Origin: a virus
IMG/VR virus record: IMGVR_UViG_3300024999_000080
Span: 1 to 64,000 of that record
Length of the DNA stretch: 64,000 nucleotides
Reading direction: 5' to 3' (one strand)
Shown: one piece after another, positions 1 through 64,000 of the stretch
How positions within the stretch are numbered: the stretch's first letter is position 1
Layout of the letters: every line of letters begins with the position of its first letter
Made by a program: the position numbers and the translations under genes
Notes under the pieces: model-generated
What the model was told of the DNA's origin: nothing
Seen by the model: the letters and a program-made list of their open reading frames with translations, nothing else
Database searches by the model: none

Positions 1-1
1 T

Positions 2-1132
2 GAAAATTTAACATGTAGTCCACTGATAGAAAATTATAAACTAAAAGATTTAATTATGTGTTCTTTAATGATAGATTTGACCGAACAATTTGTTTTATTA
101 GATGCAAAAGAGAAAGATAAGATATATGGATATGATGAAGAGAAAATAAATAATTTAAGACTTCTATTATATTATTGTTACTTGAAATGCAGAATGTATA
201 AACGTCCGAAAGGAGATGAATTAGTTAAATCAGGAGGTAGGGCTGAAGTAGCATATCCAACATTTAAATTAATAAATGAAGATTTAGGTTTGACAGATGA
301 TACAATTGACAAATATAATAAAATTCTAGTCGATTTAGATATGATAAGATATAAGTCAGCAGGAACTTGGTATTATAAAACAGATATTAATAAAATAGTA
401 AGAGAAAGTGTTAATTTTTATACTTTATTTACGGATGAAGAAAATGCACAACACAATTTAAAAGAAGGTATAAAGTTCTTTAAGAATATGGAAAGAAATT
501 CTGACAAAGTGTTTACAGGAAGTAAGAATTATAAAAATAATAATAAAGTATTAAATGGTGAACTTGGATCTATTATAAAGAAAGAGAAGAGAAGTACTGC
601 TACAGCAGAGGATATTATTAGAAAGAATCAGATTATATTTTCTATTACTGCTAATGAAGAACAACATGGTATTCAAGCTTTGTTAGATTCTAATCCTGAT
701 ACATTACTTTCTGATATTTATAGTAGTTTTAGTAGTGATGAAAAAGCAGATAAATATTATGAATTAGAGAAGTCATTAGGATTACTTGATACTGGTAAGG
801 AATTTGGTGTTGATTTTAAATATTATAAATGGATAATGATGAACTACGACAAAGAAGAACATGATAAATTTGTACATTGCGTTAATAATAAAAAGAAAGC
901 TCAATTAACGAATGATGATATAATATACTTTGCTGATCTAAAACCACAAAAACATAAGGGATTTGGGCCACAGAATAAGAAAAAGGTTATAGAGGAAGAT
1001 ATAATTGTAGATGAAGAACATGAAATAAGTGATATTGATTTCATTAAAGAAATGGGATGGGAACCTAAAGAAGACACAGGAGAAGAAGATTTCTTTGATT
1101 GGTCTGAGGAAGATGAAGAGTTATTTAGTTAA
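2..1132 (+). CDS. Winged-HTH-containing protein (replication-initiator-like), 5'-truncated by the window edge
   Basis: Frame of ORF 56..1132 is open back to base 2; AYPTFKLINEDLGLTDDTIDKYNKILVDLDMIRY resembles a wHTH; acidic C-terminal tail. Confidence 0.45.
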   Translation, partial: ENLTCSPLIENYKLKDLIMCSLMIDLTEQFVLLDAKEKDKIYGYDEEKINNLRLLLYYCYLKCRMYKRPKGDELVKSGGRAEVAYPTFKLINEDLGLTDDTIDKYNKILVDLDMIRYKSAGTWYYKTDINKIVRESVNFYTLFTDEENAQHNLKEGIKFFKNMERNSDKVFTGSKNYKNNNKVLNGELGSIIKKEKRSTATAEDIIRKNQIIFSITANEEQHGIQALLDSNPDTLLSDIYSSFSSDEKADKYYELEKSLGLLDTGKEFGVDFKYYKWIMMNYDKEEHDKFVHCVNNKKKAQLTNDDIIYFADLKPQKHKGFGPQNKKKVIEEDIIVDEEHEISDIDFIKEMGWEPKEDTGEEDFFDWSEEDEELFS

Positions 1133-1191
1133 GTAATCTGATAATAAGGGGACTGTTCAATCCGTCCTAATTATAAAGGAGACAAACAAAA

Positions 1192-1911
1192 ATGTTAAAA
1201 TTCATAGGCACAGGTTCAGCATTTAATACAAAACTAGGGAATACAAGTGCATATATTAAAGAAAACAACACATTATTACTTCTTGATTGTGGCGAATTAA
1301 CTTTTGATAGGATCTTAAAATTAAATCTATTATCAGATGTTAATGAAGTACATATTGCAATTACTCATTGTCATCCAGATCATATTGGAAGTCTAGGGAG
1401 TTTAATATTCTATTGTCATTTTGTTAAGAAAATTAAACCAACATTCCATTCTGCCGATACTGATTTTGTTGAATTGCTTAAGATTATGGGAGTCACAGAT
1501 GAACATTGTAAATTTAATAATTGTGCGTTTGATCAATTTGCAGAGATTAAAAAATTAAATCTTCAGTTACTATTTGTTATAAATAAGCACGTTAAAGAGT
1601 TGACTACATTTGGAATATTATTTGCCAATCTAAGCACAGGGAAAAATGCTTATTATAGTGGGGATAGTTATGAAATACCAAAACCTATTTTATATGGTTT
1701 AGAAAATGGAGAACTTCATTATTTGTATCAAGATACCTGTAAGGCAGATTATGATAGTAATGTTCATTTATCATTGAGAAAACTTACAGAGTTGATTCCT
1801 GAAGAGCTAAGGGGAAATGTTTTCTGTATGCATTTAGACAGTGGATTCGATAAAAATGAGGCAGAAGGGTTAGGATTTAATGTTGCAGAGATTGAGAAAG
1901 GAGATGAATAA
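1192..1911 (+). CDS. MBL-fold metallo-hydrolase, Apyc1 (anti-Pycsar)/RNase Z-like
   Basis: GTGSAF, LLDCG, THCHPDHIG (HxHxDH), YSGD, VHLSL..IPEE, VFCMH motifs. Confidence 0.8.
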   Translation: MLKFIGTGSAFNTKLGNTSAYIKENNTLLLLDCGELTFDRILKLNLLSDVNEVHIAITHCHPDHIGSLGSLIFYCHFVKKIKPTFHSADTDFVELLKIMGVTDEHCKFNNCAFDQFAEIKKLNLQLLFVINKHVKELTTFGILFANLSTGKNAYYSGDSYEIPKPILYGLENGELHYLYQDTCKADYDSNVHLSLRKLTELIPEELRGNVFCMHLDSGFDKNEAEGLGFNVAEIEKGDE

Positions 1912-2571
1912 TTAATGTCAAATAGAAAAGATTGTTGTGAAACATATCATATATGTTTTAATCATGATAGTTGGTATTGTGATGAGTGTAAACGAAATAA
2001 AAATATGGTTGATTATTTAGACATAAGATCAGATCCTAGTTATGAAGGTGAATTTGATGAATTTATTAAAGACCTTTCTAAAAAAGAAATGCAGGAATCT
2101 CAAAAAAGATTATTATATGATGATGATAAATATTTACAAAAAGTATATCAAGAAATATTAAAAAGAAAAATAAAATAATTATACTTCGAAAGGTATGTTT
2201 CGAATCATATTGAGGAGGTGGAAAATAAATGAAACAAACATTAGGTTATTTAGTAGATAATATAACTAAAATACTTTATGAACATAATTCAGATATAATG
2301 TTACTTAGCCAAAATATTTCAGAAGATGAATATGATGTAGAAGCTTTAAATATTGTATTAAAGATTTTTGCATGTGATAATATTACAAACGTTAAAAATA
2401 TTATTACTGATACATTTGTTGAATATTTTGGTGAATGTGCTGTAACAAGAGATCAAGATTATATTAATATTGCTAAAGAAGTTTGGGTATTGTGGGAAGA
2501 TTATGTTAAATATAATATGAGTATGGCATGAAAGTAAAGTTATAAGTTATATAAGAAGGTGATATTAAATT

Positions 2572-2721
2572 ATGAAAAAAGGTGTTAGGTGGAGAGATGT
2601 TAAAGCAGAATTACTAAAAGATGAAGAGTTTAAAAATGAAGTAGAAGTTTCACAATCTGGATACGAAATTGCTTGTAAAGTTATTGAAGAATTTATTAAG
2701 GAATTTGGTGAAAAGGAGTAA
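2572..2721 (+). CDS. 49-aa protein resembling the N-terminal helix region of HigA/Xre antitoxins, without the HTH (not in ORF track)
   Basis: RBS AAGGTG; MKKGVRWRDVKAELLKDEEFKNEVEVSQSGYEIACKVIEEFIKEFGEKE. Confidence 0.45.
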   Translation: MKKGVRWRDVKAELLKDEEFKNEVEVSQSGYEIACKVIEEFIKEFGEKE

Positions 2722-3276
2722 TTGCTATGTTATCTGATATTAAATATGCCATAGAGATGAGTGTAATTGACTACTGTGAAGACATGTGTCCTTATAGATT
2801 GTGCAATGCATCTTATGATGACGGATATGAATTACCTTGTACGGTAGATAGGTGTTTTGTTAAAGAATATGCTGAGTATTTATTAAGGTAAATAAAAATA
2901 AAAAGGAGAGATGATTAATGAAAAATTATATATTGAAAACCATTGATACATATGGTTTATTTGGCGATAAGAAAGATTTTACTGATAAGCAAAAAGAAAG
3001 TCTGAAAAATCTAGGATTTAAATTAACAATTATGGATACTATTTGGGAAAAATATATGGGTAATTTTTTAGATATGATGCTAATACCAAATAAGAAATAC
3101 TTGTATTTTTATAAATCTAGTCATTTTCTGCCTTGTGAGTTGAGTGAAAATGTTAAGGAAGAAGACACTTTAAAAGAAGTTAATAAGATTATAAAAGAAC
3201 TGAAATTGATTGGTGTAATTTAAATTCCTGAAAACCTTAATCTATAAGAATTAAAAATAAAGGAGATGGATAAATA

Positions 3277-3657
3277 ATGAGAGAAATAATTTTCCGTGGC
3301 AAATGCATAGATGATGGTGACTGGGCGTATGGAGATTATTATTCCACTAACGAAATGCCAATTAGAGGTGAAGTAGGACATTATATTAAATGTGGATTAA
3401 ATGAAGAATATAGAGTTATTCCTGAAACAGTCGGTCAATTTACTGACTTAAAAGATAAAAATAATGTAGATATATATAATGGTGATCTAGTAAAATTTGC
3501 CGATGAGATACTTCAAATTAAGTGGAGCAGACTACTTGCTAGATTTGTTGGAAAAACAATAGATAATGAACATGATTTGTTTGCTTGTTATCAAGATTTA
3601 TATGAAGTTGTTGGGAATAAGTTTGAGAATATAGAATTGTTAGAAGGAGATAATTAA
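3277..3657 (+). CDS. YopX family protein
   Basis: MREIIFRGK..., PETVGQFTDLKDKNNVDIYNGD, EVVGNKFEN. Confidence 0.9.
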   Translation: MREIIFRGKCIDDGDWAYGDYYSTNEMPIRGEVGHYIKCGLNEEYRVIPETVGQFTDLKDKNNVDIYNGDLVKFADEILQIKWSRLLARFVGKTIDNEHDLFACYQDLYEVVGNKFENIELLEGDN

Positions 3658-5010
3658 AATGAGTGAAACAGTCTATTACAAAGGGAAATTAATACCTGTT
3701 GATTTCTTAATTAACGAAACATTAGAAGAAAGATGCAAAAGAATAATTGGAGATGTAGAATTAGAAGATTGTTTTGAATCTTACCAAGAGAAATTAATGG
3801 ATGATTATGACTACTATGAAAAATATGTTATTCATAATGATATTTTATATTCTGTTGAAAAGAATAGGCTAGATCCAGAACAAAGTATGTTTGTATCACA
3901 TAGGAATGATGATGGTACAGTTAATTTTGAGGTAAGATACTATGATGGTGGTACTAGTTTTGATGAAGCTATTGAATATGCTTTTGAGAATGAGAAGTAA
4001 AGTAAAATAATAGAAAAGAGGAAATAAACAATGAATATTTTAGATTATACAAACAAAACTTTTGACGAACTCCAATTCAATGATGAAACATTAATTATTA
4101 TGGCACATCAAAGAAAAATAATCGCTATTAATGATAATAAAGAGATGTGGAAAATTAAATATATTTTAGAAGAAATCGCTGATAAAATGGATGAGCAAGA
4201 AATAGAAGAGAATGAGAATGAGAATGATATAGAAGGATATAGCAGAAGCCATATTGTTAGAATGTTGGTCGATGCAATGGAAGAGGAGTCATATTTTCTT
4301 GAAACAAAAGGAGATAATGGTCGTATTGAACCTAGAAAGTTAAAAGTAATTAATGCAGAGAAATTATATGCTAATTTTGATTCAGAGGTTTCTATTTATT
4401 ATGGATATTTGAATAGCTCTGATGAATTTATAAAGCCAGAATGGTATAAAGTTATTGCTGAAGAACTTATTAATTTTGCTCTTAATAGTGGTAGGTGTAA
4501 TCCAGATACGATTGAATTGTTGACATTGTTTTCTGATGAATTGTTAGAGGAATATGATGCTTATAAAAATGGTGGAGATATGTTTAAAGTTATTGTTAAG
4601 GAATAAATAAAAGGAGTGATACAATTATGGGTTATGGATTTATTGGCTATAGCAACAGAGAAGAATTTAAAGATGGTGAAAGTATTTTCTATACATCATG
4701 TTCATATGCATATGAACCAATATTTAAAGAAACATTTAGAGAAGAAATTCATAATTTTAGCGGATATGTTTCAAAAGTAAAAATGATTAAATTCATTGAT
4801 GGAGTAAATAAATTAAAAGAAAATAAAGATAAGTATAATGGTATTGTAAAACCAATGCGTGGTTATTTAGACAATTGTTCATTTGAATCTTTATTAAGTG
4901 ATTTGGAAGTGCTTTGTGAGTTATTGCAAAATAAACAAGTAAAGTATTTAAATATAGCATAAATTCCATACTTTATTTGATAAATATATATGAAATATTA
5001 GGAGGTTATT

Positions 5011-5349
5011 ATGAAAGGCAAATGTATTAAACAAGAAACTATTGCTATCATAGAAAACAATGGACAATATTGGATTGGATCAAATTGGTGTCATAATACT
5101 CAAGACGAATGCCCTAGAGTTGGTATGATAAGTGGAGAAGGGTATGAATTATGTAAATCAATTTGTGGACAATTAAATCATGCAGAAGTTGATGCCTGTA
5201 TGAATGCAGGAATATATGCCAAAGGTGGGACGTTATATTTATTAGGTCATACATATTGTTGTGACAATTGCAAAAGTGTTATGAGTGAATTTGGAATCAA
5301 AGAGGTTATTATAGGTAGAATTCCAGAAAGTTTAAGTTGTAAAATATAG
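5011..5349 (+). CDS. Zn-dependent dCMP/cytidine deaminase-like protein
   Basis: HAE motif and YCCDNC (CxxC) deaminase signature. Confidence 0.75.
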   Translation: MKGKCIKQETIAIIENNGQYWIGSNWCHNTQDECPRVGMISGEGYELCKSICGQLNHAEVDACMNAGIYAKGGTLYLLGHTYCCDNCKSVMSEFGIKEVIIGRIPESLSCKI

Positions 5350-5404
5350 TTCATTGAACATATCCACCATAAATGATAAAATAGTAAAGTTAAAGGAGTA
5401 AATT

Positions 5405-6136
5405 ATAACATCTAATATTCTACAGCAAGAAATATTCCACAAAGAGCAATATACAGTCAAAGAATGTACATTAGAAGAAGCAAAAGATATATGCAAAAAT
5501 AAGCATTATTTACATAGAGTCCCTAGTATTGTTGCTCATTATGGATTATATAAAGATGAATTATTATTAGGAATAATTACTTTCGGAGTTCCACCAAGTC
5601 CTTATTTAATGAAAATATGCGGAGAAGAGTATAAAGGTGCTGTCCTTGAGTTAAATAGACTGTGGTGTTACGATATATCTCCAAGGAATTCTGAAAGCTT
5701 CTTGATATCACAAGGCATTAAATTACTTAAAAAAGATAAACCACATATTAAAATTTTGGTATCTTTTGCAGATTCTAGAGAAGATCATTTAGGATTTATT
5801 TATCAGGCATCTAATTGGTTTTTCACAGGTTGGTCAATCCCCGGAGGTGGAAGTATAGTAATCAATGGTAAGGAATTTCATCCTAAGAATCTTAACAATA
5901 AATACAATACAAGTGACTTGAATAAGTTAAAAGTTATTTTGAATACAGAGAATATTCACTATAGGCCAAGGAGTAAGAAGTGTAGATATGTCTATTTTAT
6001 TGGTAGTAAAAAAGAGAATAAAGAATTGAAGGCGTTGTGTAAATATCCTATTCAAGATGCATATCCAAAAGTTTTACCATTGGAAGTAGAGTATAAAACA
6101 AAACAACAAAAGTTATTAGATAAAGAAGCTAATTAA
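5405..6136 (+). CDS. Mom-family (GNAT-fold) DNA adenine modification protein, probable ATA start
   Basis: Frame open from 5402; AAGGAG at 5393-5398 precedes ATA at 5405; KHYLHR, ELNRLW, SFAD...HLGFIYQASNW motifs. Confidence 0.75.
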   Translation: MTSNILQQEIFHKEQYTVKECTLEEAKDICKNKHYLHRVPSIVAHYGLYKDELLLGIITFGVPPSPYLMKICGEEYKGAVLELNRLWCYDISPRNSESFLISQGIKLLKKDKPHIKILVSFADSREDHLGFIYQASNWFFTGWSIPGGGSIVINGKEFHPKNLNNKYNTSDLNKLKVILNTENIHYRPRSKKCRYVYFIGSKKENKELKALCKYPIQDAYPKVLPLEVEYKTKQQKLLDKEAN

Positions 6137-6139
6137 GGT

Positions 6140-6778
6140 ATGGGAATTAAAGAAACATACGAAATCAGAAAGATATCATATAAAGAAGCTATGGATTTTG
6201 TTGTAAAAAATCACTACTTACACAGAAAAGCTCCTTGTTCATATGCTTTTGGATTATTTGAAAAAGATAAACCGGATGAATTAATAGGTGTAGTTACATA
6301 TGGCACTCCATCTTCAGCACCATTACGAAAAGGAATATGTGGAGAAAGTGAAATATTAAATGTAATAGAACTCACTAGATTATGGATAAGAGATGGAACT
6401 CCAAGAAATACAGAAAGTTATTTGATTGGAAATACAATACCCTTAATAGATAAAGAAATAATAGTATCTTATGCTGAGATAGATCAAGGACATGTAGGAT
6501 ATGTGTATCAGGCTACTAATTGGATTTACACAGGATTATCTGCAAAGAGAACTAATTGGGTTGTAGAAGGTATAGATAAACATTGTCAAACTATTGCAGA
6601 TAAATATACTTCAAAACAATTAAAAGAGTTATATGGGGACAAATTTACTTTGGTAGATAGACCACGAAAACATAGATACATATATTTTAACTGTAACAAA
6701 AGAAGAAAGAAGGAATTGATGAAGAAGTTGAAGTATGAGATAAAACCTTATCCTAAAATGGTAATTACAAATACATAA
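6140..6778 (+). CDS. Mom-family DNA modification protein (second tandem paralogue)
   Basis: NHYLHR, ELTRLW, SYAE...GHVGYVYQATNW, KHRYIYF. Confidence 0.8.
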   Translation: MGIKETYEIRKISYKEAMDFVVKNHYLHRKAPCSYAFGLFEKDKPDELIGVVTYGTPSSAPLRKGICGESEILNVIELTRLWIRDGTPRNTESYLIGNTIPLIDKEIIVSYAEIDQGHVGYVYQATNWIYTGLSAKRTNWVVEGIDKHCQTIADKYTSKQLKELYGDKFTLVDRPRKHRYIYFNCNKRRKKELMKKLKYEIKPYPKMVITNT

Positions 6779-6858
6779 ATAATATTTTAAAACCTCTTGC
6801 GGATATCTTGTGATTAGTGTATACTTATTACATAAGGTAGACAAAGGAGGTTTTACAT

Positions 6859-8912
6859 ATGAAAAAACTTGTTTTTAGAGACATAGACATTTTACCTAAA
6901 GAAGAAATACCTTTCAGTATTGATATGTGGTATAACCGTTCTGATAAGTCGTGGGTAGTCCAAGTTAAGGATGAGGAGAATAATCAAATTGGAGATTCTG
7001 TTTATGTAGGAACTAAACCTGAAGCAATAAACCAAGTTAATAGATGGAAAGAAGAATACGGAATTCCATTGATTAGGACTTAAAAAGGAGTGTTGAGTGA
7101 TGGCGAAATGTTTAGAATGTGGGCAAGTTTATTGTGTTTATGGAGGAAGTGAAGGATCTGAATGTCCTACATGCAAAAGTGAAAATATAGATGTTTCAAT
7201 GGAGGTGCGAAATATATTTAAAACAACTAAAGAGGCATAATCCTAGGAATTATATAAGGGAAAGGAATGATTTTTATGTTTAAAAATGGAGAAATGGTTT
7301 GGTGTAGACCTAGCTTGATTGATGAACCTATTCTTGGTAAATATGTTCGTAAAATTAGTGATGCAGAACGAAAAGAAGGATATCGCGCAGGTCATATTGT
7401 AGAAATTAATGGTGTAGAACGTTGGGTTAATCTTGGGTTTTGTGGCACAAATAAAGAAGTTATAAAAAGTAAATAATCAAAGGAGAAATCAAAAATGGAT
7501 AAGAAATATATTGTAAAAGTAAAGGATACTAGTGATGAAACTATTCTAACATTACTTGATTTTGGATCAGTAGATTATTTATCACAAATCACTAATATCG
7601 GGAGTATCGTTATGGATTCAAAAAATGTTAGCAAACTTAGGGAATGTGAATGTGTTTTATCTGTAAACGAAAGTAGATTAGGTAAGTGGTTGGATGGAAT
7701 TAAAAAAGAAGGAGAGTGTGCATATGTCTATAAATTTAGTTCAGAATTTTATTGTAGAAGTTGATTCTGTAAAACTATTAAAGCAATATTTAGAATTGGC
7801 ACTGGGTACTGTGCTTAATTCTACTGAGGAAATTGCAGTAAAGGTTATCGACCATGATGATGAATGTAAGAATTTATATTATCCTTCTGTAATCTATGGT
7901 AAGAAAAACATTTTGCCAGTTCTAATGATTGAAGGTTGGTATGGCTCAGAAGACAATGCAGGAGACTCCTTCTTCAATGGTTATAAACCGTGGAAGTTAT
8001 TTGATAATAAAAACACAATAAACAAGTCTATTGAATACGTTATGAGTGTTTTGAGTGAAAATCAATCTAATCTAATAGAAAGATTTTCAAGAGATTGTGG
8101 AGATGGTTATGATTATGGGTTTAATCATTTTGATGGTTCTATACGTATTGGATACCAACTTATCAGTAACAAGAAGTTTCCAAATTCACTAACATTATCA
8201 CTTGTGCATATTTATTATGGCAAGTAATCTAAGGAAATTAAACAATAAAGGAGGGATAATTGGAATGACAAAAGTAACCTTAAAACTTTCAAGAACAAAT
8301 GAAAATGGTTTAAAATATACTGGAGATGCGGATAAATATTTAAACCTCCCTATTGTAATTGATGATAAGGTGATAGGAGTAGTAATAGAAATTATAAGTG
8401 ATTCAGGGGATTATATAGAAGTAGAAGGATTTTTGTATCGAGCAGGAGTAAATCTTATGAACATAGAAGAAGAATTAAGATTTTCAAATAATCTAAAGCG
8501 ACACAATAATAATCCTTCAAATGCCTATGATTTATTTTCTGCTAAGAAAGCAATGGAATATCTAAATATTTATGTAGAAGAATTTTTCTTTTTAACTAGA
8601 GATAAGACTGATGGGAATTACTATGAGAGAAAAGAATTAAGAAGATTAATTCATTTGTTAAATGATAAGATTGGAGAGTGAATCTTAATGGAAAAGATGC
8701 TTAAATGTCCAGATTGCAATTCAAATCTACAATTAAGAGTAGGGTATACAGGAGCCGATTGGAACACTGTAAAAGGCGAAGGGTCAGGATATGGCTGGGA
8801 AGTATCTTTACTCTGTTTAAATGATGATTGTAGACGTTTATTTACTATTGGGAATGTGAAAGATGAGTATCATTTTGTTGAAAGAAAAGATGAATTGAAA
8901 TGCGTCGAGTAA
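6859..8912 (+). other. Small hypothetical ORFs (6859, 7100, 7267, 7495, ~7724, ~8265, 8688)
   Basis: RBS-preceded co-oriented ORFs; promoter-like TTGCGG-N17-TATACT at 6797-6825. Confidence 0.65.
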
Positions 8913-8925
8913 GGAGGAATATAAA

Positions 8926-9360
8926 ATGAATTTAGAACAAGCAATATCAATAGCATCATTGGCTCATACAGGGCAATTGGATAAAGGTGGAGAACCATAT
9001 ATCTTACATCCTTTAAGAGTTATGATGAAACTCAAAGATGAAAGACAAAGAATTATTGCTGTGTTGCATGATGTAATTGAAGATACTAATATCACTGATA
9101 TTGATTTATTGTATCAAGGGTTAGGTTATGATGCTGTAAATGTTATTTTAACTTTGAGTAGAAGAAAAAGTGAAAGTTATGATGAGTATATTGATCGCAT
9201 AAGTAAAGATGAATTTGCTATAGAAATTAAGTTGGCAGATTTAGAAGATAATATGGATATTTCTAGGATTAAGAATATGACAGGGAAAGATTATGAACGA
9301 GTAGAGAAGTATGGTAGGGCTAGAGAGAAATTGATGAATGTTTTGATTAATATGGGATAG
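8926..9360 (+). CDS. HD-domain small alarmone hydrolase-like protein (RelA/SpoT HD, Mesh1-like)
   Basis: AHTGQLDKGGEPYILHPLRV, AVLHDVIEDT, IKLADLEDN. Confidence 0.85.
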   Translation: MNLEQAISIASLAHTGQLDKGGEPYILHPLRVMMKLKDERQRIIAVLHDVIEDTNITDIDLLYQGLGYDAVNVILTLSRRKSESYDEYIDRISKDEFAIEIKLADLEDNMDISRIKNMTGKDYERVEKYGRAREKLMNVLINMG

Positions 9361-9963
9361 TTTAAAATAAAAGGTTTAATTGAGATTAAGGAGGAAAGTT
9401 TAATGATGTTTATTAGTAAAAATCCAGTACCTTTTACTGTGAAAGATTTGAAGAAGCGTTTAGAATATATGGATGACAATGTACCAATTAGACTTTGTGG
9501 ACAAGGTGATGGTCAATTCTTGGCTCTGGTTGGTCGTAATAATTATGAAACAATGATGTCATTTCAAAAAGAAAGTTATTTTACTGGATGGGATTTTGAA
9601 AATAATTGTGAGAAGATAATGAAATAATATTCGATAGTTTAAAAGGGGATTTTATATATGTTAGAAAAGAAAATATACTATTGTGTCTATTGTGGTAAAA
9701 AGCATGTTTTCGAGTTTAATTTTGAATTAGCTACAGAATTATACATTCCTGAATGTGATTGCGGAGAAGAGCAAAGAATGATTAATCCATAAATAGTTGA
9801 AATAGATATTAGGTGGGAATTGAAAGGAGAATGCATATGAATCCATGTGCAAGGTGTCCTTGGTTGGGAGTAGATGCCGTTTGCAGAGAATGTGAATATC
9901 AAAGTGACTATATGAGATTATCAGAAAAGTTAAGAAGAGAAAAAGAAATTGAGGAGAATAAAT

Positions 9964-10482
9964 ATGATCGACCACAAAAATAAAATATTTATGATTTCAG
10001 ATCCACATTTCCATCATGAAAACATAATCAAATATGAAAATAGACCATTTGAAAATGCAGAGCAAATGACTAAAACAATTATTAAAAACTGGAATAAAGT
10101 TGTTCAAAGAGATGATGAAGTTTTTTGTTTAGGTGATGTTTGTTTTAAAATAAAGAAATTACTAGTGAAATTGTTCAACAATTAAATGGAATTAAAACAT
10201 TGATATTAGGAAATCATGACAGATCAAAATCAGTTCACTGGTGGAAAAGTGTAGGATTTCAAGAGGTAAGCAAGTATCCCATTATTGTTGGTGAGTTTTA
10301 TATTCTATCACATGAGCCAATTTATTTGACTGAAGCAATGCCTTACGCTAATATACATGGACATATTCATCATTTAAAATATGAAGGTAAACAGCATTTT
10401 AATGTTAGTGTAGAATACTCCTATGAATTTTGAGGATATTAAGAAGGAAATTGTTATTAGGAATGTGGAAAGCGAGGCGTGA
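9964..10482 (+). pseudogene. Calcineurin-like metallophosphoesterase with two frame disruptions
   Basis: SDPHFHH, LGD, GNHD, LSHEP, IHGHIH motifs split over frames; shift at ~10147 and a second lesion at ~10415. Confidence 0.8.
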
Positions 10483-10486
10483 TTAA

Positions 10487-12422
10487 TATGTCATTATTAA
10501 ATATTGAGCAACTATTAAAAGAAATAGAAGAAACAGATTGCAAACTTCCTCCTCATTTTATAGATGGTGAGGAGTATGAAGAGTGGTTAAGAAAAGAATT
10601 AATTAATGACGATGTGTAAATATATAATCTCAATCGAAGCACGCATTTGATAGTTGAAAGGAGAATTTATTATTGAATCAAGAAATAAGTAATTCAACAG
10701 GCTATTTGCTAACAATAGTATTTGGGGTAATTTTTCTTGTAACAATACCAATTAGCACTTATTTGGCTAGGAGAATAAATCGGTGAATTCGAAGGAGTGA
10801 ATATTAAATGCAAGTAGAAATAATTCACACAAATGAACTTAAAAAATCAGAATATGTATGGGCAGTACAAATTTATCAAACTAATGAGTGTCTAGATGCT
10901 TTTCAAACTTATCAAGAAGCAGAAAAATATTGTGAAGAAAATGATTATATTATTAAGAGTTATGGAAAGCGAACTGTTCCTAATGTTTATAATGTTTATA
11001 ATGTGAATTGTAAATTGTAAAATAAATATTTATAAACTATTGACGTATTGGTTGAGGATATGGTATGATATGGGTAAGAAGAAATTGAAAGGTGGAAGAT
11101 AAATGTCAGAGAATCTTAAACCTGAATGTCAACTCACTGGTATTAATGGTAATGTATTTAATATTATTGGAACTGTATCAAAAGCATTAAGAAATGCAGG
11201 ATTAAGAGATAAAGCAGTTGAATTTTCTGATTTAGCTGTACAGCAGGAAAGTTATGACGATGTTTTGAGATTGTGTTTTGAGTATGTAGATGTTTGTTAG
11301 TAAATTGTGAAAGGTGGAATCATCCAATGGACTTAAATACAATCAGTAACCTGACAGACGAAGAATTAAAAATTTGTTTTGATGAAATAGTTGATTATAA
11401 GCAAAATGGAGTTATGTCAGTAGACACTTTGACTAGAAAAGTCAGAAGCAACATTGCGGAGGAAATTAAAGTAAAGTCTTGGGATTTAGGTTGTGATTCC
11501 ACTAGTAATTACATCATGTTTGAAATTGCTAAAAGGCATTACGGAGTATCTTAAATTAGATACTCCTCTCCTTCCTAAGAAAACGAACTTAGAGACATTA
11601 TGGTGCTAAGATAGAATAAATGACGTAATTTATGGGTGAGAAAGGATGAAAAATATACTTAGAAAAGGCGACAATGTAATATTCAATAGACCTTATTGGA
11701 TTCTTACTAAAGGTAATACTAAGGTAGAAGTGTCTATTAAAGAGGGGTTAAAAGCTAAAATAGTGAGATTAAGTGATTGTTTTGGAGAAATGGTATATGA
11801 CTTAGAATTGTTTGATCACCCAACTAAAAATATGTTAATGGTATTTTTAGACCAGTATTATCACGAATAAAAGCATAAGAATTGAAACGTGAATTTCATG
11901 GGAAAGAAATTTAAGGAGATTTTATAAATGAAAATTAGATTATGTCAAAACGAATGTGATAATGGTGAAGTAACTTGTATAGGCTGTGTGCATTATGAAT
12001 CCGGAGATGATAGTGTAGGTCTTAGTGAAGGATGTACACATCCTATTCTTTATGACGAAGATGGAAATATTATTGATGATATTGAAGTATTAATTCTAGA
12101 TTGTTTAAGTAATCCAAAGCATTGTATCCTTATGGAAAGGGATAAAATTAATTTTTAACCGAAAAGGGGTAGTAAATTGGAAGAAGTAGATATTAGAAAA
12201 AGCAAAGCAAAGTGTCCAAAATGTAAATCTATAGATATTATAATTTATGAAAAATGCCTTCATATTCAATCATGGGAACAAAAAGATGGATTCATAGACC
12301 GTAACGAGGGATATATGAATCCAGAAGGGGTAGTCGGTACTTATGGTGAATGTGATTGTGGACATAAATGGAAATTTAGATGTTTACAGATTACTAATTT
12401 ATTTATTGAGGATAAGTTATGA
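10487..12422 (+). other. Small hypothetical ORFs (10487, 10808, 11103, ~11327, 11646, 11928, 12177), several Cys-rich
   Basis: Co-oriented RBS-preceded ORFs. Confidence 0.65.
11040..11069 (+). promoter_or_regulatory. sigmaA-type promoter
   Basis: TTGACG-N18-TATGAT with TG extension. Confidence 0.6.
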
Positions 12423-12528
12423 GTAAAAAATTATTAGATGAAATATGAGTAACATACTTATGTCGGATATTTCAGTACAATCCGAGAAAAATTAAGTTTT
12501 ATGGGAATTAGAAAGAAGGTTTGGAAAA

Positions 12529-13344
12529 ATGGCAAAAGTGACAAAACCTAAAACTCCAAAACAAACTGCCGAAGAACAAGAAGAACAAAACAGACAATAT
12601 CGGTTTAAAGAACTTGTAGATAGACTTCCTTTAATACCAGAACCTACATATAAATTCAATGTAGGGGATAGGGTAGAAATAGGTGCTCTTAAAGATGTTT
12701 ATGTGTTTAATGTTTTCAATGATGGTAAAATATATGAAATTGATTATACCTCCATTGAAAACAATTATGGAAATCCAATAACTCGGACACATCAAAAAAC
12801 GTATACTCCTTGGTTTAATATTAGAAAATTTCAAGAGTATCAAGGTGAACTACTTGTTAAAAACACAGATATTAAATTAAATTATTTTCAAAGCAATATG
12901 AGCGATTTATTTAGTAAAACATATCATTTTGGAATTAATTTTGAACCTGAATATCAACGTGAATTTGTTTGGGAATTGGACGATAAAGTTTCTCTAATTG
13001 ATTCTATTTTTAATAACGTTGACATTGGTAAATTTACATTCTTACATTATGATGATCAGAAATGGACAGAAACAGGTTTTGGATACGAAGTCATTGACGG
13101 AAAACAAAGGTTAAGAGCAATTCTTGATTTCTTTGAAGATAGGTTTACTTATAAAGGAAAGTTGTTTAGTGAATTATCTCATAGAGATAGAAACCATTTT
13201 AAAAACTTTCCTGTCATGGAGGCCGAACTTCACAATTTAACTAGAGAACAAATTTTAAGATATTTTATCATGTTGAATACTGGTGGACGCATTATGGCAA
13301 AAGAACAAATTGAAAAAGTTAAGGAAATGTTAGAAAATATGTAA
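12529..13344 (+). CDS. DUF262 (GmrSD N-terminal/ParB-like) domain protein with SH3-like N-terminus
   Basis: PEYQREFVW, LIDSIF, EVIDGKQRL, FIMLNTGG. Confidence 0.85.
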   Translation: MAKVTKPKTPKQTAEEQEEQNRQYRFKELVDRLPLIPEPTYKFNVGDRVEIGALKDVYVFNVFNDGKIYEIDYTSIENNYGNPITRTHQKTYTPWFNIRKFQEYQGELLVKNTDIKLNYFQSNMSDLFSKTYHFGINFEPEYQREFVWELDDKVSLIDSIFNNVDIGKFTFLHYDDQKWTETGFGYEVIDGKQRLRAILDFFEDRFTYKGKLFSELSHRDRNHFKNFPVMEAELHNLTREQILRYFIMLNTGGRIMAKEQIEKVKEMLENM

Positions 13345-13820
13345 AGAAGGAATGATATTTTATGGACTTACTACGGAGAATAGCAATGTATTTAATTTTT
13401 GTGATGTGTGCCGTACTAATACAATTTTGTTATTATCCTGCTTATAATCTTAATAACCTTTTCGCCAGTTTATTTTTAGCAATTTTCGTTGCAACTGTTA
13501 TTGTATTTGCAAGACCAGATATATTCAAATCAAAGAAAAAATTAGGATAAACTTATTCTTTGGATGGATTTTAAGGAGGTAGAACATTATGCAAATTATT
13601 AATTACATTTTTATACTTGCACTAATTCTAAGTGGAGTTATATCAATGTTCCCTAAGTATCATAAATTAGGTTTAAAACTACTTAAGTACGTTTTGTTTA
13701 CATTCATCCTTTTAAAATTTACTCCAGTTATTTATTCATATATTGACGGATTTGTGAAATAAACATTGATATTGGTATGATGAGGTGTTATATTTAACTT
13801 ATATATAGGAGGTGTTTAAC

Positions 13821-14702
13821 ATGATCAGAAACATAGGATTCGCTTGCATGAGTAAAAAATGCAATACCAAGCACCAAACATTCAGATTGGCATCATTTAG
13901 TGAATACAGATTAAAGCAAGCAATTACTCATAATCTCAAAGAAACTGAGCGAACAATCCAACATTGTATTTCTGAAGGAATTAAATTATTTAGACTAAGT
14001 TCTGATTTAATTCCATTTGCTACGCATGATATTATGAAAGATATTGATTATATGTCTTGGATACAATCTGATCTAAAAAGGATTGGTGGTATAGTAAAAA
14101 ATAATAATATGCTATTATCAATGCATCCTTCTCAAATGTGCTGTATAAACAGCAATAAAGAAGATGTTGTAAATAATTCTATCAAAGATTTGATGTATCA
14201 TTATGATATTCTTAATTCTATGGGGTTGGATAGTTTTAATATTATTATTCATGTTGGTGGTGTTTATGGCAATAAACCGGAAGCAATGAAGAGATTTATT
14301 AATGTATTTAATAGTTTACCTGTAGATTTGAGAAATCATATCTTGCTAGAGAATGATGATAAGAGTTATAATATTAGTGATGTGATGGCAATACACAAGG
14401 AAACTGGAGTTAGAGTTGTGTTTGATTATCATCATCATGTTTGCAATAATGATGGTATAGAATTAGATTTAGAAGCGATATTTGCCACTTGTGGGATTGG
14501 TAATGTGCCTAAGATACATCTTAGTTCACCTAAGAGTATTAAAGAGTTTAGAAGTCATTCTGACATGATTGATTATAAATATTGTAGAGAGTTCTTTGAT
14601 AAGTATAATGGTTTGGAATTTGATGTAATGATTGAGGCGAAGGATAAAGATTTGGCTGTTGATAAGTTTATTGAGGATTATAGGAGGGAGATGAAGAAAT
14701 GA
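13821..14702 (+). CDS. uvsE: UV damage endonuclease UvsE
   Basis: IGFAC, FRLSSDLIPFATH, SMHPSQ, IHVGG, LENDD, FDYHHH, KIHLSS, HSD, MIEAKDKD. Confidence 0.93.
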   Translation: MIRNIGFACMSKKCNTKHQTFRLASFSEYRLKQAITHNLKETERTIQHCISEGIKLFRLSSDLIPFATHDIMKDIDYMSWIQSDLKRIGGIVKNNNMLLSMHPSQMCCINSNKEDVVNNSIKDLMYHYDILNSMGLDSFNIIIHVGGVYGNKPEAMKRFINVFNSLPVDLRNHILLENDDKSYNISDVMAIHKETGVRVVFDYHHHVCNNDGIELDLEAIFATCGIGNVPKIHLSSPKSIKEFRSHSDMIDYKYCREFFDKYNGLEFDVMIEAKDKDLAVDKFIEDYRREMKK

Positions 14703-17700
14703 AAATCATATGTAATGAAAGTGAAAAGAAATGGTTAATAAAAGTATTAGAAAAAAGTGAATATGGATGCCCTAGATTACATTCATTGTCTAGATGTTTA
14801 ATACAGGCAACAGCAACAGAAGGATGTTTGCCATCAACTTTTGAAAATTGTATAGTTAATCAAATAGAATTCGTAATAACTTAAAGTGTGGTTTGATTTG
14901 GTAGAGAAAAGGAGTTGGGTATTATGAAATTTATTGCTAATGTTTTAGTAAAAATTGAAGTGGAAGCAGATTCAGAAGATTTTGCAAAGGAATTGTTAGA
15001 AGAAAGAATAGATGGATTATTTTTGGATATAAAGGGCTGTAATATTGAAAAAGGATGCTATTCATTGAAGTCAATTGGACAAAGAGTAATGAATATTCAA
15101 AAGGATAATTTACGATTCGTGTTGAAACTAAAGGATTCAGAATTATATTTAAATTCAAGTGAAAATGGAGTTAATTCTTACACAAATGATATTAATTTAG
15201 CTTTTGTATGGAAGTGTAATACCAACATTAGTGAATTGAAAATTGATGAAGATATGTATGAAATAGTTAAGATTTAGTACATGAAGGAGTTGAAATAACT
15301 TGGCAAAAAATAGTATCGACCTTAGAATCATCACAGAAAATCTAATGTTCGGAGGAATTAAAAATCATCAAGAATTTGAAGAATTGATTAAAGGCCACTG
15401 GGAATATAGAAAAGGCAAGACTGTGGACGATGTCACTGAAGCAATAGAAAAAGGTTTAAAGATGGGTCATGGTAAGGCTGAGAGGGAAGTTGAATGTGCT
15501 ACTATGTATTTGGAAACTGTTTTTAAGAAGGTTAAGGTTGTTAAAGTAATTTTGAAGGAGGACGATTAAAATGAAAATTGATCTAAATTTGCAAAGTGAT
15601 AGTTATAATTCACATTGTGAAGAGTTAACTATAAGTTTTGAAGTTATTGAAGATAAAGACTATGTATGGATTCAGCTTGGAGATAGGGAAGTTGGAGTTA
15701 GCAGAGAAGAATTTAGGAAATTGTTGGCTATTGTTTAATTTCAGAAATGTCTAGATTTAATCTAATTGTAAAGGAGAATATTATGAGTACAAGATGGATA
15801 GGAAGAATGACAAGACTAGCAGGTGATCAATCTACAGAGTATTTATTATGTGGTGAAAAATATATTGATTATTTAGCTATAATTGACGAAGATGAAAAAG
15901 GATATTTTTATCCACGGCTTCATAAAGTTTTATTAGACAAAACTTTAGGGAAAGATGAATTAATGACCGCATGGGCAACAAATTTAGCAAGTGCAAAGAA
16001 AATGATTTGTATGGACAATGGTTGGAAAAGTAAAGATTTTATATGGGAGAAAGAAGAAATTTAAGGATGTGAAAACATATGTTCAATGTAAAAGAATTTA
16101 ATGATTCAAGACTAATTGAACTCTGTAATGATATATATGATTGGGATACAGGAAATGGTGATATACCTGAAAATTCTAAATTAAAAAGTTTAATTTCTGC
16201 TCATTTTTCTGGTTATCCCAACGCTTATTATATTAGGGATTTAATTATAAGTGAAGCGTATGAAAGATTTAATAAAGTAGCTAAATTATTAGTAAGAGAT
16301 AAAACATGGTTTATAAAGTAATTAAAACGAGGATTTTGAAAGAGGTTGTTTAAAATGTTAGGAAATTGTAAGATTATAGTTGGAAGTGGATCATCAAAAG
16401 ACGGACGAAAAGGTTTAGCTTTATGGAATAATAATGATGATTATTATGTACAAATATTTGAAACAAAAGAAGAAGTTAATGATTTTATTAAAGAAATAGA
16501 ACAAAAAAAAGATGAGTTATTTACGAACAAATAAAACTAAGATTTGAACGTTTTTGAAAGGAGAATATTTAAAATGAATAAATTTGAAGAAGTATTTTCT
16601 GGAGTAGATATCGATAAACTTATTATGTATGAAATATACATTAATTTCTCTACTCATAATTTTGATGAATTAAAATTTGTATATGATAAAGCGGTAGAAT
16701 ATCACAAAACAATATTAAGTATAAGACATTGCGTTAAAAAGGCGATAAATGATGTTATTTTACAACATAAGAAAGTAGATGATTTTGTTAGGGAATTAAT
16801 AAAGAGTCTTTAAACCTTTGATTTTCTGGGAGCGAAAGGAGGTAACAAGAAGTGAATAAATTAACATTAGCTGAATTCGAGGCAATAGACAGAGTAAAAA
16901 TTAATGCTTTAATATCTTTGCTTGTTAATGAGGATGTTATTAATAGAAAAGAATTTTCGATAATGATAAAAAAGAATATTAATAATCTTGTTGATTGCAG
17001 TAGCAAAGAAAAGATAAAAGCAGAAATTAATATGTTTTTGATGAATCTTTAATATAGGAGGAATTATTAAATGAAATTACTATGATTATTCACATTAAAT
17101 CTTAATAATTACATTAAATTTAACTCTATTTTATTAATAAATAAATATTTAAAGGAGATTGTAATATGTATATGCCGATTTATTGTAGACAATGTGGCGA
17201 ACAATTAATCATAAGTAATATGGGATATGTAAGAGATGTAAACAACAAACCAGTGAGTATCTGTAATAATTGTTCTGAATTGGTTTTAGAGAAATTAAAA
17301 GCAGATAGACTAGTAGAAATTTATAAAGGTAATGCAATATATAAAAAAGATAATGTTTATTTCCCATATTGGGGATGTGCTTATTTTTATAATACCATTG
17401 AAGGCGTAAGAGATAGAATTGATCATCATGATATATCTATTGTTCCGACTGATTTGTTAAGAAAAGCAATAATGGGTGAAGATTTATTATAAATTATGAA
17501 TATTTATATTTGACTTTCCAACTCATTACATGCTATAATGAATATAGAAATAAATATATAAGGAGTGATGAATAAATGGCATCAGGCGAAGGAATTCGAA
17601 GTTTTATACATAAGCATTCATTATCAACAAGTTATAAGATAGTTCCTGAAGGAGATAGGAAAATTAATTATATCCCTGATGAAAAATATGATTGCCCAGT

Positions 17701-18374
17701 TTGTGGCAAGCACAATATTGGTACAGTGATAGGTGGGAACAAATTTTGCCAAGATTGTTTCATTGAATATAATCATATAGGAATATTCTCTATTCAATGG
17801 AATGGTGAATTAGTTCCTTATCATATTAATGAGTTTATAGATTGTGGATAAAGGAGATTACATAAATGAAAAAAGAAAAAGAAGGAACTTTTCTATGGGT
17901 TTTGCAAGAAGTAGCAAAATATGAGGGTGCATTAGCCAGTTGTGCAATTGAAGGGAATGAATTTGGAATAAAGCATTTAGATGCAATTGAGGATATGGAA
18001 TTGGTTGGAAAGTATTTGTATTTGAAGAAAGTGTTTGATTATTTGGAAGAGATGTATAATCCTAAAGAAAAGGAGTAAATTTAATGTATTTTATTACAGG
18101 AATTGAGAAGTTAGATAAAGATTATGGTGTAAAAGGTACTAGATGCTTCGGATATAAGAAAACATGGTTAGAAGCAGATCATTCTGTAAGGGGTAATTCA
18201 TGTGATATTAATGAGACTATTTATGATTATGCTGTAATTGAATTTATTGAATCTGGATTGCATTTTATTTGTGATAAGAGATGGTTTTATAAATTTGATT
18301 ATGATAAGAGAATGTATGAAGCAATAAGTGAACCTGAAGAAGTTAAGGGATTGTGTAATTTTAGTATTGGGTAA
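14699..18374 (+). other. Array of small hypothetical ORFs
   Basis: About 13 co-oriented ORFs of 50-120 aa with RBS; promoter TTGACT-N18-TATAAT at 17510-17539. Confidence 0.65.
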
Positions 18375-18403
18375 GGAGATTCTGTTTTATTATAAAATAA
18401 AGC

Positions 18404-18432
18404 TTGACACAAATTGATAAATAAAGTATACT
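18404..18432 (+). promoter_or_regulatory. sigmaA consensus promoter of the 685-aa operon
   Basis: TTGACA-N17-TATACT. Confidence 0.75.
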
Positions 18433-18491
18433 GAACACAAGGAAAACCAAAGACATTATATGAGTTAAGCATTAAAGGATGTGAAACTAAA

Positions 18492-18515
18492 ATGGGAGTA
18501 AAGATTCATACATAA
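18492..18515 (+). other. 7-codon leader ORF MGVKIHT
   Basis: AAGGATGTGA RBS 7 nt upstream; same layout as 23079..23102. Confidence 0.5.
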
Positions 18516-18583
18516 CTAAACAAATTTATCTCAATCATGAATCATTTTAAATTAAAACAAATTATAATATAAATATTAGGAGG

Positions 18584-20641
18584 ATGAAAGTAATGAATTT
18601 TAATCAATTTAAAGGTTTAATGCAGGAAAATTTCAAACAAATGGTTAAGGATGCTACTCATTTATTTGAGGTTGATTTAGACAAGGAATTATTGTGGAAT
18701 TTGTATCTCGATAGCTTCCCAGAAGGTACTAATCCAATGTTTAGAAATAGACGAGAATTTGATTGTAGTTGTTGCAGACAATTTATCAAAAACATTGGCA
18801 ATGCAGTTATCATTAAAGATAATAAAATTACAACCATTTGGGACTTTGAAACAAATGATTCTACATTTCAACCAGTAATTAATGCTTTATCTAAATATGT
18901 AAAATCAAAAGTTGTCTCAGATATTTATGTTGCTAAAGAGAAAAAGATTGGAACAGATAAGAACTTTGAAAAGGGTGTAAATGGCAGTATTACTGAATGG
19001 CAACATTTTTATCTTGATCTTCCTGACAAATTTGTAGATCGAAGTGGAAAATCAGAAGGGGATATTAAAGGTGGTTTTAGAGACACACGAAATGTATTCA
19101 AAAGATCATTAGATGAAATTACAGAAGAAAGTTTGCTTACTATACTAGAGCTTATATCTCAGAACAGCCTATACAAAGGCGAAGAATGGAAAGCTGTATT
19201 GACTGAATTCCTTAAATATAAAAAGACATATGATAAACTCAAATCTAATAAAGAAAAAGAAAATTATACTTGGGAACAGTCAGTAAAAGTTGGTGGTTCT
19301 ATTGGTAAGATTAAAAACCATTCAATAGGAACATTGCTTATAAATATAAGTGAAGGAATGGATTTAGATTTAGCAGTTAAGAAATATGAAGCGATAGTGG
19401 CTCCTGAATCATATAAACGCAGTAAACCAATTTACACAAAAAAACAACTAGAAGATGCCAAGAAAACAATTATTGAATTAGGATATATGGATTCAATAAA
19501 TGGTCGTAGATTCGCAAATCCAGATGATATTTCTATAAATAATATCTTATTTTCTAATAAAGATTCTGCTAAGAGAATTAGTGGAATGGATATATTCGAT
19601 GAAATGTCAAGTAATATACCGATTAATCCTAAAAAGTTCTCAAAAGTTGAAGAAGTTTCTATTGATAATTTTATTAAAGATATTTTACCAACAGCCAAAG
19701 AACTTGAAGTATTTTTAGAGAATAAGCATTCTAGCAATATGGCATCATTGATTGCTCCTGAAAGTCGAGACCATAAAACAATGTTTAAATGGAGCAATAA
19801 TTTTTCATGGTCGTACTCAGGAAATATAACAGATAGTTCTATGAAAGAAAATGTTAAATCTGCTGGTGGTAACGTTGAGGGTATTTTAAGATTCTCTATT
19901 CAATGGAATGACAATGAATTTGATGGAAATGATTTAGATGCTCATTGTGTCGAACCAAATGGAAATCTAATTTATTATGGGGATAAAATTAATAGTCGTA
20001 CTACTGGTCAACTAGATATTGATATTCAAAGTCCTAAGAAAAATGTTCCGGCAGTAGAAAATATTACATGGACTAATAAAAATAAAATGCAAGAAGGTAT
20101 TTATAAGTTCTTAGTTCATAACTTTGCTCATCGCGGTGGAAGAGGTGGTTTTAAAGCAGAAATTGAATTTGATGGTCAAATATTCTCTTTTGATTATTCC
20201 AAAGAGTTAAGAAATGGTGAAAAGGTTCAAGTTGCAGAAGTTACTTTTAGTATAGACAAAGGATTTAGTATTGTAGAAAAATTACCATCCAATGTTTCTT
20301 CAAGAGAAGTATGGGGATTAAAAACAAATCAATTTGTACCAATATCAGTTGTATGCTTATCACCTAATTACTGGGATAGTCAACATGGACAAGGTAATTT
20401 ACATTATATGTTCATGCTCAAGGACTGTATTAACCCAGAACAGCCCAATGCCTTTTACGTAGAATTTTTGAAACAGGAATTAGTACCACATAGAAAATTC
20501 TTTGAAGCATTGGGAGCAAAAATGGCAGTAAAAGATGTTTCAGATCAGTTGTCAGGGGTTGGATTTTCATCTACTAAAAGAAATGAATTGTTAGTTAAGG
20601 TTAAAGGTAATATGGAGAGAATGGTTAAAATTAAATTCTAA
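18584..20641 (+). CDS. Large phage protein with a C-terminal YfaP/TerD-like domain
   Basis: 685 aa; FDCSCC motif; [16 protein letters not shown]...LDID...VENITW. Confidence 0.55.
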
Positions 20642-20679
20642 AAATAAAATGATAAAATTTGAAGGAGTGTGTATTTATT

Positions 20680-21078
20680 ATGACAAATGCAAATACTGTA
20701 AACATTTTTGAGGTAGCTACTAGAAACATGTATAGGTTCCCATTTAAGGGCATGAGCAATGTTGAAGATATGTGGCAAATTAGTGTTAAAGAATTGGATT
20801 CTGTTTTCAAGGTTTTAAATTCTCAACTAAAGGAAGTACAAGAGGAAAGTTTGCTTGATGTAAGAACTCAGCAAGATCAAGAATTAGATATCAAAATTCA
20901 AATTATCAAATATATTGTTAAAGTTAAGCAAGAAGAAGCAGAAAAGCAATTGCAAGCAAAAAGTCTAAAAGAACAAAAGCAAAAACTTATGGAAATTTAT
21001 GCATCCAAAAAAGATGAAGATTTGCTGAAAAAGTCACCAGAAGAAATTAAAGCGATGATCGATGCGTTAGATAGTTAA
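20680..21078 (+). CDS. Coiled-coil companion protein of the 685-aa gene
   Basis: RBS AAGGAG before ATG; NIFEVATRNMYRFPFKG...VEDMWQI. Confidence 0.6.
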   Translation: MTNANTVNIFEVATRNMYRFPFKGMSNVEDMWQISVKELDSVFKVLNSQLKEVQEESLLDVRTQQDQELDIKIQIIKYIVKVKQEEAEKQLQAKSLKEQKQKLMEIYASKKDEDLLKKSPEEIKAMIDALDS

Positions 21079-21101
21079 GGTTTGATTGATTAGATTGATT
21101 G

Positions 21102-21141
21102 AATAAGTAGGGAGGGATAAATTCTCTCCTTGCTTATTTAT
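21102..21141 (+). terminator. Intrinsic terminator-like hairpin
   Basis: AATAAGTAGGGAGGGA...TCTCTCCTTGCTTATT followed by a T-rich tract. Confidence 0.65.
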
Positions 21142-21399
21142 TAAAATGATACACATTACATAAAATATTAAGGAGATATATAATTGAAAACACAACAAGA
21201 TATTTGCAACAAATTAGTTGAGTTGCAAAAAGAAAGAGATAAAGTAAATAAAGATATTAGGTTTTGTATTGATCAACATAATCATAGTTCTGGTATAAAT
21301 TTACACTATAAAAATCTATTAGAATTATTAAATTTTTATAATGGTAAAATATCTTCTTTGAATTGGGTTTTGGAATCAATATAAAAGGAGAAATGTAAA

Positions 21400-21879
21400 T
21401 TGCTAAGAGATGGAGAACCATGTAGTCATAGAGGTTGTTTAAATCATATCTCACATCCTTGTGAGGGTTGTGGAAGGATCAGAGGAAAGAATATAAAGAT
21501 GAAGGAATATAAGTTTAGAGCATGGGAACCGCTAAACAAGGAAATGATTTATTTTGACGGTTTTATTCCATTTAAAATAAGTGATAAATTTATTGAAGGA
21601 GCTTTGAGTTCACAGAATCAAGAGAAAAGATATTTAACAGTTATGAATTATGATGCTATTGAATTGATGCAATTCGCAGGAGTTGATGACTCAAGAGGGT
21701 TGGAAGTTTATGAAGATGATATTCTAGAAATTTGGATTGATGGTATCAAGCAAGATAATTATTATATTGTTGAAGATTCAAGAGAATTATATCTTGAAAT
21801 GAATAGGGATGATTCTTATTATCGTATATCAAAGATTAAAGTTGTAGGTAATAAGTGGGAAAATCCTGAGTTGGCATAA
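21400..21879 (+). CDS. YopX family protein (second copy)
   Basis: YKFRAW, LMQFAGVDDSRGLEVYEDDI, KVVGNKWENPEL. Confidence 0.85.
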   Translation: MLRDGEPCSHRGCLNHISHPCEGCGRIRGKNIKMKEYKFRAWEPLNKEMIYFDGFIPFKISDKFIEGALSSQNQEKRYLTVMNYDAIELMQFAGVDDSRGLEVYEDDILEIWIDGIKQDNYYIVEDSRELYLEMNRDDSYYRISKIKVVGNKWENPELA

Positions 21880-22421
21880 AACAAATATTTTAAGCTATAT
21901 TTTAGGAGGAAAAATAATGCTATGTCTAAGAAATGAAACTTGTCATAAAGATACGTTATTCTGTTGTTATTCGTGTGAAGTGGTATGCTCAACAAAAAAT
22001 GATTGCAATGATGAAGAATGTATAAACAATCCAAATAGTATTATAAATAAAAAAGAGCAAGATATTAAACAAAAAGACGATATTGAATGGTTACTAAAAG
22101 AATTATTAGAAGCAGGTAAATATGCAGAAGTAGACTTTGAGAAAATTACTGAGGTAGCAAGGCGTAACGGATATGAAATTGATGAGGAATTGGATTTAGT
22201 TGAAATTGATACAGAATAATAAAAGGAGGAAATGAATAATGAGTTATGGACGCAACCCATATTATATTTACAGCAGTGGCAGTGGTACTCTAGCAACAGT
22301 TTGAAAACTATATATTCCCATAAAAAACCAATTTGATAGGAAATAGAAATTAAACTTGACTTATTATATCAATTTATGTTATTATAAATATAGAAATAAA
22401 TATTTTAGGAGGAGAAAATAT

Positions 22422-22973
22422 ATGAAAAAGTATGACGTAGGCTTATTAGTAGGTCGTTTTAATGTATTTCATATAGGACATAAATCACTTGCAGATTTAG
22501 CATTAACCATGTGTGACAGACTATTAATTCTTGTAGGATCTTCACAAGAAAGCGGAACATTGCGTAATCCATTTTATGTATATACGAGAATGGAAATGAT
22601 TAGAGCAATATATCCAGAATCTAATGTGATAATTAAACCATTGCCAGATTTAACAAATGAAAATGATATTACTCCAATTTGGGGTAAATATGTTTTACAG
22701 AAAACTTATGAGATACTTCAAAAATATCCAGATGCTATGATTTACGGGAATGATGAATGTAGGTCTGGGTGGTTTGATCCAGAAGATATCAAAGATATGA
22801 CTGAAATTGTTGTATCTCGTTCTAATATTCTTATTTCTGCCACAGAATTAAGACAACTCATGGTAGATAATAATTGGCAAGAGTGGCGTAAATACCATAG
22901 TCCAGAATTACATCCATATTATTATCCTTTACGATGGGAATTAATGAATTGTGTTGATTATAAAGCTAAATAA
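22422..22973 (+). CDS. NMN/NaMN adenylyltransferase (NadM-like cytidylyltransferase family)
   Basis: GRFNVFHIGH, VGSSQ...RNPF, ISATELR; RBS AGGAGG supports the start at 22422. Confidence 0.85.
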   Translation: MKKYDVGLLVGRFNVFHIGHKSLADLALTMCDRLLILVGSSQESGTLRNPFYVYTRMEMIRAIYPESNVIIKPLPDLTNENDITPIWGKYVLQKTYEILQKYPDAMIYGNDECRSGWFDPEDIKDMTEIVVSRSNILISATELRQLMVDNNWQEWRKYHSPELHPYYYPLRWELMNCVDYKAK

Positions 22974-22990
22974 AATTATTCAAAATGCAC

Positions 22991-23020
22991 TTGACAAACA
23001 ATCAATAAATAATGTATACT
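22991..23020 (+). promoter_or_regulatory. sigmaA promoter of the nicotinamidase-vWA-PP2C-kinase operon
   Basis: TTGACA-N18-TATACT. Confidence 0.7.
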
Positions 23021-23078
23021 TAATACATGGTTAAGTTAAAACATTACATAAATTATTGAAAAGGATGTGAATCAAGAC

Positions 23079-23102
23079 ATGATCAAAGAGGTATATACAT
23101 AA
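23079..23102 (+). other. 7-codon leader ORF MIKEVYT
   Basis: AAGGATGTGA RBS 8 nt upstream; ends ATACATAACTAA like 18492..18515. Confidence 0.5.
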
Positions 23103-23172
23103 CTAATTTACATTGTTCTCTAATCCTTATTAAATACAAAAATAAAATTATAATGAAAGAAGGAAATTAAAA

Positions 23173-24081
23173 ATGAATACACGTTATGAAGAAATCGTAG
23201 ATGTACAAGCAATTGGAGTAGCACAAAACACTCGAAGTCTTAATGAAATTCTTGCAAAAGCAAATCAAGAAAAACTTCAACCTGCATCTAAAAATGTTGA
23301 GCAAGTATTGGTAATCGGAATAGACATCCAGAACGATTTTTTAGAGCAGGGAGCTTTAGCAGTACAAGGCAGTCATGGAGATACAGAAAGATTTACAAAA
23401 TTCATTTACGACAATATGGATAAAATTGCTCAAATTGCTGTATCAATTGACACTCATAACCCATTCCAAATTTTTCATCCTTGTTGGTGGGTAGATGCAG
23501 ATGGTAACAATCCTCCTCCATTCACACCAATTACTTTAAAAGATTTAGATGATGGAAAATGGTTTCCTGTAGTAGATCCAATGAAAAGTCGTAAATATGT
23601 TGAAGGATTAGAAGCAAAGGGTAAAAAGAATTTGTTAATTTGGACATATCATTGTCTTCAAGGTACTCATGGTGCAGCATTAGAAAATCAATTTGCAAAT
23701 ATGGTTTATTTTCACTCAGTTGCTAAGAAAACAATGGTTAATCGAATTGTTAAAGGAACAGATTATTTTAGCGAGATGTATGGAATATTTGCTCCAGAGT
23801 TTGATGAAAAAGGATTTATTAACCTTGATGTTTTGAATAAGATGGCTAAGTTTGATAAAATTGTAATCGGAGGTCAGGCTAGTGATTTCTGTTGTTATGA
23901 GAGTATTAAACAGTTACTAGAGTTTCACAAGAGTAATTCTGAACTTTTGAAAAAGGTATTCATTCTAGAAGATTGCATGTCTGCTGTGATGGATACTCCT
24001 GAACAAAGTAAAACTCGATATGATGAATTGAAGAAAGTATATAAAGTTAATATTGTAAAATCAACAGACTTAGTTCTTTAA
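23173..24081 (+). CDS. Nicotinamidase/isochorismatase-family cysteine hydrolase
   Basis: IDIQNDF, DTH, WTYHCLQGTHGA, KG, ASDFCC (D-K-C triad pattern). Confidence 0.85.
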   Translation: MNTRYEEIVDVQAIGVAQNTRSLNEILAKANQEKLQPASKNVEQVLVIGIDIQNDFLEQGALAVQGSHGDTERFTKFIYDNMDKIAQIAVSIDTHNPFQIFHPCWWVDADGNNPPPFTPITLKDLDDGKWFPVVDPMKSRKYVEGLEAKGKKNLLIWTYHCLQGTHGAALENQFANMVYFHSVAKKTMVNRIVKGTDYFSEMYGIFAPEFDEKGFINLDVLNKMAKFDKIVIGGQASDFCCYESIKQLLEFHKSNSELLKKVFILEDCMSAVMDTPEQSKTRYDELKKVYKVNIVKSTDLVL

Positions 24082-24134
24082 TAGTTTGATAAGATATAAA
24101 AATAAAATAAATTTAAGAAATGAGGAATATTAAA

Positions 24135-24806
24135 ATGGCAGACGTAATGGATATTTTAGGTATGGATGAAATGGAACAAGAAAATACTTCTATGGACGAT
24201 CTAAATAGTGAAAACATTAATTTAATCTTTATTGCAATTGATGAATCAGGTTCAATGGGTGGTTACATTAATGATATGAAGAAAAATCTTTCAGAGTTTA
24301 AAAGTGCATTAACTGATAGTAAAGAATCGGATGAAATGTTAGTGGCTAGAGCTAATTTCCATGATAGCAACATTGATATTGGAGGATATAAAAAGATTGA
24401 AGAATTTGATACAGCTTATAATGTGTACGGTATGACTCCATTATATGATGTAGTTGTTGAAGGTTCGGAGAAATTAGTCAATTATATGACTTACTTAAAA
24501 AATCAAGGAATGCGTGTTAAAGCTGTATTTGCAGTATTCTCAGATGGAGAAGACACAAGTTCTAAAAACAGCATTAGTCAGGCCAAAAATGTTATCACAG
24601 ATCTGAATAGTAAAGAGGTAACGACTGCATTCATTAGTTTTGGTTCAAGTGCTATGAGAGAAGCAAAGAATATGCAATTTAAAAATATTCTTCAGGTTGG
24701 ATCTTCTGCTAGTGAATTGCGTAAAGCATTTGATTGTCTATCTAAATCAGTTATTGAAAGTTCAAAATCAGTAGTTGCTCAAGCAGATGATTTCTTTACA
24801 ATGTAA
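24135..24806 (+). CDS. von Willebrand factor A domain protein (TerY-like)
   Basis: MIDAS motif DESGSM, TPLYD, FSDGED. Confidence 0.85.
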   Translation: MADVMDILGMDEMEQENTSMDDLNSENINLIFIAIDESGSMGGYINDMKKNLSEFKSALTDSKESDEMLVARANFHDSNIDIGGYKKIEEFDTAYNVYGMTPLYDVVVEGSEKLVNYMTYLKNQGMRVKAVFAVFSDGEDTSSKNSISQAKNVITDLNSKEVTTAFISFGSSAMREAKNMQFKNILQVGSSASELRKAFDCLSKSVIESSKSVVAQADDFFTM

Positions 24807-24822
24807 TATGTAATAATTTAAT

Positions 24823-24858
24823 TGACTAGTCCTGTTTGAAATATAGCAGGACTAGTCA
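24823..24858. terminator. Strong intra-operon hairpin
   Basis: TGACTAGTCCTG...CAGGACTAGTCA inverted repeat, no U-tract. Confidence 0.6.
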
Positions 24859-24874
24859 CAAATAGGAGGAAATA

Positions 24875-25498
24875 ATGTTTATTAATAAAATTGGATATCT
24901 TCATTTAGAAAAAGGATTGAATTGTCAAGATTTTGGTTTTGAGAGTGACAAGCATAAATGTATAATGGACGGTTGTTCAGAAGGAAAACATAGCGAAGTT
25001 GGTGCTAAATTATTTGCACATATGTTTTCAAAAGGATTAGATCCAATTGAATGTTTTGAAAAGTTGTCTGGTATATTTCCTGATTACGAGGATATAAGAG
25101 ACCATATGTTATTTACTGTATTATTCGTTTCCCAAACTGATGAAGAATACATAGTTGATATTTGTGGTGATGGATACATAATTAAGCAAAAACTTGATGA
25201 TTCGATTGAGTATGAAAAAATAGGAGAAGGTAATGCTCCAGAATATTATGCTTATAATTTTGTTTCTTCAGATCGTTTGAATAAGTATAAAGATGGTGTT
25301 GAATTCAAACATCACCTACTATCTAAAAGCGAATATAAGGCCGTAGGAGTGGCATCTGATGGCTTAGATTACATTCTTAATAGTCCTTTTAAGGATGAGT
25401 TTGAAAAGCATTTAATAGGAAGAAAAGAATTTGCAATCCGAAGACTAATCAATCGAGAACATAAATATTTTAAGGATGATATTTCAATTGTAATTTGA
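24875..25498 (+). CDS. PP2C-family protein phosphatase
   Basis: NCQD, DGCSEGKHSEVGA, CGDG, ASDG, DDISI. Confidence 0.85.
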   Translation: MFINKIGYLHLEKGLNCQDFGFESDKHKCIMDGCSEGKHSEVGAKLFAHMFSKGLDPIECFEKLSGIFPDYEDIRDHMLFTVLFVSQTDEEYIVDICGDGYIIKQKLDDSIEYEKIGEGNAPEYYAYNFVSSDRLNKYKDGVEFKHHLLSKSEYKAVGVASDGLDYILNSPFKDEFEKHLIGRKEFAIRRLINREHKYFKDDISIVI

Positions 25499-25512
25499 TT
25501 GAGGTGAAAGTG

Positions 25513-27216
25513 ATGAATATAAGTGCTAAAATTCTAAAACAAACTCCATTAGCTGAAGGTGGAGAAGGTATTATATATGATTTAGGGGATAATGTTCTTA
25601 AGGTCTATAAAGATTCGGTTGATAAGCAAGAAAAATTAAAAAAGGTTAAATTGTTGATATCTAAATCTTTACCTTCAAATATTATCAAACCTATTGATAT
25701 TGCTTATGATTCACAGAAAAAGTTTATTGGTTATATTATGCCGAAAGCAGAAGGTGAAGACGTTAAGAAATTAGGCAATAAGAAATATGTTAAAGTAAAT
25801 AATATTAAAATCCAAGACATTAGTAAATTAGCATTAAAAATAAAAGAAACTCTCACAATTTTACATAATCAAAACATTCTTATCAGCGACTTAAATGATG
25901 GCAATATATTATTCACCAAGGATTTTGAACCATATTTTATTGATGTTGATAGTTGGTCTATTGATAATATTAATTGTACAGTTTGTATGGAAACATTTAA
26001 AGATCCTAAATTAGTTTCCAGTAATTTCACTAAAGATACTGATTCATTTTCATTTGCTGTGTTATTATTTAAGATGCTGACAAGACTTCATCCCTTCGGA
26101 GGAACAATGAATCCAGATATGGATATTATTCAAAGGATGAGTAAGGGCATATCAGTAATCGAAAATTCAAAAGTTATTGTTCCAAAGAATATTAATAAGT
26201 GGGAATTTATGTCTCCAAAATTACTTACGGATATGAGAAGTATTTTTGAAAAAGGAAAAAGGTTTTTAATAGATCAAAATTTGTTGGATTTTGCTTCAAA
26301 TTTGAAGTATTGTGATAAACATGAAGATTATTATTATAGCAAGTACAAAACGTGTCCTATTTGTGATGTAAGTGCTGTAATAATTCAAGCTCCTATACAA
26401 GTTGTTGGGAATGGATCTATTCCTTATATTGTTCTAATTGCTTCAAATGGTGTGAAAATGATATTAAATCTTGATACATTTATTGATGATAATGATTTTG
26501 TAATTCATAGCAGATCAAAGAAAAAAGTAGAATTAGTTAATGGTAATAGATATTATTTTTCTAATGATGGAGATATTGCTTTCACAGTTTCAAATATGGA
26601 TATTGGCGTTAGTAATCAAAAAGGAACATTTATATTTGAGAAAATTAATAAGAGTAATGTTGTCGTGAAGAATGATATTATTTACTATATTAATTCAAGT
26701 TGTAATCTTGTGGAATTGACTGTAGGTGATATTGGCAACTCATTAAGGGTAATTACTAAAACTTCTTTTAATTCATTTTTTGAAGTGTATGATAAAGACA
26801 ATTATCTAGTTTGTAATATTTATGATGGTTTTAAAATTGTCAACATTAGTGGATATAATTATCAGATTAATGACAATGATAAAATTGTTAATTATGGTAT
26901 ACACTTCGACACTATAAAGAATTTATGGTTATTTATTACTGAGGATGATAAAGGTAACTTTAAGACATTGATTTTTGATAAGAATAAAGTAGTTTACAGT
27001 AGCGATAGTATAAAGTATCAAACTGATCTAGGGAATTTATGTTTTAGTGGTGGGGTAATATTTAGCCCTAGTGATAAGGTTATTAGAGGATTTGGTTACG
27101 AGAAGAATGTTTATAAGGATTTTCCTTGTGATGTGGTTAATGATGGATCTAAGTTAATTAGAGATGGTAGCAAGTTTATTGTGATTAATGATAAAGAAGT
27201 TTATAGGTTGGGTTAA
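25513..27216 (+). CDS. Ser/Thr protein kinase with a Zn-ribbon and beta-rich C-terminus
   Basis: LAEGGEGIIY, VLKVY, SDLNDGNILF, FIDVDSW, RLHPF, CxxH..CxxC. Confidence 0.87.
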   Translation: MNISAKILKQTPLAEGGEGIIYDLGDNVLKVYKDSVDKQEKLKKVKLLISKSLPSNIIKPIDIAYDSQKKFIGYIMPKAEGEDVKKLGNKKYVKVNNIKIQDISKLALKIKETLTILHNQNILISDLNDGNILFTKDFEPYFIDVDSWSIDNINCTVCMETFKDPKLVSSNFTKDTDSFSFAVLLFKMLTRLHPFGGTMNPDMDIIQRMSKGISVIENSKVIVPKNINKWEFMSPKLLTDMRSIFEKGKRFLIDQNLLDFASNLKYCDKHEDYYYSKYKTCPICDVSAVIIQAPIQVVGNGSIPYIVLIASNGVKMILNLDTFIDDNDFVIHSRSKKKVELVNGNRYYFSNDGDIAFTVSNMDIGVSNQKGTFIFEKINKSNVVVKNDIIYYINSSCNLVELTVGDIGNSLRVITKTSFNSFFEVYDKDNYLVCNIYDGFKIVNISGYNYQINDNDKIVNYGIHFDTIKNLWLFITEDDKGNFKTLIFDKNKVVYSSDSIKYQTDLGNLCFSGGVIFSPSDKVIRGFGYEKNVYKDFPCDVVNDGSKLIRDGSKFIVINDKEVYRLG

Positions 27217-27235
27217 AAAAGGAGAATAAATACAA

Positions 27236-29233
27236 ATGATCACTGACATTCCATGTCCTTACTGTAAAGGTACAGATATAAACATTGAAGAAGTAGTTTG
27301 GGTATCTTTTAATCAAGAAAATGAAGGATTAGTTGAAATTTTAAATTATTGTCAGACTTGTAAGAGTCAATATCCAGTATTGACAGAGTTTAAATATGAA
27401 GTTATTAAGAGTGAGTATAGGGAGGTTTAGATTTTTATGGATAAGGCATTTGAAATCCATGCCCATTGGGAAGAAAATGGAGAATATTTTATTGATACTG
27501 ATTATAGGCAATTGAGTACAATAAAGAAAACCCAATATGATAAAGCAGTAAAAGATGGTTTTGTTATTATTAAAATAGATGATGGAGATGTAATATAAAA
27601 ATGAATATCGTTATTAATAATTGTATTGATTGTTCTTCACATAAGGTATTGCTAGATCCAGACCCTAATGATTGGTTTTGTGACGATGATGTTAAAGTTG
27701 TATGCTCTATAGATAATAGAGAAATTACATGTGCTTGTAGACCATATAATATTAGAAAAGAATGTGATATTCCTAAATGGTGTTGGAAATTAAAATAAAG
27801 GAGTATTTTTGGAAATTAGTAAAATTAAAATCGTTGCAGGAGTAGGCTTTCAGGGTTCGGCACATGGCATAAAACATGTCTTTCGAGGGATATTAAGGTG
27901 ATTATATATTAAGGAGATGAAAATAAATGAGTTGTTATGCTTTTACATGTCAATGTTTTTATTGTTCAAGAGTTCAATATGGTTGTAAAAGAGATACACC
28001 TAATAAATGTTCTGAATACAATTGTGGGAATGATGCAGTTTGTTTGCAAGTTTTACCGGAAGATTATTATATTAATCAATGTAAAAAGTTTGGTAAAGTT
28101 GAAAGTGATGTTGGATCTTGTATTGATTGTAGCGTAGAAAATAAGGATTTGTTTTATGCTTGTAGAGATGTTGGATATTTGAAAGGTAAAAGTTAAGGAG
28201 GGTTAAATGCATAAAATAAAAGGGTATTGGAGTAAATTTGTTTTAATTCAAATGATAGTGATAATACTTTTATCTATAATTGGATTACCTAAAAGTAATT
28301 TAAGTTTGTTCTTGTGGATGGGAATTATATTATTTGATTCAATAATTACTCATCCTATATGGTACGAAGAGGAGGAAAATAAATGTATTTAGCAGATGTA
28401 ATTAAAAATTGCAAAGAAGGAGAAGTATATAAAGCTACTTTTGCAATTGATGAGCATTGGTATATTGCTAAAATAGCAGGGTTTATTTGGTATTGTGATG
28501 AGAATGGAAAAGCATTTGAAGATATGTCAGCAGTACCTTTGACTTATAGTAATTTAAGGGCAGAATATGAGTTAGTTCAGAAAGGAGCGTTTATATGAAA
28601 GAAAAATTAACTGGTATATTTCACAATGAATTTAAAAAGCATTGAGTAACTAAATTTATTAGAAATGGATATGTATTAATGAAATACAAATATCCAAAGG
28701 TTAAAATTCCTTTTACTTCTCCAATGGTGCGATGGGAAAATCTAAATCATTGCGGTGGATGGAGTATGTGCGATGAGAATGGGGTAGAATTATCAACACA
28801 AATAAATCTTATTCAAGATGTTGTTAATGGATTTAAACCTATGGGATTTTGCTATTCCCTTCATAAAGAACAAAAAAATGAATTTATGAAGATTATTATT
28901 GAGTCTGGATTGCCTTATACTACAGATGAACTAGATTGGAAAAATCCAGATTTTCCAATAAGATATGGTTTCAATATTTGCCAGCATGGAAAAATAGGTG
29001 ATTTACTTGATATTGATGCTGTCATAGAATCATATAATTTATTAGATTTATCCCATGATAAATGGATTTATAATACGATAAGAGTTAATCTTTTGAAAAT
29101 CAAGGACAATAAATTGTCAAATTATCTTACAGATTGGGATTATGGAAATCCTAAAACAGTTATTGAAGCAGTAACAGTAGGACTTTTATTAGGATATCCA
29201 ATTGAATCTACATTTGCATTAACGACTTCTTAG
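27236..29233 (+). other. Small hypothetical ORFs, mostly Cys-rich (27236, 27601, 27927, 28207, 28383, 28679)
   Basis: Co-oriented RBS-preceded ORFs. Confidence 0.65.
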
Positions 29234-29357
29234 AGTTGGAAGAGAATTGGAGGGGTGGGGTTATAATTATAAAAATAAATTTTATAATTATGAATAGGAC
29301 AAAATGAAATTGTCTATAATATAATCACAAGGAAATAAAAAGGAGTGTGATTATATT

Positions 29358-29774
29358 ATGCAAAATGTAAGTGTAAGTGTAAGTGTAAGTGTAAATAAAG
29401 TTTCACAAGAGATAAAAAGAGGAGATATTTGGTTAGCAGAATTAGAAGGAAGTAAAGGTTCAGAAATGAAAATGGTACGCCCCGTTGTAATCATTCAAAA
29501 TAATTTAGGGAATAAATATAGCCCATGTTGCACTATAATTCCATTGACTAGTAAGGTTGGGAAACGATGGATGCCCACTCACACAACCCTACATAAGACG
29601 GTTTGCTTATCAACTTTGAGTATTGCTCTCGCAGAACAGGTTGCAACGATTTCAAAGGAACGATTGACAAAATTTATTGGAGTGGTCGAAAAGTCAGAAA
29701 TAGTTGCTATTGAAGATGCTATTATGATTCAGTTGGGAATCAAACCAAGAAATAATATTGCGTATGCAAATTAA
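29358..29774 (+). CDS. mazF: MazF/PemK endoribonuclease, no adjacent antitoxin
   Basis: KRGDIWLAEL, GSEMKMVRPVVIIQNN.GN..SP, PLTS, PTH, AEQV.TISKERL. Confidence 0.88.
   Translation: MQNVSVSVSVSVNKVSQEIKRGDIWLAELEGSKGSEMKMVRPVVIIQNNLGNKYSPCCTIIPLTSKVGKRWMPTHTTLHKTVCLSTLSIALAEQVATISKERLTKFIGVVEKSEIVAIEDAIMIQLGIKPRNNIAYAN
29367..29394 (+). repeat. (GTAAGT)4 in-frame microsatellite encoding VSVSVSVS
   Basis: Direct reading. Confidence 0.9.
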
Positions 29775-29820
29775 TAAGAGGGAGAGATAAAATTTAATTG
29801 AGTGAATATAATATTTTAAC

Positions 29821-31374
29821 TTGGCAAAGGAGAATTGCCGAGTGCTGTTAACAAAGACGCTAACAATGAAATGGAGTGCAAATAATAAGGTATGGTTTGA
29901 AAGTAAGGGATATACTTTTACTAAATGGAAAGATGAATTTGAGATTAAGGTGGAAGATTTATCTGATGGTTCTGGGGCATTAGTTGATGTCCAATGTGAC
30001 GGATGTGGAGAAATATTAACTAATATGAAATGGCAATCATATATAAGAAGTTCTAAGAAAGATGGTAAATATTATTGTAAAAAATGTTCTTGTAAATTAT
30101 TTGATGGTGAAAATCAGAGAAAAACTAAGTTAAAAAGTAGCAAATCCTTTTACGATTGGTGCTATGAAAATTTACCAAGAGCAATAGCAAATTATATATT
30201 ATCAAAATGGGATTATGCTTTAAATATCAATAAGAACGGCAATATAATAAGTCCTAAAGATGTTAGTTTTAGTTCTACAGGTTTTGACGGTAAAGGATAT
30301 TGGTTTAAATGCCTTAAATATCCTGAACATGGATCTGAACAGAAACGTATTAGTAATTTTGTTAGCGGAATGGGTTTAGGTAACGTTATTACTTGCATTC
30401 AATGTAACATTATTTCTATTACCCATCCACATTTAATAAAATATCTGGTAAATAAAGAAGATGCGAATAAATATTCTTTTGGTTCAAATGAAAAAATACC
30501 CATGAATTGTGTTAATTGTGGATATGAAAAAAAATTAAGTTTTAATAAATTAGTAAGTAGAGGTTTCCCTTGTCCAAGGTGTTCAGATGGTATAAGCTAT
30601 CCTGAAAAATTTCTATTTTCATTCTTAGAACAATTAAATTTATATTTTAACTTTCAATTAACAAAAACAACTTTCAAATGGTGTGGCAAATATAAATATG
30701 ACTTTTACATAGAAATAATTAATGGAATAGTTGAGGCAGGAGGTTTGCAACACTATGACGATACTAAAGGTAGAAATTGGGGAGCATCATTAGAAGAAAT
30801 ACAAGAAAATGATTTCGACAAGGAATGGATTGCTAGAATAAATAAAATTAAGAATTACATAATTTTAGATTGTAGATATTCTGATATGAAATGGATTAAG
30901 CAATCTATAATGAAGTCTAGGTTGCTTATATTAGGATTTAAAGAGGAAGATATCGATTGGCTAAAGTGTCATGAGGCGGGTTGTAATAGTTTGGTTAAAA
31001 TTTCCTGTGATCTATGGAATAATGGAATGAAAAATACATCACAGATAGCAGATATAATAAAGGTGCATAGGGCTACTATTGTAAACTACTTAAAACAAGG
31101 AGTTAAACTTGAATGGTGTGACTATGATCCTAAAATAGCGATGACTGGTAACTATAGTAGAAGTGTTATATGTATAACTACTAGGGAGATATTTAATTCA
31201 ATTGCTGAAGCAGGAAACGTTTATAAAACAGATTGTAGTAGTATATCAAAATGTAGTAAAAATAAAAAGAAATACTCAGGATTACATTCAGAAACGGGAG
31301 ATAAATTAAAATGGATGTATTTAGTAGATTATGAGAATATGGTTAAATATCAAAATAATAATAAACCTTCATAA
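29821..31374 (+). CDS. Zn-ribbon + PD-(D/E)XK/Vsr-like endonuclease + NUMOD1-like (homing-endonuclease-type) protein
   Basis: Multiple CxxC; SYPEKF; YDFYI...IVEAGGLQHY; C-terminal VICITTREIFNSIAEA. Confidence 0.7.
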   Translation: MAKENCRVLLTKTLTMKWSANNKVWFESKGYTFTKWKDEFEIKVEDLSDGSGALVDVQCDGCGEILTNMKWQSYIRSSKKDGKYYCKKCSCKLFDGENQRKTKLKSSKSFYDWCYENLPRAIANYILSKWDYALNINKNGNIISPKDVSFSSTGFDGKGYWFKCLKYPEHGSEQKRISNFVSGMGLGNVITCIQCNIISITHPHLIKYLVNKEDANKYSFGSNEKIPMNCVNCGYEKKLSFNKLVSRGFPCPRCSDGISYPEKFLFSFLEQLNLYFNFQLTKTTFKWCGKYKYDFYIEIINGIVEAGGLQHYDDTKGRNWGASLEEIQENDFDKEWIARINKIKNYIILDCRYSDMKWIKQSIMKSRLLILGFKEEDIDWLKCHEAGCNSLVKISCDLWNNGMKNTSQIADIIKVHRATIVNYLKQGVKLEWCDYDPKIAMTGNYSRSVICITTREIFNSIAEAGNVYKTDCSSISKCSKNKKKYSGLHSETGDKLKWMYLVDYENMVKYQNNNKPS

Positions 31375-31422
31375 AATATATAAGTAAATATAACTAAGAT
31401 AAAGGAGAGATAATATAAATAG

Positions 31423-32043
31423 ATGGTTGAAACATTAATATTCAGTATTTTGTGCCTAAAAACAAAATTATATTTAAAGCTAGGCAAATTCCAAATACAT
31501 AAAGAATCATATCTAGTTAAACCAATACTAAAACAATGGAGTATTTATCCGGTAATACTTATGTCATTAATATATTGTATTTTTCAATATATGATTTTAA
31601 ACCATGATTATAGTTTTATACCATATCAAAAGATATTTAAAGATGCCTTGATCATGTCATACATAATATTAGGAGTCGATATTTTATTTAGGAATAAAAT
31701 ATATAAACCATTTATATTTGCTTGTTATAGTTTATTAAGTGGTTGTGGACTGAACGCTATTGTAATGCATTTTAACAATAAAAAGATGCCAATTTTCCCG
31801 ACATTTACTTATTCGACTGGCTATACACAGTATGATATGATTATAAATTCTTCTAAATATGGAGATTTTCATGTTCTTGGAGATCATACAACAAAATTGA
31901 TATTTTTAGCTGATGTATTCGATGTCTGTGGGTTTTCAATATGGTCAATCGGGGATATTTTGGTCAGGGTATTTGCTTTTATGATGGTATATTATTCAGT
32001 TAAAGAGGTTAATAAAATACATAAGAATAAAATTGTAAATTAA
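31423..32043 (+). CDS. DUF5317-family membrane protein
   Basis: Hydrophobic; LNAIVMHFNNKKMP...TKLIFLAD...SIGDI pattern. Confidence 0.75.
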   Translation: MVETLIFSILCLKTKLYLKLGKFQIHKESYLVKPILKQWSIYPVILMSLIYCIFQYMILNHDYSFIPYQKIFKDALIMSYIILGVDILFRNKIYKPFIFACYSLLSGCGLNAIVMHFNNKKMPIFPTFTYSTGYTQYDMIINSSKYGDFHVLGDHTTKLIFLADVFDVCGFSIWSIGDILVRVFAFMMVYYSVKEVNKIHKNKIVN

Positions 32044-32056
32044 TAAATAAATATAC

Positions 32057-32085
32057 TTGCATTACATTCTTGCATATGGTATACT
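32057..32085 (+). promoter_or_regulatory. sigmaA promoter for receptor-agrD
   Basis: TTGCAT-N17-TATACT with TG extension. Confidence 0.6.
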
Positions 32086-32125
32086 TGTTTTAGGTTAAGA
32101 AATGAATAAGAAAGAGGTAATACAT

Positions 32126-32941
32126 ATGCAAGGTGTAACAAATGCTTTATTGAATACTATTTTGGTAAGCATCCCAGAGGAATCATTTATTGTAATTATG
32201 ACATTGGTTTTTTTAAGAAGATTTGATATGTTGGACATCAGAATGTGGAAACACAGTTTGAAATGGATCATGGTTCCAACCTTGCCCGTAGCAATAATGA
32301 TAAACGTGTTTAGATATATAGTAATAATACCAAAACCATTAATGTCTTTAGCTTCATTTATATTAATGACAATTTTAATAATATTTATGATAATAAAAAA
32401 TAGTGTTGTTTTTGATAAAAAGTTATTATTTAAGACAATAATGTTTACAATATTAAGTTTTGTTGTGGTTGGATTAATAGAATTATTATATTATCCTATT
32501 TCACTCTCCTTGTTACATAAACAGATGTCTTATTTTAATAATAATATCCTATACAATCTTTTATTAGCAATTCCTACAAGAGTATTACAAATATGTATTG
32601 TGGCATTTATCATAATGAGGAAAAACAATGATATTGAGATAAATTTATTCAACACAATTGTGAGAAACAAGTTTTTTACAAAAAGTTTTATAATGATGAT
32701 AACTATTATGTTATTTGTAATAATTTATATGGGGAAGTTGCTAATGTTTGATAATATATTAGTGGAATTACAAGTCATTGATCAATTGTTCATAGTTTTA
32801 ATTGTTATAGTAACACCAATAATTTTAATTACTTGGTTCCTAATGTTTGTTAATTATTTATTAACAAAGGAAAAACAAATACAGCAGACTTACGAAAATC
32901 TTGTTATGCAAGATGACGTAATGCTTGATGTAGAAGATTAA
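32126..32941 (+). CDS. Multi-TM protein resembling an AgrC-type sensor domain, lacking a histidine-kinase domain
   Basis: About 7 hydrophobic segments and a short acidic tail; no H-box/N/G boxes; directly upstream of agrD. Confidence 0.55.
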   Translation: MQGVTNALLNTILVSIPEESFIVIMTLVFLRRFDMLDIRMWKHSLKWIMVPTLPVAIMINVFRYIVIIPKPLMSLASFILMTILIIFMIIKNSVVFDKKLLFKTIMFTILSFVVVGLIELLYYPISLSLLHKQMSYFNNNILYNLLLAIPTRVLQICIVAFIIMRKNNDIEINLFNTIVRNKFFTKSFIMMITIMLFVIIYMGKLLMFDNILVELQVIDQLFIVLIVIVTPIILITWFLMFVNYLLTKEKQIQQTYENLVMQDDVMLDVED

Positions 32942-32961
32942 AGTGAAAGGAGGTGAAATTA

Positions 32962-33078
32962 ATGAAAAAATACGCTATCGTCGCTGGAATGGTTGCCCTG
33001 GCCGCTACAATGTTTACTAATGTTTTTGCTTCTTGGTTGGGTGCACATCAACCAAAGTCCCCTAATTGCATGAAATAA
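32962..33078 (+). CDS. agrD: AgrD-type cyclic lactone autoinducer precursor (38 aa, missed by the ORF track)
   Basis: Perfect RBS AAAGGAGGTGA; MKKYAIVAGMVALAATMFTNVFA-SWLGA-HQPKSPNCMK matches clostridial AgrD leader-[C/S]xxxx-HQPxxP. Confidence 0.88.
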   Translation: MKKYAIVAGMVALAATMFTNVFASWLGAHQPKSPNCMK

Positions 33079-33090
33079 TATTATCCTACA

Positions 33091-33120
33091 TATAGGGAGG
33101 GACTTCGGTTCTTCCCTATA
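33091..33120 (+). terminator. 13-bp hairpin with C(UUCG)G tetraloop after agrD
   Basis: TATAGGGAGGGAC-TTCG-GTTCTTCCCTATA. Confidence 0.75.
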
Positions 33121-33158
33121 ACCATAAAATAATTGTATAGTTAATATTTACATATTTG

Positions 33159-33188
33159 TTGACATTTTGCATATCTTTATAGTAAGAT
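33159..33188 (+). promoter_or_regulatory. sigmaA promoter for HTH-MazF + agrB
   Basis: TTGACA-N18-TAAGAT. Confidence 0.55.
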
Positions 33189-33252
33189 ATTAATAAGGAA
33201 ATAATAAAAAATTATAAATATCTTATTAGAGATGAAGAGGAGATGTGTTATT

Positions 33253-34035
33253 ATGTTAAACAAATTCTTTACTAAAAACACCAATACCGAGGAAAATACC
33301 AAAAAAGATTTCAAAAAATTAGCTAACTATGTAATTCATGCCAAAGGTCATAGGACGATCAATGGATTTGCAGCAGATATGAAAACCGACTCTGAATATC
33401 TAACTCTTGTTGTTAATGCAAGAATAAACTCTTATCCAGATATAAAATTTCTTAAAACCATCGCTGACAATTCTGATGGTAGAGTATCTTTAAAGGATTT
33501 AACATTGGCGTGTGGGTATTCAAATTACACAAATAATGATATGGAACAGATAAAAAATATTGAAGTCAGAAGAGGAACTTTTTGCTATGTTAGTTTGGGT
33601 GATGTCATAGATTCAGAGTATGGGGGAAATCGATTATGTTTAGTTATACAAAATGATGTAGGGAATCACTTCTCAAGCACTTCAATTATTTTACCTCTCA
33701 CTAGTAGAAAACGTAGTAAGCTTCCCACCCACGTTGAAGTTGGGCCTAAAAATTGCGGATTGCCCCAAGAATCAATTATTAGTTGTGAGCAAATTCGTTG
33801 TGTATCAAAAAGGAGACTTAGCCAAAACGGGATAGTTCAGAAGGTTTCAGAATGCCCTTCAGAAATTATGTTATTGGTTGAGGTTGCCATGCTGAAGGCA
33901 CAAGGGGTTATTCATCTTAAAATGAATGAACAAGAAGCAGTTCAATATCTAATGAATATGAACAAGCAAAAAACATATCAGTATCAAAATAATTATAATC
34001 GTAGTGCAAGTCAGCAGGTTGCCTTTGCACGATAA
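33253..34035 (+). CDS. Xre-HTH-MazF/PemK fusion protein
   Basis: N-terminal RTINGFAADM...YPDIKFLKTIA...LTLACGY (HTH-like); C-terminal RRG..., SEYGGNRLCLVIQNDVGN, PLTS, KLPTHV, CEQIRCVSKRRL. Confidence 0.85.
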   Translation: MLNKFFTKNTNTEENTKKDFKKLANYVIHAKGHRTINGFAADMKTDSEYLTLVVNARINSYPDIKFLKTIADNSDGRVSLKDLTLACGYSNYTNNDMEQIKNIEVRRGTFCYVSLGDVIDSEYGGNRLCLVIQNDVGNHFSSTSIILPLTSRKRSKLPTHVEVGPKNCGLPQESIISCEQIRCVSKRRLSQNGIVQKVSECPSEIMLLVEVAMLKAQGVIHLKMNEQEAVQYLMNMNKQKTYQYQNNYNRSASQQVAFAR

Positions 34036-34059
34036 AAGAAAGGAAGATTAAATAATTAA

Positions 34060-34683
34060 ATGAGTTTTATTGAAAATGTTTCAAATTATTCTGCTAGGTG
34101 GTTGGCATCAAAAGTACCTAATGATAAATATCCTACAGTAGAAGATCAAATTGAGGTTTTTACCTATGGTTTTATGGTTATATGGGGATTTATATTTAAG
34201 ATCATATTGATGGTATCATTAGCATATATCTTTAATATTATAATCCCTATTATAATATTAACATTGACTTTCAGTAGTTTAAGAATTATCGCAGGAGGAT
34301 ACCATTTAAAGACCTATAATCGCTGTATGATTATTAGTGCTTTGCAATTCATTGTATCAGCATTAATAATCAAACACACATATCAATATTGGCCTATCCA
34401 AAACATCTATTCTCTGCTATTCTTTTGTGTATTAACGACACTATATATAATCTTCAGATATATTCCAAGAGACACACCCAACAAACCCATTATAGACCCT
34501 TTACAGATTAAAAAGTTTAAACGATGGTCATTATACTACCTTATCGCATGGACAGTTGTAATGACCATCTTCCTACTGTTTAATGTACATATAATTGTAA
34601 TTGCAAGTTGTTTTGGGTTATTGTTGGAGCTTTTTAGTGTGGGTAGAATAGGGCAATCGATATACTCTAAGCTAGATTCATAA
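34060..34683 (+). CDS. agrB: Accessory gene regulator B (AIP-processing membrane peptidase)
   Basis: EVFTYG, LRIIAGGYHLKTYNRC (catalytic H/C), PRDTPNKPI. Confidence 0.92.
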   Translation: MSFIENVSNYSARWLASKVPNDKYPTVEDQIEVFTYGFMVIWGFIFKIILMVSLAYIFNIIIPIIILTLTFSSLRIIAGGYHLKTYNRCMIISALQFIVSALIIKHTYQYWPIQNIYSLLFFCVLTTLYIIFRYIPRDTPNKPIIDPLQIKKFKRWSLYYLIAWTVVMTIFLLFNVHIIVIASCFGLLLELFSVGRIGQSIYSKLDS

Positions 34684-34783
34684 TTAAGTTTACTTATATC
34701 ATTAAAAGGAGGTGATGTTTTATGTGAATTTAATAATATCAATAAAAAAATAATATTTAAATAGAAAGGACATTTATTGCAAA

Positions 34784-35512
34784 TTGGAAACATATAAAGA
34801 TTTAACTGGATTAGTATTTAATAATTGGACTGTTCTAGAATTATCGAACAGAACAAATAAGAAAGATGATAGATATTGGAAATGCCGTTGTAATTGCGAA
34901 TATAAAACAATTAAACATGTAGCAGAAAGGGCATTGTCTTTTGGCACATCAAGAAGTTGTGGTTGTTTACTAGGAAAAATACCATCTAAAAAAATTGCAA
35001 AGGTTAAACCTGATAAAATATTAAAACCTCCAAAAGACAAAATAGTTAAACCTAAAATCGTAAAACCTTTAAAAATTCTAAAGAAAAGAATTTATAAAGT
35101 AAAAATATCTGATAGTAAAGAAATTAAAATATCATACAACAAAAGAATAATGAGCATTTATAGCGGAATGAAACAAAGATGCTATAACCCTAAAGCTAAA
35201 GGTTTTAAATATTATGGGGGCAAAGGAGTTGTTATTTGTGATGAGTGGTTAAATGATAGAAAGTTATTTTATAATTGGGCAATAAACAATGGATATTCTG
35301 ATGAATTAACTATTGACAGAATAGAAAATGATGGGAATTATGAACCAGACAATTGCAGGTGGACTACTTGGGAAGAGCAAGCCAATAATAAATCTAATAC
35401 TGTATATTATAGATATGAAGGAGAAATTAAATCTTCATTGGATTGGTGCAAAGAAACTTGGTTAACTTTTGAAACTTTAAAGAACATATTTGATATACAT
35501 ATCCTGCATTAA
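34784..35512 (+). CDS. HNH homing endonuclease
   Basis: WKCRCNC, SCGC, MKQRCYNP, YGGKG, LTIDRIENDGNYEPDNCRW. Confidence 0.88.
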   Translation: METYKDLTGLVFNNWTVLELSNRTNKKDDRYWKCRCNCEYKTIKHVAERALSFGTSRSCGCLLGKIPSKKIAKVKPDKILKPPKDKIVKPKIVKPLKILKKRIYKVKISDSKEIKISYNKRIMSIYSGMKQRCYNPKAKGFKYYGGKGVVICDEWLNDRKLFYNWAINNGYSDELTIDRIENDGNYEPDNCRWTTWEEQANNKSNTVYYRYEGEIKSSLDWCKETWLTFETLKNIFDIHILH

Positions 35513-35538
35513 GAATAGGCGAACAATTTAGCACAAAA

Positions 35539-35555
35539 TGTCGAACATATGTACT
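35539..35555. promoter_or_regulatory. Overlapping Spo0A box (TGTCGAA) and LexA-like box (CGAAC-ATAT-GTACT)
   Basis: Matches TGNCGAA exactly and GAAC-N4-GTTC with one mismatch. Confidence 0.35.
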
Positions 35556-35685
35556 ATTTTTGTTATGATGTTTCTTGTATAGTAATTTTCCCTATGATAT
35601 AATATTATTAAGGAGGTATTAAGAGAGTCGAGGTGTTATTTGTAGAAATTACCATAAATTAAAATTAAAGGAGAAGTGAATTATA

Positions 35686-36042
35686 TTGAATTATTGTAAT
35701 ACTTCTAATGAACAATCCATATGGGTAATTAAAGACCAAGACGGTAACTTCGCTCACAGGAATAGCATTGGCAAGTCTGGAAAGAATACTTACCTATACA
35801 TATCTTTTAAAACATTTTCTCCTGAATGTAAGGGATATATAGATAAAGAAAGTGCTGAATCCGCTTTACTTGAGTTAAATAAAAGAAAGCATATCATGGG
35901 ATTGCACAATTCTTTTAATTTAGAATATAATATCTTAAGCGAAATGACTAAACTGCACAGGGAATTTCAAGGTGAGAACATGGTTTTATACGAGATGGCA
36001 AAATCTGATTGTTCAGATTTCCCAATATCAAAAGCGATGTAA
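35686..36042 (+). CDS. Hypothetical protein
   Basis: RBS AAGGAG, TTG start; followed by hairpin 36062-36098. Confidence 0.6.
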   Translation: MNYCNTSNEQSIWVIKDQDGNFAHRNSIGKSGKNTYLYISFKTFSPECKGYIDKESAESALLELNKRKHIMGLHNSFNLEYNILSEMTKLHREFQGENMVLYEMAKSDCSDFPISKAM

Positions 36043-36118
36043 TTATGCACATATAATTATAATGAACTGCACTGGTCGCGTCGATAGGTGTGGTTCATAT
36101 AAAAATAAGTATAATTTC

Positions 36119-36147
36119 TTGACATTAGAGTAATAATTGTATATAAT
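36119..36147 (+). promoter_or_regulatory. Perfect sigmaA promoter for the DGQHR/recombinase-like operon
   Basis: TTGACA-N17-TATAAT. Confidence 0.85.
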
Positions 36148-36185
36148 GATGTTAATATTATTTTAATGTGAAGGGGTGATATTTA

Positions 36186-37544
36186 ATGCTTAAAGAAAAA
36201 TCAGTTGAATTGATCCAAGAATTAAATCCATTAATCGTTAAATATTCTAGCAATGACAAAGTAAGGAAAATAATTTTAGATGAGTTCTCTAAGAGGAATA
36301 TGAGTGGTCGTTTAGCACTTTCTATCCTTAATGAGAAAAGGGCATTATCAACATTAGACATTGATGAAGGTAAAGATTTAGTATTATTATTTGTTTTTAC
36401 AAATGCAATGTATGATGCATTAAATTTTAAAACAGATGATGATTCTCCAATTTTAGGAGATATCGATGAAGTATTAAGTATTGTTCCAAGCAATTTCTTT
36501 AATGAAATAGAAATGCAGAATATGGAAAATTATAAAGAGGAGAAAAGAGTAGAGACGAAAAAGCAATATGTGTTTCATAATATGCTTCGTGCGGCTGATG
36601 GGCATTATAAAGGTTTAGATCATGCTAAACATCTTGCAGAAATATATGCAGAAAATGAAATTATTTATAATTTTAAGAATCAACGTGATCCGCATATTGA
36701 TATTTATGGAGAAAAGAGAATTCAACTTGATAAAAACAAAGTAGAACGAATAATGAATAGACTGCTTGAAGGAATTCAATTTTCAGATGATATCAAATTA
36801 AATATACTTCATGATGGTGAAGATGAATTATATTTTAATGAAAAAACTGGAGATTTAACCTATATTTCTGGAAGTATTAATATATTTGATGGTTATCATA
36901 GACTCATAGCTAATTCTTTAGCTATCGCAAAAAATGCAGAATTAGAGTTTAACTGGGGGTTAGTAATTACTAATTTCAGTGAGAATAAAACATTAGAATT
37001 TATGACCCAAGTTAATGAGCAAAAACCCATGAAAAAAGAGCATATAAAGAACCTAGATTCTTCAAGATTGGGAAATGTTGTAGTAGATGCAATTAGAGAC
37101 ATTGGTACTAGTGAATTTGGTCAGAATATTAAAGAATCAGATGCAGAATTGAAGTTTTCTGGTATGACAAAAAAGTCTACTTTAGCTATTAGTATAGAAG
37201 AATGTTATAAGGAAAAACTAACCAATAGACTTCAAGCAAAGCCCATAGCAAAGCATATTGCTAACGTTATGGACTATATCATTGGATTGAATGTTGAAGA
37301 GTTTATAGAGCGTCCTGACGCTTCTCAGACATATATCAACCACAAGAATATGTTCTCTGGATATGTTGCTTTATCAGAAAGATTATATGATGTAAAGAAT
37401 TGGGAAGACTTATTAGAAGAAATTCTTAATCAAATTGATTTCAGTGTTAAAAATCCTTTCTGGAAAGATATTGGAATATCAGATTCCGATATGAAAAAAT
37501 CTACCAGAAATAACCTATATAAATTCTTTCAGAAATTAGTTTGA
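36186..37544 (+). CDS. DGQHR/DndB (ParB-Srx-like) domain protein, SPbeta YopQ-like
   Basis: NQRD, INIFDGYHRL, QVNEQKPM; position upstream of a recombinase-fold gene. Confidence 0.6.
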   Translation: MLKEKSVELIQELNPLIVKYSSNDKVRKIILDEFSKRNMSGRLALSILNEKRALSTLDIDEGKDLVLLFVFTNAMYDALNFKTDDDSPILGDIDEVLSIVPSNFFNEIEMQNMENYKEEKRVETKKQYVFHNMLRAADGHYKGLDHAKHLAEIYAENEIIYNFKNQRDPHIDIYGEKRIQLDKNKVERIMNRLLEGIQFSDDIKLNILHDGEDELYFNEKTGDLTYISGSINIFDGYHRLIANSLAIAKNAELEFNWGLVITNFSENKTLEFMTQVNEQKPMKKEHIKNLDSSRLGNVVVDAIRDIGTSEFGQNIKESDAELKFSGMTKKSTLAISIEECYKEKLTNRLQAKPIAKHIANVMDYIIGLNVEEFIERPDASQTYINHKNMFSGYVALSERLYDVKNWEDLLEEILNQIDFSVKNPFWKDIGISDSDMKKSTRNNLYKFFQKLV

Positions 37545-37572
37545 TTAATATATTTAATAAGGGGTGTTTAAT

Positions 37573-38619
37573 ATGTCCATCAATGAAGTTAACGAAGAAT
37601 TGCAAGATGAAGAGGTAGTATTTGAGGTTGATTCAGAAGTTAAAAAGGAGTTTCTAGAAAATCAATTAAAATCTACTAGAAGTTTCTACACTTATGTCCT
37701 CAAAAGAGCAGATGAATTTGAAACACAGGTTGGCAAGAAAATTTATGACTTCAATATTGAAGATCGTGATGAAATGCTAACTGTTCAATTCAAGAATAAG
37801 AACAAATGGACGTTTCAATCTGCTTTATCTCCTTTAAAAACTTATGTTGACTTCTGTATATCTAAAAGTTTAGTTAGACATAATGAGAACAGATTTATGA
37901 CCATTCTTCCTGCTGATTATAAGGATTATATTAATGACCAAGCACAATGTAATTCTTATATTCCTTTATCTAAATCTAGAGAACTTCAAAAAAGGTTGAA
38001 AAATGATCAAGATAAATTGATTATAGAGTTATCTAGTTTGTCTGTCAGAGGAAGAACTGAAAAGGGGAATACTCTTGAAGAACTCGTAAATTTAAAGGTT
38101 AAAGATATTAAATGGAAGACTAAAGAATTATATCTTACTAAAAACAATGGTGAACAAAGATATATTGAAACTGATGATTACACATTAGGTTTACTCAAAC
38201 GAGTTATAAATCAAACTTTCTATGTCTCTAATAATGGGTTAAAATCTAAGAAAAATGAGGATGGTATTTATGAAGAGACTAATAGAGGTAGGGCTATAAG
38301 TCCGACTGAATATGTATTTAGAGTTCCCGGAAAGAACAGATTAGGTAAAGTAGATTATCAATTTTTCACTAGCAGAATTCAAAGGATGCAAGGTTGGTTA
38401 GAAGCTCCTTATTTGACTAGTTCGAATTTATACTTCTCAGCGATTTTAGACTATGCAAAAGAGAAGATGGATGAAAAAAAGGCAAAAGGAGAAAAATGTG
38501 AATTAACCAGAGAAGACTATATTCAAATTAATGAGCGATTTGAGTTTGGTGAAAATGGAGAAAAATATGTATTCAAAACCAGAGATTTAGTTAAAATGTA
38601 TTTTGGTAATGGAGAGTAA
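37573..38619 (+). CDS. Tyrosine-recombinase-fold protein with degenerate catalytic box II; YopR/MrpR-like master repressor candidate
   Basis: SAM-like N-terminus (LKTYVDFC); RG....LEELVNLKVKDI box I; TSSNLYFS replaces HxLRH. Confidence 0.65.
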   Translation: MSINEVNEELQDEEVVFEVDSEVKKEFLENQLKSTRSFYTYVLKRADEFETQVGKKIYDFNIEDRDEMLTVQFKNKNKWTFQSALSPLKTYVDFCISKSLVRHNENRFMTILPADYKDYINDQAQCNSYIPLSKSRELQKRLKNDQDKLIIELSSLSVRGRTEKGNTLEELVNLKVKDIKWKTKELYLTKNNGEQRYIETDDYTLGLLKRVINQTFYVSNNGLKSKKNEDGIYEETNRGRAISPTEYVFRVPGKNRLGKVDYQFFTSRIQRMQGWLEAPYLTSSNLYFSAILDYAKEKMDEKKAKGEKCELTREDYIQINERFEFGENGEKYVFKTRDLVKMYFGNGE

Positions 38620-38624
38620 ATATT

Positions 38625-39029
38625 ATGAAAAATACACTTTTAGAAATGTGGAAAAAATACAATTTACTTCTCTCTTTTAAAAATGAGATGAATAAACGCG
38701 GATATCCATCAAAGAGTCTGTATAGTATTGAAACACAAATGAGTGTTTTGATGCTATTGATTGAAATCGAAAGTATAAATGTTTTAGAAACCTTACTAAA
38801 AGGCAAAACTTATTTCAGATTATTAAAGAAAATTAACAGGGGATTTGAGTATTTATATGAAATTGTAGAATCTCCAGAGGACTGGGTATTAAACAAAATT
38901 GAAAATGATGTTGATGCATGGATTGATTCAAATGTATTAATTTTTACATGCAAAAGTTCTACTGCTGTATTTAGTAAGATATCACGCAAAAGTGATGGAG
39001 CAAAATATATTGATGGAAAATTTCAATAG
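38625..39029 (+). CDS. Hypothetical protein
   Basis: ORF in an operon with the recombinase-like gene. Confidence 0.6.
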   Translation: MKNTLLEMWKKYNLLLSFKNEMNKRGYPSKSLYSIETQMSVLMLLIEIESINVLETLLKGKTYFRLLKKINRGFEYLYEIVESPEDWVLNKIENDVDAWIDSNVLIFTCKSSTAVFSKISRKSDGAKYIDGKFQ

Positions 39030-39041
39030 GAGGTGTGCTTT

Positions 39042-39449
39042 ATGAATGTAGGGGAAAAAATTAGTCTATACAAAGAAAGATTAAATTTTAGAGATTATCA
39101 AGAATTTGGCAGGGCAGTTGGTATCAGTGGCAATTGGATAAATGAAACATCTAAGAAATCAGAAATTAAACAAATCAACGATTTGGGTTATTTAGTTAAA
39201 TTATGTGGATTTTTAGGCATCACGATAGATGAATTTTTAAGAGATGACATAATTGAAACAGATGAATCAATTGAACTTAATATTATTGATGCAAATACGG
39301 AAGATATTGGCATTTTGCTCAATAATATGATATTATTACTAGGGAAGCAGGGTATAAAAATAGATGGAGCGTTAATGAATGATAAAAGCAAAGAGATTTG
39401 TATAGATAGTCTTGCGGTAGTAAAAACACTAGTTAAACAGCATTTATAA
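39042..39449 (+). CDS. Xre-family HTH regulator
   Basis: VGEKISLYKERL...QEFGRAVGIS...LVKLCGFLGITIDEFL. Confidence 0.75.
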   Translation: MNVGEKISLYKERLNFRDYQEFGRAVGISGNWINETSKKSEIKQINDLGYLVKLCGFLGITIDEFLRDDIIETDESIELNIIDANTEDIGILLNNMILLLGKQGIKIDGALMNDKSKEICIDSLAVVKTLVKQHL

Positions 39450-39465
39450 ATGGAGGTTAATAATT

Positions 39466-40326
39466 ATGGTTCGAAAGAATTATAGGTCTGTAGACACCTA
39501 TGAGATGGATGATATAGAAGTTTACTCACTAGTCAAAAATGGCAGTCTAAGAGCATTCCCTTCGGGGTTTTGGGAGGGAGTTGCAGGTCTTCAAACTGCT
39601 AAGAAAATTCTAAAATATGTTTTCGAAAATCTTTTAAATTGGTCTATTGAAGATATCAAGGCTAAAACCACTAGAGAGTTGTTTGAAGAATATAAATTAG
39701 TTGGAATGGTTAGCACTACATTCGATGGTAGCATGTATATCGCCATTGGCGAAACTTATCCTGAACTTAAAGAATGGGCAGATGAATTATATCAAACAAA
39801 TGAACATGCTGATTTTGTTCATAGGAGATATTCAGATGATGAATTAATTGGGATTATTCAAGAAAAAGCAGAAGATTTAAAGAGAATTCCAAAAGGTGTT
39901 GACATGAAAGCACCTAGTAGTGGAATTTATAATCGGAGATTTGGTTCATGGGAGAAATCTTTGATCAAGGCAGGTTTAATCAAAGATATCTATAAAAACG
40001 TTGATTTTGAAAAACATTCGAAGGAATCAGTAATTTCTAATTTAAAAGAATTATTTGCAAGTAAAGAAAGAGTATTAGACAAGAAAGAAATACTTTCTAT
40101 TTATCCAGAAGGATTAATCAAAGAATATTTTGGAACTTATAATAACCTTGAGAAAGTTATTGTAAGTGAGTATACTAAAAAGGATCTTATCAAAATATTA
40201 AAAAAGAAGAAAGAAAAATTAGGTAGAATTCCAAACAACAAAGATATGAAGTTTCCAATGGCTATTGTGTTTATAGATAAGTTTGGATCTTGGCAGGAGG
40301 CGATAGATAAATTGGAGAAAACTTAA
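39466..40326 (+). CDS. DUF4046-like protein with homing-endonuclease-associated repeats
   Basis: FPSGFW; repeated L.RIP...DMK.P......FGSW motif. Confidence 0.6.
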   Translation: MVRKNYRSVDTYEMDDIEVYSLVKNGSLRAFPSGFWEGVAGLQTAKKILKYVFENLLNWSIEDIKAKTTRELFEEYKLVGMVSTTFDGSMYIAIGETYPELKEWADELYQTNEHADFVHRRYSDDELIGIIQEKAEDLKRIPKGVDMKAPSSGIYNRRFGSWEKSLIKAGLIKDIYKNVDFEKHSKESVISNLKELFASKERVLDKKEILSIYPEGLIKEYFGTYNNLEKVIVSEYTKKDLIKILKKKKEKLGRIPNNKDMKFPMAIVFIDKFGSWQEAIDKLEKT

Positions 40327-40421
40327 ACTATTTATTAAATTATTGAGGTATAATTTTATATCTCAATAGTACATAAAATTATATGATTAATCAAAATATA
40401 ATAAGAAAGTGAGTTAAGTGA

Positions 40422-41030
40422 ATGAGGAGAAATCCACTAAAGCATACTAAATTATTCGTCACCTTGATTAGTGTGTTTATTCTCGCAAGCAGTGTAAACG
40501 GAAATAATATTATAAAAGAAGATATAATTAATATCAAATCTATTAATGCTAATTTAGGAAGTGATGTAAATGCAAATATATTAGAACAACTTAGAAAGCA
40601 ATACATAATAGTTAAGACTGAGCCAATTATACCAAAGTCAATTATCCCAATTCAAATTAAACCGAAAGAAAACCCAATCTTCGTTATAACCGCATACGAT
40701 TTATCTATTAATTCTTGTAGTAAATCTAGAGGTGATGTTGGATTCGGCATTACTAAAAATGGAACAAGCTTAAAGAATAAAACATGGCCTAGCACTAAAG
40801 TAATATCTGTCGATCCAAGAATAATTCCTTTAAATGTAAAAGTTAAATTGACATTTATAGATGCAAAACATAAAAAATACTCGGGGAATTATAAAACCGT
40901 GGACACGGGTTCAGGAATAATCGGCAATAGGGTAGATATATTCTTGGGAGATTTTCATAGCAATAGAGCAAGTAAAGAAGCAATTAATTTTGGAATTGGG
41001 TATGCAACTGTAACAATCTTAGAGGATTAA
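40422..41030 (+). CDS. Secreted 3D-domain (MltA-like) peptidoglycan protein
   Basis: Signal-like N-terminus; ITAY, ISVDPRIIPL, DTGSGIIGNRVDIF. Confidence 0.85.
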   Translation: MRRNPLKHTKLFVTLISVFILASSVNGNNIIKEDIINIKSINANLGSDVNANILEQLRKQYIIVKTEPIIPKSIIPIQIKPKENPIFVITAYDLSINSCSKSRGDVGFGITKNGTSLKNKTWPSTKVISVDPRIIPLNVKVKLTFIDAKHKKYSGNYKTVDTGSGIIGNRVDIFLGDFHSNRASKEAINFGIGYATVTILED

Positions 41031-41079
41031 TCATATTGTGAACAAATTAGTAAATATAAATATAAATTAAAGAGGAGAT

Positions 41080-44000
41080 GTGTTATTTATGATTAGAAGA
41101 CCTGCAAAAGAAACCTTTATTAACGATATCTGGTGTGCGATTCCTTACAAAAATAATAAGGATAAAATTAGGATTACTAAAGAACTAGAAGCAAATAGAC
41201 ATCGGAGAGGCATTAAATTTATTGAAGATGATGAACGTGGAAATATAATTTATTCTCATAAAATGGAGCAAGGTGCATTTCATTGATACATAAATCTAAA
41301 AATATTTTTAAATAAATCTTACCAAGACCCCCATAATTTACAATTCCCATTCGTATAATCTTATAAGGATTAAATAAAATTATAAAGAAAAGAGTGAAGA
41401 GTAATATGAGAATTACCAAAAGTGTAGAAGTTACAAAAAATGAACAATTTCTAGTAGGTTCTCTTTGTAATAAATGTGGTGAAGTGTTTGAACCGCATGA
41501 TGATAAAATACAATCATTTAATTTACAACTTGGGTATCACAATTGGCAATATGAACTCTGTGACGATTGTATTGTAGATATGGTTAGAAGTTTTCTTATA
41601 GTCCCATCTGGCTTTATGAGCGATCCTAATTTTACTTCTTCATTCGATATTGACCATGAATTACACCAAAATTTGTTTGACGAGTGGAAACTATCAGGCA
41701 AATGGAATTGTGATGAAAATCCTTGGAGAGACTTCTATAGTGAAGATAATTCAGATCAAGAATTTGAATCTTATGAGGAATATTATGAAGAAATTTCTAA
41801 TGCAATAGAAGTACGCAAACCATTACGTATCAACGTTGTAAGGTTGGCAACTATTCATAAAATTGGACTTGTAAAGGAAAGGGGCAATAAAATTAAATGA
41901 AAAAGCAAAATGAAGATAAATACTTACCATATACAAAGAAAGATTTTAGAAAATATTGGTGTGATCCTGAATCTAGTTTTCTAAAGATGCAAACCTTCGA
42001 AATTATTAGACCCCTTACTGAAAAGGAGAAATCTGATTGGACAAAAGGTGAAGGCTATGATTACAATGAGGAAATGTATTTAATTAGAAATAATAATGGC
42101 GAGGAGCGTGAAGTCTTTGATGTCGAAATTCTTATTGAATATGAAATAGACTCTGAGACATGGAGATGTTGTATAAGTAATTTGCTAGAAAGTATGGAAT
42201 ACGATGATGAGGTTATTATGGAATTTATAAAAGAATGTAAAATAGAACAGTATATTAAAAAACATTGTTAGAAAGGAGTTGATGGGTTAAATATGATTTT
42301 GAGCAATGAAGAATTAATCAAACTTAAAGTATTGATATTGGCAGATTTAGATGAAGAAGATAATTATAATTGTATGAAATGTACTCCTGAAAATCCTTGT
42401 TGTAATTTAATTAGCATATGTAATAAATATGGAACATTCAATTTTATTGATGGTGCAAAGGATATGGTTAGAGATTTACTTGATACCATTGAAAGTTTGA
42501 AAGATGATTTATTTAATGCAAGCATAATTGACAATTGTATAAATTGTGAAAGAAGTAATAGAACATTAGAGAGATGTATTTTAGAAGGGGATGAGGAATT
42601 GGAATGCCTTTCAGATAATTATAATTGGCATATTAGAAGGAAATAAGCAAAGTAATTACTATATGAAAGGATGAGAAAATATTGTATAAAAAATTATTAG
42701 ACAAAGGATTTAAACCTTACTATTATACCAATGATGATTTCCTAACCTCTACATCGTGCAAAAGTAGATTATTTTATAGTCTAAAAGTTAATAACGAAGA
42801 TTTACAAAACTCTATATTAAATGTGCTAAACAAATATAATGATTATTTCTCTATTTTATTAGAGCAAGATTTAGTATCTTGGATTGAAACTGATGAATAT
42901 TTAGAATCATTTTGGTGGTATTTTTATAATACAGATAAAGATAATATTGAAATATCTTCAGAAGAAATGAAGAAAATACTAGAAGTTTTACCTAACAAAT
43001 TTATTTTCGAACATAAAGATTGGTAAATAAAATCTATGTTTGATTCTAAGTTAGAAGAAAGGAGAAAATTATGATTTGGTTCCCTTGGGGAATGGTATGT
43101 GGAATATTATTGTCTGTAGTATCATTTAGTAGGTATTTATACAAATACAAATTAGATTTATTATTAAAGGCTTCTAATGGAGATTTAGAAGAAATATTAA
43201 ATCATGTAGTAAGATTAAGATTGGAGGATCAATAAAATTGGAACTAAAAAATTACTCTGAAGAATGTTTAAAATGCAAATGTAGAACTTGTAAATCAACA
43301 TATGATAGATCAGATATGTATGCCACTTGCTTTACATGGTGTGAAGAACATTGTAAAGGAGAAGATCCTATTGATTTTAGAGAAGATATAAATAAGGAAT
43401 GTCATACTCCAATCATTGATGATAAAAATATAATGATAACCGTAGAAGAATATAAAACTCTAAAAGAAAAGGCAAGTATGTATGATGATTTGTGTAAGTA
43501 GGAAGGAGTAGCTTATGAAAATGAATTTTTCCATAAACATTGACAATAGTGATATAGACTATGTTGAATCTGAGATAATTAAAGAGTCAGCAAGACAGGT
43601 GATTAATGAAGTTTTATCAAATAGATATGAACATCATGGAAGAACCTTTAAAGATAAATTGAAAGAAGAAATTAAAACTATGTTGACCGACATAATGGAT
43701 ACTGATTTTAAAAATGAAGTTAAGAACGCTTTAGTATTAGATTTAGAGAAAAAATATATAAGAACAAAACAATACAAAGAAGTTAAAGAGCAGTTTGAAA
43801 TATTATCTGAAACTGAAACAAAAGCAGGTTTGAAAGATTTTATAAGTGACATTGTTAAAACTGAAATTAGAACTAAGTTTAAATAAAATACAGATTTCGA
43901 GTTAAGTAAAATAAAATTTAGGAGGAAAACAAATATGAATAATAAAGAATTTGACATTAATTACATGATAGGTGATAATCTTATTAATTTTCAAATCGGT

Positions 44001-46755
44001 ACAGAAGTATACTATATTGAAAGTAAATACTCTGAAAAATATGAGTATTGTAAAGAATGTAAAACTGGTCATTCAACTGGAAAACAAATTTTATATTATA
44101 TTAGACCATGTACTATTTGTGGTTTTGAGATAGAAGGGAATCATTCTTTTTCATATAATATAAAAAATAGTTTTACATTGCGTATTAGGGTAATTGATGA
44201 GAATGATTCATCAAAAGTCTTTAATGTGAATGAAGTTTATTTTACTGAAGAAGACGCACAAGAGATGGTGGATAAGATGAGTAATAATCTAAGCAAATAG
44301 AATAGTTGATTGATTTGAATAATGAAAGGAGGAAAAATCATGAGTATATATTTAGACACTGTAAATTGCATCGTCTGTGGAAAAGAAGCATTTATTTATA
44401 CTGGACATGTAAAAGATAATAATGAAGATATTATTGCAGGATTTTGTTCAAATGATTGTTATGAATCTATAAAATCAAATAATATTGGTTGCTATGGAGA
44501 ATACAAAGAAGAGATGGGAAAACAAAGTAGAATGTGGTAGAAAGGAGAACAAAAAAGCAAATGAGAAATAAACTAAAATTAATAATAGAAAAAGAAAAAA
44601 CTTATACTGACTGGCTTAAACATGAACATAATTCTCTTACATACAATATCCAGCAATTGACAAATGAAAAATGTGATATTGAAAACAAACTAATAAACAA
44701 TCTCATCTGCCCAAAATGTTATTTTCCATTAACACAAAATAAATTCACAACTTATGGCGAAACTTATTACGAATGTACTAGTTGTGATTTTTCTATTCAG
44801 CAGTAAAAAGACCCTGCTCGAAAGCAAGGCCAAGTGCAATAAGACGAGAACAAAATTAGTTGACGAATGGTAGTATATCCATATCAGGGATAATTATACA
44901 AGATGAAAGAAGGAAATTAACAAATGAAATCAAGAGATATTGTAATCTTATTAGGATTAACAGAAATTGCATCACAATGTATTGATAATGAAACAATGTC
45001 AGAGGATGAATTCAAAAGTTTCTTTGATGGTTGTGATCTTGATAAAATTGAAGAGCAGAATCAAATAGAAGAAAATGTTGCACTAGAAGAATTAAAAATT
45101 ATGCTAAAAGAATATGGAAATATAATAAGAGAGGAACAAAATGAAAAATGAAAATATTAAATGTAATTTAGAAGTTGAATGTCGAGATGGAACGATTCAG
45201 TGTAAAACCATTTGTCCTGTTCATTTTATGGAAGATAGATGCTGTAAATTTTGTTTGGAAATTAATGTTTGTGATAAGATTTGTGGTTTTATTAAAATCA
45301 ATTTTAAGGAGTGAATACATAATGAAATGTATAAAGGAGAATTGTAATCTATCATTCATGTCAGGTAATTGTGGATATTGTAATGTTTTGGAAGCATTTG
45401 TTTTTGGAATGGAGAATAATGAATTAAAATGCTCTTTACCAGATAAAATTGTAGTAATGGAAAAGGAATTAAATCATTATAAATGTGCTTTGGATAAGGT
45501 GATAATGTATCATGATGATAACGGAGGAATAGATTAATTTATGAAATGTATTGGTGAGAAATGTTCTAGTTTCAAAACAGATTATTTTTATCCATTATGT
45601 TTAGAAAAAAATTGTAGGATATTTGAAGGTAGTGAATGTAAATTACTTGATAAAATTAAGGAAACTAGAGATGATTTAGTTAGAATGTGTGATTTGTTTG
45701 AGAATTTATTGGAGATTAATGATTATAGTTTAGATGAAATTGTTGATGGAATCAATTAAAAAATGTATTCGTTTGAATTAAAAGAAAGGAGAAATTTTAT
45801 GTTTCTTACTGGCGAGAATGTAACAATTCGTGATTCTGATTTTGAATTTTATTTAAAAGGCAAACCTACTGGAGAATATGCAAAAGGTAGGATTATTAGC
45901 AAAAATGGTTCTTTATATGTTGTTAAATTATATTGTAACGGAGAAGTTTATGAGATTAAGGAGTCATATCTTTATATATCATGGTCGTGAATCGTATTTG
46001 AACTGAGTGAAAGGAGAGTGATAATTATGTGGAATTTCATTGCAGGAATATTTTTAGGATATATGCTCAGACCATTAATAGAAACAATCATAGGAATAGC
46101 GGTTAAGATATTTAAAAATGCTTATTCAGAATATAAAAATCAATAGAGAGGATGATAAATAAATGGAAGATGCGTGTTATAACTGTGTTGCTAATTGTCC
46201 AGGAGATATTCATTGCAAGCCATTTAAATGTAAATATTATAAACGCTATGATAATGATGTGCTAGATCATGAAATGCAAACAAACAAAGATAAAAGAATT
46301 ATGATAACTATTGGATATCTTGAACATTTTAGTCAAAATAGTATGGAGAAATATGTATTCTATTCTTACAAAGAATTCTTTCAGTTTTGGAGTCATCATA
46401 GTAATCAAGGGATAATTAAATTATTTGGCTGTAGTGAGATGGAGGATGATTAATGTCTGGATTAACACCTGAAAAGAAAGCAATTCTTAAAGGTCTTATG
46501 GGTAGTTGCAAATGTCCAATTAGTCTAAGTTTGTTGTGTATGGAGGAGAGATATAAAATGAGAAAACCATTAATTGAACTTATAGTACCTAAGTCTGGAG
46601 ATTGGGAAGTATTAAGAATGAATTTAGGTGAAGATTTTAAACACGAAGGACATTCAATTCCTAATGGAGCATGGATTAAGTTATTAGAAATGTTAGGTTA
46701 TGAGGTTGAAGTAAAATGTATTTCAGATGAAGATATGGATAATGAGAGATATTAG
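41080..46755 (+). other. Array of small hypothetical ORFs, many Cys-rich; includes 45141..45314 and paralogues 45322..45537 / 45541..45759
   Basis: Co-oriented RBS-preceded ORFs; MKCIKENC/MKCIGEKC...C.L.DKI similarity. Confidence 0.65.
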
Positions 46756-46870
46756 AATTTCACAGGCATACAAAGCAGTCATACCAAGGGTTTCAAAATT
46801 ATAAAATCCTAGCAAATTGTGATTTTATGGGAGTTAAAAATAAATTAAAATAAAAAGGAGAAATGATAAA

Positions 46871-47629
46871 ATGAACGATGTACAAATTTATGAAAATACT
46901 GAATTAGGTTTCAAAGTTAGAACAAAATTAAATGAAGATAAGAGCATTAGTATGAATGCGGAAGATACTGCAATAGGTTTTGGATGGTCAAGAGAGAAAA
47001 ATGGTAAACTTTATGTAACATGGGACAGAATGAATGGATATATTAGTGATTTTGGTTTTCCACAGAAGTGTGGAAAGGATGATTACATACCAGAAAGCTT
47101 ATTTTACCTTCTTGGGATGAAAGCAAGTAGTGATTCTGCTGTAAATTATCAGAAGTGGTTAGCTATTGATGTGATTCCATCTATTCGTAAACACGGAGCA
47201 TTTATTGCAGATGGTGAAAATGTAGATGTTAATTTTATTTTAAATGAATTAAGATTCAGTATGAAAAGAACCATCAAAACTTTTACTAATGCAAATATAC
47301 AAGATGTTAAAAAGTTATATGAAGAATTTAGAGAGTATATAGACGTTGAATATAAATATAAAACTGATGAGAGGGTTGCTCGTTATAAAAGTGTCGAGAA
47401 GGGGTTAGATGGTTTACATGACAGATTAATTGCGGAGGATACCAGTAATGTTGGCGATTGCTATAATGTTAGAAAACTTAAAGAGAAGGTTATTATTGAT
47501 AGAACCACCTTAGAGAAAAGAATTAGTGGAGGCGAGAAAGCAGGAATGACCAGAGAAATAAGTAGGTTGAATGATGAAATTGAAAACATAAACTCCTCAA
47601 GTCAATACAGTGATTTAGAAAACGATTAA
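46871..47629 (+). CDS. BRO-N/antirepressor-like protein
   Basis: YIPESLFYLL..KA.....YQKWLAIDVIPSIRKHGAF. Confidence 0.8.
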   Translation: MNDVQIYENTELGFKVRTKLNEDKSISMNAEDTAIGFGWSREKNGKLYVTWDRMNGYISDFGFPQKCGKDDYIPESLFYLLGMKASSDSAVNYQKWLAIDVIPSIRKHGAFIADGENVDVNFILNELRFSMKRTIKTFTNANIQDVKKLYEEFREYIDVEYKYKTDERVARYKSVEKGLDGLHDRLIAEDTSNVGDCYNVRKLKEKVIIDRTTLEKRISGGEKAGMTREISRLNDEIENINSSSQYSDLEND

Positions 47630-47631
47630 TT

Positions 47632-48325
47632 ATGAATGAATTTGAGAAGCTAAAATACGACAACGATTATCGCACTTATGGATATTACAAAACTCATAAA
47701 CTTAAAAATAGTCAGACAATAGGAATATATTTTTGGAAACATGAACAAAGTAAATCAAATGATTATGTAATACTATTAGCAATAGCAAATAAGAAGAAAC
47801 ATCTTAGACAATTAATATTGGGAGAAAAAGATATATTGACCGATCATGAAACTGGAAAATGTGGATTAGAAGGTTTGTTGTGGGCAAAGAATCGGATTAT
47901 TGAGTTTGAGAAGTCTGATTGTTGTAAAGATGGAGATTTTATTAGTGTATATTGGACTGACAATAGGCGTAGAGATGTTTATGAGTATGGATTGAGAAAG
48001 TTGGGATTTGTGATTGGATATAGGGATGGTAGAAAATGTTTGAGTAAGAGGATTGTTAAGGATTAAATAAGAAAGGAAGTGTAAATAAAAATTGTCTATA
48101 GAAATATTGGGTCAACCAAAAGGAGAAATAGAAGTAAAAAGATTTTATCTCTCAGGTTTACAGATGAATGTAATATGTCCAGAGTGTGGATTTGAATATC
48201 TGTGGGGAGATTATTTGAGTTATCCCGATGTAAATACATCAATAGATTTGGGTTTAGCATGTTCAGAATGTGATCATAATTGGACTGAGCAAATAATATT
48301 AAAATTGAATGTAGAATTGGCTTAA
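47632..48325 (+). other. Two hypothetical ORFs (47632..48066, 48092..48325)
   Basis: ORF track plus RBS. Confidence 0.6.
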
Positions 48326-48355
48326 GTGTTAAGATATAAATTAATAAATAAATAT

Positions 48356-48385
48356 TTGACAATATGGATTCACTTGTAGTATAAT
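48356..48385 (+). promoter_or_regulatory. sigmaA promoter of ligA
   Basis: TTGACA-N18-TATAAT. Confidence 0.7.
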
Positions 48386-48438
48386 TATGGTAGAGGTGCA
48401 AATGAATCCATATTAATTTGAGAAAGAAGGAATAAGAA

Positions 48439-50442
48439 ATGGATGAAAATATTCAAATGCAAGAATTGGTCAAGAAGTTAAACAAACACTCTTACGAATA
48501 TTATACTCTCAGTAACCCAAGTATATCAGACTCAGAGTTCGACCTTTTATATCGAAAGCTAGAAGCCTTAGAGGCGAAATTAAATTACATATTGCCTGAC
48601 AGTCCGACACAAAGAATTGGTGATATTGTCTTAGATAAATTTGAAAAGCATGAGCATAAGTTTAGACTCTATTCAATGGATAAAGCACAGAACATGGATG
48701 AACTTGATACATGGCATAATAAAAATAAATCATTTGTAAAACAAAATAATTTACCTGAGATTCAATATGTTGTAGAGAAAAAGTTTGACGGGTTATCAAT
48801 TAATAATACTTACAAAGGCGTGTTGTTATCTTCTGCAACTAGGGGAACCGGTGGAATCAAAGGTGAATTAGTCACAGCACAAGTAAAAACAATCAAATCA
48901 ATTCCATTAAGTATTGATAGTAATATTTTATTAGAAGTTCATGGTGAAGCTTATATGAGAAAAAGTGTATTCAATAAATATAATGAAACTGCTAAAATTC
49001 CTTTAAAAAATGTAAGAAATGGAGCATCAGGAGCAATCAAGAATTTAGACGTAAAGGAAACTGCTAATAAAAATTTAGATGCTTTCTTTTATGATATTGG
49101 ATACAGCGAAGGATTAAAATTCAATACTTACATGGAAATGATGGAATTTATCACAAAAATGGGATTACCAGTTGATCAAGATTATTATCTTTGTAATACC
49201 ATTGAAGAAGTTAAAGAAAAAATTGCTTTAATTGAAGAACTAAGACCAAACCTAGATTATGAAATTGATGGAGCAATAGTAAGTATTAATGATATCAAAA
49301 CAAGAGAAGCAATGGGATTCGCTACAAAGTTTCCTAGATGGGCAATTTCATTTAAATATGAATCAGAAGAAACAACAACAGAATTATTAGATATTGAATT
49401 TAGAACAGGTCGTACAGGAAAAGTAACCCCTAGAGGAACTTTAGAGCCTGTAGACTTAATGGGTTCGACTGTTTCTTATGCAACTCTAAACAGCATGGAT
49501 GATATTAAGAAGAAAGGGGTAAAAATCAATGCAACAATATTTATTCGAAAGTCTAATGACGTGATCCCTGAGATATTAGGAGTTGTAGAAGATAGTGTTA
49601 CGGATGATATGCCTGATATTAAAATGCCAACACATTGTCAATCATGTGGAAGTGAATTAGTACAAGATGGAGTTCATTATTTTTGTAGAAACTCATTGAA
49701 TTGTAAAGCACAAATTGTAAAATCAATAGCTCATTTTGGTACTTTGCAAGCAATGAATATTGATGGATTTAGTGAGCAAACTGCGTTACTTTTTGTTGAG
49801 AATGGAATTATTAGTAATGTTTTAGATTTGTTTAGTTTGGAAAGCAAAAAGGATAAGATTATTAAACTACCCAAATTTGGAGTTAAGAAATATAACAATC
49901 TGATTCAAGCAATTGAAAATTGTAAGAAGGTTAAATTAGAATCCTTTGTTTACGGATTAGGTATTGAAGGTGTTGGACTTGGGGGATCAAAGAATCTATG
50001 TAAGCATTTTAATAATGATATTGCTCTGATTATGACTGCAAATTTAAGCGAGTTATTAGCAGTAGATGATTTTGGCCCAATTACGGCAGAAAATGTTTAT
50101 AATTATTTTATGGATGATAATAATTATTTGCAAACAATTGAATTATTAGGTCATATTGAAATTAAAAAAGAAGAAAAGAAGGAAGTGGTTAATGTGAGTG
50201 ATAGTTTTTTTAAAGGCAAAACTACGTACTGTACTGGAACTTTTGAATCATATAAAAAGGAACAGTTAAAAGCAATATTAGAAGATTTAGGAGCAACGTT
50301 TGCAAATGGATTTACAAAATCTCTTGATTTCTTAATTGTAGGTAAAATGAAAGGTTCTTCGAAAGTCGAAAAAGCTATTAAAGCAAATATTCCTGTTTTG
50401 AGTGAAGATGAGTTTTTAGCAATTATTGGAGGGGTAAAATAA
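48439..50442 (+). CDS. ligA: NAD+-dependent DNA ligase
   Basis: YY...ISDSEFD, EKKFDG, TRG, EVHGE, DG, PRWAISFKY, GRTG.VTP, C4 Zn finger, HhH, BRCT. Confidence 0.96.
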   Translation: MDENIQMQELVKKLNKHSYEYYTLSNPSISDSEFDLLYRKLEALEAKLNYILPDSPTQRIGDIVLDKFEKHEHKFRLYSMDKAQNMDELDTWHNKNKSFVKQNNLPEIQYVVEKKFDGLSINNTYKGVLLSSATRGTGGIKGELVTAQVKTIKSIPLSIDSNILLEVHGEAYMRKSVFNKYNETAKIPLKNVRNGASGAIKNLDVKETANKNLDAFFYDIGYSEGLKFNTYMEMMEFITKMGLPVDQDYYLCNTIEEVKEKIALIEELRPNLDYEIDGAIVSINDIKTREAMGFATKFPRWAISFKYESEETTTELLDIEFRTGRTGKVTPRGTLEPVDLMGSTVSYATLNSMDDIKKKGVKINATIFIRKSNDVIPEILGVVEDSVTDDMPDIKMPTHCQSCGSELVQDGVHYFCRNSLNCKAQIVKSIAHFGTLQAMNIDGFSEQTALLFVENGIISNVLDLFSLESKKDKIIKLPKFGVKKYNNLIQAIENCKKVKLESFVYGLGIEGVGLGGSKNLCKHFNNDIALIMTANLSELLAVDDFGPITAENVYNYFMDDNNYLQTIELLGHIEIKKEEKKEVVNVSDSFFKGKTTYCTGTFESYKKEQLKAILEDLGATFANGFTKSLDFLIVGKMKGSSKVEKAIKANIPVLSEDEFLAIIGGVK

Positions 50443-50891
50443 TGATTAAAATGGTTGATGATAATATTTTACAAGCAACAGAAGATATAATTGCCCACCA
50501 AGTAAATAGTATGGGAGTTATGGGAAGTGGTATAGCGAAACAAATTAAAGAGAAATATCCTGAAGTTTTTGATCAATATAGAAAATTCTTTATCAATAAT
50601 AAGTTTACCGCATTGGGTAAATGTCAAATTGTAAAAACAGAAGATAATAAATATATAGCAAATCTATTTGGTCAGTATAATTATGGAAGAGATAAACAAT
50701 ATACTGATTATAAAGCATTAGAAGAGGCGTTATTTTCATTAAAAGTAAGCGCAAAAGACCATAAGAAGTCTGTTGCAATCCCATTTAATATTGGATGTGG
50801 TTTAGCAGGAGGTTCATGGGAAGTAGTCTACAAAATCATTGAAGAAGTTTTTCAAGATTATGATGTAACTTTATATAGGTTGAATATGTAA
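50442..50891 (+). CDS. Macro domain protein (Poa1/DarG-like ADP-ribose hydrolase)
   Basis: IAHQVNSMGVMGSGIA, ANLFGQ, PFNIGCGLAGGSW. Confidence 0.9.
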   Translation: MIKMVDDNILQATEDIIAHQVNSMGVMGSGIAKQIKEKYPEVFDQYRKFFINNKFTALGKCQIVKTEDNKYIANLFGQYNYGRDKQYTDYKALEEALFSLKVSAKDHKKSVAIPFNIGCGLAGGSWEVVYKIIEEVFQDYDVTLYRLNM

Positions 50892-50907
50892 AATATCTAA
50901 AAAGCAA

Positions 50908-50954
50908 ACACTATATGTAGTGTCTAGTATTACAAAACACACTACATATAGTGT
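50908..50954. promoter_or_regulatory. Tandem NrdR boxes, 31 bp apart, inside a 19-bp inverted repeat (50905-50957)
   Basis: ACACTATATGTAGTGT (50908) and ACACTACATATAGTGT (50939); each is 1 mismatch from acaCwAtATaTwGtgt. Confidence 0.75.
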
Positions 50955-51004
50955 TTGAAATCCCATAAGTTATCGATTTCGAGGGATAAGGAGTCAAAAC
51001 GACA

Positions 51005-53661
51005 ATGAAAAATGATATTCCACAACGTATTAAAGACAATCCAAGCATTTATATACCCGATGGCCTATATTGTCACGGAAGAGCATCAAAAATAAGAGTG
51101 TGTCCTTTTTGGGATTTAGACAAAGAGAAACCAGAACAGCAAAATGGTTATTGCCATTATTTAAAACAAGGTGATTGGGATTTTGATTATACAGGATTAC
51201 TTTGGGACATGTGTAAAGAGTGCGACATAAATTTATCTTCATAATTTAAAATACCAAACTTATTTGATAAAGAAAGGAATGATGAAAATTAATATAAGAA
51301 AAGATTTATTTAAAATTTTTCAAGAGAACAAAGATGAATATGATTTGTATGAAAAAGTAGTGAATTATATTGAGTCAAAAATAGAAACCACAAAAGGCGA
51401 GGAGAATGCAGAATTTTATTATCAAATAATGCAACTAGAAAATAGTATTAATAATGCAGGATGGGAAGATCGTCATTCTCAACAAATCCAAAAATTATGG
51501 GATATTCAAAATAATATTACAGGTAGATATGAAAAATATTTATCATAGAATCAAAGGATTATTTCATGCCAAGTAAGAAAGGAGTAAACTATGCGTAAAT
51601 ACATAGTAGATAATTTAGAAAATACATCAACCAATGAACATAATTTCGACCAAGAATATCACAATAAATATATTTCTAAAACAGGAGAAGTAATTAAACA
51701 TGATTATAAATCAGGAGTATTTAAATCATTTATATGTTTAGGCTTTGATAAGGATGAAAAAGGATTCTTTACAGATGTTGATTGGTTTCATGTTTGTGAT
51801 TTGAGGAATCCACAGTTTGGTGGTTAAATTGGAAAGGTGTAAGGAGTATGAACAATGAAAATTAGAATTATCAAAGATATGTCAGCAGAAAATAATAGTA
51901 CAGTTTTAATTACTAAATTTATTGGTAAAGTGTTTGATGCAAAACTATTTGGGTTTACCACAGTTAGAGTAGATTTCGGTGAGGATTTAGGTGAGTTACA
52001 TGTTTATAAGGGAGAATACGAGGTTGTAGAATCCTAACACGAAATTTAACATTTATCGTAAAATAGAAAGGAATTGATTTAAACAAGATGGAAGAAAGAT
52101 TTATTGAGTGGACTACTAGGAATATAGAATTTAAAACAAACTCAAACAACTAATGTATCAGAGTATCAAAGGAAAAATTAAACATTATGAAATGGATAGT
52201 GGAAAAGAGAATAGAAATAAAGGCATAGTGTGTAAATGTTGTTTTTATCTAAGAAATACGTTTGGATTTTCAGCAATGACATTATCATATTGTGGAATCT
52301 GTAAAGAACCAATTCTCAATGGTAGTTCAGATACAAATAAAGTGTGTGATAAATGTGCAGGGATTAATGATTTATGCATACATTGTGGTGGAAAAATGGA
52401 TTGAGTTCAATTAAACTTATGGACTTATAGGAAAATAAAAAGGAGGATGGCAATGGACTTTAAAGTAGGAGATAGGGTTAAAGTTGTAAGAATATCTAAT
52501 GAGGATGATGTATTTGATGTTGAACCAATGTACTTAATAGGTAAAACTGGTACAGTTGTGACAATTGAGAGAAGTAAGTATATGCCTTTAGATGACACAG
52601 ACTGTCCCTATCAGATAAAGTTTGATGATGATATTTCTCAAGAATCAGGCAATCTTTATTGGGAAGAAAGAGAGTTAGAACTGATAGAAGCAATTAATGA
52701 AACTAAAATGACAGGAAGAAAAAAATTCAATTTAATATTTGCAAATATGACGAATGAAAGTTTAGCAGATTTGTTTCTTGGAGGAAGTTGCCCTAGTGAA
52801 TTTGGTCTTTTTGACAAAAAAGAAACCGGATGTCCAGATTTTATTTGCACAAGTTGTTGGGAAAAAGCTTTAGATATGGAGTATGAACAATAAATGGAGG
52901 AAATAATATTATGACAATTTGCAAAGAATGTGAATTTTATTCAGAGGATTATTTAACTGGATTATCTCCACAAGATCAATTAGATCATACTAGTGGTCAC
53001 TGTATGGATTCTAGTAATCCAGATTTTAATGAATGGGCAAGAACATTTGGTAAAGGTATTGCTAGAGAAGATTCATACACAAATCCTAAATGGTGTGCTA
53101 AAATTGATAATCCTGAAACAACAGTTGAAGATTATAGTGAAGAGGAAATTAGTGAATTAGTTGCAGTAGAAAAAAATTATCGTAAATTAATTGCATATAT
53201 AAAACATGCAAGATCAAATGATATGCTTTGGTATTAATTAAATAGAAGGAGTTGATTAAATGGATTTAAAAGTTGAACCACAAAAACATTCAATAATGAC
53301 ATTGTATGGAACAGATACTCAAGAAATACTCCGTTTTGAACCTAATGGCGATATCTTTATTCATGGCAAATTATCAGCTAATGATAGGGAAATAACTGAT
53401 GGATTTAGAGAATTTTTAGGACAACAGGGATTTTAAAAATCAAATAAACAGAACATTTTATGTTGATTGGAGGTGAAAGTAATGAATGATAAAATCTTGG
53501 TTGAATTAACTAAAGAAGAAATGAACATTGTCAAGAATGGAATGTTGCTAATTTTATCCCTTTCAAAGAGAAGTCAAATTGATTTGAGAAATAATGCTAA
53601 AGATTTATATGAAGGCATTTATAATAAATTTGATTTATTGTATGAAAATAAATGGTATTAA
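51005..53661 (+). other. Small hypothetical ORFs; 52447 has an SH3-like N-terminus paralogous to 56232
   Basis: FKVGDRVK/FKVNDRVK...YL...G....Y.I.F...W.E.EL shared. Confidence 0.6.
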
Positions 53662-53703
53662 GTCAAATATTCCAGAGTAAAAATAAAGGAGGAAATAATT
53701 AAA

Positions 53704-54786
53704 TTGAATAATACGATATTTATACCAAAAACAATTAAAGTTGGCTACCAAACACGCGATGATACATATACAGGCCAACTAGCATACATTATTTATTTTG
53801 ATCAAAAAGGAGTTTTAAGAAAGGAAAGAAGTTGGGAATCATGGAGAGATAAAAAAATTGAATCACAAGAATTTTTAAATGAACCAACTTCAGGATTTGT
53901 TTTAAATAAGAAGGTAGGGGATTACAGCTCTCATTGGAGTCACAGACAAGCATATGTAAGGGTTTACGACCCTCGTAATTTTGAGTTTGAAGTCACAATA
54001 GAAAACCTGCTTTACATTCTTGAAAATGCTAGTTCTATCAAAGGTAAGGGTTTAGAGGGATTTTTCGTGTACGGTTGGGATGGCAAGGATCTTCTCTTAA
54101 TGCCTGTGGAGTCACCAGATTACAAAGAGATTACTGAATATAGTGAAATGATTCTTCGAAACAGTTATGTTAAAGCAAAAGACTTAAAACTAGGTGCAAC
54201 ATATAAAACCAAAACAAATGAAGAATGGATTTATATGGGTAGATTTGACTATCATACTACTAGAAGTGATAAGATAGAGAGACCACAAATTAATTCTTAT
54301 AGTTATTATCGTTCATATGATTATGTTCAAGTCAATGTCAACAAAGGTAAACATCATTTCTTTACTAGAGAAACTAAAGATTATTCATATCTAAGCATAT
54401 TAACCATTAAATCACTTGGGGAAAGATTCATAGACACTGTATCAACTGATTGTGTAGAAAATTATGCTGAATTATTTGAAAAACTTGAATGTAAAACTGA
54501 ATATTCTCCATATGATGAAAGCAAAGATGAATATATTAAATATACATTTGAAGAATTCTGTGAAAAATTAAAAGGTAGTAGAGGATTATACTGTTGGGAT
54601 ACGCTAAATAAAAATATATATGTAACTAATTTTTATAATGACCAAAACAGATATTATTTTGAAGATAGAAATAGTAATACTAGTAAAAAGATAGAAGGTA
54701 CTCTTGAAGAAATTTACAATATCATCCAACCAATGTACAAAAATGAATACCTAGAAAACAATAAATTATATAGAGAGGGGAAATAA
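53704..54786 (+). CDS. Hypothetical phage protein (360 aa)
   Basis: RBS AGGAGG, TTG start, long ORF; coupled to 54789. Confidence 0.7.
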   Translation: MNNTIFIPKTIKVGYQTRDDTYTGQLAYIIYFDQKGVLRKERSWESWRDKKIESQEFLNEPTSGFVLNKKVGDYSSHWSHRQAYVRVYDPRNFEFEVTIENLLYILENASSIKGKGLEGFFVYGWDGKDLLLMPVESPDYKEITEYSEMILRNSYVKAKDLKLGATYKTKTNEEWIYMGRFDYHTTRSDKIERPQINSYSYYRSYDYVQVNVNKGKHHFFTRETKDYSYLSILTIKSLGERFIDTVSTDCVENYAELFEKLECKTEYSPYDESKDEYIKYTFEEFCEKLKGSRGLYCWDTLNKNIYVTNFYNDQNRYYFEDRNSNTSKKIEGTLEEIYNIIQPMYKNEYLENNKLYREGK

Positions 54787-54788
54787 AT

Positions 54789-55193
54789 ATGAAAACTGAA
54801 ACAAATGATTTAAAAATTATGGAACTAAAAAAGCAAATTGAGGATAAGAAAAGTTTAATAAATAAATCTCAAAAATTCTCACCAATTACTAATTGTTCTG
54901 TTGAAATTGATGGAGAGCGTTCTAATCTACAAGTGTTAACAAAAGATAAGTTAATTTCCTTATTAGTTAAACTTAATTCATATGCAATATCTGCTAAAGA
55001 TTTAGAGGTTGATTTTGTTATTTCTGGTTATCATGTTGCGGATTGGATTACAGATATTAAGTCTAAACTTGATTTTGTAAGTAGAAAAGAAGAAGAAAAT
55101 AAACTTAAAGTTATGGAATCCAAATTGCATCAATTACTTTCTAATGAAAAGAAAGTTGAACTTGAAATTGATGAGATTATGAAAAATTTGTAA
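54789..55193 (+). CDS. Hypothetical coiled-coil protein
   Basis: Adjacent ORF. Confidence 0.65.
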   Translation: MKTETNDLKIMELKKQIEDKKSLINKSQKFSPITNCSVEIDGERSNLQVLTKDKLISLLVKLNSYAISAKDLEVDFVISGYHVADWITDIKSKLDFVSRKEEENKLKVMESKLHQLLSNEKKVELEIDEIMKNL

Positions 55194-55383
55194 TAAATCT
55201 TAAAAATTCAAAAAGTGAAAGTGCCTTGTAGCAAGGGTTACAGGGCATGGTACTTCCATTAAAATCTGACTTTTATCGTAAAATAAACCTTGCAATTATT
55301 AACAAATTAATGTATAATTCATAGTGAACTAGGAAATAATATTTACTATAATCCTATGTCAATAAAAGGAGGTAGTAAATATT

Positions 55384-55597
55384 ATGAGAAGTATTCTAAA
55401 TGGTTATGTTGAAACATTTTATGTATTAGGAAACAAAGATGGAAAAGCCTAAAAGTTTTATATTAATCACTGATCCTATGAGAGCAAAGAAATTTGACTC
55501 TAGAGAGGAAGCATCTGATTACCATGATAAATGTAGGAATGATTATTTAGAATATTTGTTTGTTCATCAAATTAGGATTACTGTAGAATTGATTTAG
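55384..55597 (+). pseudogene. Small disrupted ORF
   Basis: Strong RBS and ATG, stop at ~55452, plausible coding continuation in another frame to 55597. Confidence 0.4.
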
Positions 55598-55618
55598 TTG
55601 TTTGGTTTATTTTGTTTG

Positions 55619-55665
55619 AGGTGTAATATATAATTGTAATATAAATATATTGCACCTTATTTTTT
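55619..55665 (+). terminator. Intrinsic terminator
   Basis: AGGTGTAATATAT...ATATATTGCACCT then TATTTTTT. Confidence 0.6.
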
Positions 55666-55689
55666 AAAGAAGAAGGAGAGATGAAATAA

Positions 55690-56651
55690 ATGGAAAATTA
55701 TTTTGAAGTAACTAAACAATCGTCTTTACACCAAGAATACATGGATTATATAACTAGTGATAAAATAATGAGGGAAATTTCCCATGAGTTTTTATCCAAA
55801 AATAATATTAACACAAAGGAATATTCTTCAACTAAAGATACTTTTTACATTGTCCCAACTGAAAAAGATATTGAGGACTTTAGCAAAATGCTTAATAAAA
55901 AATTGGAAAATGGTTTAAGAGCATTTAAAGCAAAATCTAAAATAGGCAAAGCATGGATAGATACTCTTAAAGAGAAGGGAGTACAACCATTACATAAACC
56001 AATGTTGATGCTGTATTTTAATGTTTATGGCGAAACACAAAGCAGATTATTTGCCATTGAAGATAAAGTATATTGTTCTTTTAAGAGTGAGCATAATTTT
56101 GAAAATCCAGAAGGTTTTATAGAATTAAAAGCAAGTGAGTTTTATAAAATCGTAGAAGATAAAAATGAAAGAAGGACTCTAGCAAGGGACTTAATCTAAT
56201 CTTTTCTAGGAAAATAAAAGGAGGAATTATTGTGAAATTTAAAGTAAACGATAGAGTTAAAATTATAGAAATTGGTGCTACAGATCCTTCATATTTGTTA
56301 AATCAAGTTGGAATAATTATCAAAATAAGAAGAAATAGCGATTATGTTTATGAAATAGAATTTGTAGATGAAAATATGAAACATATAGAACAAGTTTTAT
56401 GGCAAGAGCATGAATTAGATTTTGATAAACCAATTATTAATCAATTCACGAAATTAATGAGTAGTGATTGGGAAGCATGGTATATGAATGGTAAATTAAT
56501 TGCGGAAGGGCATATCGTTAGGGTTGAAAGTATTTTAGATGCTTTAACTGATATATTTCCTAATACATATGATTCTATTGAAATATCAGATGAAATTGCA
56601 GAAGAAGGATTTAGTGAAAATTTAGAGGATATGAATATCACAGTAAATTGA
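55690..56651 (+). other. Two hypothetical ORFs (55690..56199, 56232..56651)
   Basis: ORF track plus RBS. Confidence 0.65.
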
Positions 56652-56696
56652 CCATTCAAAGTATATGTGCATAAATAATAATTAGGAGGTAATGTG

Positions 56697-57542
56697 ATGA
56701 TAATCCCAGATAGATTAAAACAAACTTATTATAATATGAAGCAAAGATGTTATAATCCTAATGCAAAGGATTATAAAAATTATGGATGGCGAGGAATAAT
56801 TGTTTGTAAAGAATGGTTAAATAATAGTAAATCATTTTATGATTGGGCGATAAACAATGGATATACTGATAAATTAACTATAGATAGGGAAAATAATGAT
56901 GGAAATTATGAACCAGATAATTGCAGATGGGTTACAAGAAAAGTTCAAAACAATAATAAAGCAAATAATAAAATTATTGAAATAGATGGTATATCAAAAA
57001 CGATAGCACAGTGGAGTGAAGAAACAGGCGTTCCTCCCAATACTCTTAGTTATAGGATTGGTATTGGACTGAAAACATATAAAGATTTATTTGCTATTCC
57101 TAGCCACGTTGAAATAGAAATAAATAATCAAACTAAAACGTTATTAGAGTGGTCAAAGACATCCGGATTAGATACAGCGACAATTTATAGACGATATACG
57201 GCAGGATGGGATAATAATGATTTATTATCAGAATTAATAGATATTACGAAACATATAGAAATCAATGGAGAAATACATACCGCAACAGAATGGGCAGAAA
57301 TATCTGGTTTAACTAGAGATATAATATTGCATAGAATATCATATGGTTGGAAAAATGAAGATTTATTAAAACCTAAAACAAAAGAGATAAAGAAAAAAAT
57401 ATTGAAATTGATGGCGAATCCCACACTAAAGATGAATGGTGTGAAATTTTAGATATCAGTCCAACGACATTTTATAGAAGAATGAAGAATGGTATTTCTA
57501 ATATTAATTTATTAAGAAAAAAATACAAATTTCAATTATAAA
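56697..57542 (+). CDS. HNH homing endonuclease with four C-terminal DNA-binding repeats; frameshift at the A7 run near 57393
   Basis: MKQRCYNP, LTIDRENNDGNYEPDNCRW; IEI.G...T..EW repeats continue in the -1 frame (IEIDGESHTKDEWCEILDISPTTFYRRMKNG). Confidence 0.8.
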
Positions 57543-57549
57543 ATAATAC

Positions 57550-57597
57550 TTGTAATCCTACAATAAGTAAGATATAATTATTATTGTAGGATTACAA
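57550..57597. promoter_or_regulatory. Perfect 17-bp inverted repeat enclosing a sigmaA promoter
   Basis: TTGTAATCCTACAATAA-N14-TTATTGTAGGATTACAA; -35 TTGTAA at 57550, -10 TATAAT at 57573. Confidence 0.8.
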
Positions 57598-57619
57598 AAT
57601 AAGAAAAGAGATGATACAT

Positions 57620-58939
57620 ATGAGTAGTTCATTAATTGGAGACAGCAAACTCAACTTTTTCCCAACGGAAATTTGGGAGACATATCGTTTATTAGGATTG
57701 CTTGGCAGAATTGATATTGATTATATGAAAAAGAATTACCTCAAAGAATATTATACAGAGCAAGGTTTATATCAAGAAATTGCGATGAGATCACTCGACT
57801 CATCTGTTCCTATAGACTATTGTTATTATGATAAATGGCTAAATGATAAAGATTATGATAAAATTAAGCAGTATTGTGAATATACATTGGGTTATGGAGA
57901 TAAATTTCCTATTGTTGTTGCTGATTTATTTGCAGGAAATGGAGACTTCTTAGACGTAATAAAATCTTTTATTCCTAAGAAAAATAATAGCAATGATTTC
58001 TTATTAATTGCTAATGAATTGGAAGAACATAGGTTTAATTGTATCAAGGAAAATAAAAATATTGATGATTGCTATAATTCTTCATTTGAGGAATTAAGAT
58101 TACCTAAAAATTCAATTTCTCTTATGCTTTATAATTGTCCGTATGGAAGCACAAATGGAGTAAGAAATGTTAAGCACTACTTATCCATGATCTTAGATAA
58201 ACAAATCCTCTACAACCCCTCTACATCAAAAGATTACAAATCAGGATACATAGCATTCGTAATCAGAAAAGATGATTTTCTTGATTCGCTAGACATCTTA
58301 TCTAAAAACTTTGACATCCTAAAAAACTCAATCTACAAAACAAATCCAGAAGAATATGCAAAATTCAAACAATATATTTTCATTGCTCATCTTAAACGCC
58401 ATCCTTACGACCTCTCCAATGCCCTACAAGCAATGGATTTCCAAAAACAATACAATGAAGTAAAAGAAATAATCCTCTCTGAACCAGAATTTAACCTCAG
58501 ACAATACAACACTTATCAATCAATGAATTATCCTTACATTGACTATGAAACTGCAAAAGAAAATAATAAATATACTGAAGCACCTGAAACTCATATCAGC
58601 AAAAATGATTCAATTTGGAAATGGGTAAAAGGAATTACTGAATTAAAAGATTTAGGTGAAGAAAAATTAGTTGTTCCTAAACCACTTAAATTAGGTGAAA
58701 TTAGTAATCTCTTAGCATCTGGAATGATAAATGGAGAAATATCTATTGATGGAATAGGTAGACATGTTGCTATTGGTGGAACAAAATCAATTGAGAAAAA
58801 AGAAATAAGTAAATATAAAGATGAAAATGGAGAAAATGTTACTGAAACAAAGATAATTAAAATGAGTTTGCCCTATCTTAATATTTTATGCTCATATAAT
58901 GGCAAATTAATCATAAAAGAACTTGGAGATGGTACATAA
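57620..58939 (+). CDS. SAM-dependent amino-DNA methyltransferase (DUF6094-like)
   Basis: FFPTE, DLFAGNG (motif I), ANELEEHR, LYNCPYG (NPPY variant). Confidence 0.8.
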   Translation: MSSSLIGDSKLNFFPTEIWETYRLLGLLGRIDIDYMKKNYLKEYYTEQGLYQEIAMRSLDSSVPIDYCYYDKWLNDKDYDKIKQYCEYTLGYGDKFPIVVADLFAGNGDFLDVIKSFIPKKNNSNDFLLIANELEEHRFNCIKENKNIDDCYNSSFEELRLPKNSISLMLYNCPYGSTNGVRNVKHYLSMILDKQILYNPSTSKDYKSGYIAFVIRKDDFLDSLDILSKNFDILKNSIYKTNPEEYAKFKQYIFIAHLKRHPYDLSNALQAMDFQKQYNEVKEIILSEPEFNLRQYNTYQSMNYPYIDYETAKENNKYTEAPETHISKNDSIWKWVKGITELKDLGEEKLVVPKPLKLGEISNLLASGMINGEISIDGIGRHVAIGGTKSIEKKEISKYKDENGENVTETKIIKMSLPYLNILCSYNGKLIIKELGDGT

Positions 58940-61501
58940 TTGATTCCATATCTTAGAATAACAGATAAAAATACTATTAATTGTAATGCTGATTTGGTAA
59001 TTCTAGATAGTTCAGATCCAATATTAATTTCTTTATGTGATTTGCATATCAAGAATAGAAAAATATGTGCAGATATAATCTCTCATTCTTATCATATTTC
59101 ATTAAGAGACAGAGAAGATATATTCTTTGAACAGTCACTTTATGGCAGAGAAAATTATTATCGTTACAAATCAGACAGAATGGATAATGATTTGACACAT
59201 ACAATAATCTATAATACAAAAATAAATGATTATTGTATTAATTGGAATAATGAAGATAAGAATGAGATTCTAACAAAGTATTTGAGGAATATTCATTATT
59301 TACCTGTGACTAGTGAAATTGTTGGCATGATTTTAGGTAAAGATGAAATAGAACAAGCGAAATATAAATATAGTAGTTATGGTTGTATAAGCGAGTGTAC
59401 AGTTTATACTAATAATCCTTTGTATTTAGATTTAAAAGTTTATAAAATTAATATTATTTGGTTTAAACAGAGTTTAAATGCTTTAACTTTAGTTGGATAT
59501 AAGGAAGATTTTGATTGGAATGATATTGACGATATTGAGTCATACATCTTCAAATTTTTAGATCAAATTAAAGAGAGATTGAAGCAAAATGTTAGAGTTT
59601 TGTTTGATCCTAATAATATTAATCAGAAAATGTTTGAAGGGGTAATTATTCCATCAAGTGGTCAGATACCTGTAATTCAAGGTGCATTAGAATTACTAAA
59701 AATAGATAGGGTTGTATATTTTGCTTCAGAAGCAGGTTTTGGCAAAACTTCCATATCATCTAAAACCAATCATTGTCATTTATATCCTAACAAACAAAAT
59801 TATGTAACATTAATTGTTGCACCTGCAATTACATTAACTCAATGGAAAGAAGAAATTGAATTAAGCATAAATGACAAAGTAGATATTCATATTATCAAGA
59901 AGACATCTGAATTTATTAATCTTTATAATAAAAATCAGTTAAATTTTGATAAGCCCACATATTTTTTAGTTGGCAAAGAAACTTTTAAATTAGATGCTAA
60001 AAGAGTCTCTGGTGTAAATATTAAGACAATGGAAATAAAGCATAAAAAAGAAGTGATTAGTGGTTACTACGGATACAAGGACATCAAACAAGTCACTGAA
60101 AAAATTACAATCGCATGTTGCCCTGACTGTGGTAAACCACTTCAGAATGAATTGAGAAAAAAGGAAGATGTATTCTTTACAGAGAAAGATTTTGAAGGCA
60201 ATCCTAAAAAATCAACTTATAAATGTTCAAATTGTAATGCTGTTTTATGGCAATCAGTTTACGACAAAACAAAGAAAACTAGTTTAATTAGATTTATTAA
60301 GACTAAGAATATTCATTTTGATAGCATAATCTGTGATGAAATCCACGAGCAAAATAATGGAGAATCAATTATTGGCAACGCAACTAGAACATTATTTAAT
60401 TATGCAAAAAAGATAATTTTGCTCTCCGGCACAAGTAATAATGGATATGCTTCGTCAATGCATAATCTATTATTAGGAATAATGCCAAACAAACTCAAGG
60501 CCAATGATGTTATGGATATGCAAGCATTTATAAAGACTTATGGAACATTAATGGCTGTTAGTAAAAGAAAAGATGGAGAATACCATCGTTCAGGAAGAAG
60601 CGAGATTAAAGATAGCGAGTTTAAAGAAATCGAGGGAATCAATCCAATTATTTTTAGTAAATATTTAGTTCAAAATTATATCTTTTCTACTTTGTCAGAT
60701 TTGGGTAAAGCTTTGCCTGATTTAAATGAAATATATGTGCCTATTAATCAAAGTGAAGAAATGGAAAGAAATGAACATCACTTATGGCATGAAATTAAGT
60801 CAGCAAATGCTTTTAATTCAAAAATGTATGAAAGTTCCATTATAAAACATTATATAAACAACCCTTTTAAATGGGATAGCATTGAGATCAACAAGGGTGA
60901 AGAATATAGTGCTGTACAACCAAGATGTATTAAGGATTGTATTCTACCCAAAGAACAGAAATTATTAGATATAGTGTTACAAGAAGTTTCTGAGGGCAGA
61001 AAATGTTGTATCTATATTGATTTTAATAATGGCGGTAAATACATGCAAGATGATACTATTTCTAAGAGAATTGAGTCATTGCTGAAGCAAAATAATGTCA
61101 AGTGTTTTATGCTAAAGTCTTCCGTCACCACTCACACTAGAAAGGATATATTAGATAAAAAGAAAAATGATTTTCAAGTATTGATTACTAATTCTATGCT
61201 TGTAAAAGTCGGTTTGAATTTGGTGTATATTCCTACATATATAAATTACATGCCTAGTTATATGGTAAATGATGTTAGTCAGAGCAATAGGCGTGGATAT
61301 AGGGCCAATAGTGTATTGGAAAATAGAATATATCATCTTTATTATGAAAATAGCTGTGAGAATGGTATTATTAAGAGGTATCAACGGAAGAATGCAGAAG
61401 CTAAAGCTATTGAGGGAAAGTTTAATGTGTGTTTAGAGAATGATGATACTATTCGGACTGCTAGTAAATTAGGTAAAAAGATCAGTGAAGGAGTTGTGTA
61501 A
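58940..61501 (+). CDS. SF2 (SNF2/DExH-like) helicase with a Zn-ribbon insert
   Basis: EAGFGKT Walker A, ICDEIHE, LSGT, VGLNL, QSNRRGYR. Confidence 0.85.
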   Translation: MIPYLRITDKNTINCNADLVILDSSDPILISLCDLHIKNRKICADIISHSYHISLRDREDIFFEQSLYGRENYYRYKSDRMDNDLTHTIIYNTKINDYCINWNNEDKNEILTKYLRNIHYLPVTSEIVGMILGKDEIEQAKYKYSSYGCISECTVYTNNPLYLDLKVYKINIIWFKQSLNALTLVGYKEDFDWNDIDDIESYIFKFLDQIKERLKQNVRVLFDPNNINQKMFEGVIIPSSGQIPVIQGALELLKIDRVVYFASEAGFGKTSISSKTNHCHLYPNKQNYVTLIVAPAITLTQWKEEIELSINDKVDIHIIKKTSEFINLYNKNQLNFDKPTYFLVGKETFKLDAKRVSGVNIKTMEIKHKKEVISGYYGYKDIKQVTEKITIACCPDCGKPLQNELRKKEDVFFTEKDFEGNPKKSTYKCSNCNAVLWQSVYDKTKKTSLIRFIKTKNIHFDSIICDEIHEQNNGESIIGNATRTLFNYAKKIILLSGTSNNGYASSMHNLLLGIMPNKLKANDVMDMQAFIKTYGTLMAVSKRKDGEYHRSGRSEIKDSEFKEIEGINPIIFSKYLVQNYIFSTLSDLGKALPDLNEIYVPINQSEEMERNEHHLWHEIKSANAFNSKMYESSIIKHYINNPFKWDSIEINKGEEYSAVQPRCIKDCILPKEQKLLDIVLQEVSEGRKCCIYIDFNNGGKYMQDDTISKRIESLLKQNNVKCFMLKSSVTTHTRKDILDKKKNDFQVLITNSMLVKVGLNLVYIPTYINYMPSYMVNDVSQSNRRGYRANSVLENRIYHLYYENSCENGIIKRYQRKNAEAKAIEGKFNVCLENDDTIRTASKLGKKISEGVV

Positions 61502-61517
61502 ATTGTAAAATAAATAT

Positions 61518-61547
61518 TTGACAGTGATATTATGCGTATGTTATAAT
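61518..61547 (+). promoter_or_regulatory. sigmaA promoter
   Basis: TTGACA-N18-TATAAT with TG extension. Confidence 0.7.
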
Positions 61548-61578
61548 GAATATATACTAAAGAAAGAGGAGGTAAGAA

Positions 61579-63300
61579 ATGAAAGGTTTATATCAAAAAT
61601 ATCTTATATTCAAATCGGACGGTTCACCAGTTGACCCAAATGCAGAATACATAGTTTTAAGAATAGATGCTGATCAATGTGCAAGAAGAGCAGTAAGATA
61701 TTATGCTAATCAGTTACTTCGCGAAGGAAGTTTAACTCAATTAGCTGATGACCTAAGAAAAAGATGTGATTATTACTGGATGAAAGAGCAAGGATTTACG
61801 GATGAAGAAATAGAACGATCTTTAAAAGAAATACATAAATAATCCAATAAGTTATTTCATTCGAAGGAGATTAGAAAGGAGGTTACTTATGAATAGATAT
61901 CCAAGTGAAACTGAAAACTGTGGTAACTGCAAATACAGTCATGGTGATTGTTATGATCGTTGGTATGAAATTAATGAAGTAGATAATAGTAATTATCTTG
62001 GCAAGGGTGAAATAATTAACTGTTGGGAACATGAATAGTTAAGGAGAGTGTTTAATTTAATGAAGAAAACGGTAGAATTAAAGTACCTAACACCTTTGGA
62101 ATTTGTGGCAATGTATGCCAGAGAGGAATTAAAAGAAGAGTGTTTTAAACTTGAAAAATATGCTCAAAAGACTATATTGGGAATTATTGAATTGATTAGC
62201 AAAAATGATACAGATAAATTAATTAATGAAGTTTTTGATAAATTTGCTCCAGAAGTTGGATATCTATATTGTGAAGATCATAATATATTTCACGAATATG
62301 AAAAATGTCCATTCTGTCAATTAGGGATACGAGTTGGTTAAATAATTATAAAATAAATATTAGGAGGAATACATAAATGGAAGAGTTAAAATTATACAAA
62401 TTTAATGATGGTGATTATGAGCATTGGATTTTTAGCAAATAACCTTGTCCAAGCAATTGATTACTTTGTTCATGATTATTGCGGAGAAGATGAGTCACAG
62501 TTTGAATATGGTTTTACCATCAATCTAATTGATAATGGAACATTAGATATCGAATTTGAAGATGAAGGCGAAATGATATCTTGGAGAAAAATTATGAATG
62601 AGTGTAAAGTAATTCCAATTTGTATTGGGACGAATGTAGATTAATTCTCATATTTTCAGGAAGTTACGATTCTAAGAATCAAGCTATAAGCCACTTTCAA
62701 GGTTCGTAACTTCCATTAAAAAGTCGATTTAAATGGAGGTGAAATTATTGAAAAAATATCCTTGGAATAAATCAGAATTAGAATCAATACATAATGAAAT
62801 ATTACAAACTACATCTGAACAAAAATATTATATCTTAGGGGTAGCTCAAGGATTTTATCATATTTATCAAGTGTTAAATAAACATAAGGATAAAACTTTT
62901 ACTGGTTTAGAATTGATGGAAATTATCAAATATGCAGGTAGTAATGAGCAAAAAATAAAAGAATATTTTGATAGATTGTTATTAGATTTAGAAAGTGAAT
63001 AAAAGAAAGAAGGAATTAACAATGACAAAAACTACAGGATTAACTATCCATCTTTATACAACTAAAGAAGAATTGGACAATGCTAAAAATGGAATCAGCA
63101 CAATTGTAGGATGGACTAAAGAACAGAAACAAACTGGTGCAATTTATCATATCAGTGCGTCTGCGGATATTTGTGATGTTCTAGAAAAGGAAGTAAGAAT
63201 TAATGTTTCTAAAGTAAAAGAACAGATGGATGCGGCTGGATTAATGGTAGGTGAAGCAATTGGTAAAGAATTAGAAAAGGTATTTAAGGCATTTGCTTAA
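61579..63300 (+). other. Small hypothetical ORFs; 62377..62644 is frameshifted at a T5 run near 62430
   Basis: MEELKLYKFNDGDYEHWI continues as LANNLVQAIDYF in another frame. Confidence 0.6.
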
Positions 63301-63324
63301 TAATTTGAAAGGAGAGAAAAACAA

Positions 63325-64000
63325 ATGGATTACGATGACTATGAAAATCAGTATGAACCAAGTGAGGTAGATCAATTAGTTGAAGAATTTAAAGATAAAT
63401 GCAGAGAACATTTATTACCTAATATTCGTGAAGAAATTGAACGTCTTAACAAAGAAAATATTGAACTCAAACACAAAAATGACGAATATAGAAAACGAGA
63501 ATCTGAAATCAATAACAAAGAAAGGGATTTAAAATATAAAGAAGATAATCTCAAAAGAGAAGTGGAAAAGGAATTCTACGCAAGTAATATAGGTGATACT
63601 TTAAAAGATTACATAGAGAAAGCTGAAGTATGGTTTGCTGATAGAAAAGGATTCTCTCAAGAGAAATGCTCTTTATGCAATGATAAACGTAAATTGGTTG
63701 CTAAGTTCCCTGGTGGTAAAACAACAGAAATGAATTGTGATTGTAGTAATTTAGTACATAGATTTATTCCAGAAACATCGGAGTTATCTCTAATTAAATT
63801 TAATAAAAAAGATAGTCGGTATCAATCAAGTAGAAGTTTTTATATATCCAAAAGTTATATTCCATCAAAAAATTCTAGTTACAGAGATGAATACAGTTAT
63901 AATGAATTTAGGCTTTGCCAGATAGTAGATATATTTAATGAAGGTATTAAGGAATTACATGAATCTAAAGAGTATAATACAAAGGTTGGATTTAAAACTA
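63325..64000 (+). CDS. Hypothetical coiled-coil protein, 3'-truncated by the window edge
   Basis: RBS AAAGGAG, ATG at 63325, reading frame open toward the window end. Confidence 0.65.
   Translation, partial: MDYDDYENQYEPSEVDQLVEEFKDKCREHLLPNIREEIERLNKENIELKHKNDEYRKRESEINNKERDLKYKEDNLKREVEKEFYASNIGDTLKDYIEKAEVWFADRKGFSQEKCSLCNDKRKLVAKFPGGKTTEMNCDCSNLVHRFIPETSELSLIKFNKKDSRYQSSRSFYISKSYIPSKNSSYRDEYSYNEFRLCQIVDIFNEGIKELHESKEYNTKVGFKT

Follow-up and report, generated by a model that had tools for sequence, protein, structure and literature searches.

Intergenic dyads of a large temperate phage as probable address-coded joints at which gene cassettes are exchanged in order

How the breakpoints of phage mosaics come to coincide exactly with gene borders is a long-standing question, and two views of it stand side by side, illegitimate recombination followed by selection and exchange guided by conserved linkers. 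The modular theory of Susskind and Botstein reportedly places such linkers at module borders, and the boundary sequences of lambdoid phages are said to lie there. The question is raised here by a 76.9-kb contig from a groundwater metagenome, part of the genome of a large temperate Firmicutes phage of the SPbeta/Tsamsa-like type. A sequence-only reading of a 64-kb window of this contig (positions 1 to 64,000, the whole stretch that it covered) had proposed some 25-30 palindromes of arm-6 bp-arm geometry at gene boundaries. It offered two explanations: an integron- or pdif-like shuffling of accessory gene cassettes, or operators of the recombinase-fold protein encoded at 37573. Counts were kept separate for the full contig and for the window, and the relatives used were G1, G2, G6, G001 and a series of L records; G001 is complete (230 kb), and the records L007 and L010 are 98% and 78% complete.

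A 26-bp dyad, TCCNWTAAAA-N6-TTTTAWNGGA, occurs 31 times in the contig. The 28 copies counted inside the window agree with the number proposed, and the sites cited in that reading were present at, or a few bases from, the coordinates given for them. Every one of the 31 dyads is placed after a stop codon and before the ribosome-binding site of the next gene. The TAA stop often lies within the left arm, and a stop codon was found there at each of the sites so marked in Table 1; the right arm often adjoins or overlaps the ribosome-binding site. The site scan of the contig left a dyad-free stretch of about 27.9-43.9 kb, and the gap in which that reading had noticed no sites (29.3-43 kb) is real. 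With the full weight matrix, all 22 matches of at least 12 bits fell in junction DNA, compared with 0.24 expected from Markov simulations of junction DNA, which bears out the expectation that the motif is commoner at junctions than chance allows. Junctions account for 13.7% of the contig's DNA, and 15 of the 16 matches to a matrix built from the relatives only fell in them. Over the whole genome, perfect palindromes with a 6-nt spacer and a stem of at least 6 showed no enrichment (55, with 44 expected), whereas the degenerate dyad was strongly enriched.

Table 1. Positions of the dyads and of the recombinase-fold protein in the window.
Feature	Position	Strand	Remarks
Junction dyad, centre GGTATG	2182..2207	.	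Perfect 7-6-7 palindrome of the generic GAAA-N6-TTTC type, without outer TCC/GGA
Junction dyad, centre TCCATA	4955..4980	.	Stop codon in left arm; centre recurs collinearly in G2
Weak junction dyad, centre TAAAAG	9358..9383	.	
Junction dyad, centre CGGTGA	10771..10796	.	Right-arm GGA overlaps ribosome-binding site; centre also in G6
Junction dyad, centre GACGTA	11612..11637	.	Centre also in G2
Junction dyad, centre CGTGAA	11878..11903	.	Centre also in G2; cargo to next joint unrelated
Strong junction dyad, centre ATTAAG	12481..12506	.	Centre also in G1, G2
Junction dyad, centre TTATTC	13543..13568	.	Stop codon in left arm; G2, G6 identical; TTATTA in G1
Degenerate junction dyad, centre GTGTGG	14876..14901	.	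Stop codon in left arm; centre in G1, G2, G6; L018/G6 copy a near-perfect palindrome
Junction dyad, centre CTAAGA	16527..16552	.	Stop codon in left arm
Junction dyad, centre CTTTGA	16806..16831	.	Stop codon in left arm; centre in G2, G1 (L002 8730, score under list threshold)
Junction dyad, centre CAAATA	21872..21897	.	Stop codon in left arm; centre in G1, G2; both flanks non-homologous
Junction dyad, centre AACCAA	22316..22341	.	Top-scoring site of contig; ATCAAA at matching place in relatives
Junction dyad, centre CATGTC	27865..27890	.	G2 homology ends at centre/right-arm border
Junction dyad, centre TACAGA	43879..43904	.	Stop codon in left arm
Weak junction dyad, centre TAGTTG	44293..44318	.	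Stop codon in left arm
Strong junction dyad, centre TTGTGA	46807..46832	.	Centre also in G1, G2
Junction dyad, centre TATCGA	50961..50986	.	Directly after long hairpin; centre also in G6
Junction dyad, centre TACCAA	51242..51267	.	
Junction dyad, centre GGATTA	51546..51571	.	Centre also in G1, G2
Junction dyad, centre TTTAAC	52035..52060	.	
Junction dyad, centre TTATGG	52407..52432	.	
Junction dyad, centre AGAACA	53440..53465	.	
Junction dyad, centre TCTGAC	55255..55280	.	
Junction dyad, centre TTGACC	56638..56663	.	
Junction dyad, centre TATTTC	61843..61868	.	
Junction dyad, centre AGTCGA	62712..62737	.	Left arm overlaps 3' side of hairpin; centre also in G1
MrpR/SroF-family protein, tyrosine-recombinase fold	37573..38619	+	Considered as binder or enzyme; no link to joints found

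The number of inverted half-site pairs in this contig was 24 at spacer 6 and 2-12 at other spacers. The corresponding values for G001 were 48 at spacer 6, 31 at spacer 5 and 11-15 at most spacers, and this genome carries about 35 excess sites. The peak at spacer 6 was seen in four genomes and its optimum is sharp; together with the 10-bp inverted arms, it confirms the arm-6 bp-arm geometry of a tyrosine-recombinase site. A generic A-run-N6-T-run peak at junctions is also found in SPbeta, L010, L007 and L004, and L007 has a few full dyads in addition. Base frequencies are equal in the left and the right arm, position by position, and one consensus holds for both; the higher-scoring arm is the right one in 39 of 73 sites and the left one in 34. 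Complementarity between the arms of one site was 5.53/10, compared with 5.59/10 for shuffled partner arms (p = 0.69), and in this comparison the two arms did not covary. Because arms pair no better within a site than between sites, an attC-like fold is not indicated. The dyads fit a double-stranded protein-binding site, and an RNA hairpin is likewise argued against.

The 6-bp centres of these junction dyads (joints) resemble addresses: each is unique in its genome and tied to its position, and centres shared with relatives keep the same order there. No centre repeats within any genome, and none of 141 is self-complementary. Among the contig and three relatives, 50 pairs of sites with identical centres were found between genomes, compared with 6.8 expected, and 48 of the 50 are collinear; between the contig and G2 the proportion is 15 of 15. 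The DNA flanking matched joints has an identity of 0.31-0.39, against 0.30 for random DNA, and their arms have an identity of 0.60-0.62, against 0.54-0.56 for unrelated sites, a centre-only conservation profile that is partly a consequence of selecting the pairs by identical centre. In a leave-one-out test, the per-position identity of the centre was 0.81-0.94 against a background of 0.18-0.23, and the surplus ended at the arm/centre border; choosing pairs by centre identity is circular in part, which this test lessens, as do collinearity and offset controls, but none of them removes it. Furthermore, a partner with an identical centre was present for 20 of the 31 junction sites and for 2 of 9 intragenic look-alikes.

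The DNA between the joints behaves differently from their centres. None of the 36 intervals between consecutive matched joints was wholly the same, and in 22 of them tblastx similarity covered less than 15% of the interval. Three phages hold three unrelated cargoes in the slot GGATTA-TTTAAC. Anchor genes are conserved at 80-94% identity, and most small genes are without a counterpart in the relatives. The extra gene of L002 sits between two copies of CAA(A)TAATTTATG. The suggestion that breakpoints in relatives coincide with the sites held for some junctions, such as 27865, where G2 has an extra gene at the point at which homology stops, and 21872, where the centre is the sole shared part. However, many homology breakpoints between the contig and G001 fall at junctions without a dyad, and by hand count about 9-10 of 27 boundaries lie in site-holding intergenic regions, compared with ~20% of junctions overall. 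At joints with one homologous flank, the break can lie within the 26 bp or on either side of them. Contigs from the source metagenome have 53 joints, of which the 15 listed were all away from dyads; those of the 15 that can be placed are at promoter boxes and gene starts. The proposed tie to accessory-gene cassettes was borne out, in that relatives retain the order of the centres but carry other genes in the intervals; from this comparison the dyads look like built-in gene-swap joints.

We therefore favor, with a probability of roughly 0.6, the reading that the dyads are address-coded crossover joints for ordered gene-cassette exchange. The double-stranded joints would split the accessory-gene arm of the phage into ordered slots, each joint consisting of two inverted 10-bp arms of the loose consensus TCCNWTAAAA that flank a 6-bp position-specific centre. 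Once co-infection, or the infection of a lysogen, has brought related phages together in a cell, a crossover at joints with the same centre would trade a gene or gene block for the partner's cargo in that slot; the genes would stay in order, and the ribosome-binding site downstream would be retained. Because the centres within one genome are unlike, a phage would not recombine among its own joints. We infer that crossovers occur in or at the centre and that the arms are read by a symmetric dimer. Candidate catalysts are a site-specific recombinase, either of the host or an unrecognised one of the phage, that requires identical centres and a nuclease that makes 6-nt staggered cuts, which would then be ligated; a further candidate route is short-homology annealing over the 14-bp AAAA-N6-TTTT block. 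More tentatively, the process may be a natural centre-homology-dependent exchange, in which a dimeric enzyme on the arms would break the DNA at the edges of the centre with a 6-nt stagger; the centre would be the address by which related phages could trade any slot with the order enforced. In phages, such a process would correspond to recombinase-mediated cassette exchange or to Golden-Gate-style ordered assembly.

In heterospecific lox and FRT sites, an asymmetric centre of 6-8 bp lies between inverted arms; in these engineered systems Cre or FLP recombines identical centres only, and a cassette between two unlike sites is exchanged without deletion. The comparative pattern of the joints suggests a resemblance to this behavior, although exchange at lox and FRT is engineered with Cre or FLP, whereas at the joints it is predicted from the comparative pattern. 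The joints also share with the linkers of the modular theory the character of conserved short border sequences proposed to guide exchange between phages. However, the documented linkers are few and irregular, and here each genome has some 30-50 joints in a regular series, with position-specific centres. Regular, ordered linkers whose centres are kept while the surroundings are replaced are the pattern that the linker model requires, and this pattern has rarely been seen before.

A different function would follow if a dimeric phage DNA-binding protein (that at 37573 or another) used the dyads as operators, or as roadblocks in the manner of stoperators, to silence or time the accessory arrays; recombination there would then be a by-product of the dyads being the sole shared sequence. 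Many repressor sites through a phage genome are known from the stoperators of mycobacteriophage L5 and the CIR sites of phiC31, and the location of the joints in short intergenic spaces fits this comparison. Because the joints are symmetric, a stoperator-style orientation with transcription is not applicable to them. Dyad symmetry without pairing inside the site is expected for a dimeric DNA-binding protein, and the outer TCC/GGA positions are restricted to this clade. The contig also encodes a protein of the MrpR family: the product at 37573 contains PF22822 and PF22823, and its family profile matches 9rd5 at 3.5e-36 and MrpR 8a0a at 2.2e-27. A precedent exists in the SPBRE boxes, which MrpR binds in promoters (PMC10516654). 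SPBRE and Phi3TRE resemble the present dyads in recurring at many intergenic positions of a large temperate Firmicute phage whose genome also codes for a recombinase-fold repressor. However, SPBRE is a 15-26-bp non-palindromic A-tract box located in promoters, and the known MrpR/SroF boxes are long, non-palindromic and bound by a monomer (bioRxiv 10.1101/2025.11.27.690993), whereas the joints are palindromic and lie between stop codon and ribosome-binding site, outside promoters. Furthermore, G001 keeps the same arms with an MrpR-like protein that is only 28% identical to the 37573 protein, and an MrpR homologue was not detected in the 98%-complete L007 or the 78%-complete L010 despite the junction peak in both, so that from these comparisons the joints do not appear to co-vary with the homologue at 37573. 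An operator function would also leave unexplained why the centre, 6 bp that are not contacted, is the best conserved and position-specific part. We consider this function unlikely, and the operator half of the earlier proposal was not upheld for the 37573 protein.

It is quite improbable that the dyads are expression punctuation only, in the form of an A-rich stop context and a U-rich leader, or a weak intercistronic RNA hairpin, with compact spacing. The TAA stops in the left arm, the ribosome-binding sites abutted or overlapped by the right arm and the generality of the A-run-N6-T-run pattern in distant relatives agree with such a role. However, dyads in long spacers stay complete away from the stop codon (12481, 27865, 46807, 50961), TCC in the left arm is as common as GGA in the right arm, the two arms of a site do not covary, the spacing optimum is sharp, and nothing at the RNA level accounts for a centre that is conserved by position.

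An integron-like or pdif-like system run by a dedicated phage tyrosine recombinase is equally doubtful: the dyads have the core-site geometry of such enzymes and bound cassettes, but attC-type folding is lacking, and PF00589 reaches no more than 16.8 bits in the contig, where the cut-off stands at 27.1. A search of the complete G001 for PF00589 and PF00239 found neither a tyrosine nor a serine recombinase. The 37573 protein, the sole recombinase-fold protein of the contig, falls under the PF00589 cut-off and appears catalytically dead: MrpR and SroF, with which it aligns, are non-catalytic, a conserved Thr occupies its Arg-I position, and an HxxR box is missing.

The dif and pdif sites, including those of the mobile pdif modules in Acinetobacter plasmids, consist of about 10-11 bp, 6 bp and 10-11 bp, with A/T-rich inner arms and a variable centre. 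The arms of pdif are two different, well conserved half-sites for XerC and XerD, and the centre is weakly constrained. The joints share this geometry, the A/T-rich inner arms and the flanking of modules; unlike pdif, they have one loose symmetric arm consensus, and the conserved part is the centre. Their arms presumably resemble Firmicute dif arms, and of the pdif/Xer reading only the geometry was retained.

In the PeSL (promoter-early stem-loop) cassettes of T4-type phages, a sigma-70 promoter is combined with a terminator hairpin in an element longer than the 26-bp dyads (Arbiol et al. 2010, PMC2839356). Like the joints, PeSLs are short non-coding repeats that separate small accessory genes in hyperplastic regions, and in both, insertion, deletion and replacement at the elements distinguish related phages. 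PeSL copies are alike and thus also recombine within one genome, yielding mini-circles (PMC2839356). The joints, unlike PeSL, have no -35/-10 boxes and no stable hairpin, and their centre is unique and kept at its position. If an enzyme reads the joints, it would be a new tool for the ordered assembly of many DNA parts. The core motif is present in SPbeta, the model phage of Bacillus subtilis, and the idea is therefore directly testable there.

The palindromes that the sequence-only reading had noticed at gene boundaries are real as a degenerate dyad of 26 bp, in which two inverted 10-bp arms flank a 6-bp centre; we call these sites joints and name them by the letters of the centre. Perfect palindromes with a 6-nt spacer showed no genome-wide excess, and the site signal emerges solely when a degenerate model is applied to the junctions. 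The enrichment was shown by matrix scans. A matrix seeded with seven sites carrying TTTYNWGGGA and refined iteratively on junction DNA yielded the consensus CC.ATAAAA-N6-TTTTAT.GGA, and all 22 matches that scored at least 12 bits with it lay in junction DNA, where Markov simulations of junction DNA predict 0.24. When the matrix was built from the sites of three relatives only, 15 of its 16 matches fell in junctions, which make up 13.7% of the contig. The number of inverted half-site pairs was highest when the spacer was exactly 6 nt, both in the contig, in three relatives' records (L002, L003 and L018) and in the whole 230-kb genome of the related phage G001, the source of L002. In motif discovery, k-mer enrichment was dominated by the ribosome-binding site, and a Gibbs sampler returned another element, the AT-rich box upstream of TTGACA early promoters.

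We counted 31 junction sites in the contig, none of them between 27.9 and 43.9 kb, which agrees with the site-free stretch described earlier. A stop codon, TAA or TAG, often lies inside the left arm, and the distance from the end of the right arm to the next start codon is 0-40 nt, so that the ribosome-binding site directly follows the arm. The outer TCC/GGA positions are confined to the clade of the contig. SPbeta and three records from distant relatives (L010, L007 and L004) have the inner (T)AAAA-N6-TTTT(A) as well, and its spacing at their junctions has the same optimum. In SPbeta (record L044, 84417-134416), an (A/T)TAAAA-N6-TTTTA junction element separates many of the yoq, yor, yos and yot genes; a check of SPbeta confirmed the motif and its spacing. 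Literature searches on SPbeta-like phages found no description of junction palindromes.

When sites are chosen symmetrically, the left and right arms have equal base frequencies at every position, and neither arm is systematically the better match to the consensus. Arm complementarity is 5.53/10 within a site and 5.59/10 between arms of different sites. The dyad symmetry thus arises because each arm fits one half-site consensus, TCCNWTAAAA, rather than from selection on pairing. Such symmetry is the signature expected of a double-stranded site read by a putative symmetric dimer. The reading as an RNA hairpin, terminator or RNase III site was set aside, as there is no covariation between the two arms of a site. 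A sigma-F/G-like or phage-polymerase promoter was rejected, since there is no consistent -35 box, no space is left ahead of the ribosome-binding site, and the dyad is symmetric. The complementarity values also argue against an attC-like folded strand, and the joints do not match integron attC sites in this respect.

To characterize the centres, we compared the contig with the related phage genomes G001 (complete, 230 kb), G002 (181 kb) and G006 (62 kb). Identical 6-nt centres were shared between genomes in 50 pairs, against 6.8 expected from composition, and 48 of these pairs were collinear (15 of 15 between the contig and G002). No centre was repeated inside any one genome. The 20-60-nt flanks of the 50 pairs showed an identity of 0.31-0.39 on both sides, as compared with 0.30 for random sequence, and arm identity was 0.60-0.62 versus 0.54-0.56 for unrelated sites. 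By a leave-one-out estimate, which does not condition on the position being scored, the per-position identity of the centres was 0.81-0.94 against a background of 0.18-0.23, and the excess identity ends at the border between arm and centre. An identical-centre partner was found for 20 of the 31 junction sites but for only 2 of 9 in-gene motif look-alikes; of these two, one was out of order. Junctions aligned by homologous flanks were too noisy for comparing the conservation of centre and arm. Our main result from these sequence comparisons is that the 6-bp centres appear to behave as addresses.

The cargo carried between matched joints has been replaced. Anchor genes are 80-94% identical among close relatives, and most of the small genes between them have no counterpart. 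None of the 36 intervals between consecutive matched joints is wholly the same, and in 22 of them tblastx similarity is slight or absent, covering <15% of the interval. Single slots are bounded by the joints GACGTA > CGTGAA > ATTAAG > TTATTC and TACCAA > GGATTA > TTTAAC > TTATGG; the contig and G002 carry contents of different length and sequence in these slots, and the GGATTA-TTTAAC slot holds three unrelated cargoes in three phages. At joint 21872, the centre and inner arms are the sole part common with L002. An additional gene of L002 is flanked by CAAATAATTTATGGGA and CAATAATTTATGTGGA.

At joint 27865, homology to G002 runs up to the border of the centre with the right arm, and G002 carries an additional gene at this point. 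BLAST breakpoints show only a modest enrichment at site-bearing junctions. Where one flank is homologous, the break lies variously to the left of, inside or to the right of the 26 bp, and many of the breakpoints between the contig and G001 are at junctions without a site. None of the 15 listed mosaic joints, of 53 in DNA contigs from the source metagenome, lies at a dyad; the placeable ones among these 15 are at promoter boxes and gene starts. The variable break position, the site-less breakpoints and the metagenome joints away from dyads count against a clean site-specific model.

The sequence-only reading had alternatively taken the palindromes for operators of the protein at 37573, which has a tyrosine-recombinase fold. 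This protein contains PF22822 and PF22823, and its family profile matches 9rd5 (3.5e-36) and MrpR 8a0a (2.2e-27), so its sequence clearly places it in the MrpR/SroF family. MrpR keeps three of seven catalytic residues and has lost recombinase function (PMC10516654), and the SroF monomer binds to a non-palindromic box of 26 bp (bioRxiv 10.1101/2025.11.27.690993). In the family of the 37573 protein there is no HxxR box, and the Arg-I position is a conserved Thr in a weak profile alignment to true recombinases (hhalign E = 0.056, box I only); the PF00589 score of the protein itself is under the cut-off. Homologues are 88% identical in G002 and 71% in G006, yet G001, with the same arms and an excess of about 35 sites, has a homologue of only 28% identity, and none was detected in the L007 and L010 records, the latter 78% complete. 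By these comparisons the 37573 protein does not track the sites across relatives. G001 has no tyrosine or serine recombinase. Because sites and protein do not co-vary, catalytic motifs are missing and G001 lacks a recombinase, the operator reading and that of a dedicated phage recombinase are both disfavoured. The other early proposal, that an integron- or pdif-like mechanism shuffles gene cassettes, was right in outline as to the cassettes but probably wrong as to the mechanism.

The observed pattern is consistent with the joints serving as crossover points between related phages. A position-specific centre would permit exchange between matching slots only, and never between slots of one genome. 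Such exchange might proceed by a reaction that depends on identical centres, either strand exchange of the tyrosine-recombinase type or staggered cleavage followed by ligation, or else by short-homology annealing over the 14-bp AAAA-N6-TTTT block. The catalyst could possibly come from the host or be an unrecognised phage enzyme. The geometry of the joints is that of a tyrosine-recombinase core site, and heterospecific lox/FRT sites in engineered cassette exchange likewise allow exchange between matching slots only. The closest documented natural case is that of the PeSL cassettes of T4-type phages, which share place and consequence with the joints but differ in anatomy: PeSL copies are alike, whereas the joints are addressed by their centre (PMC2839356). 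The joints would be a form of phage mosaic-boundary linker.

A separate family of elements consists of strong sigma-A-type early promoters, TTGACA-N17-TATAAT or TATACT, with the conserved AT-rich box AAAATAAATATT upstream. Several mosaic joints from the source metagenome link such promoter regions (11041>17529, 17120>17507 and 17168>18394), which resembles PeSL behaviour. By its position in promoters, the AT-rich box is a candidate operator of the MrpR-like repressor. SPbeta also has conserved TAGACAAA...TATGTATATAAT promoters in front of yorE, yorM and yorZ; these resemble the published SPBRE and clearly differ from the junction element.

Features of the window, with coordinates
Feature	Position	Remarks
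Sigma-A-type early promoters with AT-rich box	about 6800, 17530, 18420, 23010, 32070, 36110, 48370, 61530	
Protein with GmrSD_N domain	12529-13344	
685-aa protein, function unknown	18584-20641	phrog_1735, 890 bits
PP2C-like phosphatase	24875-25498	87-90% conserved in L002 (joint range with kinase)
Ser/Thr protein kinase	25495-27216	Adjoins the phosphatase gene, 4-base overlap; conservation within the joint range
agr-type locus	29358-34683	
Two HNH or homing-endonuclease genes	29821-31374, 34784-35512	One of the two present three times in G001
DUF5317 protein	31423-32043	
267-aa protein with PemK/MazF domain	33232-34035	
AgrB	34060-34683	PF04647, 3.4e-35; part of the agr-type locus together with the DUF5317 and PemK/MazF-domain proteins
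Long stable hairpin	50919-50972	Immediately upstream of joint 50961, overlaps its left arm
Long stable hairpin	62674-62729	Immediately upstream of joint 62712, overlaps its left arm

The contig, 76,877 bp long, comes from a groundwater metagenome; it has 29% G+C and a completeness of 44% (CheckV), and its first 64 kb make up the window. The plus strand carries every gene, and small genes without a known function are the majority. Megablast found no match to known phages, and IMG/VR relatives with collinear homology measure 62-230 kb. More distant records, found with the same query protein, were classed as proviruses; since that protein occurs across unrelated phage families, the temperate reading draws mainly on the contig's own genes. 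Among these are an MrpR-family "lytic cycle repressor", an Ant-like anti-repressor, agrB and MazF-like genes, a protein kinase and PP2C phosphatase, an NAD-dependent ligase and an SNF2 helicase. Large temperate siphophages of Firmicutes (the Tsamsa group, Geobacillus E3, C. botulinum c-st and SPbeta) are the nearest cultured carriers of an MrpR-like gene. The 685-aa protein gave no Pfam or PDB match, and a search of solved structures returned nothing useful. Its homologues, 35-65% identical in >500 phage records, include those of Salmonella and Klebsiella Vi1-like, Caulobacter phiCbK-like and Bacillus Tsamsa-like phages, which are unrelated families, so that this protein is no lineage marker.

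Follow-up and report, generated by a model that had tools for sequence, protein, structure and literature searches.

Does UACAU, the target of Firmicute MazF endoribonucleases, take part in the regulation of this phage, and which of its transcripts carry it? The window (the whole 64,000-nt stretch of DNA analysed here) raised this question because the initial annotation had found TACAT in 5' leaders and between Shine-Dalgarno (SD) sequences and start codons, and had proposed that chosen transcripts are switched off by MazF as the output of an agr-MazF switch. All 11 TACAT coordinates given there are verified in the window. Six of the sites lie between SD and ATG, and each of these six is the full hexamer TACATA (Table 1). 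Weak points among them are the weak SD preceding the ATG at 57620 and the site at 62370, whose ATG opens an ORF of only 21 codons.

Counted on both strands of the whole window, TACAT is not enriched (259 versus 251 ± 17 expected). On the sense strand of the genome it is mildly high (138 versus about 111 expected, P 0.003-0.01). Strict intergenic sense DNA contains 26-27 copies versus 13.5 expected, a count reached by none of 500 shuffles, and the reverse complement is low there. Gene starts were set by an ad hoc ORF-plus-SD rule. Some hits first counted as non-coding, among them 48586 and 59543, are coding. A Fisher test of the pentamer between MazF-positive and MazF-negative genomes (P 9e-5) was rejected as confounded by AT content, and per-genome position-specific and synonymous-shuffle nulls were used in its place. 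Many AT-rich words differ between these two sets. Near-identical phage records were looked for, and none was found.

The pentamer is a partial view of the true signal, which is the hexamer TACATA, corresponding to U^ACAUA in RNA. It was evaluated in 15 related genomes, nine of MazF-encoding and six of MazF-less phages, under synonymous-codon, dinucleotide and position-specific nulls (z 10-18 or P around 1e-15). In the coding DNA of the nine MazF-encoding phages, TACATA is seen 745 times versus 463 expected (z 18.5) and ranks first among 4,054 sense hexamers. The excess is equal in all three reading frames, and neither the reverse complement nor the one-base neighbours are enriched. In the coding DNA of the MazF-less relatives, the same hexamer ranks 3,250th. 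Intergenic RNA of the MazF-encoding phages outside the SD-AUG spacers has 179 copies versus 89 (rank 6 of 3,661). On either DNA strand, the excess tracks sense orientation. Nearly all messages of these phages carry UACAUA, and almost the whole transcriptome is loaded with it. The link to MazF drawn in the initial annotation is strengthened by the hexamer: the enriched word is the experimentally defined Firmicute MazF site, including its sixth base. EndoA/MazF of B. subtilis and Listeria cut only U^ACAUA, and S. aureus MazF does so by preference (cellular regulon literature).

The excess is present in eight of nine genomes with phage mazF and in none of six without it. The exception, G003, encodes MazF and has no excess in coding DNA (30 versus 26). 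Based on the marker tree, there are two or three independent contrasts between presence and absence of MazF, in all of which the excess goes with MazF; the hosts of the MazF-less relatives may differ from those of the others. The excess is independent of GC content, as G014 (43%) is enriched and G002 (33%) is not. Chromosomal loci of Clostridia with <33% GC show no bias (125 versus 131; 3 of 304 spacers). None of the three features (excess in coding DNA, excess in spacers, a spared operon) is seen in T4 (35% GC).

Sites are densest in the SD-AUG spacer. In the nine MazF-encoding phages, spacers contain 43 copies of TACATA versus 8.4-9.3 expected, about five-fold (P about 1e-15), and the count is above expectation in each of the nine genomes. 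TACATA is the 12th of 494 spacer hexamers, with only SD words ahead of it. Spacers of the MazF-less relatives have one copy versus 1.5 expected. The window's genome alone has four strictly called spacer sites versus 0.5 expected. Among the spacer copies of TACAT whose next base is not the A of the ATG itself, 23 of 25 are followed by A. In 20 of 55 genes, the spacer site directly adjoins the AUG (0-nt gap). Carrying a spacer site goes neither with a shorter gene nor with a coding region significantly poorer in sites (43 versus 50); 34 of the 55 have no further pentamer in the coding region (26.7 expected).

Two MazF proteins are encoded in the window (Table 1). Their best PDB matches are 4MZM, 2MF2, 4MDX, 1NE8 and 4HKE (about 60-84 bits), and the catalytic Arg (..VRPV.. 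/ ..GNRL..) and Thr (..LTS..) align with those of EndoA and S. aureus MazF. The N-terminal extension of MazF2 shows a weak match to a transcriptional regulator. EndoA or S. aureus MazF is the best PDB match of all the phage MazFs, and those of G003, G010 and G014 belong to the same clade. Judged from these closest PDB relatives, the phage MazFs would be specific for UACAUA. MazF specificity can change through few substitutions. One TACATA (29590) is found in mazF1 and none in mazF2; overall, the mazF genes are not spared. A MazE-type antitoxin (PF04014) was searched for in G000, G001, G009, G014 and G008 without a match, and the ORF upstream of mazF1 (28679-29233) belongs to no Pfam or PHROG family. 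It is possible that a divergent small antitoxin was missed by the PF04014 search. AgrB is encoded by six of the nine MazF-encoding genomes and by none of the six MazF-less ones. The receptor-like protein (32102/32126-32941) has no Pfam family.

Directly downstream of the agr-mazF genes is an operon without sites. It contains no sense TACATA versus 3.2 expected in the window's genome, and the site-free stretch in full extends from 35803 to 40369. The largest site-free gap of this genome alone is not significant (P 0.28); the significance comes only from the orthologous blocks of seven genomes, which pooled contain 0 versus 14.4 expected (P 5e-7). Elsewhere, the hexamer excess is even along eight genomes at 15-kb resolution (P 0.2-1.0), which indicates that transcripts are not individually chosen, in disagreement with the initial annotation. 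The chosen element is the exception, the YopQ/YopR-like operon that has no sites.

Table 1. Positions of the genes, promoter-like elements and TACAT or TACATA sites in the window.
Feature	Position	Strand	Remarks
TACATA	6829-6834	+	3 nt past -10-like TATACT (6820-6825)
TACATA, spacer	6854-6859	+	SD AAAGGAGG to ATG of 74-aa gene 6859-7083; final A is the A of ATG
TACATA, spacer	17859-17864	+	SD AAAGGAG to ATG of 70-aa gene 17866-18078; kept in G001
Promoter-like TTGACA-18-TATACT	22991-23020	+	11/12 matches; operon beginning at 23173
TACAT, followed by G (TACATG)	23024-23028	+	No hexamer; expected transcription start; lost in relatives
TACATA	23045-23050	+	Leader of the 23173 operon; lost in relatives
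Mini-ORF MIKEVYT*, seven codons	23079-23102	+	Last codons and stop are TACATAA (site 23096-23101)
TACAT, followed by T (TACATT)	23109-23113	+	No hexamer; lost in relatives
MazF1, 138 aa, PemK/MazF family	29358-29774	+	PF02452, 91 bits (cut-off 23.1)
TACATA, spacer	32121-32126	+	SD AAGAGGT to true ATG (32126) of polytopic receptor-like gene 32126-32941
Candidate AgrD, 41-aa ORF	32953-33078	+	Label of the initial annotation; no Pfam family
MazF2, 267 aa, C-terminal PemK domain (residues 113-217)	33232-34035	+	PF02452, 75-77 bits (cut-off 23.1)
AgrB	34060-34683	+	PF04647, E 3e-35
Spared operon	36186-39449	+	Directly downstream of agr-mazF genes
YopQ-like	36186-37544	+	Versus phi3T_96/YopQ, E 4e-20
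YopR/MrpR-like repressor homologue	37564-38619	+	Versus phi3T_97/YopR, E 6e-13; Pfam MrpR_N_CB 1.5e-12
ORF	38625-39029	+	In spared operon
ORF	39033-39449	+	In spared operon; Xre-like by label of the initial annotation
TACATA, spacer	45316-45321	+	SD AAGGAGTG to ATG of 71-aa gene 45322-45537; lost in G001, G004
TACATA, spacer	57615-57620	+	Before ATG 57620 of 442-aa ORF; weak SD; second in-frame ATG at 57611
TACATA, spacer	62370-62375	+	Strong SD AGGAGG to ATG 62377 of 21-codon ORF 62377-62442; kept in G001, G004

The closest known system is that of the arbitrium phages phi3T and SPbeta, in which enrichment of transcripts in MazF sites has been published (bioRxiv 10.1101/2023.04.27.537455; Nat Microbiol 2024; PMC10769878). 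In phi3T, the MazF control of lysis-lysogeny is experimentally proven (bioRxiv 10.1101/2023.04.27.537455; PMC10769878). As in the phages described here, TACATA is at the top in the coding DNA of phi3T (rank 1 of 3,654), enriched in its SD-AUG spacers (5 versus 0.38 expected) and absent from its repression operon (yopP-R, 0 versus 5.4 expected). The gene order yopQ-yopR is also the same, and a peptide-communication module is directly upstream of the operon in both: here, the operon lies downstream of agrB. Since phi3T has no phage mazF, a phage-borne enzyme is not required for the signature. The differences are the signal, which is agr-type here (AgrB, candidate AgrD and a kinase-less receptor-like protein) and not AimR/AimP, and the two copies of phage-encoded MazF, one of which has an additional N-terminal domain by fusion. 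Besides, the phages described here have genomes of 120-230 kb with 26-44% GC and uncultured, probably Clostridia-like hosts.

We consider it fairly probable that these phages have an agr-linked counterpart, with phage-borne MazF, of the arbitrium-MazF lysis/lysogeny switch of phi3T/SPbeta. From the sequence statistics, homologies and gene order we infer the cleavage, its effect, the MazF that acts and the control by a peptide. MazF activity would shut off phage gene expression by way of the UACAUA-loaded mRNAs. Where placement is densest, in the single-stranded SD-AUG stretch, one U^ACAUA cut would leave the start codon without its ribosome-binding site. The YopQ/YopR(MrpR)-like repression operon is proposed to go on being expressed because it has no sites. 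Cutting would most likely be done by either or both of the antitoxin-less phage MazFs beside the agr-type module, possibly with the host MazF taking part. It can also be speculated, more tentatively, that an agr-type cyclic peptide replaced arbitrium and that MazF was taken aboard with no antitoxin that can be recognised. Peptide and RNase would then both be private to the phage, the former controlling the latter, with near-universal sites, a kill switch in the spacer and an immune YopQ/YopR-like operon.

The host MazF might instead read the sites, as in phi3T/SPbeta, while the phage MazFs are modulators that titrate host MazE, form mixed dimers or, in the fused form, bind DNA. This would agree with the full signature of phi3T in the absence of phage mazF, with the EndoA-clade MazFs of gut and environmental Clostridia, which are 43-45% identical to MazF1, with the negative outcome of the MazE search in the phages, and with the extra N-terminal domain of MazF2 and its weak regulator match; the presence of host MazF could also co-vary with phage mazF. 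We regard it as unlikely, however, as the excess tracks the phage mazF itself (8 of 9 versus 0 of 6 genomes), including the nested contrasts in the tree, and the catalytic Arg and Thr are kept in both phage MazFs. Attribution to chance, or to a side effect of AT-richness and codon-pair bias, is effectively refuted for the hexamer at the family level. In its favour, the pentamer count of the whole window shows no enrichment, the 23-kb cluster does not exceed chance, and genomes with and without MazF differ in many AT-rich words. But the three nulls reject it (z 10-18 or P around 1e-15). Moreover, the 33%-GC relative, T4 (35%) and the <33%-GC Clostridia loci are negative, whereas the 43%-GC relative is positive.

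It is highly improbable that the cut in the spacer matures the message, releasing near-leaderless or separately stable mRNAs from very long polycistronic transcripts so that genes stay or turn on. The commonest position of the site is next to AUG, with only ACAU left before it (0-nt gap in 20 of 55), and genes with spacer sites are slightly more often without further pentamers (34 of 55 versus 26.7). A precedent is the leaderless-mRNA model of E. coli MazF, in which a three-base site (ACA) just upstream of AUG reportedly leads to activation. The proposed roles of E. coli MazF are described in the literature as strongly contested. The position of the sites is alike in that model, but here the site has six bases and the proposed effect is silencing. 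Against maturation, coding DNA is itself enriched in sites, so that the majority of messages would be lost in any case; the genes with spacer sites differ little (43 versus 50 sites); and the operon expected to persist avoids sites entirely and carries no spacer site. That another factor co-inherited with mazF, a translational repressor or another RNase, binds or cuts TACATA, the match to MazF being a coincidence, is hardly credible. The link between enzyme and motif is inferred here, and the spacer is a binding place of translational repressors too. Yet among 4,096 hexamers it is exactly the MazF site that is matched, down to the sixth base defined only recently; the unrelated phi3T, where MazF dependence is experimental, shares the signature; and a frame-independent excess in coding DNA does not fit an operator.

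RegB of T4 is a phage endoribonuclease that cuts GGAG in the Shine-Dalgarno sequences of early messages, and serves the early-to-middle transition of a lytic phage. The candidate system described here resembles it in having a phage-encoded sequence-specific RNase with sites in translation-initiation regions, where one cut would inactivate the message. It differs in the protein family, in the motif, which for RegB is within the SD itself, and in the context of a lysogeny module. No RegB-like restriction of sites to one gene block is seen, as the excess is regionally uniform in eight genomes. The cellular MazF/EndoA regulons known from B. subtilis and S. aureus involve the same clade of enzymes and the U^ACAUA site. 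Common to both, too, is the idea that the distribution of sites sets which RNAs respond and that essential RNAs avoid the site (PMC11780869; bioRxiv 10.64898/2026.08.06.743204; PMC7470975). The site is present in a minority of genes in the two bacteria, and in almost the whole phage transcriptome here. The SD-AUG hot spot is unmentioned in the same three papers.

If the agr-linked switch is true, MazF control of the life cycle beyond the SPbeta-like arbitrium phages of Bacillus would be a more general strategy, and a modular one. A UACAUA-loaded transcriptome and a site-free repressor operon would form an output layer that can also stand under another peptide signal and a phage-carried nuclease. 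In the more tentative reading, with peptide and RNase both private to the phage, it would be the second modular form of a path from peptide signal through MazF to the phage transcriptome, and the first with a phage-owned nuclease. The preference for the SD-AUG spacer, about five-fold here and seen also in phi3T, is a positional rule for MazF sites. Its mechanistic reason might be that a single cut there detaches the start codon from its ribosome-binding site, with no truncated reading frame left behind. The ranking of sense hexamers against synonymous shuffles could serve as a cheap genomic screen for phages governed by a sequence-specific RNase.

Conservation of single sites in G001 and G004 is no better than neutral drift predicts (7 of 14 and 4 of 11 kept, versus 4.9 and 3.6 expected). 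The spacer site of the receptor gene (32121) is kept in G001, G004 and L014 and absent from paralogues of 47% identity. Another TACATA, at 33087 just past the stop of the candidate agrD ORF, is kept in G001 and G004. The labels "MTase" (57611) and "nicotinamidase" (23173) of the initial annotation have no support from Pfam or PHROGs; the 442-aa ORF at 57611/57620 belongs to no family of either.

The four TACAT in 90 nt at 23 kb, which had been taken as a special cluster, are within chance (P 0.02-0.07), and a comparable 90-nt cluster is present for 12 of 142 equally common pentamers. Rfam has no match over the window, and the 23-kb leader therefore corresponds to none of the known riboswitches. 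The site at 6829 is within a 17-nt word common to 23013-23028; transcription probably starts at this site, so that the RNA may contain only part of it. Sites had been said to span the stops of both leader ORFs, which is correct for MIKEVYT* (23079-23102) and not for the other one. Among the four sites of the 23-kb leader, 23096 alone survives in relatives of 90% identity, and the mini-ORF is kept together with it in L003, L004 and L012.

All eleven TACAT sites listed in the initial annotation are present, and whether the pentamer is enriched depends on what is counted. When both strands of the whole window are taken together, it occurs at chance level (259 vs. 251 ± 17), but it is in excess over expectation on the sense strand (138 vs. 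~111 under Markov models, P 0.003–0.01) and in strict intergenic sense DNA (26–27 vs. 13.5, reached by 0 of 500 dinucleotide shuffles), where its reverse complement is depleted. The six listed sites in spacers, the stretches between SD and start codon, are all full TACATA. Listeria MazF has the same U^ACAUA site as EndoA, and S. aureus MazF has it by preference (bioRxiv 10.64898/2026.08.06.743204). The published sixth base thus gives a prediction independent of the initial sites, that A follows TACAT, and the prediction held. In spacers of MazF-encoding relatives, A follows in 23 of 25 cases once those using the A of ATG itself are excluded, and control words there show no next-base bias.

The window covers the leading 64 kb of an IMG/VR phage record of 76,877 bp, which CheckV puts at 44% completeness and which appears to come from a groundwater metagenome. 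It is 29% GC, and nearly all genes are on the + strand. Related phages are 120–230 kb in size. Fifteen related genomes were compared, nine with PemK/MazF genes and six, 80–100% complete, without. Gene starts were called ad hoc. Expectations were position-specific and per genome for spacers, and came from synonymous-codon shuffles for coding sequences.

In the MazF-encoding phages, TACATA is seen 43 times in spacers against 8.4–9.3 expected (P about 1e-15; rank 12 of 494, after SD words only), and each genome exceeds its expectation. It ranks 1 of 4,054 on the coding sense strand (745 vs. 463, z 18.5) and 6 of 3,661 in other intergenic RNA (179 vs. 89). The corresponding counts in the MazF-less relatives are 1 vs. 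1.5, 97 vs. 116 (rank 3,250) and 9 vs. 12.8. The coding excess is the same in all three reading frames, and neither the reverse complement nor one-base neighbours are enriched in this coding DNA. The excess tracks gene orientation on whichever DNA strand, which indicates a property of RNA. It is not tied to GC content: the relative G014 (43%) is enriched and G002 (33%) is not. No excess is seen in T4 (21 vs. 34; spacers 0 vs. 0.9) or in Clostridia chromosomal loci (125 vs. 131; spacers 3/304). On the marker-protein tree, MazF-less G007 and G008 are nested within enriched MazF-positive lineages, and the sister of the unenriched MazF-less pair G011/G012 is MazF-positive G014. The sole exception among the nine is G003 (153 kb, complete), which encodes an EndoA-clade MazF yet has no coding excess (30 vs. 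26); this MazF shows the greatest divergence (57 bits to EndoA). Taken singly, sites change at the neutral rate. After TACATA, the sense hexamer most in excess in coding DNA of the nine phages is GATTTA (1,154 vs. 932, z 12). In spacers, TAATC also occurs more often than expected (22 vs. 11).

The best solved-structure matches of MazF1 and of the MazF2 C-terminal domain are S. aureus MazF and B. subtilis EndoA. Both retain the catalytic Arg and Thr, and this homology suggests the cutting specificity of the phage enzymes. G003, G010 and G014 encode MazFs of the same clade. The closest cellular homologues are from uncultured Clostridia (43–45% identity). A search for a MazE-type antitoxin detected none. 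Contigs L084, L085, L088 and L091, which were binned into Woesearchaeota or other archaeal MAGs, also carry MazF1 homologues (38–40% identity); at least L085 is from groundwater. They may be mis-binned phage or bacterial contigs, or the homologues may be real transfers.

AgrB is confirmed in the window and is encoded by six of the nine MazF-encoding genomes versus none of the six MazF-less ones. G014 has MazF and the excess with no AgrB, so the excess follows MazF more tightly than agr. The complete 230-kb relative G001 has two receptor-like paralogues. One closely resembles the window's copy and shares its TACATA spacer site; the second, at 47% identity, lacks such a site and is preceded by a stronger SD. 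Just past the candidate agrD stop is another TACATA, which is kept in both G001 and G004; a GC-rich CTTCGG-loop hairpin, a probable terminator, follows directly 3' of it. A cut here would deprive the receptor-agrD message of its 3' stabiliser.

Features in the window
Feature	Position	Strand	Remark
17-nt word, two copies	6818-6833; 23013-23028		TGTATACTTA + T/A + TACAT
Mini-ORF	23079-23102	+	MIKEVYT*; MGKEVYT* or MGKEVHT* in relatives
First gene after 23-kb leader	23173-24081		no Pfam or PHROG family
PP2C-type phosphatase, then Ser/Thr protein kinase	24875-27216		E 3e-7; E 1e-10
MazF1	29358-29774		138 aa
TTGCAT-17-TATACT	32056-32084
Receptor-like gene	32126-32941
Candidate agrD	32953-33078
TACATA and hairpin	33087-33125		TACATA at 33087
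MazF2	33232-34035		267 aa
AgrB	34060-34683
Site-free block	36186-39449		YopQ/YopR-like operon
NAD-dependent DNA ligase	48439-50442		phrog_3869, E 3e-170

The initial annotation considered the transcripts individually chosen. The excess is evenly spread along eight genomes, which speaks against such a choice. One block is spared. Directly 3' of the agr-mazF genes, the YopQ/YopR-like operon has no sense TACATA against 3.2 expected, and the orthologous blocks of six relatives have none each (pooled, 0 vs. 14.4, P 5e-7). Antisense TACATA does occur in these blocks, and the orthologues mostly share just 23–31% identity. The mazF genes are not site-free. The proteins of the spared block are homologous to YopQ (E 4e-20) and YopR (E 6e-13, with Pfam MrpR_N_CB) of the arbitrium phage phi3T, in the same gene order. 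In phi3T, used as a positive control, TACATA ranks 1 of 3,654 in coding sequences (83 vs. 39.6) and is enriched in spacers (5 vs. 0.38, P 5e-5). A site-free stretch coincides with phi3T_93-97, the yopP/Q/R homologues (0 vs. 5.4, P 0.005), directly after aimR-aimP-aimX.

UACAU enrichment in phi3T transcripts, and MazF-site enrichment in transcripts of SPbeta-like phages, have been published, and host MazF has been experimentally tied to the arbitrium decision of phi3T (PMC10769878). Cutting by host MazF instead of phage MazF is an unlikely account here, with the excess found in MazF-encoding phages and lacking in MazF-less relatives. The sequences rather favour an agr-linked variant of the arbitrium-MazF switch with phage-borne MazF, which is the probable reading. 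The initial observation is a true part of this larger design. MazF activity would leave nearly all phage messages destroyed or untranslated, spacer sites would be the most efficient route of inactivation, and the repressor operon would persist while MazF is active. Cuts in the spacer might instead mature messages, but this is very improbable; the hexamer is in excess within coding sequences as well. Neither a spacer hot spot for MazF sites, nor a site-free repressor operon, nor a version of the switch in which the phage encodes the MazFs and the signal is agr-type was found in the literature searched.

The cluster of four TACAT in 90 nt at 23 kb, initially thought special, is unremarkable (P 0.02–0.07; a comparable one is seen for 12 of 142 equally common pentamers), and the gene behind it, called a nicotinamidase, matches no Pfam or PHROG family. 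Transcription from a TTGACA-18-TATACT promoter would be expected to begin at site 23024. Each copy of the 17-nt word combines a -10-like box with a probable operon start site. In relatives of 90% identity, site 23096 alone is retained. There it makes up the stop region of a mini-ORF of seven codons that is conserved. This ORF and the block upstream of it are the most conserved portion of the operon leader (homologous loci L003, L004 and L012, upstream of their 3001 starts), and the ORF may encode a regulatory leader peptide. Intergenic DNA of the whole record has an excess of the words CTTGC, TTGCA and TGCAC (z about 4), as in TTGCAT-17-TATACT, and these may be a phage-specific -35 variant.

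Follow-up and report, generated by a model that had tools for sequence, protein, structure and literature searches.

A candidate phage communication cassette that joins Agr-type peptide genes to MazF homologues beside YopQ/MrpR-like genes

The window analysed here is a stretch of 64,000 nucleotides from an uncultured virus (positions 1 to 64,000 of IMG/VR record IMGVR_UViG_3300024999_000080). It carries a cassette of Agr-type peptide genes, membrane protein genes and two mazF homologues, located in the early/regulatory region and directly 5′ of YopQ/MrpR-like genes. On the + strand, the gene order is mazF, a homing endonuclease, DUF5317, a seven-transmembrane (7-TM) gene, agrD, an Xre-HTH::MazF fusion and agrB (29358–34683), continuing to position 39449 with a mobile ORF, an orf, a YopQ-like gene, an MrpR-like gene, a second orf and an Xre-like gene. 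An earlier note on this DNA had listed the same genes between 29358 and 39449, and each was recovered in its place and on this strand; profile and structure searches also matched the AgrB, AgrD, PemK and MrpR/YopQ homologues that it proposed, AgrD marginally. The reading preferred here, plausible and held tentatively, is that of a kinase-less Agr-type peptide cassette coupled to phage MazFs, which would feed the choice between lytic growth and dormancy. Next to arbitrium, the cassette is a strong candidate for a further type of communication switch in phages.

The peptide would be made by the products of agrD and agrB. The agrD gene (32962–33078) encodes a 38-aa precursor and probably starts at the ATG at 32962, with the ribosome-binding site AAAGGAGGTGA 5′ of this codon. 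Over residues 7–38 of 38, the precursor scores 19.9 bits (E 5.9e-4) with NCBIfam TIGR04223, whose curated cut-off is 19; with so short a model, this is a marginal match. An equivalent ORF with conserved flanks and a variable ring is present in 23 of 23 loci, and all of these AgrDs read [S/C]xxxx and then [HNYF]Q[PS]..P, with at least 20 distinct predicted rings among them. In this record the ring is predicted to be the serine lactone SWLGA, followed by the tail HQPKSPNC. The layout is that of AgrD, with a hydrophobic leader, a Cys or Ser four residues ahead of the cleavage site and a conserved tail with proline. The agrB gene (34060–34683) encodes, by family, a membrane cysteine peptidase/cyclase (PF04647, 121.5 bits against a cut-off of 23, E 3.4e-35, residues 26–193). 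The catalytic His and Cys of S. aureus AgrB are H77 and C84, seven residues apart, and the corresponding GG.H-x6-C pattern is invariant in all 12 aligned AgrBs (8 phage and 4 bacterial). Because of this family membership and these intact catalytic residues, AgrB would be expected to cut off the HQPKSPNC tail and close the five-residue S-W-L-G-A ring, after which the peptide would be released.

The earlier note had described the window as having neither a kinase nor AgrA, and this is supported. Searches of this record and of five relatives, of which three are 100% complete by CheckV, gave no match to PF14501 (HATPase_c_5, for AgrC-type kinases) at E ≤ 1 and none to PF04397 (LytTR, for AgrA). 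In the preferred mechanism, the peptide would accumulate over infections and be sensed without phosphotransfer, and the best candidate sensor would be TM279, possibly together with the DUF5317 protein. TM279 (32102–32941) is a 279-aa membrane protein that lacks a kinase domain and matches no family in Pfam, PHROG or NCBIfam. Its AF2 model (pLDDT 85) is all-helical with seven long helices, and no fold match to this model was found in the PDB. It has 230 relatives among 1.84 billion representatives, and the best 150 of these 230 are all at most 326 aa long. Comparison with AgrC sensor domains gives hmmsearch E values of 0.01–0.05 in a set of 21 proteins and hhalign probabilities of 5–43% against 15 clostridial AgrC-type N-domains, while a protein atlas score of 0.89 is a lead only; on these sequence comparisons TM279 is not demonstrably AgrC-like. 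Conservation is highest in TM1, which holds the most conserved polar residues and contains an invariant Pro-Glu within the membrane. The DUF5317 gene (31423–32043; Pfam 5.5e-19) always lies directly 5′ of the 7-TM gene. The gene, which encodes a membrane protein, was recovered from 20 of the 22 loci in the survey, and of the two others one is cut by a contig edge; it was not found in bacterial agr-TM loci.

The TM279 family also occurs in the chromosomes of Clostridia, in agrB-TM-agrD modules that often lie beside an Xre gene and have no adjacent kinase. The position of these relatives between agrB and agrD shows that the link of this family to agr is real. This placement inside the biosynthetic pair also suits a different wiring, in which communication is real and TM279 and/or DUF5317 assist AgrB in biosynthesis, through leader removal or through export, much as staphylococcal MroQ or SpsB do, with the sensor being, for example, a host AgrC-type kinase. 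The genomes that hold the bacterial modules encode 1 to 5 AgrC-type HATPase_c_5 kinases elsewhere, AgrD maturation includes a second, N-terminal cleavage (PMC9388083), and the conserved Pro-Glu of TM1 is a feature more expected in a catalytic or transport site than in a pocket that binds a hypervariable ligand. However, TM279 lacks CPBP/Abi and signal-peptidase motifs as well as any invariant His or Ser, at least 20 rings among sister phages would not be expected if a host kinase were the target, and the two TM279 paralogues found in most relatives suggest more than one role. TM279 is just as likely to act in maturation or export as to be a receptor, and the rewired system as a whole is a possibility of rather low probability.

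Under the preferred reading, the output of the cassette would be MazF activity, and two MazF homologues are encoded. The first is the stand-alone mazF1 (29358–29774; Pfam PemK 6.1e-26), whose product aligns with the S. aureus MazF sequence from the PDB (1.4e-22). The second is the fusion at 33232–34035 (PemK 4.7e-21), for which database gene calls place the probable start 7 codons later, at 33253, giving 260 aa; 58 clusters of HTH::MazF proteins of about this size exist. Against PF02452 (cut-off 23.1), mazF1 scores 91.2 bits and the fusion 75.5 bits. The catalytic residues of B. subtilis EndoA are R25 and T48. Their equivalents, Arg and Thr/Ser, are retained in six mazF1 orthologues, and the fusion also retains them when aligned with EndoA. 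The GG.R and (L/I)T(S/A) motifs align in both MazFs, with R and T/S kept in 14 of 14 phage sequences, and conservation across the family extends to the RNA-binding segments. Both copies also share a C-terminal tail of the ..VAYA type.

No antitoxin gene of the MazE (AbrB/RHH) type was found beside mazF1. There is no ORF between mazF1 and the promoter-like site 5′ of it (AGGACA-18-TATAAT, 29296–29325, + strand; 10/12 in a consensus scan, a pattern match only in AT-rich DNA), and in relatives no conserved ORF was found 5′ of mazF1, the upstream genes being variable. In the fusion, a five-helix domain precedes the PemK domain (residues 113–217), which is followed by a C-terminal helix and the tail. 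In structure searches with the predicted model, the N-domain matches XRE-family HTH structures (Z 8–9.8) and the MazF domain matches 4MZM (Z 18.6, rmsd 1.9 over 114 residues). These matches confirm the product as an Xre-HTH::MazF fusion; the confidently modelled N-domain has an XRE fold and not a MazE fold.

The fusion appears to be controlled separately from agrD. Directly 3′ of agrD lies a GC-rich hairpin (33091–33120, + strand, about -19 kcal/mol), a likely terminator or processing site, which occurs at the same place in 8 of 8 compared phages with differing stem sequences and is followed by T runs in three of the eight. The promoter-like site TTGACA-18-TAAGAT (33159–33188, + strand; consensus scan) follows 5′ of the fusion gene, and a TTGACAT -35 box occupies this position in 7 of 8 relatives. 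MazF activity would come mainly from the fusion, expressed from this promoter after the hairpin. The XRE domain of the fusion and the conserved promoters on either side of its gene could also mean that it acts mainly as a peptide-responsive transcription factor and not as an RNase. Its Xre domain would then bind cassette or repressor promoters, the MazF fold would be a dimerisation or ligand (co-repressor) module or a binder of host MazE, and the protein would take the place of the Xre regulator in bacterial agrB-TM-agrD-Xre modules. The distant bacterial relatives of the N-domain are HTH_3 proteins, and an Xre gene directly follows agrD in 14 of 23 bacterial loci; however, the N-domain has no detectable homology to the bacterial Xre117 protein (hhalign probability only 3.8%), and the catalytic and RNA-binding conservation described above speaks for an RNase. 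Such a role is not exclusive of RNase activity, and as the main function of the fusion it is improbable.

Two mobile ORFs lie among these genes. The ORF at 29821–31374 is homing-endonuclease-like (phrog_4538, 3.9e-53; also the homing/HNH endonuclease PHROGs phrog_9084, phrog_559 and phrog_12131), is inserted in the cassette, and is at another position or absent in relatives. The ORF at 34784–35512 is present as the earlier note had it, but its "HNH" label is a judgement by eye and no significant family match was obtained. Homologues of this ORF lie at other positions in loci L010 and L003, and in many relatives its slot holds the second TM279 paralogue.

The repressor block lies immediately 3′ of the cassette. 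It is preceded by orf118 (35686–36042), which has no family match, is kept with this allele of the block and is 40–74% identical in L002–L005 and L011. The YopQ-like gene (36186–37544) follows a perfect sigma-70-type promoter, TTGACA-17-TATAAT (36119–36147, + strand, 12/12), and strong -35/-10 pairs occur at the same place in eight phages. Its product is a DndB/DGQHR-type protein that matches SPbeta YopQ pairwise at 2e-26 over 351 residues and phrog_5732 at 2.7e-60; the DndB match (1.5e-6) is just under the cut-off, and the motif reads DGYHR. The MrpR/YopR/SroF-like gene begins 20 bp further on (37564–38619) and encodes a recombinase-fold repressor candidate, with 48.4 bits against a cut-off of 27 for MrpR_N_CB (1.5e-12), 2.6e-42 for phrog_5830 and a pairwise 4e-7 to the YopR N-domain. 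A residual Phage_integrase match (50 residues, E 0.0087) is consistent with a degenerate catalytic domain. Downstream are orf134 (38625–39029; 54–98% identity in relatives, no family match), kept 3′ of the repressor gene, and the ORF that the earlier note called Xre (39033–39449). This last ORF is present and 46–93% identical in relatives, but it has no Pfam match and its label depends on one weak PHROG match (phrog_8, 0.0013). The phage may be temperate, judging only from repressor and anti-repressor homologues, since a large serine recombinase was not found and the tyrosine recombinases, present in three relatives, are short; no prophage copy was found among 399 sampled Clostridia genomes.

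In phi3T, lysogeny is promoted by MazF activity (PMC10769878), which agrees with the statement in the earlier note that the decision acts through host MazEF. MazF here would cut transcripts that bear UACAU and spare the UACAU-poor YopQ-like and MrpR-like messages, which would tilt infection towards repression; this step is suggested by motif depletion together with the published role of MazF in phi3T. Across the YopQ-like and MrpR-like genes of eight phages, UACAU occurs 9 times, whereas synonymous-codon shuffles predict 21.7 occurrences (z = -3.1), and it is the most depleted of 30 pentamers of the same composition. Since the eight phages are related, these are not eight independent events. 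The depletion is absent window-wide (90 vs 81) and in membrane genes, and within the repressor genes of this window alone (1 vs 2.9) it is not significant. UACAU is the canonical Firmicute site (B. subtilis / S. aureus) and may not be the cleavage site of these MazFs.

The family consists of large, uncultured SPbeta-like phages from metagenomes of low-GC anaerobes, and the survey covered all 22 further loci in IMG/VR at which a full-length HTH::MazF fusion is encoded. All 22 have agrD, with YopQ/MrpR-like genes directly 3′ of the cassette, and 21 of the 22 also have TM279 and AgrB, the contig of the remaining one not extending far enough. The earlier expectation that the cassette should adjoin such genes in related phages was thus borne out in every relative found. 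In 23 of 23 loci, agrD and agrB/TM279 are separated by the interleaved HTH::MazF gene, and this persists despite HTH::MazF identities as low as 25–30% and rearranged gene order. Between L002 and this record, the flanks are 82–88% identical while 28.2–35.5 kb is unalignable; L010 shares the cassette at 76% and has a different repressor allele. The cassette, both MazFs included, is exchanged as one block between otherwise near-identical phages. It behaves as an exchangeable "pherotype" unit, being the most divergent stretch between similar phages, with a ring that differs in nearly every phage. No sequence match to the cassette was found in deposited phage genomes, and a literature search found no paper describing it.

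Free recombination of cassette alleles with repressor alleles leaves no sign that the two have co-adapted. This independent reassortment would fit a host-manipulation or maintenance island, whose proximity to repressor genes reflects genome architecture only. The agr genes would then tamper with host quorum sensing, for example in sporulation, as proposed for phiCDHM1, and the antitoxin-less MazFs would serve host shut-off, plasmid-prophage addiction or the exclusion of competing phages. Phage agr genes without a known link to lysogeny exist (PMC3901668), sporulation in Ruminiclostridium is under agr peptide control (PMC8251862), other large phages commonly encode MazF homologues without any agr genes (57 loci), and the MrpR-like protein is also related to proteins of plasmid-prophage-type C. 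botulinum phages. Such an island is nevertheless unlikely in view of the invariant interleaving, the exchange of the whole set with both MazFs as one block, the UACAU avoidance specific to repressor genes, and a position in the early/regulatory region and not beside lysis genes as in phiCDHM1.

Several other systems resemble the cassette in part. The fold of type II MazF/EndoA (B. subtilis 4MDX/1NE8, S. aureus 4MZM) is shared at about 37% identity, including the catalytic Arg and Thr, whereas mazE is absent and, in one copy, the MazF domain is flanked by a fused N-terminal XRE domain and a C-terminal helix. The agrB-TM315-agrD(-Xre) modules of Ruminiclostridium and other Bacillota, of which a literature search found no description, resemble the cassette in AgrB (33–43% identity), in the TM protein (about 25%), in the HQP..P tail of AgrD and in having no adjacent kinase. 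They differ in that TM315 continues into an additional helical tail of about 50 aa in the cytoplasm, the partner, a stand-alone HTH_3 protein of 117 aa, is encoded on the opposite strand, and neither DUF5317 nor MazF nor a repressor block occurs within 6 kb. Canonical agrBDCA of S. aureus and clostridia has the same AgrB His/Cys pair and an AgrD made up of a leader, a ring of five residues and a conserved acidic/proline tail, and there too the ring is hypervariable and its partners co-diverge; in contrast, no AgrC kinase or AgrA/LytTR was found in complete relatives of this phage, and the output genes would be RNase homologues and an Xre HTH. The agr3 locus (agrC-agrB-agrD) of C. difficile phage phiCDHM1 likewise has agrB and agrD without a response regulator (PMC3901668), but it encodes a 453-aa AgrC with a HATPase domain and adjoins the endolysin gene, whereas here there are no kinase, a 7-TM protein of a different family and two MazFs, beside repressor genes.

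The closest parallel in position is arbitrium. The earlier note placed the cassette in the arbitrium slot, and indeed its secreted-peptide genes share a strand with the yopQ and yopR/mrpR homologues and lie immediately 5′ of them, as aimR-aimP do in SPbeta (yopM-R / sroA-F operon); the position relative to yopQ-yopR (sroE-sroF) that the SPbeta map shows recurs in 22 of 22 further loci. That the cassette replaces arbitrium is a well-founded hypothesis. No TPR/AimR-like family match was found among the cassette proteins in profile searches, and no AimX, YopM/N or YosL homologues were identified. In place of an RRNPP/TPR receptor and a linear imported peptide, the predicted signal is a cyclic (thio)lactone that AgrB makes and that acts from outside. 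Moreover, the MazFs are phage-encoded here and host-encoded in SPbeta/phi3T, and the phages come from metagenomes of anaerobes and not from Bacillus. In both systems, a peptide gene is followed by a hairpin and a separately controlled unit, many peptide variants occur among related phages, and MazF is, or here would be, involved (PMC10769878, PMC10516654), yopMNOPQR encoding a MazE binder and MrpR being the repressor (PMC10516654).

The anatomy of the cassette is firm. ORF calls and family searches bear out the gene order that the earlier note had read from the sequence, with every gene on the + strand. A stand-alone MazF gene, mazF1 (29358–29774; PemK, 6e-26), is followed by a homing-endonuclease-like ORF (29821–31374), a DUF5317 gene (31423–32043; 5.5e-19), and the gene for TM279, a 279-aa seven-helix membrane protein assigned to no family (32102–32941). 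Next come agrD, the gene for a 267-aa Xre-HTH::MazF fusion (HTH::MazF; PemK at residues 113–217, 4.7e-21), agrB (34060–34683; 3.4e-35), and a mobile ORF (34784–35512). After the family-less orf118 lies the repressor block, composed of a YopQ homolog (36186–37544) and an MrpR_N_CB protein (37564–38619; 1.5e-12), and then orf134, also family-less, and a weakly Xre-like ORF. None of the PADLOC defense-system models matches any cassette protein. The most likely start of agrD is the ATG at 32962, behind AAAGGAGGTGA, and the resulting 38-mer AgrD reaches the TIGR04223 curated cut-off. In AgrB, a His and a Cys seven residues apart are kept in 12 of 12 aligned sequences. Production of a signaling peptide is likely. 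In one bacterial genome, the neighbors of DUF5317 are a Trp-repressor-like gene and secA.

Relatives of the SPbeta repressor proteins had been proposed downstream of agrB, and alignments agree. The 452-aa protein matches SPbeta YopQ over 351 aligned residues (2e-26), and the protein after it matches the core-binding domain of YopR/MrpR (4e-7), its integrase-domain match having shrunk to a 50-residue remnant. The SPbeta order is aimR (yopK), aimP (yopL), yopM-N-O-P, yopQ, and yopR. Comparison of this order with the YopQ and MrpR homologs here shows that the cassette takes the place of arbitrium plus yopM-P, which is the slot suggested for it in the earlier note. MrpR has a recombinase fold from which recombinase activity is absent, and a MazE binder is among the products of yopMNOPQR (PMC10516654). 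In SPbeta-like phages, SroF (YopR) acts as the repressor (bioRxiv 10.1101/2025.11.27.690993), and in phi3T lysogeny is promoted by MazF activity (PMC10769878).

This placement extends to related IMG/VR phages. In a synteny survey, the cassette adjoins a YopQ/MrpR-like pair in all 10 loci found with MrpR-like and AgrB proteins, at protein identities of 25–90% and in two gene orders, with agrB either preceding DUF5317 or following HTH::MazF. When a profile was built from the fusion protein, it retrieved 22 IMG/VR loci with a full-length fusion. In each of the 22, agrD lies just upstream of the fusion and a YopQ-like gene downstream, the MrpR-like gene being next wherever the contig continues, and 21 of them carry TM279 and AgrB, the remaining locus being cut by the contig end. 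A further 57 loci hold a MazF homolog alone, with the rest of the cassette absent, which shows that the survey could pick up other contexts too. In most relatives, a second TM279 paralog lies between HTH::MazF/agrB and the repressor block, at the place where the window has its mobile ORF. This ORF and the one after mazF1 are homing-endonuclease-like insertions whose position varies among relatives; similar insertions are found in three related loci (L004, 14403–15905; L005, 6691–8217; L010, 6473–7060). The varied insertion points show frequent intrusion by mobile elements, with the cassette genes kept.

Two further genes flank this region. Directly after the repressor block, the protein encoded at 39466–40326, which is 77–92% conserved in relatives, has two homing-endonuclease-associated repeats (HNH_repeat, 7e-28) and DUF4046. 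At 25495–27216, a 573-aa protein with a eukaryotic-type kinase domain (Pkinase, 1.2e-10) resembles defense-associated kinases (PADLOC mad6, PD-T4-6); its counterpart in the relative L008 (230 kb) is 87% identical, and it lies outside the cassette in other relatives.

The peptide itself is highly variable. Among 23 AgrDs, a common leader and a tail of the form [HNYF]Q[PS]..P.C enclose at least 20 different predicted rings, including SWLGA in the window and SWLFS, SMFFS, CFAVW, CRFWF, and SAFLW elsewhere, and Ser is commoner than Cys. In the related phage L002, DNA on both flanks is 82–88% identical to the window, and between 28.2 and 35.5 kb no DNA can be aligned save part of the TM gene. The L002 cassette proteins are 26–39% identical to those of the window, and its MrpR-like protein, orf134, and Xre-like protein are 87–98% identical. 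The reverse pattern is seen in L010, in which the cassette has 76% DNA identity and the YopQ/MrpR allele just 24–32% identity. These mosaic patterns mean that the MazFs travel with the peptide genes: both MazFs and the peptide genes are one exchangeable unit, always docked beside a repressor block.

Putative transcription signals also occupy conserved places. A GC-rich hairpin follows agrD in eight of the eight phages compared, with differing stem sequences and with a T run in three of them; seven of the eight have a TTGACAT −35 box ahead of HTH::MazF. A perfect TTGACA-17-TATAAT promoter-like site lies before the YopQ-like gene of the window, and other phages have strong equivalents. Because the hairpin and promoter-like sites recur at these positions, the layout suggests three units, namely DUF5317-TM279-agrD, HTH::MazF-agrB (with the TM paralog where present), and the repressor operon. 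Just upstream of the YopQ-like gene promoter, an inverted repeat (..CACTGGTCGCGTCGATAGGTGTGG..; 36066–36098) that is conserved in L002 could terminate the preceding unit or serve as an operator.

The cassette has no AgrC-type kinase or AgrA, as the earlier note had remarked for the window. HATPase_c_5 and LytTR profiles returned nothing at E ≤ 1 from the phage's own record and five relatives of 146–230 kb, three of which are rated 100% complete, and a control search of five bacterial genomes found between one and five AgrC-type kinases in each. A word-based search yielded 45 TM279 relatives, each of about 270 aa, and a profile search yielded 230 in 1.84 billion representatives; among the best 150 of these 230, which include fragments, the longest has 326 aa and none is kinase-sized. 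The family includes a second population of about 300–320 aa, to which Ruminiclostridium cellobioparum proteins belong.

Bacterial genome contigs show the context of this family. In at least 12 of 23 bacterial loci, agrB is immediately followed by a TM homolog, an AgrD-type ORF (e.g., ..KPACFWGLHQPRVP..) comes after the homolog in five of the six loci in which small ORFs were read, and an opposite-strand 117-aa HTH_3 gene then follows in 14 of the 23. Since its bacterial homologs adjoin agrB and AgrD-type ORFs, the TM279 family is a genuine agr partner, in bacteria as well, without an adjacent kinase. These chromosomal kinase-less modules (agrB, a 315-aa TM protein, and agrD, often with the convergent HTH_3 gene) occur in R. 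cellobioparum, R. hungatei, and many Bacillota MAGs; a keyword search of open-access papers and preprints found no description of them.

Within TM279, TM1 holds an invariant Pro-Glu, the first cytoplasmic loop an invariant Asp, and TM7 an invariant Pro. Conservation is highest in TM1, in cytoplasmic loop 1, and in the acidic tail at the C-terminus, and it shows no inside/outside asymmetry (0.64 vs 0.68). A Foldseek search of the TM279 model against the PDB gave nothing at E ≤ 0.001, and no fold was assigned, the best VIA-align Z of 7.3 being in a range common among helical bundles. Compared with sensor domains of AgrC-type kinases, TM279 gave hmmsearch E-values of 0.01–0.05 in a set of 21 proteins and hhalign probabilities of 5–43% against 15 clostridial N-domains. 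TM279 may be a receptor or may equally act in maturation or export.

Both MazFs keep the catalytic Arg and Thr/Ser when aligned with B. subtilis EndoA and S. aureus MazF. In the AF2 model of HTH::MazF (pLDDT 77), residues 18–88 form a five-helix domain; below the MazF matches of the model (Z 18.6), the best matches to this domain are all XRE-family HTH domains (Z 8–9.8). This N-domain has no Pfam HTH match, and its probable XRE assignment rests on the predicted fold and on distant bacterial relatives that are HTH_3 proteins. No homology to bacterial Xre117 was detected (hhalign probability 3.8%). Three complex predictions for TM279 with HTH::MazF scored 0.50, 0.00, and 0.00, which speaks neither for nor against contact. 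The two MazFs share a C-terminal tail (..NN[IV]AYA[N] in MazF1, 29740–29774; ..QQVA[FY]A[R] in the fusion, 34000–34035), kept in most relatives among L002–L011, which recalls ssrA-type degrons or could be a common docking motif. At its 5′ end (29367–29396), mazF1 of the window carries five copies of the hexamer GTAAGT, four of them perfect and one imperfect, encoding VSVSVSVSV and missing from relatives; as the hexamer is in frame, slippage would alter length, not frame.

UACAU is the MazF site of B. subtilis and S. aureus. Its expected frequency was taken from synonymous-codon shuffles, and this borrowed site may not be that of the phage enzymes. In the repressor block of the window alone, one site is observed against 2.9 expected, which is not significant. 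When eight phages are pooled, the YopQ-like genes have 7 (13.4 expected) and the MrpR-like genes 2 (8.2 expected); together, these sets have 9 against 21.7 expected (z = −3.1), with an effective sample below eight because the phages are related. UACAU is the lowest of all 30 same-composition pentamers in the two sets combined. The whole window has no depletion (90 observed, 81 expected), and the DUF5317, TM279, agrB, and MazF genes are at or above expectation. This depletion is consistent with MazF activity sparing the repressor operon. The DUF5317-TM279-agrD unit (31423–33078) has somewhat more UACAUA than expected (5 observed, 2.7 expected by codon shuffle), and if the phage MazFs cut there, they would also target the transcript for signal production.

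The window is the initial 64 kb of a linear 76.9-kb virus record (CheckV completeness 44%), with 26–31% GC and nearly all long ORFs on the + strand. Its sequence is present in three groundwater-metagenome DNA runs of one study, and no RNA run is listed for it. In a DNA search, the region as a whole matched none of 50,697 deposited phages, and tblastn with AgrB, TM279, and the HTH N-domain against this collection gave no match either, at a limited sensitivity, as even phiCDHM1 AgrB went unmatched. Hints of a host come from one MAG labeled Clostridium sp. and one 166-kb contig assigned by binning to a groundwater spirochaete. A short true tyrosine recombinase is present in three relatives, and no large serine recombinase was found in the relatives searched. 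An Ant-type anti-repressor homolog at 46871–47629 (several PHROGs, down to 4e-18) fits a temperate lifestyle; an NAD-dependent DNA ligase lies downstream (48439–50442; 3e-170). A search of 399 sampled Clostridia genomes turned up no prophage copy. On these findings, the phage family is plausibly temperate.

We infer a link of the cassette to lysis–lysogeny, with MazF as output. One tentative reading, to which we give a rather low probability, is a phosphorylation-free branch of Agr. TM279 would be a direct receptor for the cyclic peptide and would gate the activity or location of HTH::MazF by protein contact, for example if its conserved acidic cytoplasmic tail acted like a membrane-anchored MazE. 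The result would be a private, pherotype-specific lysis–lysogeny channel, mechanistically unrelated to arbitrium, with the bacterial agrB-TM-agrD-Xre modules as its chromosomal counterpart. Those modules suggest that kinase-less logic also operates in Clostridia. If the cassette works as proposed, phages would have arrived at the strategy of arbitrium twice, by very different chemical means, an Agr pathway would need neither histidine kinase nor AgrA, and a phage would carry its own MazF to bias the decision. The ring variants of sister phages, at least 20 in number, would offer a ready-made set for testing how specific the signals are and whether viruses cross-talk.

To our knowledge, no phage-encoded peptide system other than arbitrium has been shown to set the lysis–lysogeny decision, and arbitrium belongs to one receptor class, RRNPP. 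Keyword searches of open-access papers and preprints found no kinase-less agr cassette with MazFs beside an SPbeta-type repressor. Arbitrium imports a linear peptide to its RRNPP receptor, whereas an extracellular cyclic lactone is proposed here. While phi3T borrows the MazF of its host, the phage described here encodes its own MazFs. Finally, in phiCDHM1, agrC (with its kinase), agrB, and agrD adjoin the endolysin gene (PMC3901668), whereas the present cassette is kinase-less and lies beside repressor genes.

Follow-up and report, generated by a model that had tools for sequence, protein, structure and literature searches.

The locus considered here raises the question of what a membrane protein resembling the sensor half of an AgrC-type kinase might do in a bacteriophage when the kinase itself is missing. 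The sensor gene encodes no kinase domain and lies just upstream of agrD, and its product may therefore read a phage signal without phosphorylation. The window, that is, the whole stretch of DNA analysed, covers 64,000 nucleotides (positions 1 to 64,000) of the 76.9-kb IMG/VR virus record IMGVR_UViG_3300024999_000080, which is rated 44% complete. The GC content is approximately 29% and the likely genes all lie on the + strand in the stretch of the window examined; the same stretch is present in three groundwater DNA runs from one study. The window belongs to a large groundwater phage of the Clostridium type. Comparisons were drawn with twelve distinct viral contigs (L001-L013, among which L006-L009 are nearly identical) and with one contig of a Clostridium MAG (L014) that bears the same cassette. 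Two relatives are rated 100% complete, one of 230 kb and one of 166.7 kb with terminal repeats (L003).

The phage agr cassette

The gene order mazF-DUF5317-sensor-agrD-MazF fusion-agrB is kept in L001-L014, over sensor identities that fall as low as 33%, the exceptions being L011, without DUF5317, and L013, without the upstream mazF. In the window, the cassette and its surroundings comprise the following features, of which the promoter-like site and the hairpin were read from the sequence.

29358..29774, + strand: stand-alone MazF/PemK toxin homologue, the first cassette gene (Pfam PemK_toxin, E 6e-26)
29821..31374, + strand: homing/HNH endonuclease-like gene (PHROG homing/HNH families, E 1e-15 to 1e-53)
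31423..32043, + strand: membrane protein of the DUF5317 family, encoded directly before the sensor gene (Pfam PF17248, E 5.5e-19)
32057..32085, + strand: promoter-like site ahead of the sensor gene, TTGCAT-17 nt-TGgTATACT
32126..32941, + strand: putative AgrC-type sensor-domain protein without a kinase, 271 aa, 7-TM, with a conserved acidic C-terminal helix
32962..33078, + strand: agrD, encoding a 38-aa precursor (TIGR04223, 19.6 bits, cut-off 19)
33093..33118, + strand: 11-bp hairpin after agrD, with a UUCG loop and no T-run
33232..34035, + strand: tentatively regulator-like N-terminal domain fused to MazF (PemK at residues 113-217, E 5e-21)
34060..34683, + strand: AgrB peptidase/cyclase homologue (Pfam AgrB, E 3e-35)
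34784..35512, + strand: HNH endonuclease gene after agrB (PHROG HNH endonuclease, E 3e-58)
36186-37544: DndB-like protein (PF14072, E 1.5e-6, just under the cut-off)
37564-38619: protein with an integrase fold and, at its N-terminus, an MrpR core-binding domain (PF22822, MrpR_N_CB, E 1.5e-12)

The sensor ATG at 32126 is preceded 8 nt upstream by an AGAGG ribosome-binding site and matches the MQGV start common to most of the homologues; the frame stops at 32941. A scan of this AT-rich region for consensus promoters returned 65 sites against 53 expected, a signal at the level of chance. The likely agrD ATG (32962) stands behind a strong AAAGGAGGTGA ribosome-binding site, 20 nt past the sensor stop. 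A terminator scan, whose signal is not separable from chance in AT-rich DNA, detected no terminator-like site between the two genes and did not call the hairpin at 33093..33118 a terminator. Co-transcription of the sensor gene with agrD, which the original prediction had taken as given, is likely because no such site intervenes, and stands here as a probable arrangement and not as an observed one.

The peptide precursor is predicted to yield a five-residue ring, SWLGA, followed by HQPKSP, and the AgrB translation presents a His with a Cys seven residues further on (GGYH......C). The MazF fusion matches the EndoA/YdcE structures (E 1e-27) and probably starts at 33253, since the conserved Met is residue 8. 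Its N-terminal domain may be regarded, with some reserve, as regulator-like, from a weak match of residues 26-90 to a PHROG 'transcriptional regulator' family (E 2e-4). The full-length regulator-MazF fusion is conserved in 12 loci, and a conserved A-F/Y-A motif closes its C-terminus in all 12. The cassette holds two MazF homologues (33232-34035 and 29358-29774) and no recognisable MazE.

A mazF orthologue lies upstream of the cassette in 11 of the 12 distinct phage loci, and the DUF5317 gene adjoins the sensor gene in as many. The endonuclease gene between mazF and DUF5317 is found in only some relatives and is missing from L001, L003, L010 and L014; both endonuclease genes (29821-31374 and 34784-35512) look like mobile insertions, being absent or located elsewhere in relatives. 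Several related phages carry, after agrB, a second and diverged sensor paralogue with a different tail and no agrD of its own (L002:8770-9621, L004:8785-9618, L005:6022-6822, L006:5992-6813 and L010:8851-9147; also L007-L009), while the record of this window has a single sensor copy. Just downstream of the agr cassette, the DndB-like and MrpR_N_CB genes resemble, by their domain matches, an SPbeta-like repressor block.

A seven-helix membrane protein without a kinase

The AlphaFold2 model of the sensor, built with 28 homologues (pLDDT 84, pTM 0.76), displays seven long helices at residues 3-37, 46-72, 78-100, 106-138, 149-175, 190-216 and 225-278 (residue numbers refer to the 279-aa ORF beginning at 32102). 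The seventh reaches approximately 28 residues past the membrane into the cytoplasm, and seven Asp or Glu residues fall within the final 28 of the chain. The roughly seven transmembrane helices and the acidic C-terminal tail of the original prediction are thus both borne out, and the tail proves to be among the best-conserved parts of the protein. An N-out/C-in topology fits the distribution of Lys and Arg in the loops, which number 4, 3 and 3 in those assigned to the inside and 1, 1 and 0 in those assigned to the outside. Within the phage family, TM1, cytoplasmic loop 1 and the C-terminal helix are the best conserved (entropy 0.75-0.89) and TM3-TM7 the most variable (entropy 1.6-2.1). The invariant alignment columns, together with AlphaFold2 models of one phage and one bacterial member, describe a family of 250-326 aa with seven TM helices, S-x-P-E in TM1, Glu-...-Pro in TM4 and Pro-x-Arg in TM5, features that the sensor displays; the family alignment contains no conserved His.

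Searches with the sensor against Pfam, NCBIfam, PHROGs and PDB sequences returned no kinase, HisKA or ATPase domain, in keeping with the lack of an H-box and of ATPase boxes first read from the translation. The missing response regulator, also claimed at the outset for the window, holds over a wider range, as neither HATPase_c_5 nor LytTR was found in the 76.9-kb record or in the 230-kb and 166.7-kb relatives rated complete; the two complete relatives are also devoid of GGDEF and HD-GYP domains. All parts of a kinase being missing, the gene could be taken for a recently truncated or decaying agrC without function. A word-indexed search returned 45 sensor homologues, none with a Pfam domain, and the full-length ones measure 266-286 aa. 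A profile search across all 1.84 billion representative proteins of any length (threshold E 1e-3) gave 233 homologue clusters at 50% identity, of which the 150 listed are all of 326 aa or less. Recent truncation, the case named in the original prediction as the one that would undo it, fails because none of these 150 listed clusters carries a kinase. A length of about 270 aa conserved among the 45 close homologues, a tail that ranks with the best-conserved segments and a synteny maintained down to 33% identity argue against decay as well, and a functionless remnant is therefore most improbable. Since the cassette is conserved to this same depth and the complete relatives are free of kinases, the kinase-less state is old and stable: the sensor has been without a kinase for a long time.

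The family has little presence in reference collections. No published description of it was found, and the sensor has no match in PHROGs, Pfam, NCBIfam or the phage collection (DNA and protein), nor in the PDB by single sequence or profile. Foldseek comparison of the phage and bacterial models with the PDB and BFVD gave no match at E <=1e-3, and the best scores of a VIA wide search (Z 8.2 and 7.8) fell on generic helical proteins. The ESM Atlas returned unnamed clusters and one automatic label of 'sensory transduction kinase' at 0.88, which serves as a lead only. The acidic tail, for which a MazE-like antitoxin was considered, matches no sequence family in Pfam or PHROGs. The CPBP/CAAX protease motif is EExxxR. 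An MroQ-like protease was likewise considered for the sensor and set aside from the alignment, in which the conserved 'PEE' does not fit that motif and no His is conserved.

Kinship with AgrC-class kinases

The family profile matches the N-terminal 245 residues of a bacterial 453-aa protein whose C-terminal half is composed of SPOB_a and HATPase_c_5, and whose gene adjoins that of a Response_reg+LytTR regulator. Profiles were compared by hhalign, the kinase being represented by 68 full-length members of its family (the 452-aa kinase family), with the following results.

Sensor family against kinase sensor half: 97.1%, E 4.9e-11, 150 columns
Phage-only alignment against kinase sensor half: 89.6%, E 1.9e-6, 132 columns
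Long bacterial forms against full-length kinase: 97.1%, E 5.2e-11, 263 columns
Short form (approximately 160 aa) against sensor family: 97.1%, E 4.8e-11, 141 columns
Short form against kinase sensor half: 98.8%, E 7e-17, 134 columns
Short form against agrB-linked AgrC sensor: 73%, E 3e-5, 121 columns

The reversed kinase alignment, used as a control, scores 12, and the DUF5317, AgrB and GGDEF-enzyme membrane-domain controls reach at most 1.1% against all of the sensor, kinase and short-form profiles. A narrow profile of the agrB-linked Clostridium AgrC sensor yields a weak co-linear match to the sensor family (score 25.5, 7.7%) that still exceeds the reversed control and 20 block-shuffled controls. 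The comparisons support placing the sensor as a stand-alone member of the AgrC-class sensor-domain superfamily, homologous to the sensor halves of kinases. The 'AgrC-like' label of the original prediction is upheld in this sense, by a match to a kinase sensor half with clean controls, but less so for a true agrB-linked AgrC sensor, to which the direct link is weak, the short form being the only bridge. The kinase most closely related to the family does not have agrBD beside it, and peptide sensing is accordingly suggested by the class and not by an orthologue. The phage family has its TM1 Pro-Glu in common with the short form and with the 452-aa kinase family, and the TM4 Glu occurs in these three as well as in true AgrC; as they are shared with kinases, these are residues of the sensor fold and not a private active site.

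The bacterial members of the family are longer (285-326 aa) and align to the kinase from TM1 through the DHp helix pair, with the position of the RHDF phospho-acceptor His falling in a column that is not His in the bacterial long forms. The AlphaFold2 model of one such form (pLDDT 91) has these seven helices again, TM7 reaching as far as residue 281 and a further helix folding back against it to form a helical hairpin. We infer from the alignment that this hairpin is a DHp remnant without the phospho-acceptor His, and go no further because the hairpin alone is too generic: the long-form tail by itself reaches only P 0.01 against DHp by hhalign, Pfam finds no SPOB_a in the long-form tails, and the PhoR DHp domain, at Z 6.5 in the VIA wide search, is tied with many helical hairpins and thus does not discriminate. 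Phage members retain only the first part of the long-form cytoplasmic helix. Directly upstream of some long-form genes lies that of a conserved protein of approximately 125 aa with no Pfam match (L039:8994-9371, L042:7521-7916 and L043:8957-9328).

Linkage to agrD and agrB, and possible roles

An agrD-like ORF, defined by a five-residue ring that starts with Ser or Cys and is followed by H/Y/F-Q-P, comes directly after the family gene in every one of the 12 phage loci and in 10 of the 14 bacterial ones, at gaps of -22 to +56 nt that include some overlaps. Among 17 agrB genes in five bacterial genomes, eight stand beside a GHKL kinase, four beside a family member and five alone, and none has both neighbours. 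In phages and in Clostridia alike, the sensor gene thus keeps close company with agrD, agrB and DUF5317. Four genomes (G051, G364, G387 and G185) hold a solitary sensor-agrD pair together with one solitary agrB that has no adjacent agrD, and their agr system appears to be split across the chromosome; the solitary agrB genes are those of L048, L049, L050 and L051, and the sensor-agrD pairs, with long-form sensors in housekeeping neighbourhoods, those of L038-L042. The bacterial long-form genes of L040, L042, L043 and L045, unlike their close relatives in L039 and L041, have no agrD-like ORF downstream, the peptide gene being either lost or located elsewhere.

TM3-TM7 of the sensor are the fastest-evolving part of the cassette, with a mean distance of 0.64 against 0.44-0.51 for the other proteins. 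Sensor distance follows peptide distance when the MazF fusion is controlled for (partial r 0.36-0.67, p about 0.001-0.002), a covariation confounded by shared ancestry and for that reason counted as weak evidence; the corresponding relation for AgrB is r 0.29 (p 0.06). In the mechanism proposed, the sensor would bind, through TM3-TM7, the cyclic peptide that phage AgrB would make from phage AgrD (predicted ring SWLGA), and would relay the signal to a partner by contact, not by phosphotransfer, through the conserved cytoplasmic face that loop 1 forms with the C-terminal helix. Candidate partners are the stand-alone MazF, the regulator-MazF fusion, DUF5317, or AgrB in a feedback role; a single co-folding of the sensor with two copies of the MazF fusion, run without controls, gave an ipSAE of 0.00, a value that counts neither for nor against such contact. 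The output may bias the phage between lysis and lysogeny, as the cassette adjoins the SPbeta-like repressor block. Such a contact-signalling peptide sensor, to which we give an even chance, is favoured because the pattern fits a ligand-binding module, with a variable part that would follow the peptide and a constant cytoplasmic face that would meet a constant partner, and because kinase and sensor exclude one another beside agrB.

Relatives of the sensor in Clostridia bear upon this reading. In a Clostridium MAG of the host type, genes for DUF5317, a 161-aa membrane protein, AgrB and AgrD follow in this order, and the 161-aa short form is present in 78 of 149 genomes of that bacterial family. 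It is accompanied by both AgrB and DUF5317 in 28 of 30 loci, and by an AgrD-like ORF or match in all but two. The short form is homologous to the sensor over its first five helices; it has the same partners (DUF5317, encoded by the first gene of the operon, AgrB and AgrD) and is also kinase-less, but it is devoid of TM6-7 and the cytoplasmic tail and precedes agrB, whereas the phage sensor precedes agrD. Compared by gene order, the operon has the layout of the C. perfringens agr locus, CPE1563-CPE1562-agrB-agrD, which is co-transcribed and of which only a four-gene construct complemented an agrB mutant (PMC2706048). CPE1563 and CPE1562 have no known function (PMC2706048, PMC8043184), and the reported peptide receptor of C. 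perfringens is VirS (PMC8043184).

In five of six clostridial short-form operons, agrD is followed by a gene for a GGDEF+HD-GYP membrane protein, approximately 560-570 aa in length (L102:4195-5898, L104:9394-11097, L105:5099-6817, L106:5658-7340 and L107:9793-11475), and in other places the DUF5317 gene has an overlap with the end of a gene for a membrane HD-GYP protein (L065:147-1427 and L067:75-1412). This proximity suggests that DUF5317 may have a connection with c-di-GMP turnover, as perhaps have agr operons of this type. A kinship between the sensor and the membrane domain of the GGDEF-HD-GYP protein was considered and rejected on the profile comparison (<=1.1%).

VirS as the reported receptor in C. 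perfringens (PMC8043184) counts against the contact sensor, since relatives may then serve peptide production, as does the separation of its closest kinase relative from agrBD. The sensor may instead assist in the production or export of the cyclic peptide. With DUF5317 it would then aid AgrB in holding AgrD or the peptide, handing it over, trimming it or releasing it, by means of a membrane pocket for peptides that it owes to an ancestral sensor. In favour of this, genes of the family invariably accompany agrD and agrB and not a gene for an output, the sensor gene lies very near agrD and in places overlaps it, and the short relative belongs to the common DUF5317-short-agrB-agrD operon, whose C. 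perfringens match complemented only as a four-gene construct (PMC2706048) and has VirS as its reported receptor (PMC8043184). An accessory role has less to say of residues in TM1 and TM4 that are common to true kinases, or of the DHp-like hairpin of the long forms and the loop and tail of the phage proteins, which have no obvious use in export. Canonical agrBDCA-type loci without a family protein, and extra sensor paralogues without agrD, also speak against it; we regard such a role as unlikely.

The sensor may otherwise act upon host signalling and not relay a signal internal to the phage. It could be a sink for host or phage peptide, or it could modulate a membrane enzyme of the host; an AgrC-class kinase is one candidate, and the 6TM-GGDEF-HD-GYP protein, whose gene comes after agrD in operons of the host type, is another. 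A peptide sink and the poisoning of host AgrC were also raised in the original prediction, beside sequestration of HTH-MazF, and all three mechanisms stay conjectural. Kinase, LytTR, GGDEF and HD-GYP proteins are all missing from the phages, and in the Clostridium MAG the short-form operon has a GGDEF+HD-GYP gene behind it and an AgrC-like kinase is linked to an agrB; use of the host AgrA has been proposed for phiCDHM1 (PMC3901668). However, a search of 29 further genomes from the presumed host genus found no full-length chromosomal 7-TM relative with which the phage protein could form heterodimers, a result that bears on partners of this sensor type. The sensor of host AgrC resembles the family only remotely, and the GGDEF enzyme has an unrelated membrane domain. 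A simple sink, moreover, needs no strongly conserved cytoplasmic loop and tail, and an action of this kind on the host is improbable.

The contact-signalling sensor may be set beside several known systems. AgrC/HPK10 kinases, composed of a polytopic sensor, an SPOB_a-type DHp and HATPase_c_5 and working with a LytTR partner, share with it the seven-helix N-out module, the TM4 Glu, the company of agrD and agrB and, in the sensor half of one kinase family, a 97% profile match. The phage protein differs in having neither the phospho-acceptor His nor the ATPase domain, its phage encodes no LytTR regulator, and its gene lies upstream of agrD, whereas that of AgrC lies downstream. In the HdrRM and BrsRM systems of Streptococcus mutans, the membrane proteins HdrM and BrsM control regulators without phosphorylation (PMC6193735). 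They offer a functional precedent, with no claim of sequence kinship, for control of a DNA-binding regulator in the cytoplasm by a protein in the membrane (PMC6193735), but they have no known Agr-type peptide ligand and their regulator is of the LytTR type, not a MazF fusion. The agr3 locus of the Clostridioides difficile phage phiCDHM1 likewise brings together phage agrB, agrD and a sensor gene without a response regulator, although its AgrC bears the GHKL ATPase domain that the sensor described here does not (PMC3901668); the present cassette also includes DUF5317 and a pair of MazF genes. In SPbeta-like Bacillus phages, arbitrium (AimR-AimP-AimX) likewise places a phage peptide module beside an MrpR-type repressor block, and MazF is a lysis-lysogeny effector in arbitrium phages (PMC10769878). 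Arbitrium relies on a linear imported peptide, a cytoplasmic receptor and the MazF of the host (PMC10769878), whereas the phage described here would use a cyclic Agr-type peptide, a membrane candidate receptor and MazFs that it encodes itself, the functional parallel being conjectural.

In a wider reading, AgrC-type sensors without a kinase would form a phosphorylation-free branch of Agr signalling. The sensor of this SPbeta-like phage would read the cyclic peptide of the phage itself and control the MazF ribonucleases of the cassette by contact, thereby setting lysis or lysogeny, and the bacterial relatives would be the missing receptors or co-receptors of 'orphan' agrBD loci in Clostridia; taken as a whole, this reading is rather unlikely.

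Many Clostridia, pathogens among them, have agrBD loci to which no receptor is linked, and since 2009 no function has been assigned to the additional pair of genes in the agr operon of C. perfringens. The homology of the sensor and of its short relative to the sensor domains of kinases points to a testable role for both, the binding of the peptide. Were the role one of making or exporting the peptide, it would bear on the way in which Agr peptides are released from the cell, a question still without an answer. A signalling route without phosphorylation from an AgrC-type sensor has not yet been described, and if the sensor does signal by contact to a MazF or another partner, it would constitute a new route of phage communication and a new type of bacterial signal transduction. 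Should the phage read its own peptide by way of its MazFs, the cassette would be a cyclic-peptide counterpart of arbitrium.

Follow-up and report, generated by a model that had tools for sequence, protein, structure and literature searches.

The AgrD family, autoinducing peptides (AIPs) closed as lactones through serine, and agr genes on phages are all already known. In C. thermocellum, the AgrD leader is cut at A24|S25, the ring runs from S25 to F29 and is followed by Y30 and P35, and the cyclic pentapeptide was found by mass spectrometry (MS) (PMC5322536). The AIP of C. perfringens is a tail-less five-membered ring (PMC7300355), and a functional lactone is made by S. intermedius (Ji et al. 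2005, as cited in PMC10482373). Phages have been known to carry agr genes since 2014 (PMC3901668), and we found no paper that gives one of them a function. The master repressor of phage SPbeta is YopR/MrpR (PMC10516654), and arbitrium of phage phi3T acts via MazF (PMC10769878).

We analyzed a window of 64,000 nucleotides, positions 1 to 64,000 of the IMG/VR virus record IMGVR_UViG_3300024999_000080. The whole agr-carrying record is 76.9 kb long and 44% complete by CheckV. A 38-codon open reading frame (ORF) in the window quite probably encodes a serine-type AgrD, the precursor of a cyclic peptide, in a large phage that resembles SPbeta and has Clostridium-type hosts. Three sequencing runs of one study, all labelled groundwater metagenome, contain this DNA; these are DNA runs, and no RNA run is listed for it. 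A search of 50,697 records of isolated phages found nothing similar at the DNA level, nothing similar to the membrane protein encoded next to agrD, and for AgrB no hit at E ≤ 1e-3 (noise only, at E of about 10).

The agrD gene and the hairpin behind it

The agrD gene lies on the plus strand at 32962 to 33078, with an ATG at 32962 and the stop codon at 33076 to 33078, and it starts 20 nt past the stop of an upstream gene for a 279-aa membrane protein. The 38-aa propeptide is laid out as a leader of residues 1 to 23 (MKK, a hydrophobic core, and VFA), a predicted ring of residues 24 to 28 (SWLGA), and a tail of residues 29 to 38 (HQPKSPNCMK). The predicted ring codons Ser24-Trp-Leu-Gly-Ala28 are at 33031 to 33045, Ser24 being encoded by TCT at 33031 to 33033. 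The Shine-Dalgarno sequence AAAGGAGGTGA on the same strand (32946 to 32956) places GGAGG with 8-nt spacing to the ATG and keeps its core unchanged in five orthologous loci, which bears out the perfect ribosome-binding site claimed in the first-pass annotation. A GTG at 32953 was considered as the start and rejected, as it falls within the Shine-Dalgarno sequence and the orthologues begin at the MKK ATG.

The product matches the NCBIfam model TIGR04223 (AgrD family cyclic lactone autoinducer peptide) with 19.9 bits, a margin of just 0.9 bits over the curated cut-off of 19, and a six-frame search of the genome gives 18.2 bits. It is the sole match to this model within the 76.9-kb record; the AgrDs of five relatives score 20.9 to 29.1 bits, and none of 14 control genomes has a match above the cut-off. 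A Pfam search of the 38-aa product returned no family at E ≤ 0.1, and PF05931 (AgrD) was not matched; PF05931 is the staphylococcal-type AgrD model, and its miss was not counted against the AgrD identity. Phage variants of the peptide were collected by a profile search of a 5.8-billion-protein collection, which gave 16 clusters at 90% identity, fifteen of them other than the window's own and located in related large phage contigs. Pairs of agrD orthologues have dN/dS values of 0.07 to 0.24 at dS values of 0.87 to 1.8, which are saturated, and the gene is by this measure under purifying selection. Judged by these data, the ORF is more than a chance reading frame. The TIGR04223 match, the linked AgrB, the 16 peptide clusters, and the dN/dS values together make it well supported that the 38 codons are a real gene and a member of the AgrD family. 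The earlier description of an unannotated 38-aa AgrD thus holds in its identification of the family, which the model match, AgrB, and the orthologues support, but "unannotated" applies just to the ORF track from which it was made: the public collection already has the identical 38-aa sequence as a called protein (P0001), and three orthologue clusters carry the name "cyclic lactone autoinducer peptide," two given by NCBI and one by JGI.

Common to the 16 phage variants is VFA (or NMA or VLA) followed by S-xxxx-[H/Y/N]QPxxP. All 16 have serine at the column of the ring nucleophile, encoded by TCT, TCA, or TCG, and alanine at position −1; valine is at position −3 in 14 of them, and P31 and P34 are invariant. 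Variation within the peptide is greatest at ring positions 2 to 5, where entropies are 1.3 to 2.0 bits, and there are 15 distinct rings among the 16 variants. At least 15 ring sequences among the relatives is the pattern expected of specificity groups. The C-terminal cysteine of the tail (NCMK) was considered as an alternative nucleophile and rejected: it lies outside the ring column, is Phe in phage variant P0157, and in a number of bacterial tails gives way to Ser, Ala, or Asn. A 2.6-kb contig (C327 of genome G281, locus L021) encodes at 1525 to 1659 a 44-aa AgrD-like peptide with a serine-type ring, SAFWL, and the tail NEPRIPSS, paired with a member of the 279-aa protein family (E = 2.6e-66); the cassette is a more distant one.

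Just behind agrD, at 33091 to 33120 on the plus strand, is a hairpin in which a 13-bp stem carries a UUCG loop; its folding energy is −19.2 kcal/mol, with z = −3.2 relative to shuffled sequences. The C(UUCG)G hairpin pointed out earlier is hence present, and it is conserved in five orthologous loci. Changes in one arm of the stem are matched in the other, as in GGGAGGG/CCTTCCC versus GGAGAGG/CCTCTCC, so that the pairing is preserved; such compensatory changes are seen in four phage relatives. The hairpin has no U-tract and was not called a terminator, no terminator-like site being found, and an Rfam search of 31000 to 35000 gave no family, the hairpin included. It is possibly a 3′-end or stabilizer element of a transcript covering the genes of a DUF5317 protein, the membrane protein, and agrD. 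A promoter-like site, TTGACA-18-TAAGAT, lies at 33159 to 33188, after the hairpin and ahead of the next gene; promoter-like sites are no commoner here than in shuffled sequences.

The agr cassette and its relatives in phages and Clostridiaceae

An agrB gene encoding the processing peptidase/cyclase (34060 to 34683, plus strand; PF04647, E = 3.4e-35) lies 1 kb downstream of agrD on the same strand, and agrB was found in all related loci. H82 and C89 of the protein are invariant in the alignment and 7 residues apart, the spacing of H77 and C84, which we take to be the catalytic pair of S. aureus AgrB. The cassette also occurs, with AgrDs that score above the TIGR04223 cut-off throughout, in six viral contigs of 47 to 230 kb and in one contig of a Clostridium sp. 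metagenome-assembled genome (MAG); the latter contig is the only locus obtained from a narrow-pattern AgrB scan of genome contigs, and it is the only named relative.

Upstream of agrD, also on the plus strand, are two genes for membrane proteins. The product of the first (31423 to 32043; PF17248, E = 5.5e-19) is the DUF5317 membrane protein, encoded by the first gene of clostridial-type agr operons, and the same family is found upstream in the bacterial loci. The second gene (32102 to 32941), directly upstream of agrD, encodes the 279-aa polytopic membrane protein. By hhalign (probability 96.1%, E = 3.1e-9), its N-terminal part of about 170 aa is homologous to a protein of about 155 aa encoded upstream of agrB, in the position of CPE1562, in clostridial operons; a C-terminal extension of about 100 aa follows the CPE1562-like part. 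Residues P25, E26, and P158 hardly vary. The protein is modelled by AF2 with a pLDDT of 95.3; fold searches with this model gave no Foldseek hit at E ≤ 0.001, and VIA-align reached a Z score of 7.2 at best, no higher than noise for helical proteins. The family is absent from Pfam and has 169 stand-alone representatives, and the protein's own cluster is mainly viral by its Atlas description. All 150 listed members are 326 aa or shorter, and thus no kinase domain is present among them. The idea that the protein is a remnant of AgrC was dropped in view of the homology of its N-terminal 170 aa or so to the agr operon protein upstream of agrB. The same kinship gives a handle on the function of the CPE1562-type gene, which is uncharacterized and common in clostridial agr operons. 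Two related loci (L007 and L003) have a second paralogue of the 279-aa protein downstream of agrB, with 45 to 47% identity.

Between agrD and agrB, on the plus strand, is a gene for a fusion of a helix-turn-helix (HTH) domain with MazF/PemK (33253 to 34035; PF02452, E = 4.7e-21; MazF-like in PHROG). It is kept in all related phage loci, with orthologues 55 to 79% identical. A free-standing MazF/PemK gene of 138 codons lies upstream of the cassette at 29358 to 29774 and is present in all four relatives with 37 to 38% identity; a MazE-like antitoxin was not noticed beside it. Genes of homing/HNH endonucleases at 29821 to 31374 and 34784 to 35512 interrupt the cassette and vary in presence and position among the relatives, the 242-aa endonuclease having a counterpart in L007 alone, at another place, and the 517-aa endonuclease having none in L007.

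By gene content, the phage has an agr operon of the C. perfringens type in rearranged order, with an added HTH-MazF fusion. The genes for DUF5317, the membrane protein, AgrB, and AgrD are all there on one strand, and about 35 of the 42 bacterial loci show the pattern of DUF5317, small membrane protein, and agrB. The nucleophile and the gene order depart from that type: serine stands in place of cysteine, and agrD lies upstream of agrB with the HTH-MazF gene between them instead of following it. The AgrC kinase and AgrA LytTR regulator of canonical agrBDCA loci are absent from the record of the window and from three relatives. Searches for HATPase_c (PF02518), HATPase_c_5 (PF14501), Response_reg (PF00072), and LytTR (PF04397) found none in these four phage records, one of which is a 100%-complete genome of 230 kb.

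We compared the window with four relatives (L007, L003, L008, and L019), i.e., four comparisons of physically adjacent genes. Identities of the membrane protein, AgrD, and HTH-MazF move together at 70/82/79, 66/61/70, and 44/42/55%, and AgrB (66/59/71% identity) and DUF5317 deviate from this pattern. This suggests that the block from the membrane protein gene to the HTH-MazF gene (32102 to 34035) is a swappable specificity module.

For a bacterial comparison, we used a sample of about 300 Clostridiaceae genomes; 287 of them could be scored, 151 of the scored genomes had an AgrB relative, and 42 of these loci were taken. They gave 45 distinct AgrD sequences, encoded directly after AgrB in these chromosomal loci, with the layout SA|C-xxxx-YQPEEPKCLREE; the C. 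perfringens-type CLWFT precursor is among them. These sequences are homologous to the phage AgrDs, and the parallel that had been drawn between leader-SWLGA-HQPKSP and clostridial AgrDs therefore extends to all 45. Cysteine occupies the nucleophile column in 44 of the 45 bacterial AgrDs versus serine in 16 of 16 phage variants, in agreement with the first-pass annotation's placement of serine at the ring position (Fisher's p = 8e-14, a descriptive value, since the sequences are related). The sole serine-type bacterial AgrD, from genome G243 (locus L027, 4581 to 5492), has the ring SILNL and the tail YQPKAPKNLK. At this locus, agrD precedes agrB, the order found in the phages, and the DUF5317 and small membrane protein genes are absent.

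In the AgrB tree, the phage enzymes and that of G243 form a clade with 99/91 support, G243 being sister to the phage AgrBs and their nearest bacterial enzyme; a long branch leads to the 42 AgrBs of the cysteine type in this unrooted tree with long branches. S. aureus AgrB is unable to process a serine-containing AgrD (PMC10482373). The clade fits this failure, and the serine form of AgrD appears to need its own AgrB lineage. By the same tree, AgrB/AgrD of the phages form an old lineage of their own and are no recent copy of host genes. The Clostridium sp. MAG also has a chromosomal-type agr operon (L026, 4195 to 5898) with DUF5317, a small membrane protein, agrB, and agrD with the ring CFWFS, followed by a gene for a membrane-anchored GGDEF + HD-GYP protein that might connect AIP signalling with c-di-GMP.

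Directly downstream of the cassette and on the plus strand are a yopQ-like gene (36186 to 37544; tblastn against SPbeta yopQ, 1e-19; pairwise E = 2e-26) and a yopR-like gene (37564 to 38619; pairwise E = 4e-7 against YopR, over the N-terminal 140 residues). The YopQ homologue has 452 aa with a weak match to DndB, and the YopR-like protein has 351 aa with a weak match to tyrosine recombinases. By homology, this pair is SPbeta-type lysogeny control. On the SPbeta map, the arbitrium genes lie just upstream of the yopQ/yopR module.

Predicted product and role of the peptide

In the processing that we propose, AgrB would cut past Ala28 and hold the peptide as an acyl-enzyme, and attack by the Ser24 hydroxyl would close a five-residue lactone. 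The leader would be removed at VFA|S, the counterpart of A24|S25 in the C. thermocellum AgrD and of SA|C in that of C. perfringens; we infer this N-terminal cleavage from the −3/−1 rule and from analogy. The result would be the tail-less cyclo(SWLGA), with a calculated neutral monoisotopic mass of about 514.25 Da. By analogy with the described AIPs, a tail-less five-residue lactone closed through Ser24 is the likely product. Its ester would adjoin a free α-amine, and the lactone may therefore rearrange by an O-to-N shift to a head-to-tail lactam.

Such a rearrangement leads to another reading of the product, in which the secreted form is a homodetic head-to-tail cyclic pentapeptide or, with the leader cut elsewhere, an N-terminally tailed peptide. 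We regard this as a real but lesser possibility. Tail-less AIPs of clostridia and Listeria closed by cysteine as thiolactones spontaneously become lactams (PMC8251862; PMC11297923), and the fate of serine-closed tail-less lactones is stated as unsettled in PMC8251862. Lactone and lactam are isobaric, and the MS identification in C. thermocellum separates them only with standards of both; however, the natural product there matched a synthetic cyclic peptide, called a lactone in that work (PMC5322536), and the conserved −1 Ala and −3 Val favor a cut right before the serine, i.e., a tail-less product. That the ORF is not an AgrB substrate at all but a small secreted or membrane peptide resembling AgrD, such as a signal-peptide-like micropeptide or a lysis helper, is very improbable. 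The marginal TIGR04223 score in the window, a leader like an ordinary Sec signal peptide, and the presence of another gene between agrD and agrB would fit it. Yet the orthologues reach 29 bits, and conservation is of the AgrD type, with an invariant nucleophile, a hypervariable four-residue ring interior, and the QPxxP tail. The homology to 45 bacterial AgrDs encoded directly after AgrB and the agrB in every related locus also speak for a substrate of AgrB.

With respect to the role, our preferred reading, held tentatively and somewhat short of an even bet, is that the peptide would be the phage's own extracellular signal, specific to a pherotype, and would feed the yopQ/yopR-like lysis-lysogeny module. 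We prefer it because of the co-variation of the block and the many ring variants. The signal would be read via the co-varying membrane protein and the neighboring HTH-MazF, with no AgrC/AgrA pair, which the phage lacks. The fuller form of the proposal is more speculative: the serine-closed peptide may be a phage-to-phage signal of many pherotypes, a cyclic counterpart of arbitrium, running from its own AgrB through the seven-helix membrane protein and HTH-MazF to the yopQ/yopR switch of SPbeta-like Clostridium phages. The bacterial relatives of the 279-aa neighbor are conserved agr operon proteins without an assigned function, and the protein could be a biosynthesis or export helper instead of a receptor. 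Bacterial operons of the C. perfringens type are likewise without a linked kinase (PMC7300355), and so the missing AgrC/AgrA of the phage is by itself no argument for a private receptor.

Bacterial operons of this type rely on an unlinked receptor (PMC7300355), and a phage receptor would likewise be unnecessary if the peptide were aimed at the host. It would then be an oxygen-for-sulfur analogue of the host's tail-less thiolactone AIP, most likely an antagonist, acting on a chromosomal receptor of the VirS type or another and reprogramming quorum-controlled functions (e.g., sporulation, toxins, or biofilm) in infection or lysogeny. We consider such a host-directed mimic rather unlikely. Phage and bacterial AgrDs are homologous, with equal ring size and similar aromatic-rich rings, and the lactone forms of AIP-1 and AIP-2 fail to activate S. 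aureus AgrC (PMC10482373). One MAG has both a phage-like contig with the ring SWLWS and a chromosomal-type contig with CFWFS, but the phage-like contig is placed in this MAG by binning only. The ring interior MFFT is found in phage variant P0158 and in bacterial genome G114, but this identity is not significant, as 0.10 such cases are expected and at least one occurs in 10% of column shuffles. Ring diversity among close phages and co-variation with two phage genes are more easily accounted for by a phage-encoded partner, and the old, distinct AgrB/AgrD lineage also counts against a mimic of the host.

A peptide that decides between lysis and lysogeny, as in the preferred reading, would add to phage communication a second family of signals with a different chemistry. 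Should a host receptor be the target instead, the phages would hold a natural collection of lactone versions of the autoinducers of clostridia, some of them related to the C. perfringens signal.

Comparison with described systems

The phage clade stands out by a full operon of the clostridial type for making the peptide, carried by large phages that look temperate, by a clade-wide switch from cysteine to serine tied to its own AgrB lineage, and by a position adjoining lysogeny switch and MazF genes. Among chromosomal systems, C. thermocellum Clo1313_2818 is similar in having serine after the Ala site (A24|S25 there and A23|S24 here), a five-residue ring, an aromatic residue or His after the ring, a conserved proline about 6 residues on, and a tail-less product described as a lactone, which is predicted here. 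Unlike this AgrD, which is chromosomal and unlinked to agrB, the phage AgrD is in a full cassette with AgrB, and the rings differ; the two were compared by description.

The operon CPE1563-CPE1562-agrB-agrD of C. perfringens (PMC2706048, PMC7300355) shares all four gene families with the phage cassette and the AgrD layout in its form SA|C-xxxx-[H/Y]QPEEP. Neither locus has a kinase or regulator, and both have a tail-less five-membered ring, predicted in our case and a CLWFT thiolactone in C. perfringens. They differ in the replacement of cysteine by serine, in the basic phage tail HQPKSPNCMK versus an acidic one, in the separate AgrB lineage, in agrD before agrB with HTH-MazF inserted, and in the C-terminal extension of the membrane protein by about 100 aa. 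The staphylococcal AIP of S. intermedius/pseudintermedius also has serine for the ring cysteine, and there the lactone is functional and a matching AgrB is required (PMC10482373). It differs in its staphylococcal-type AgrD, its exocyclic tail, and its canonical agrBDCA operon, and it is not phage-borne.

Among phages, the C. difficile phage phiCDHM1 with agr3 (agrC-agrB-agrD) and Davies, Emery, and Abouo (PMC3901668) also combine agrB and agrD without a response regulator, and in Davies, Emery, and Abouo the membrane proteins have no kinase domain, as here. The phiCDHM1 cassette keeps a histidine kinase, unlike that of our phage, and all four differ from it in host group, in genome size (up to 230 kb or more here), and in the MazF and yopQ/yopR context. 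With AimR-AimP-AimX, the arbitrium of SPbeta/phi3T (PMC8612738, PMC10769878), the phage cassette shares a small peptide gene upstream of yopQ/yopR-type genes in a large phage and the presence of MazF, which is part of the arbitrium output in phi3T and is encoded in this cassette; the likeness is one of working only. The two are not homologous, and the linear hexapeptide of arbitrium contrasts with what is predicted here to be a cyclic peptide processed by AgrB.
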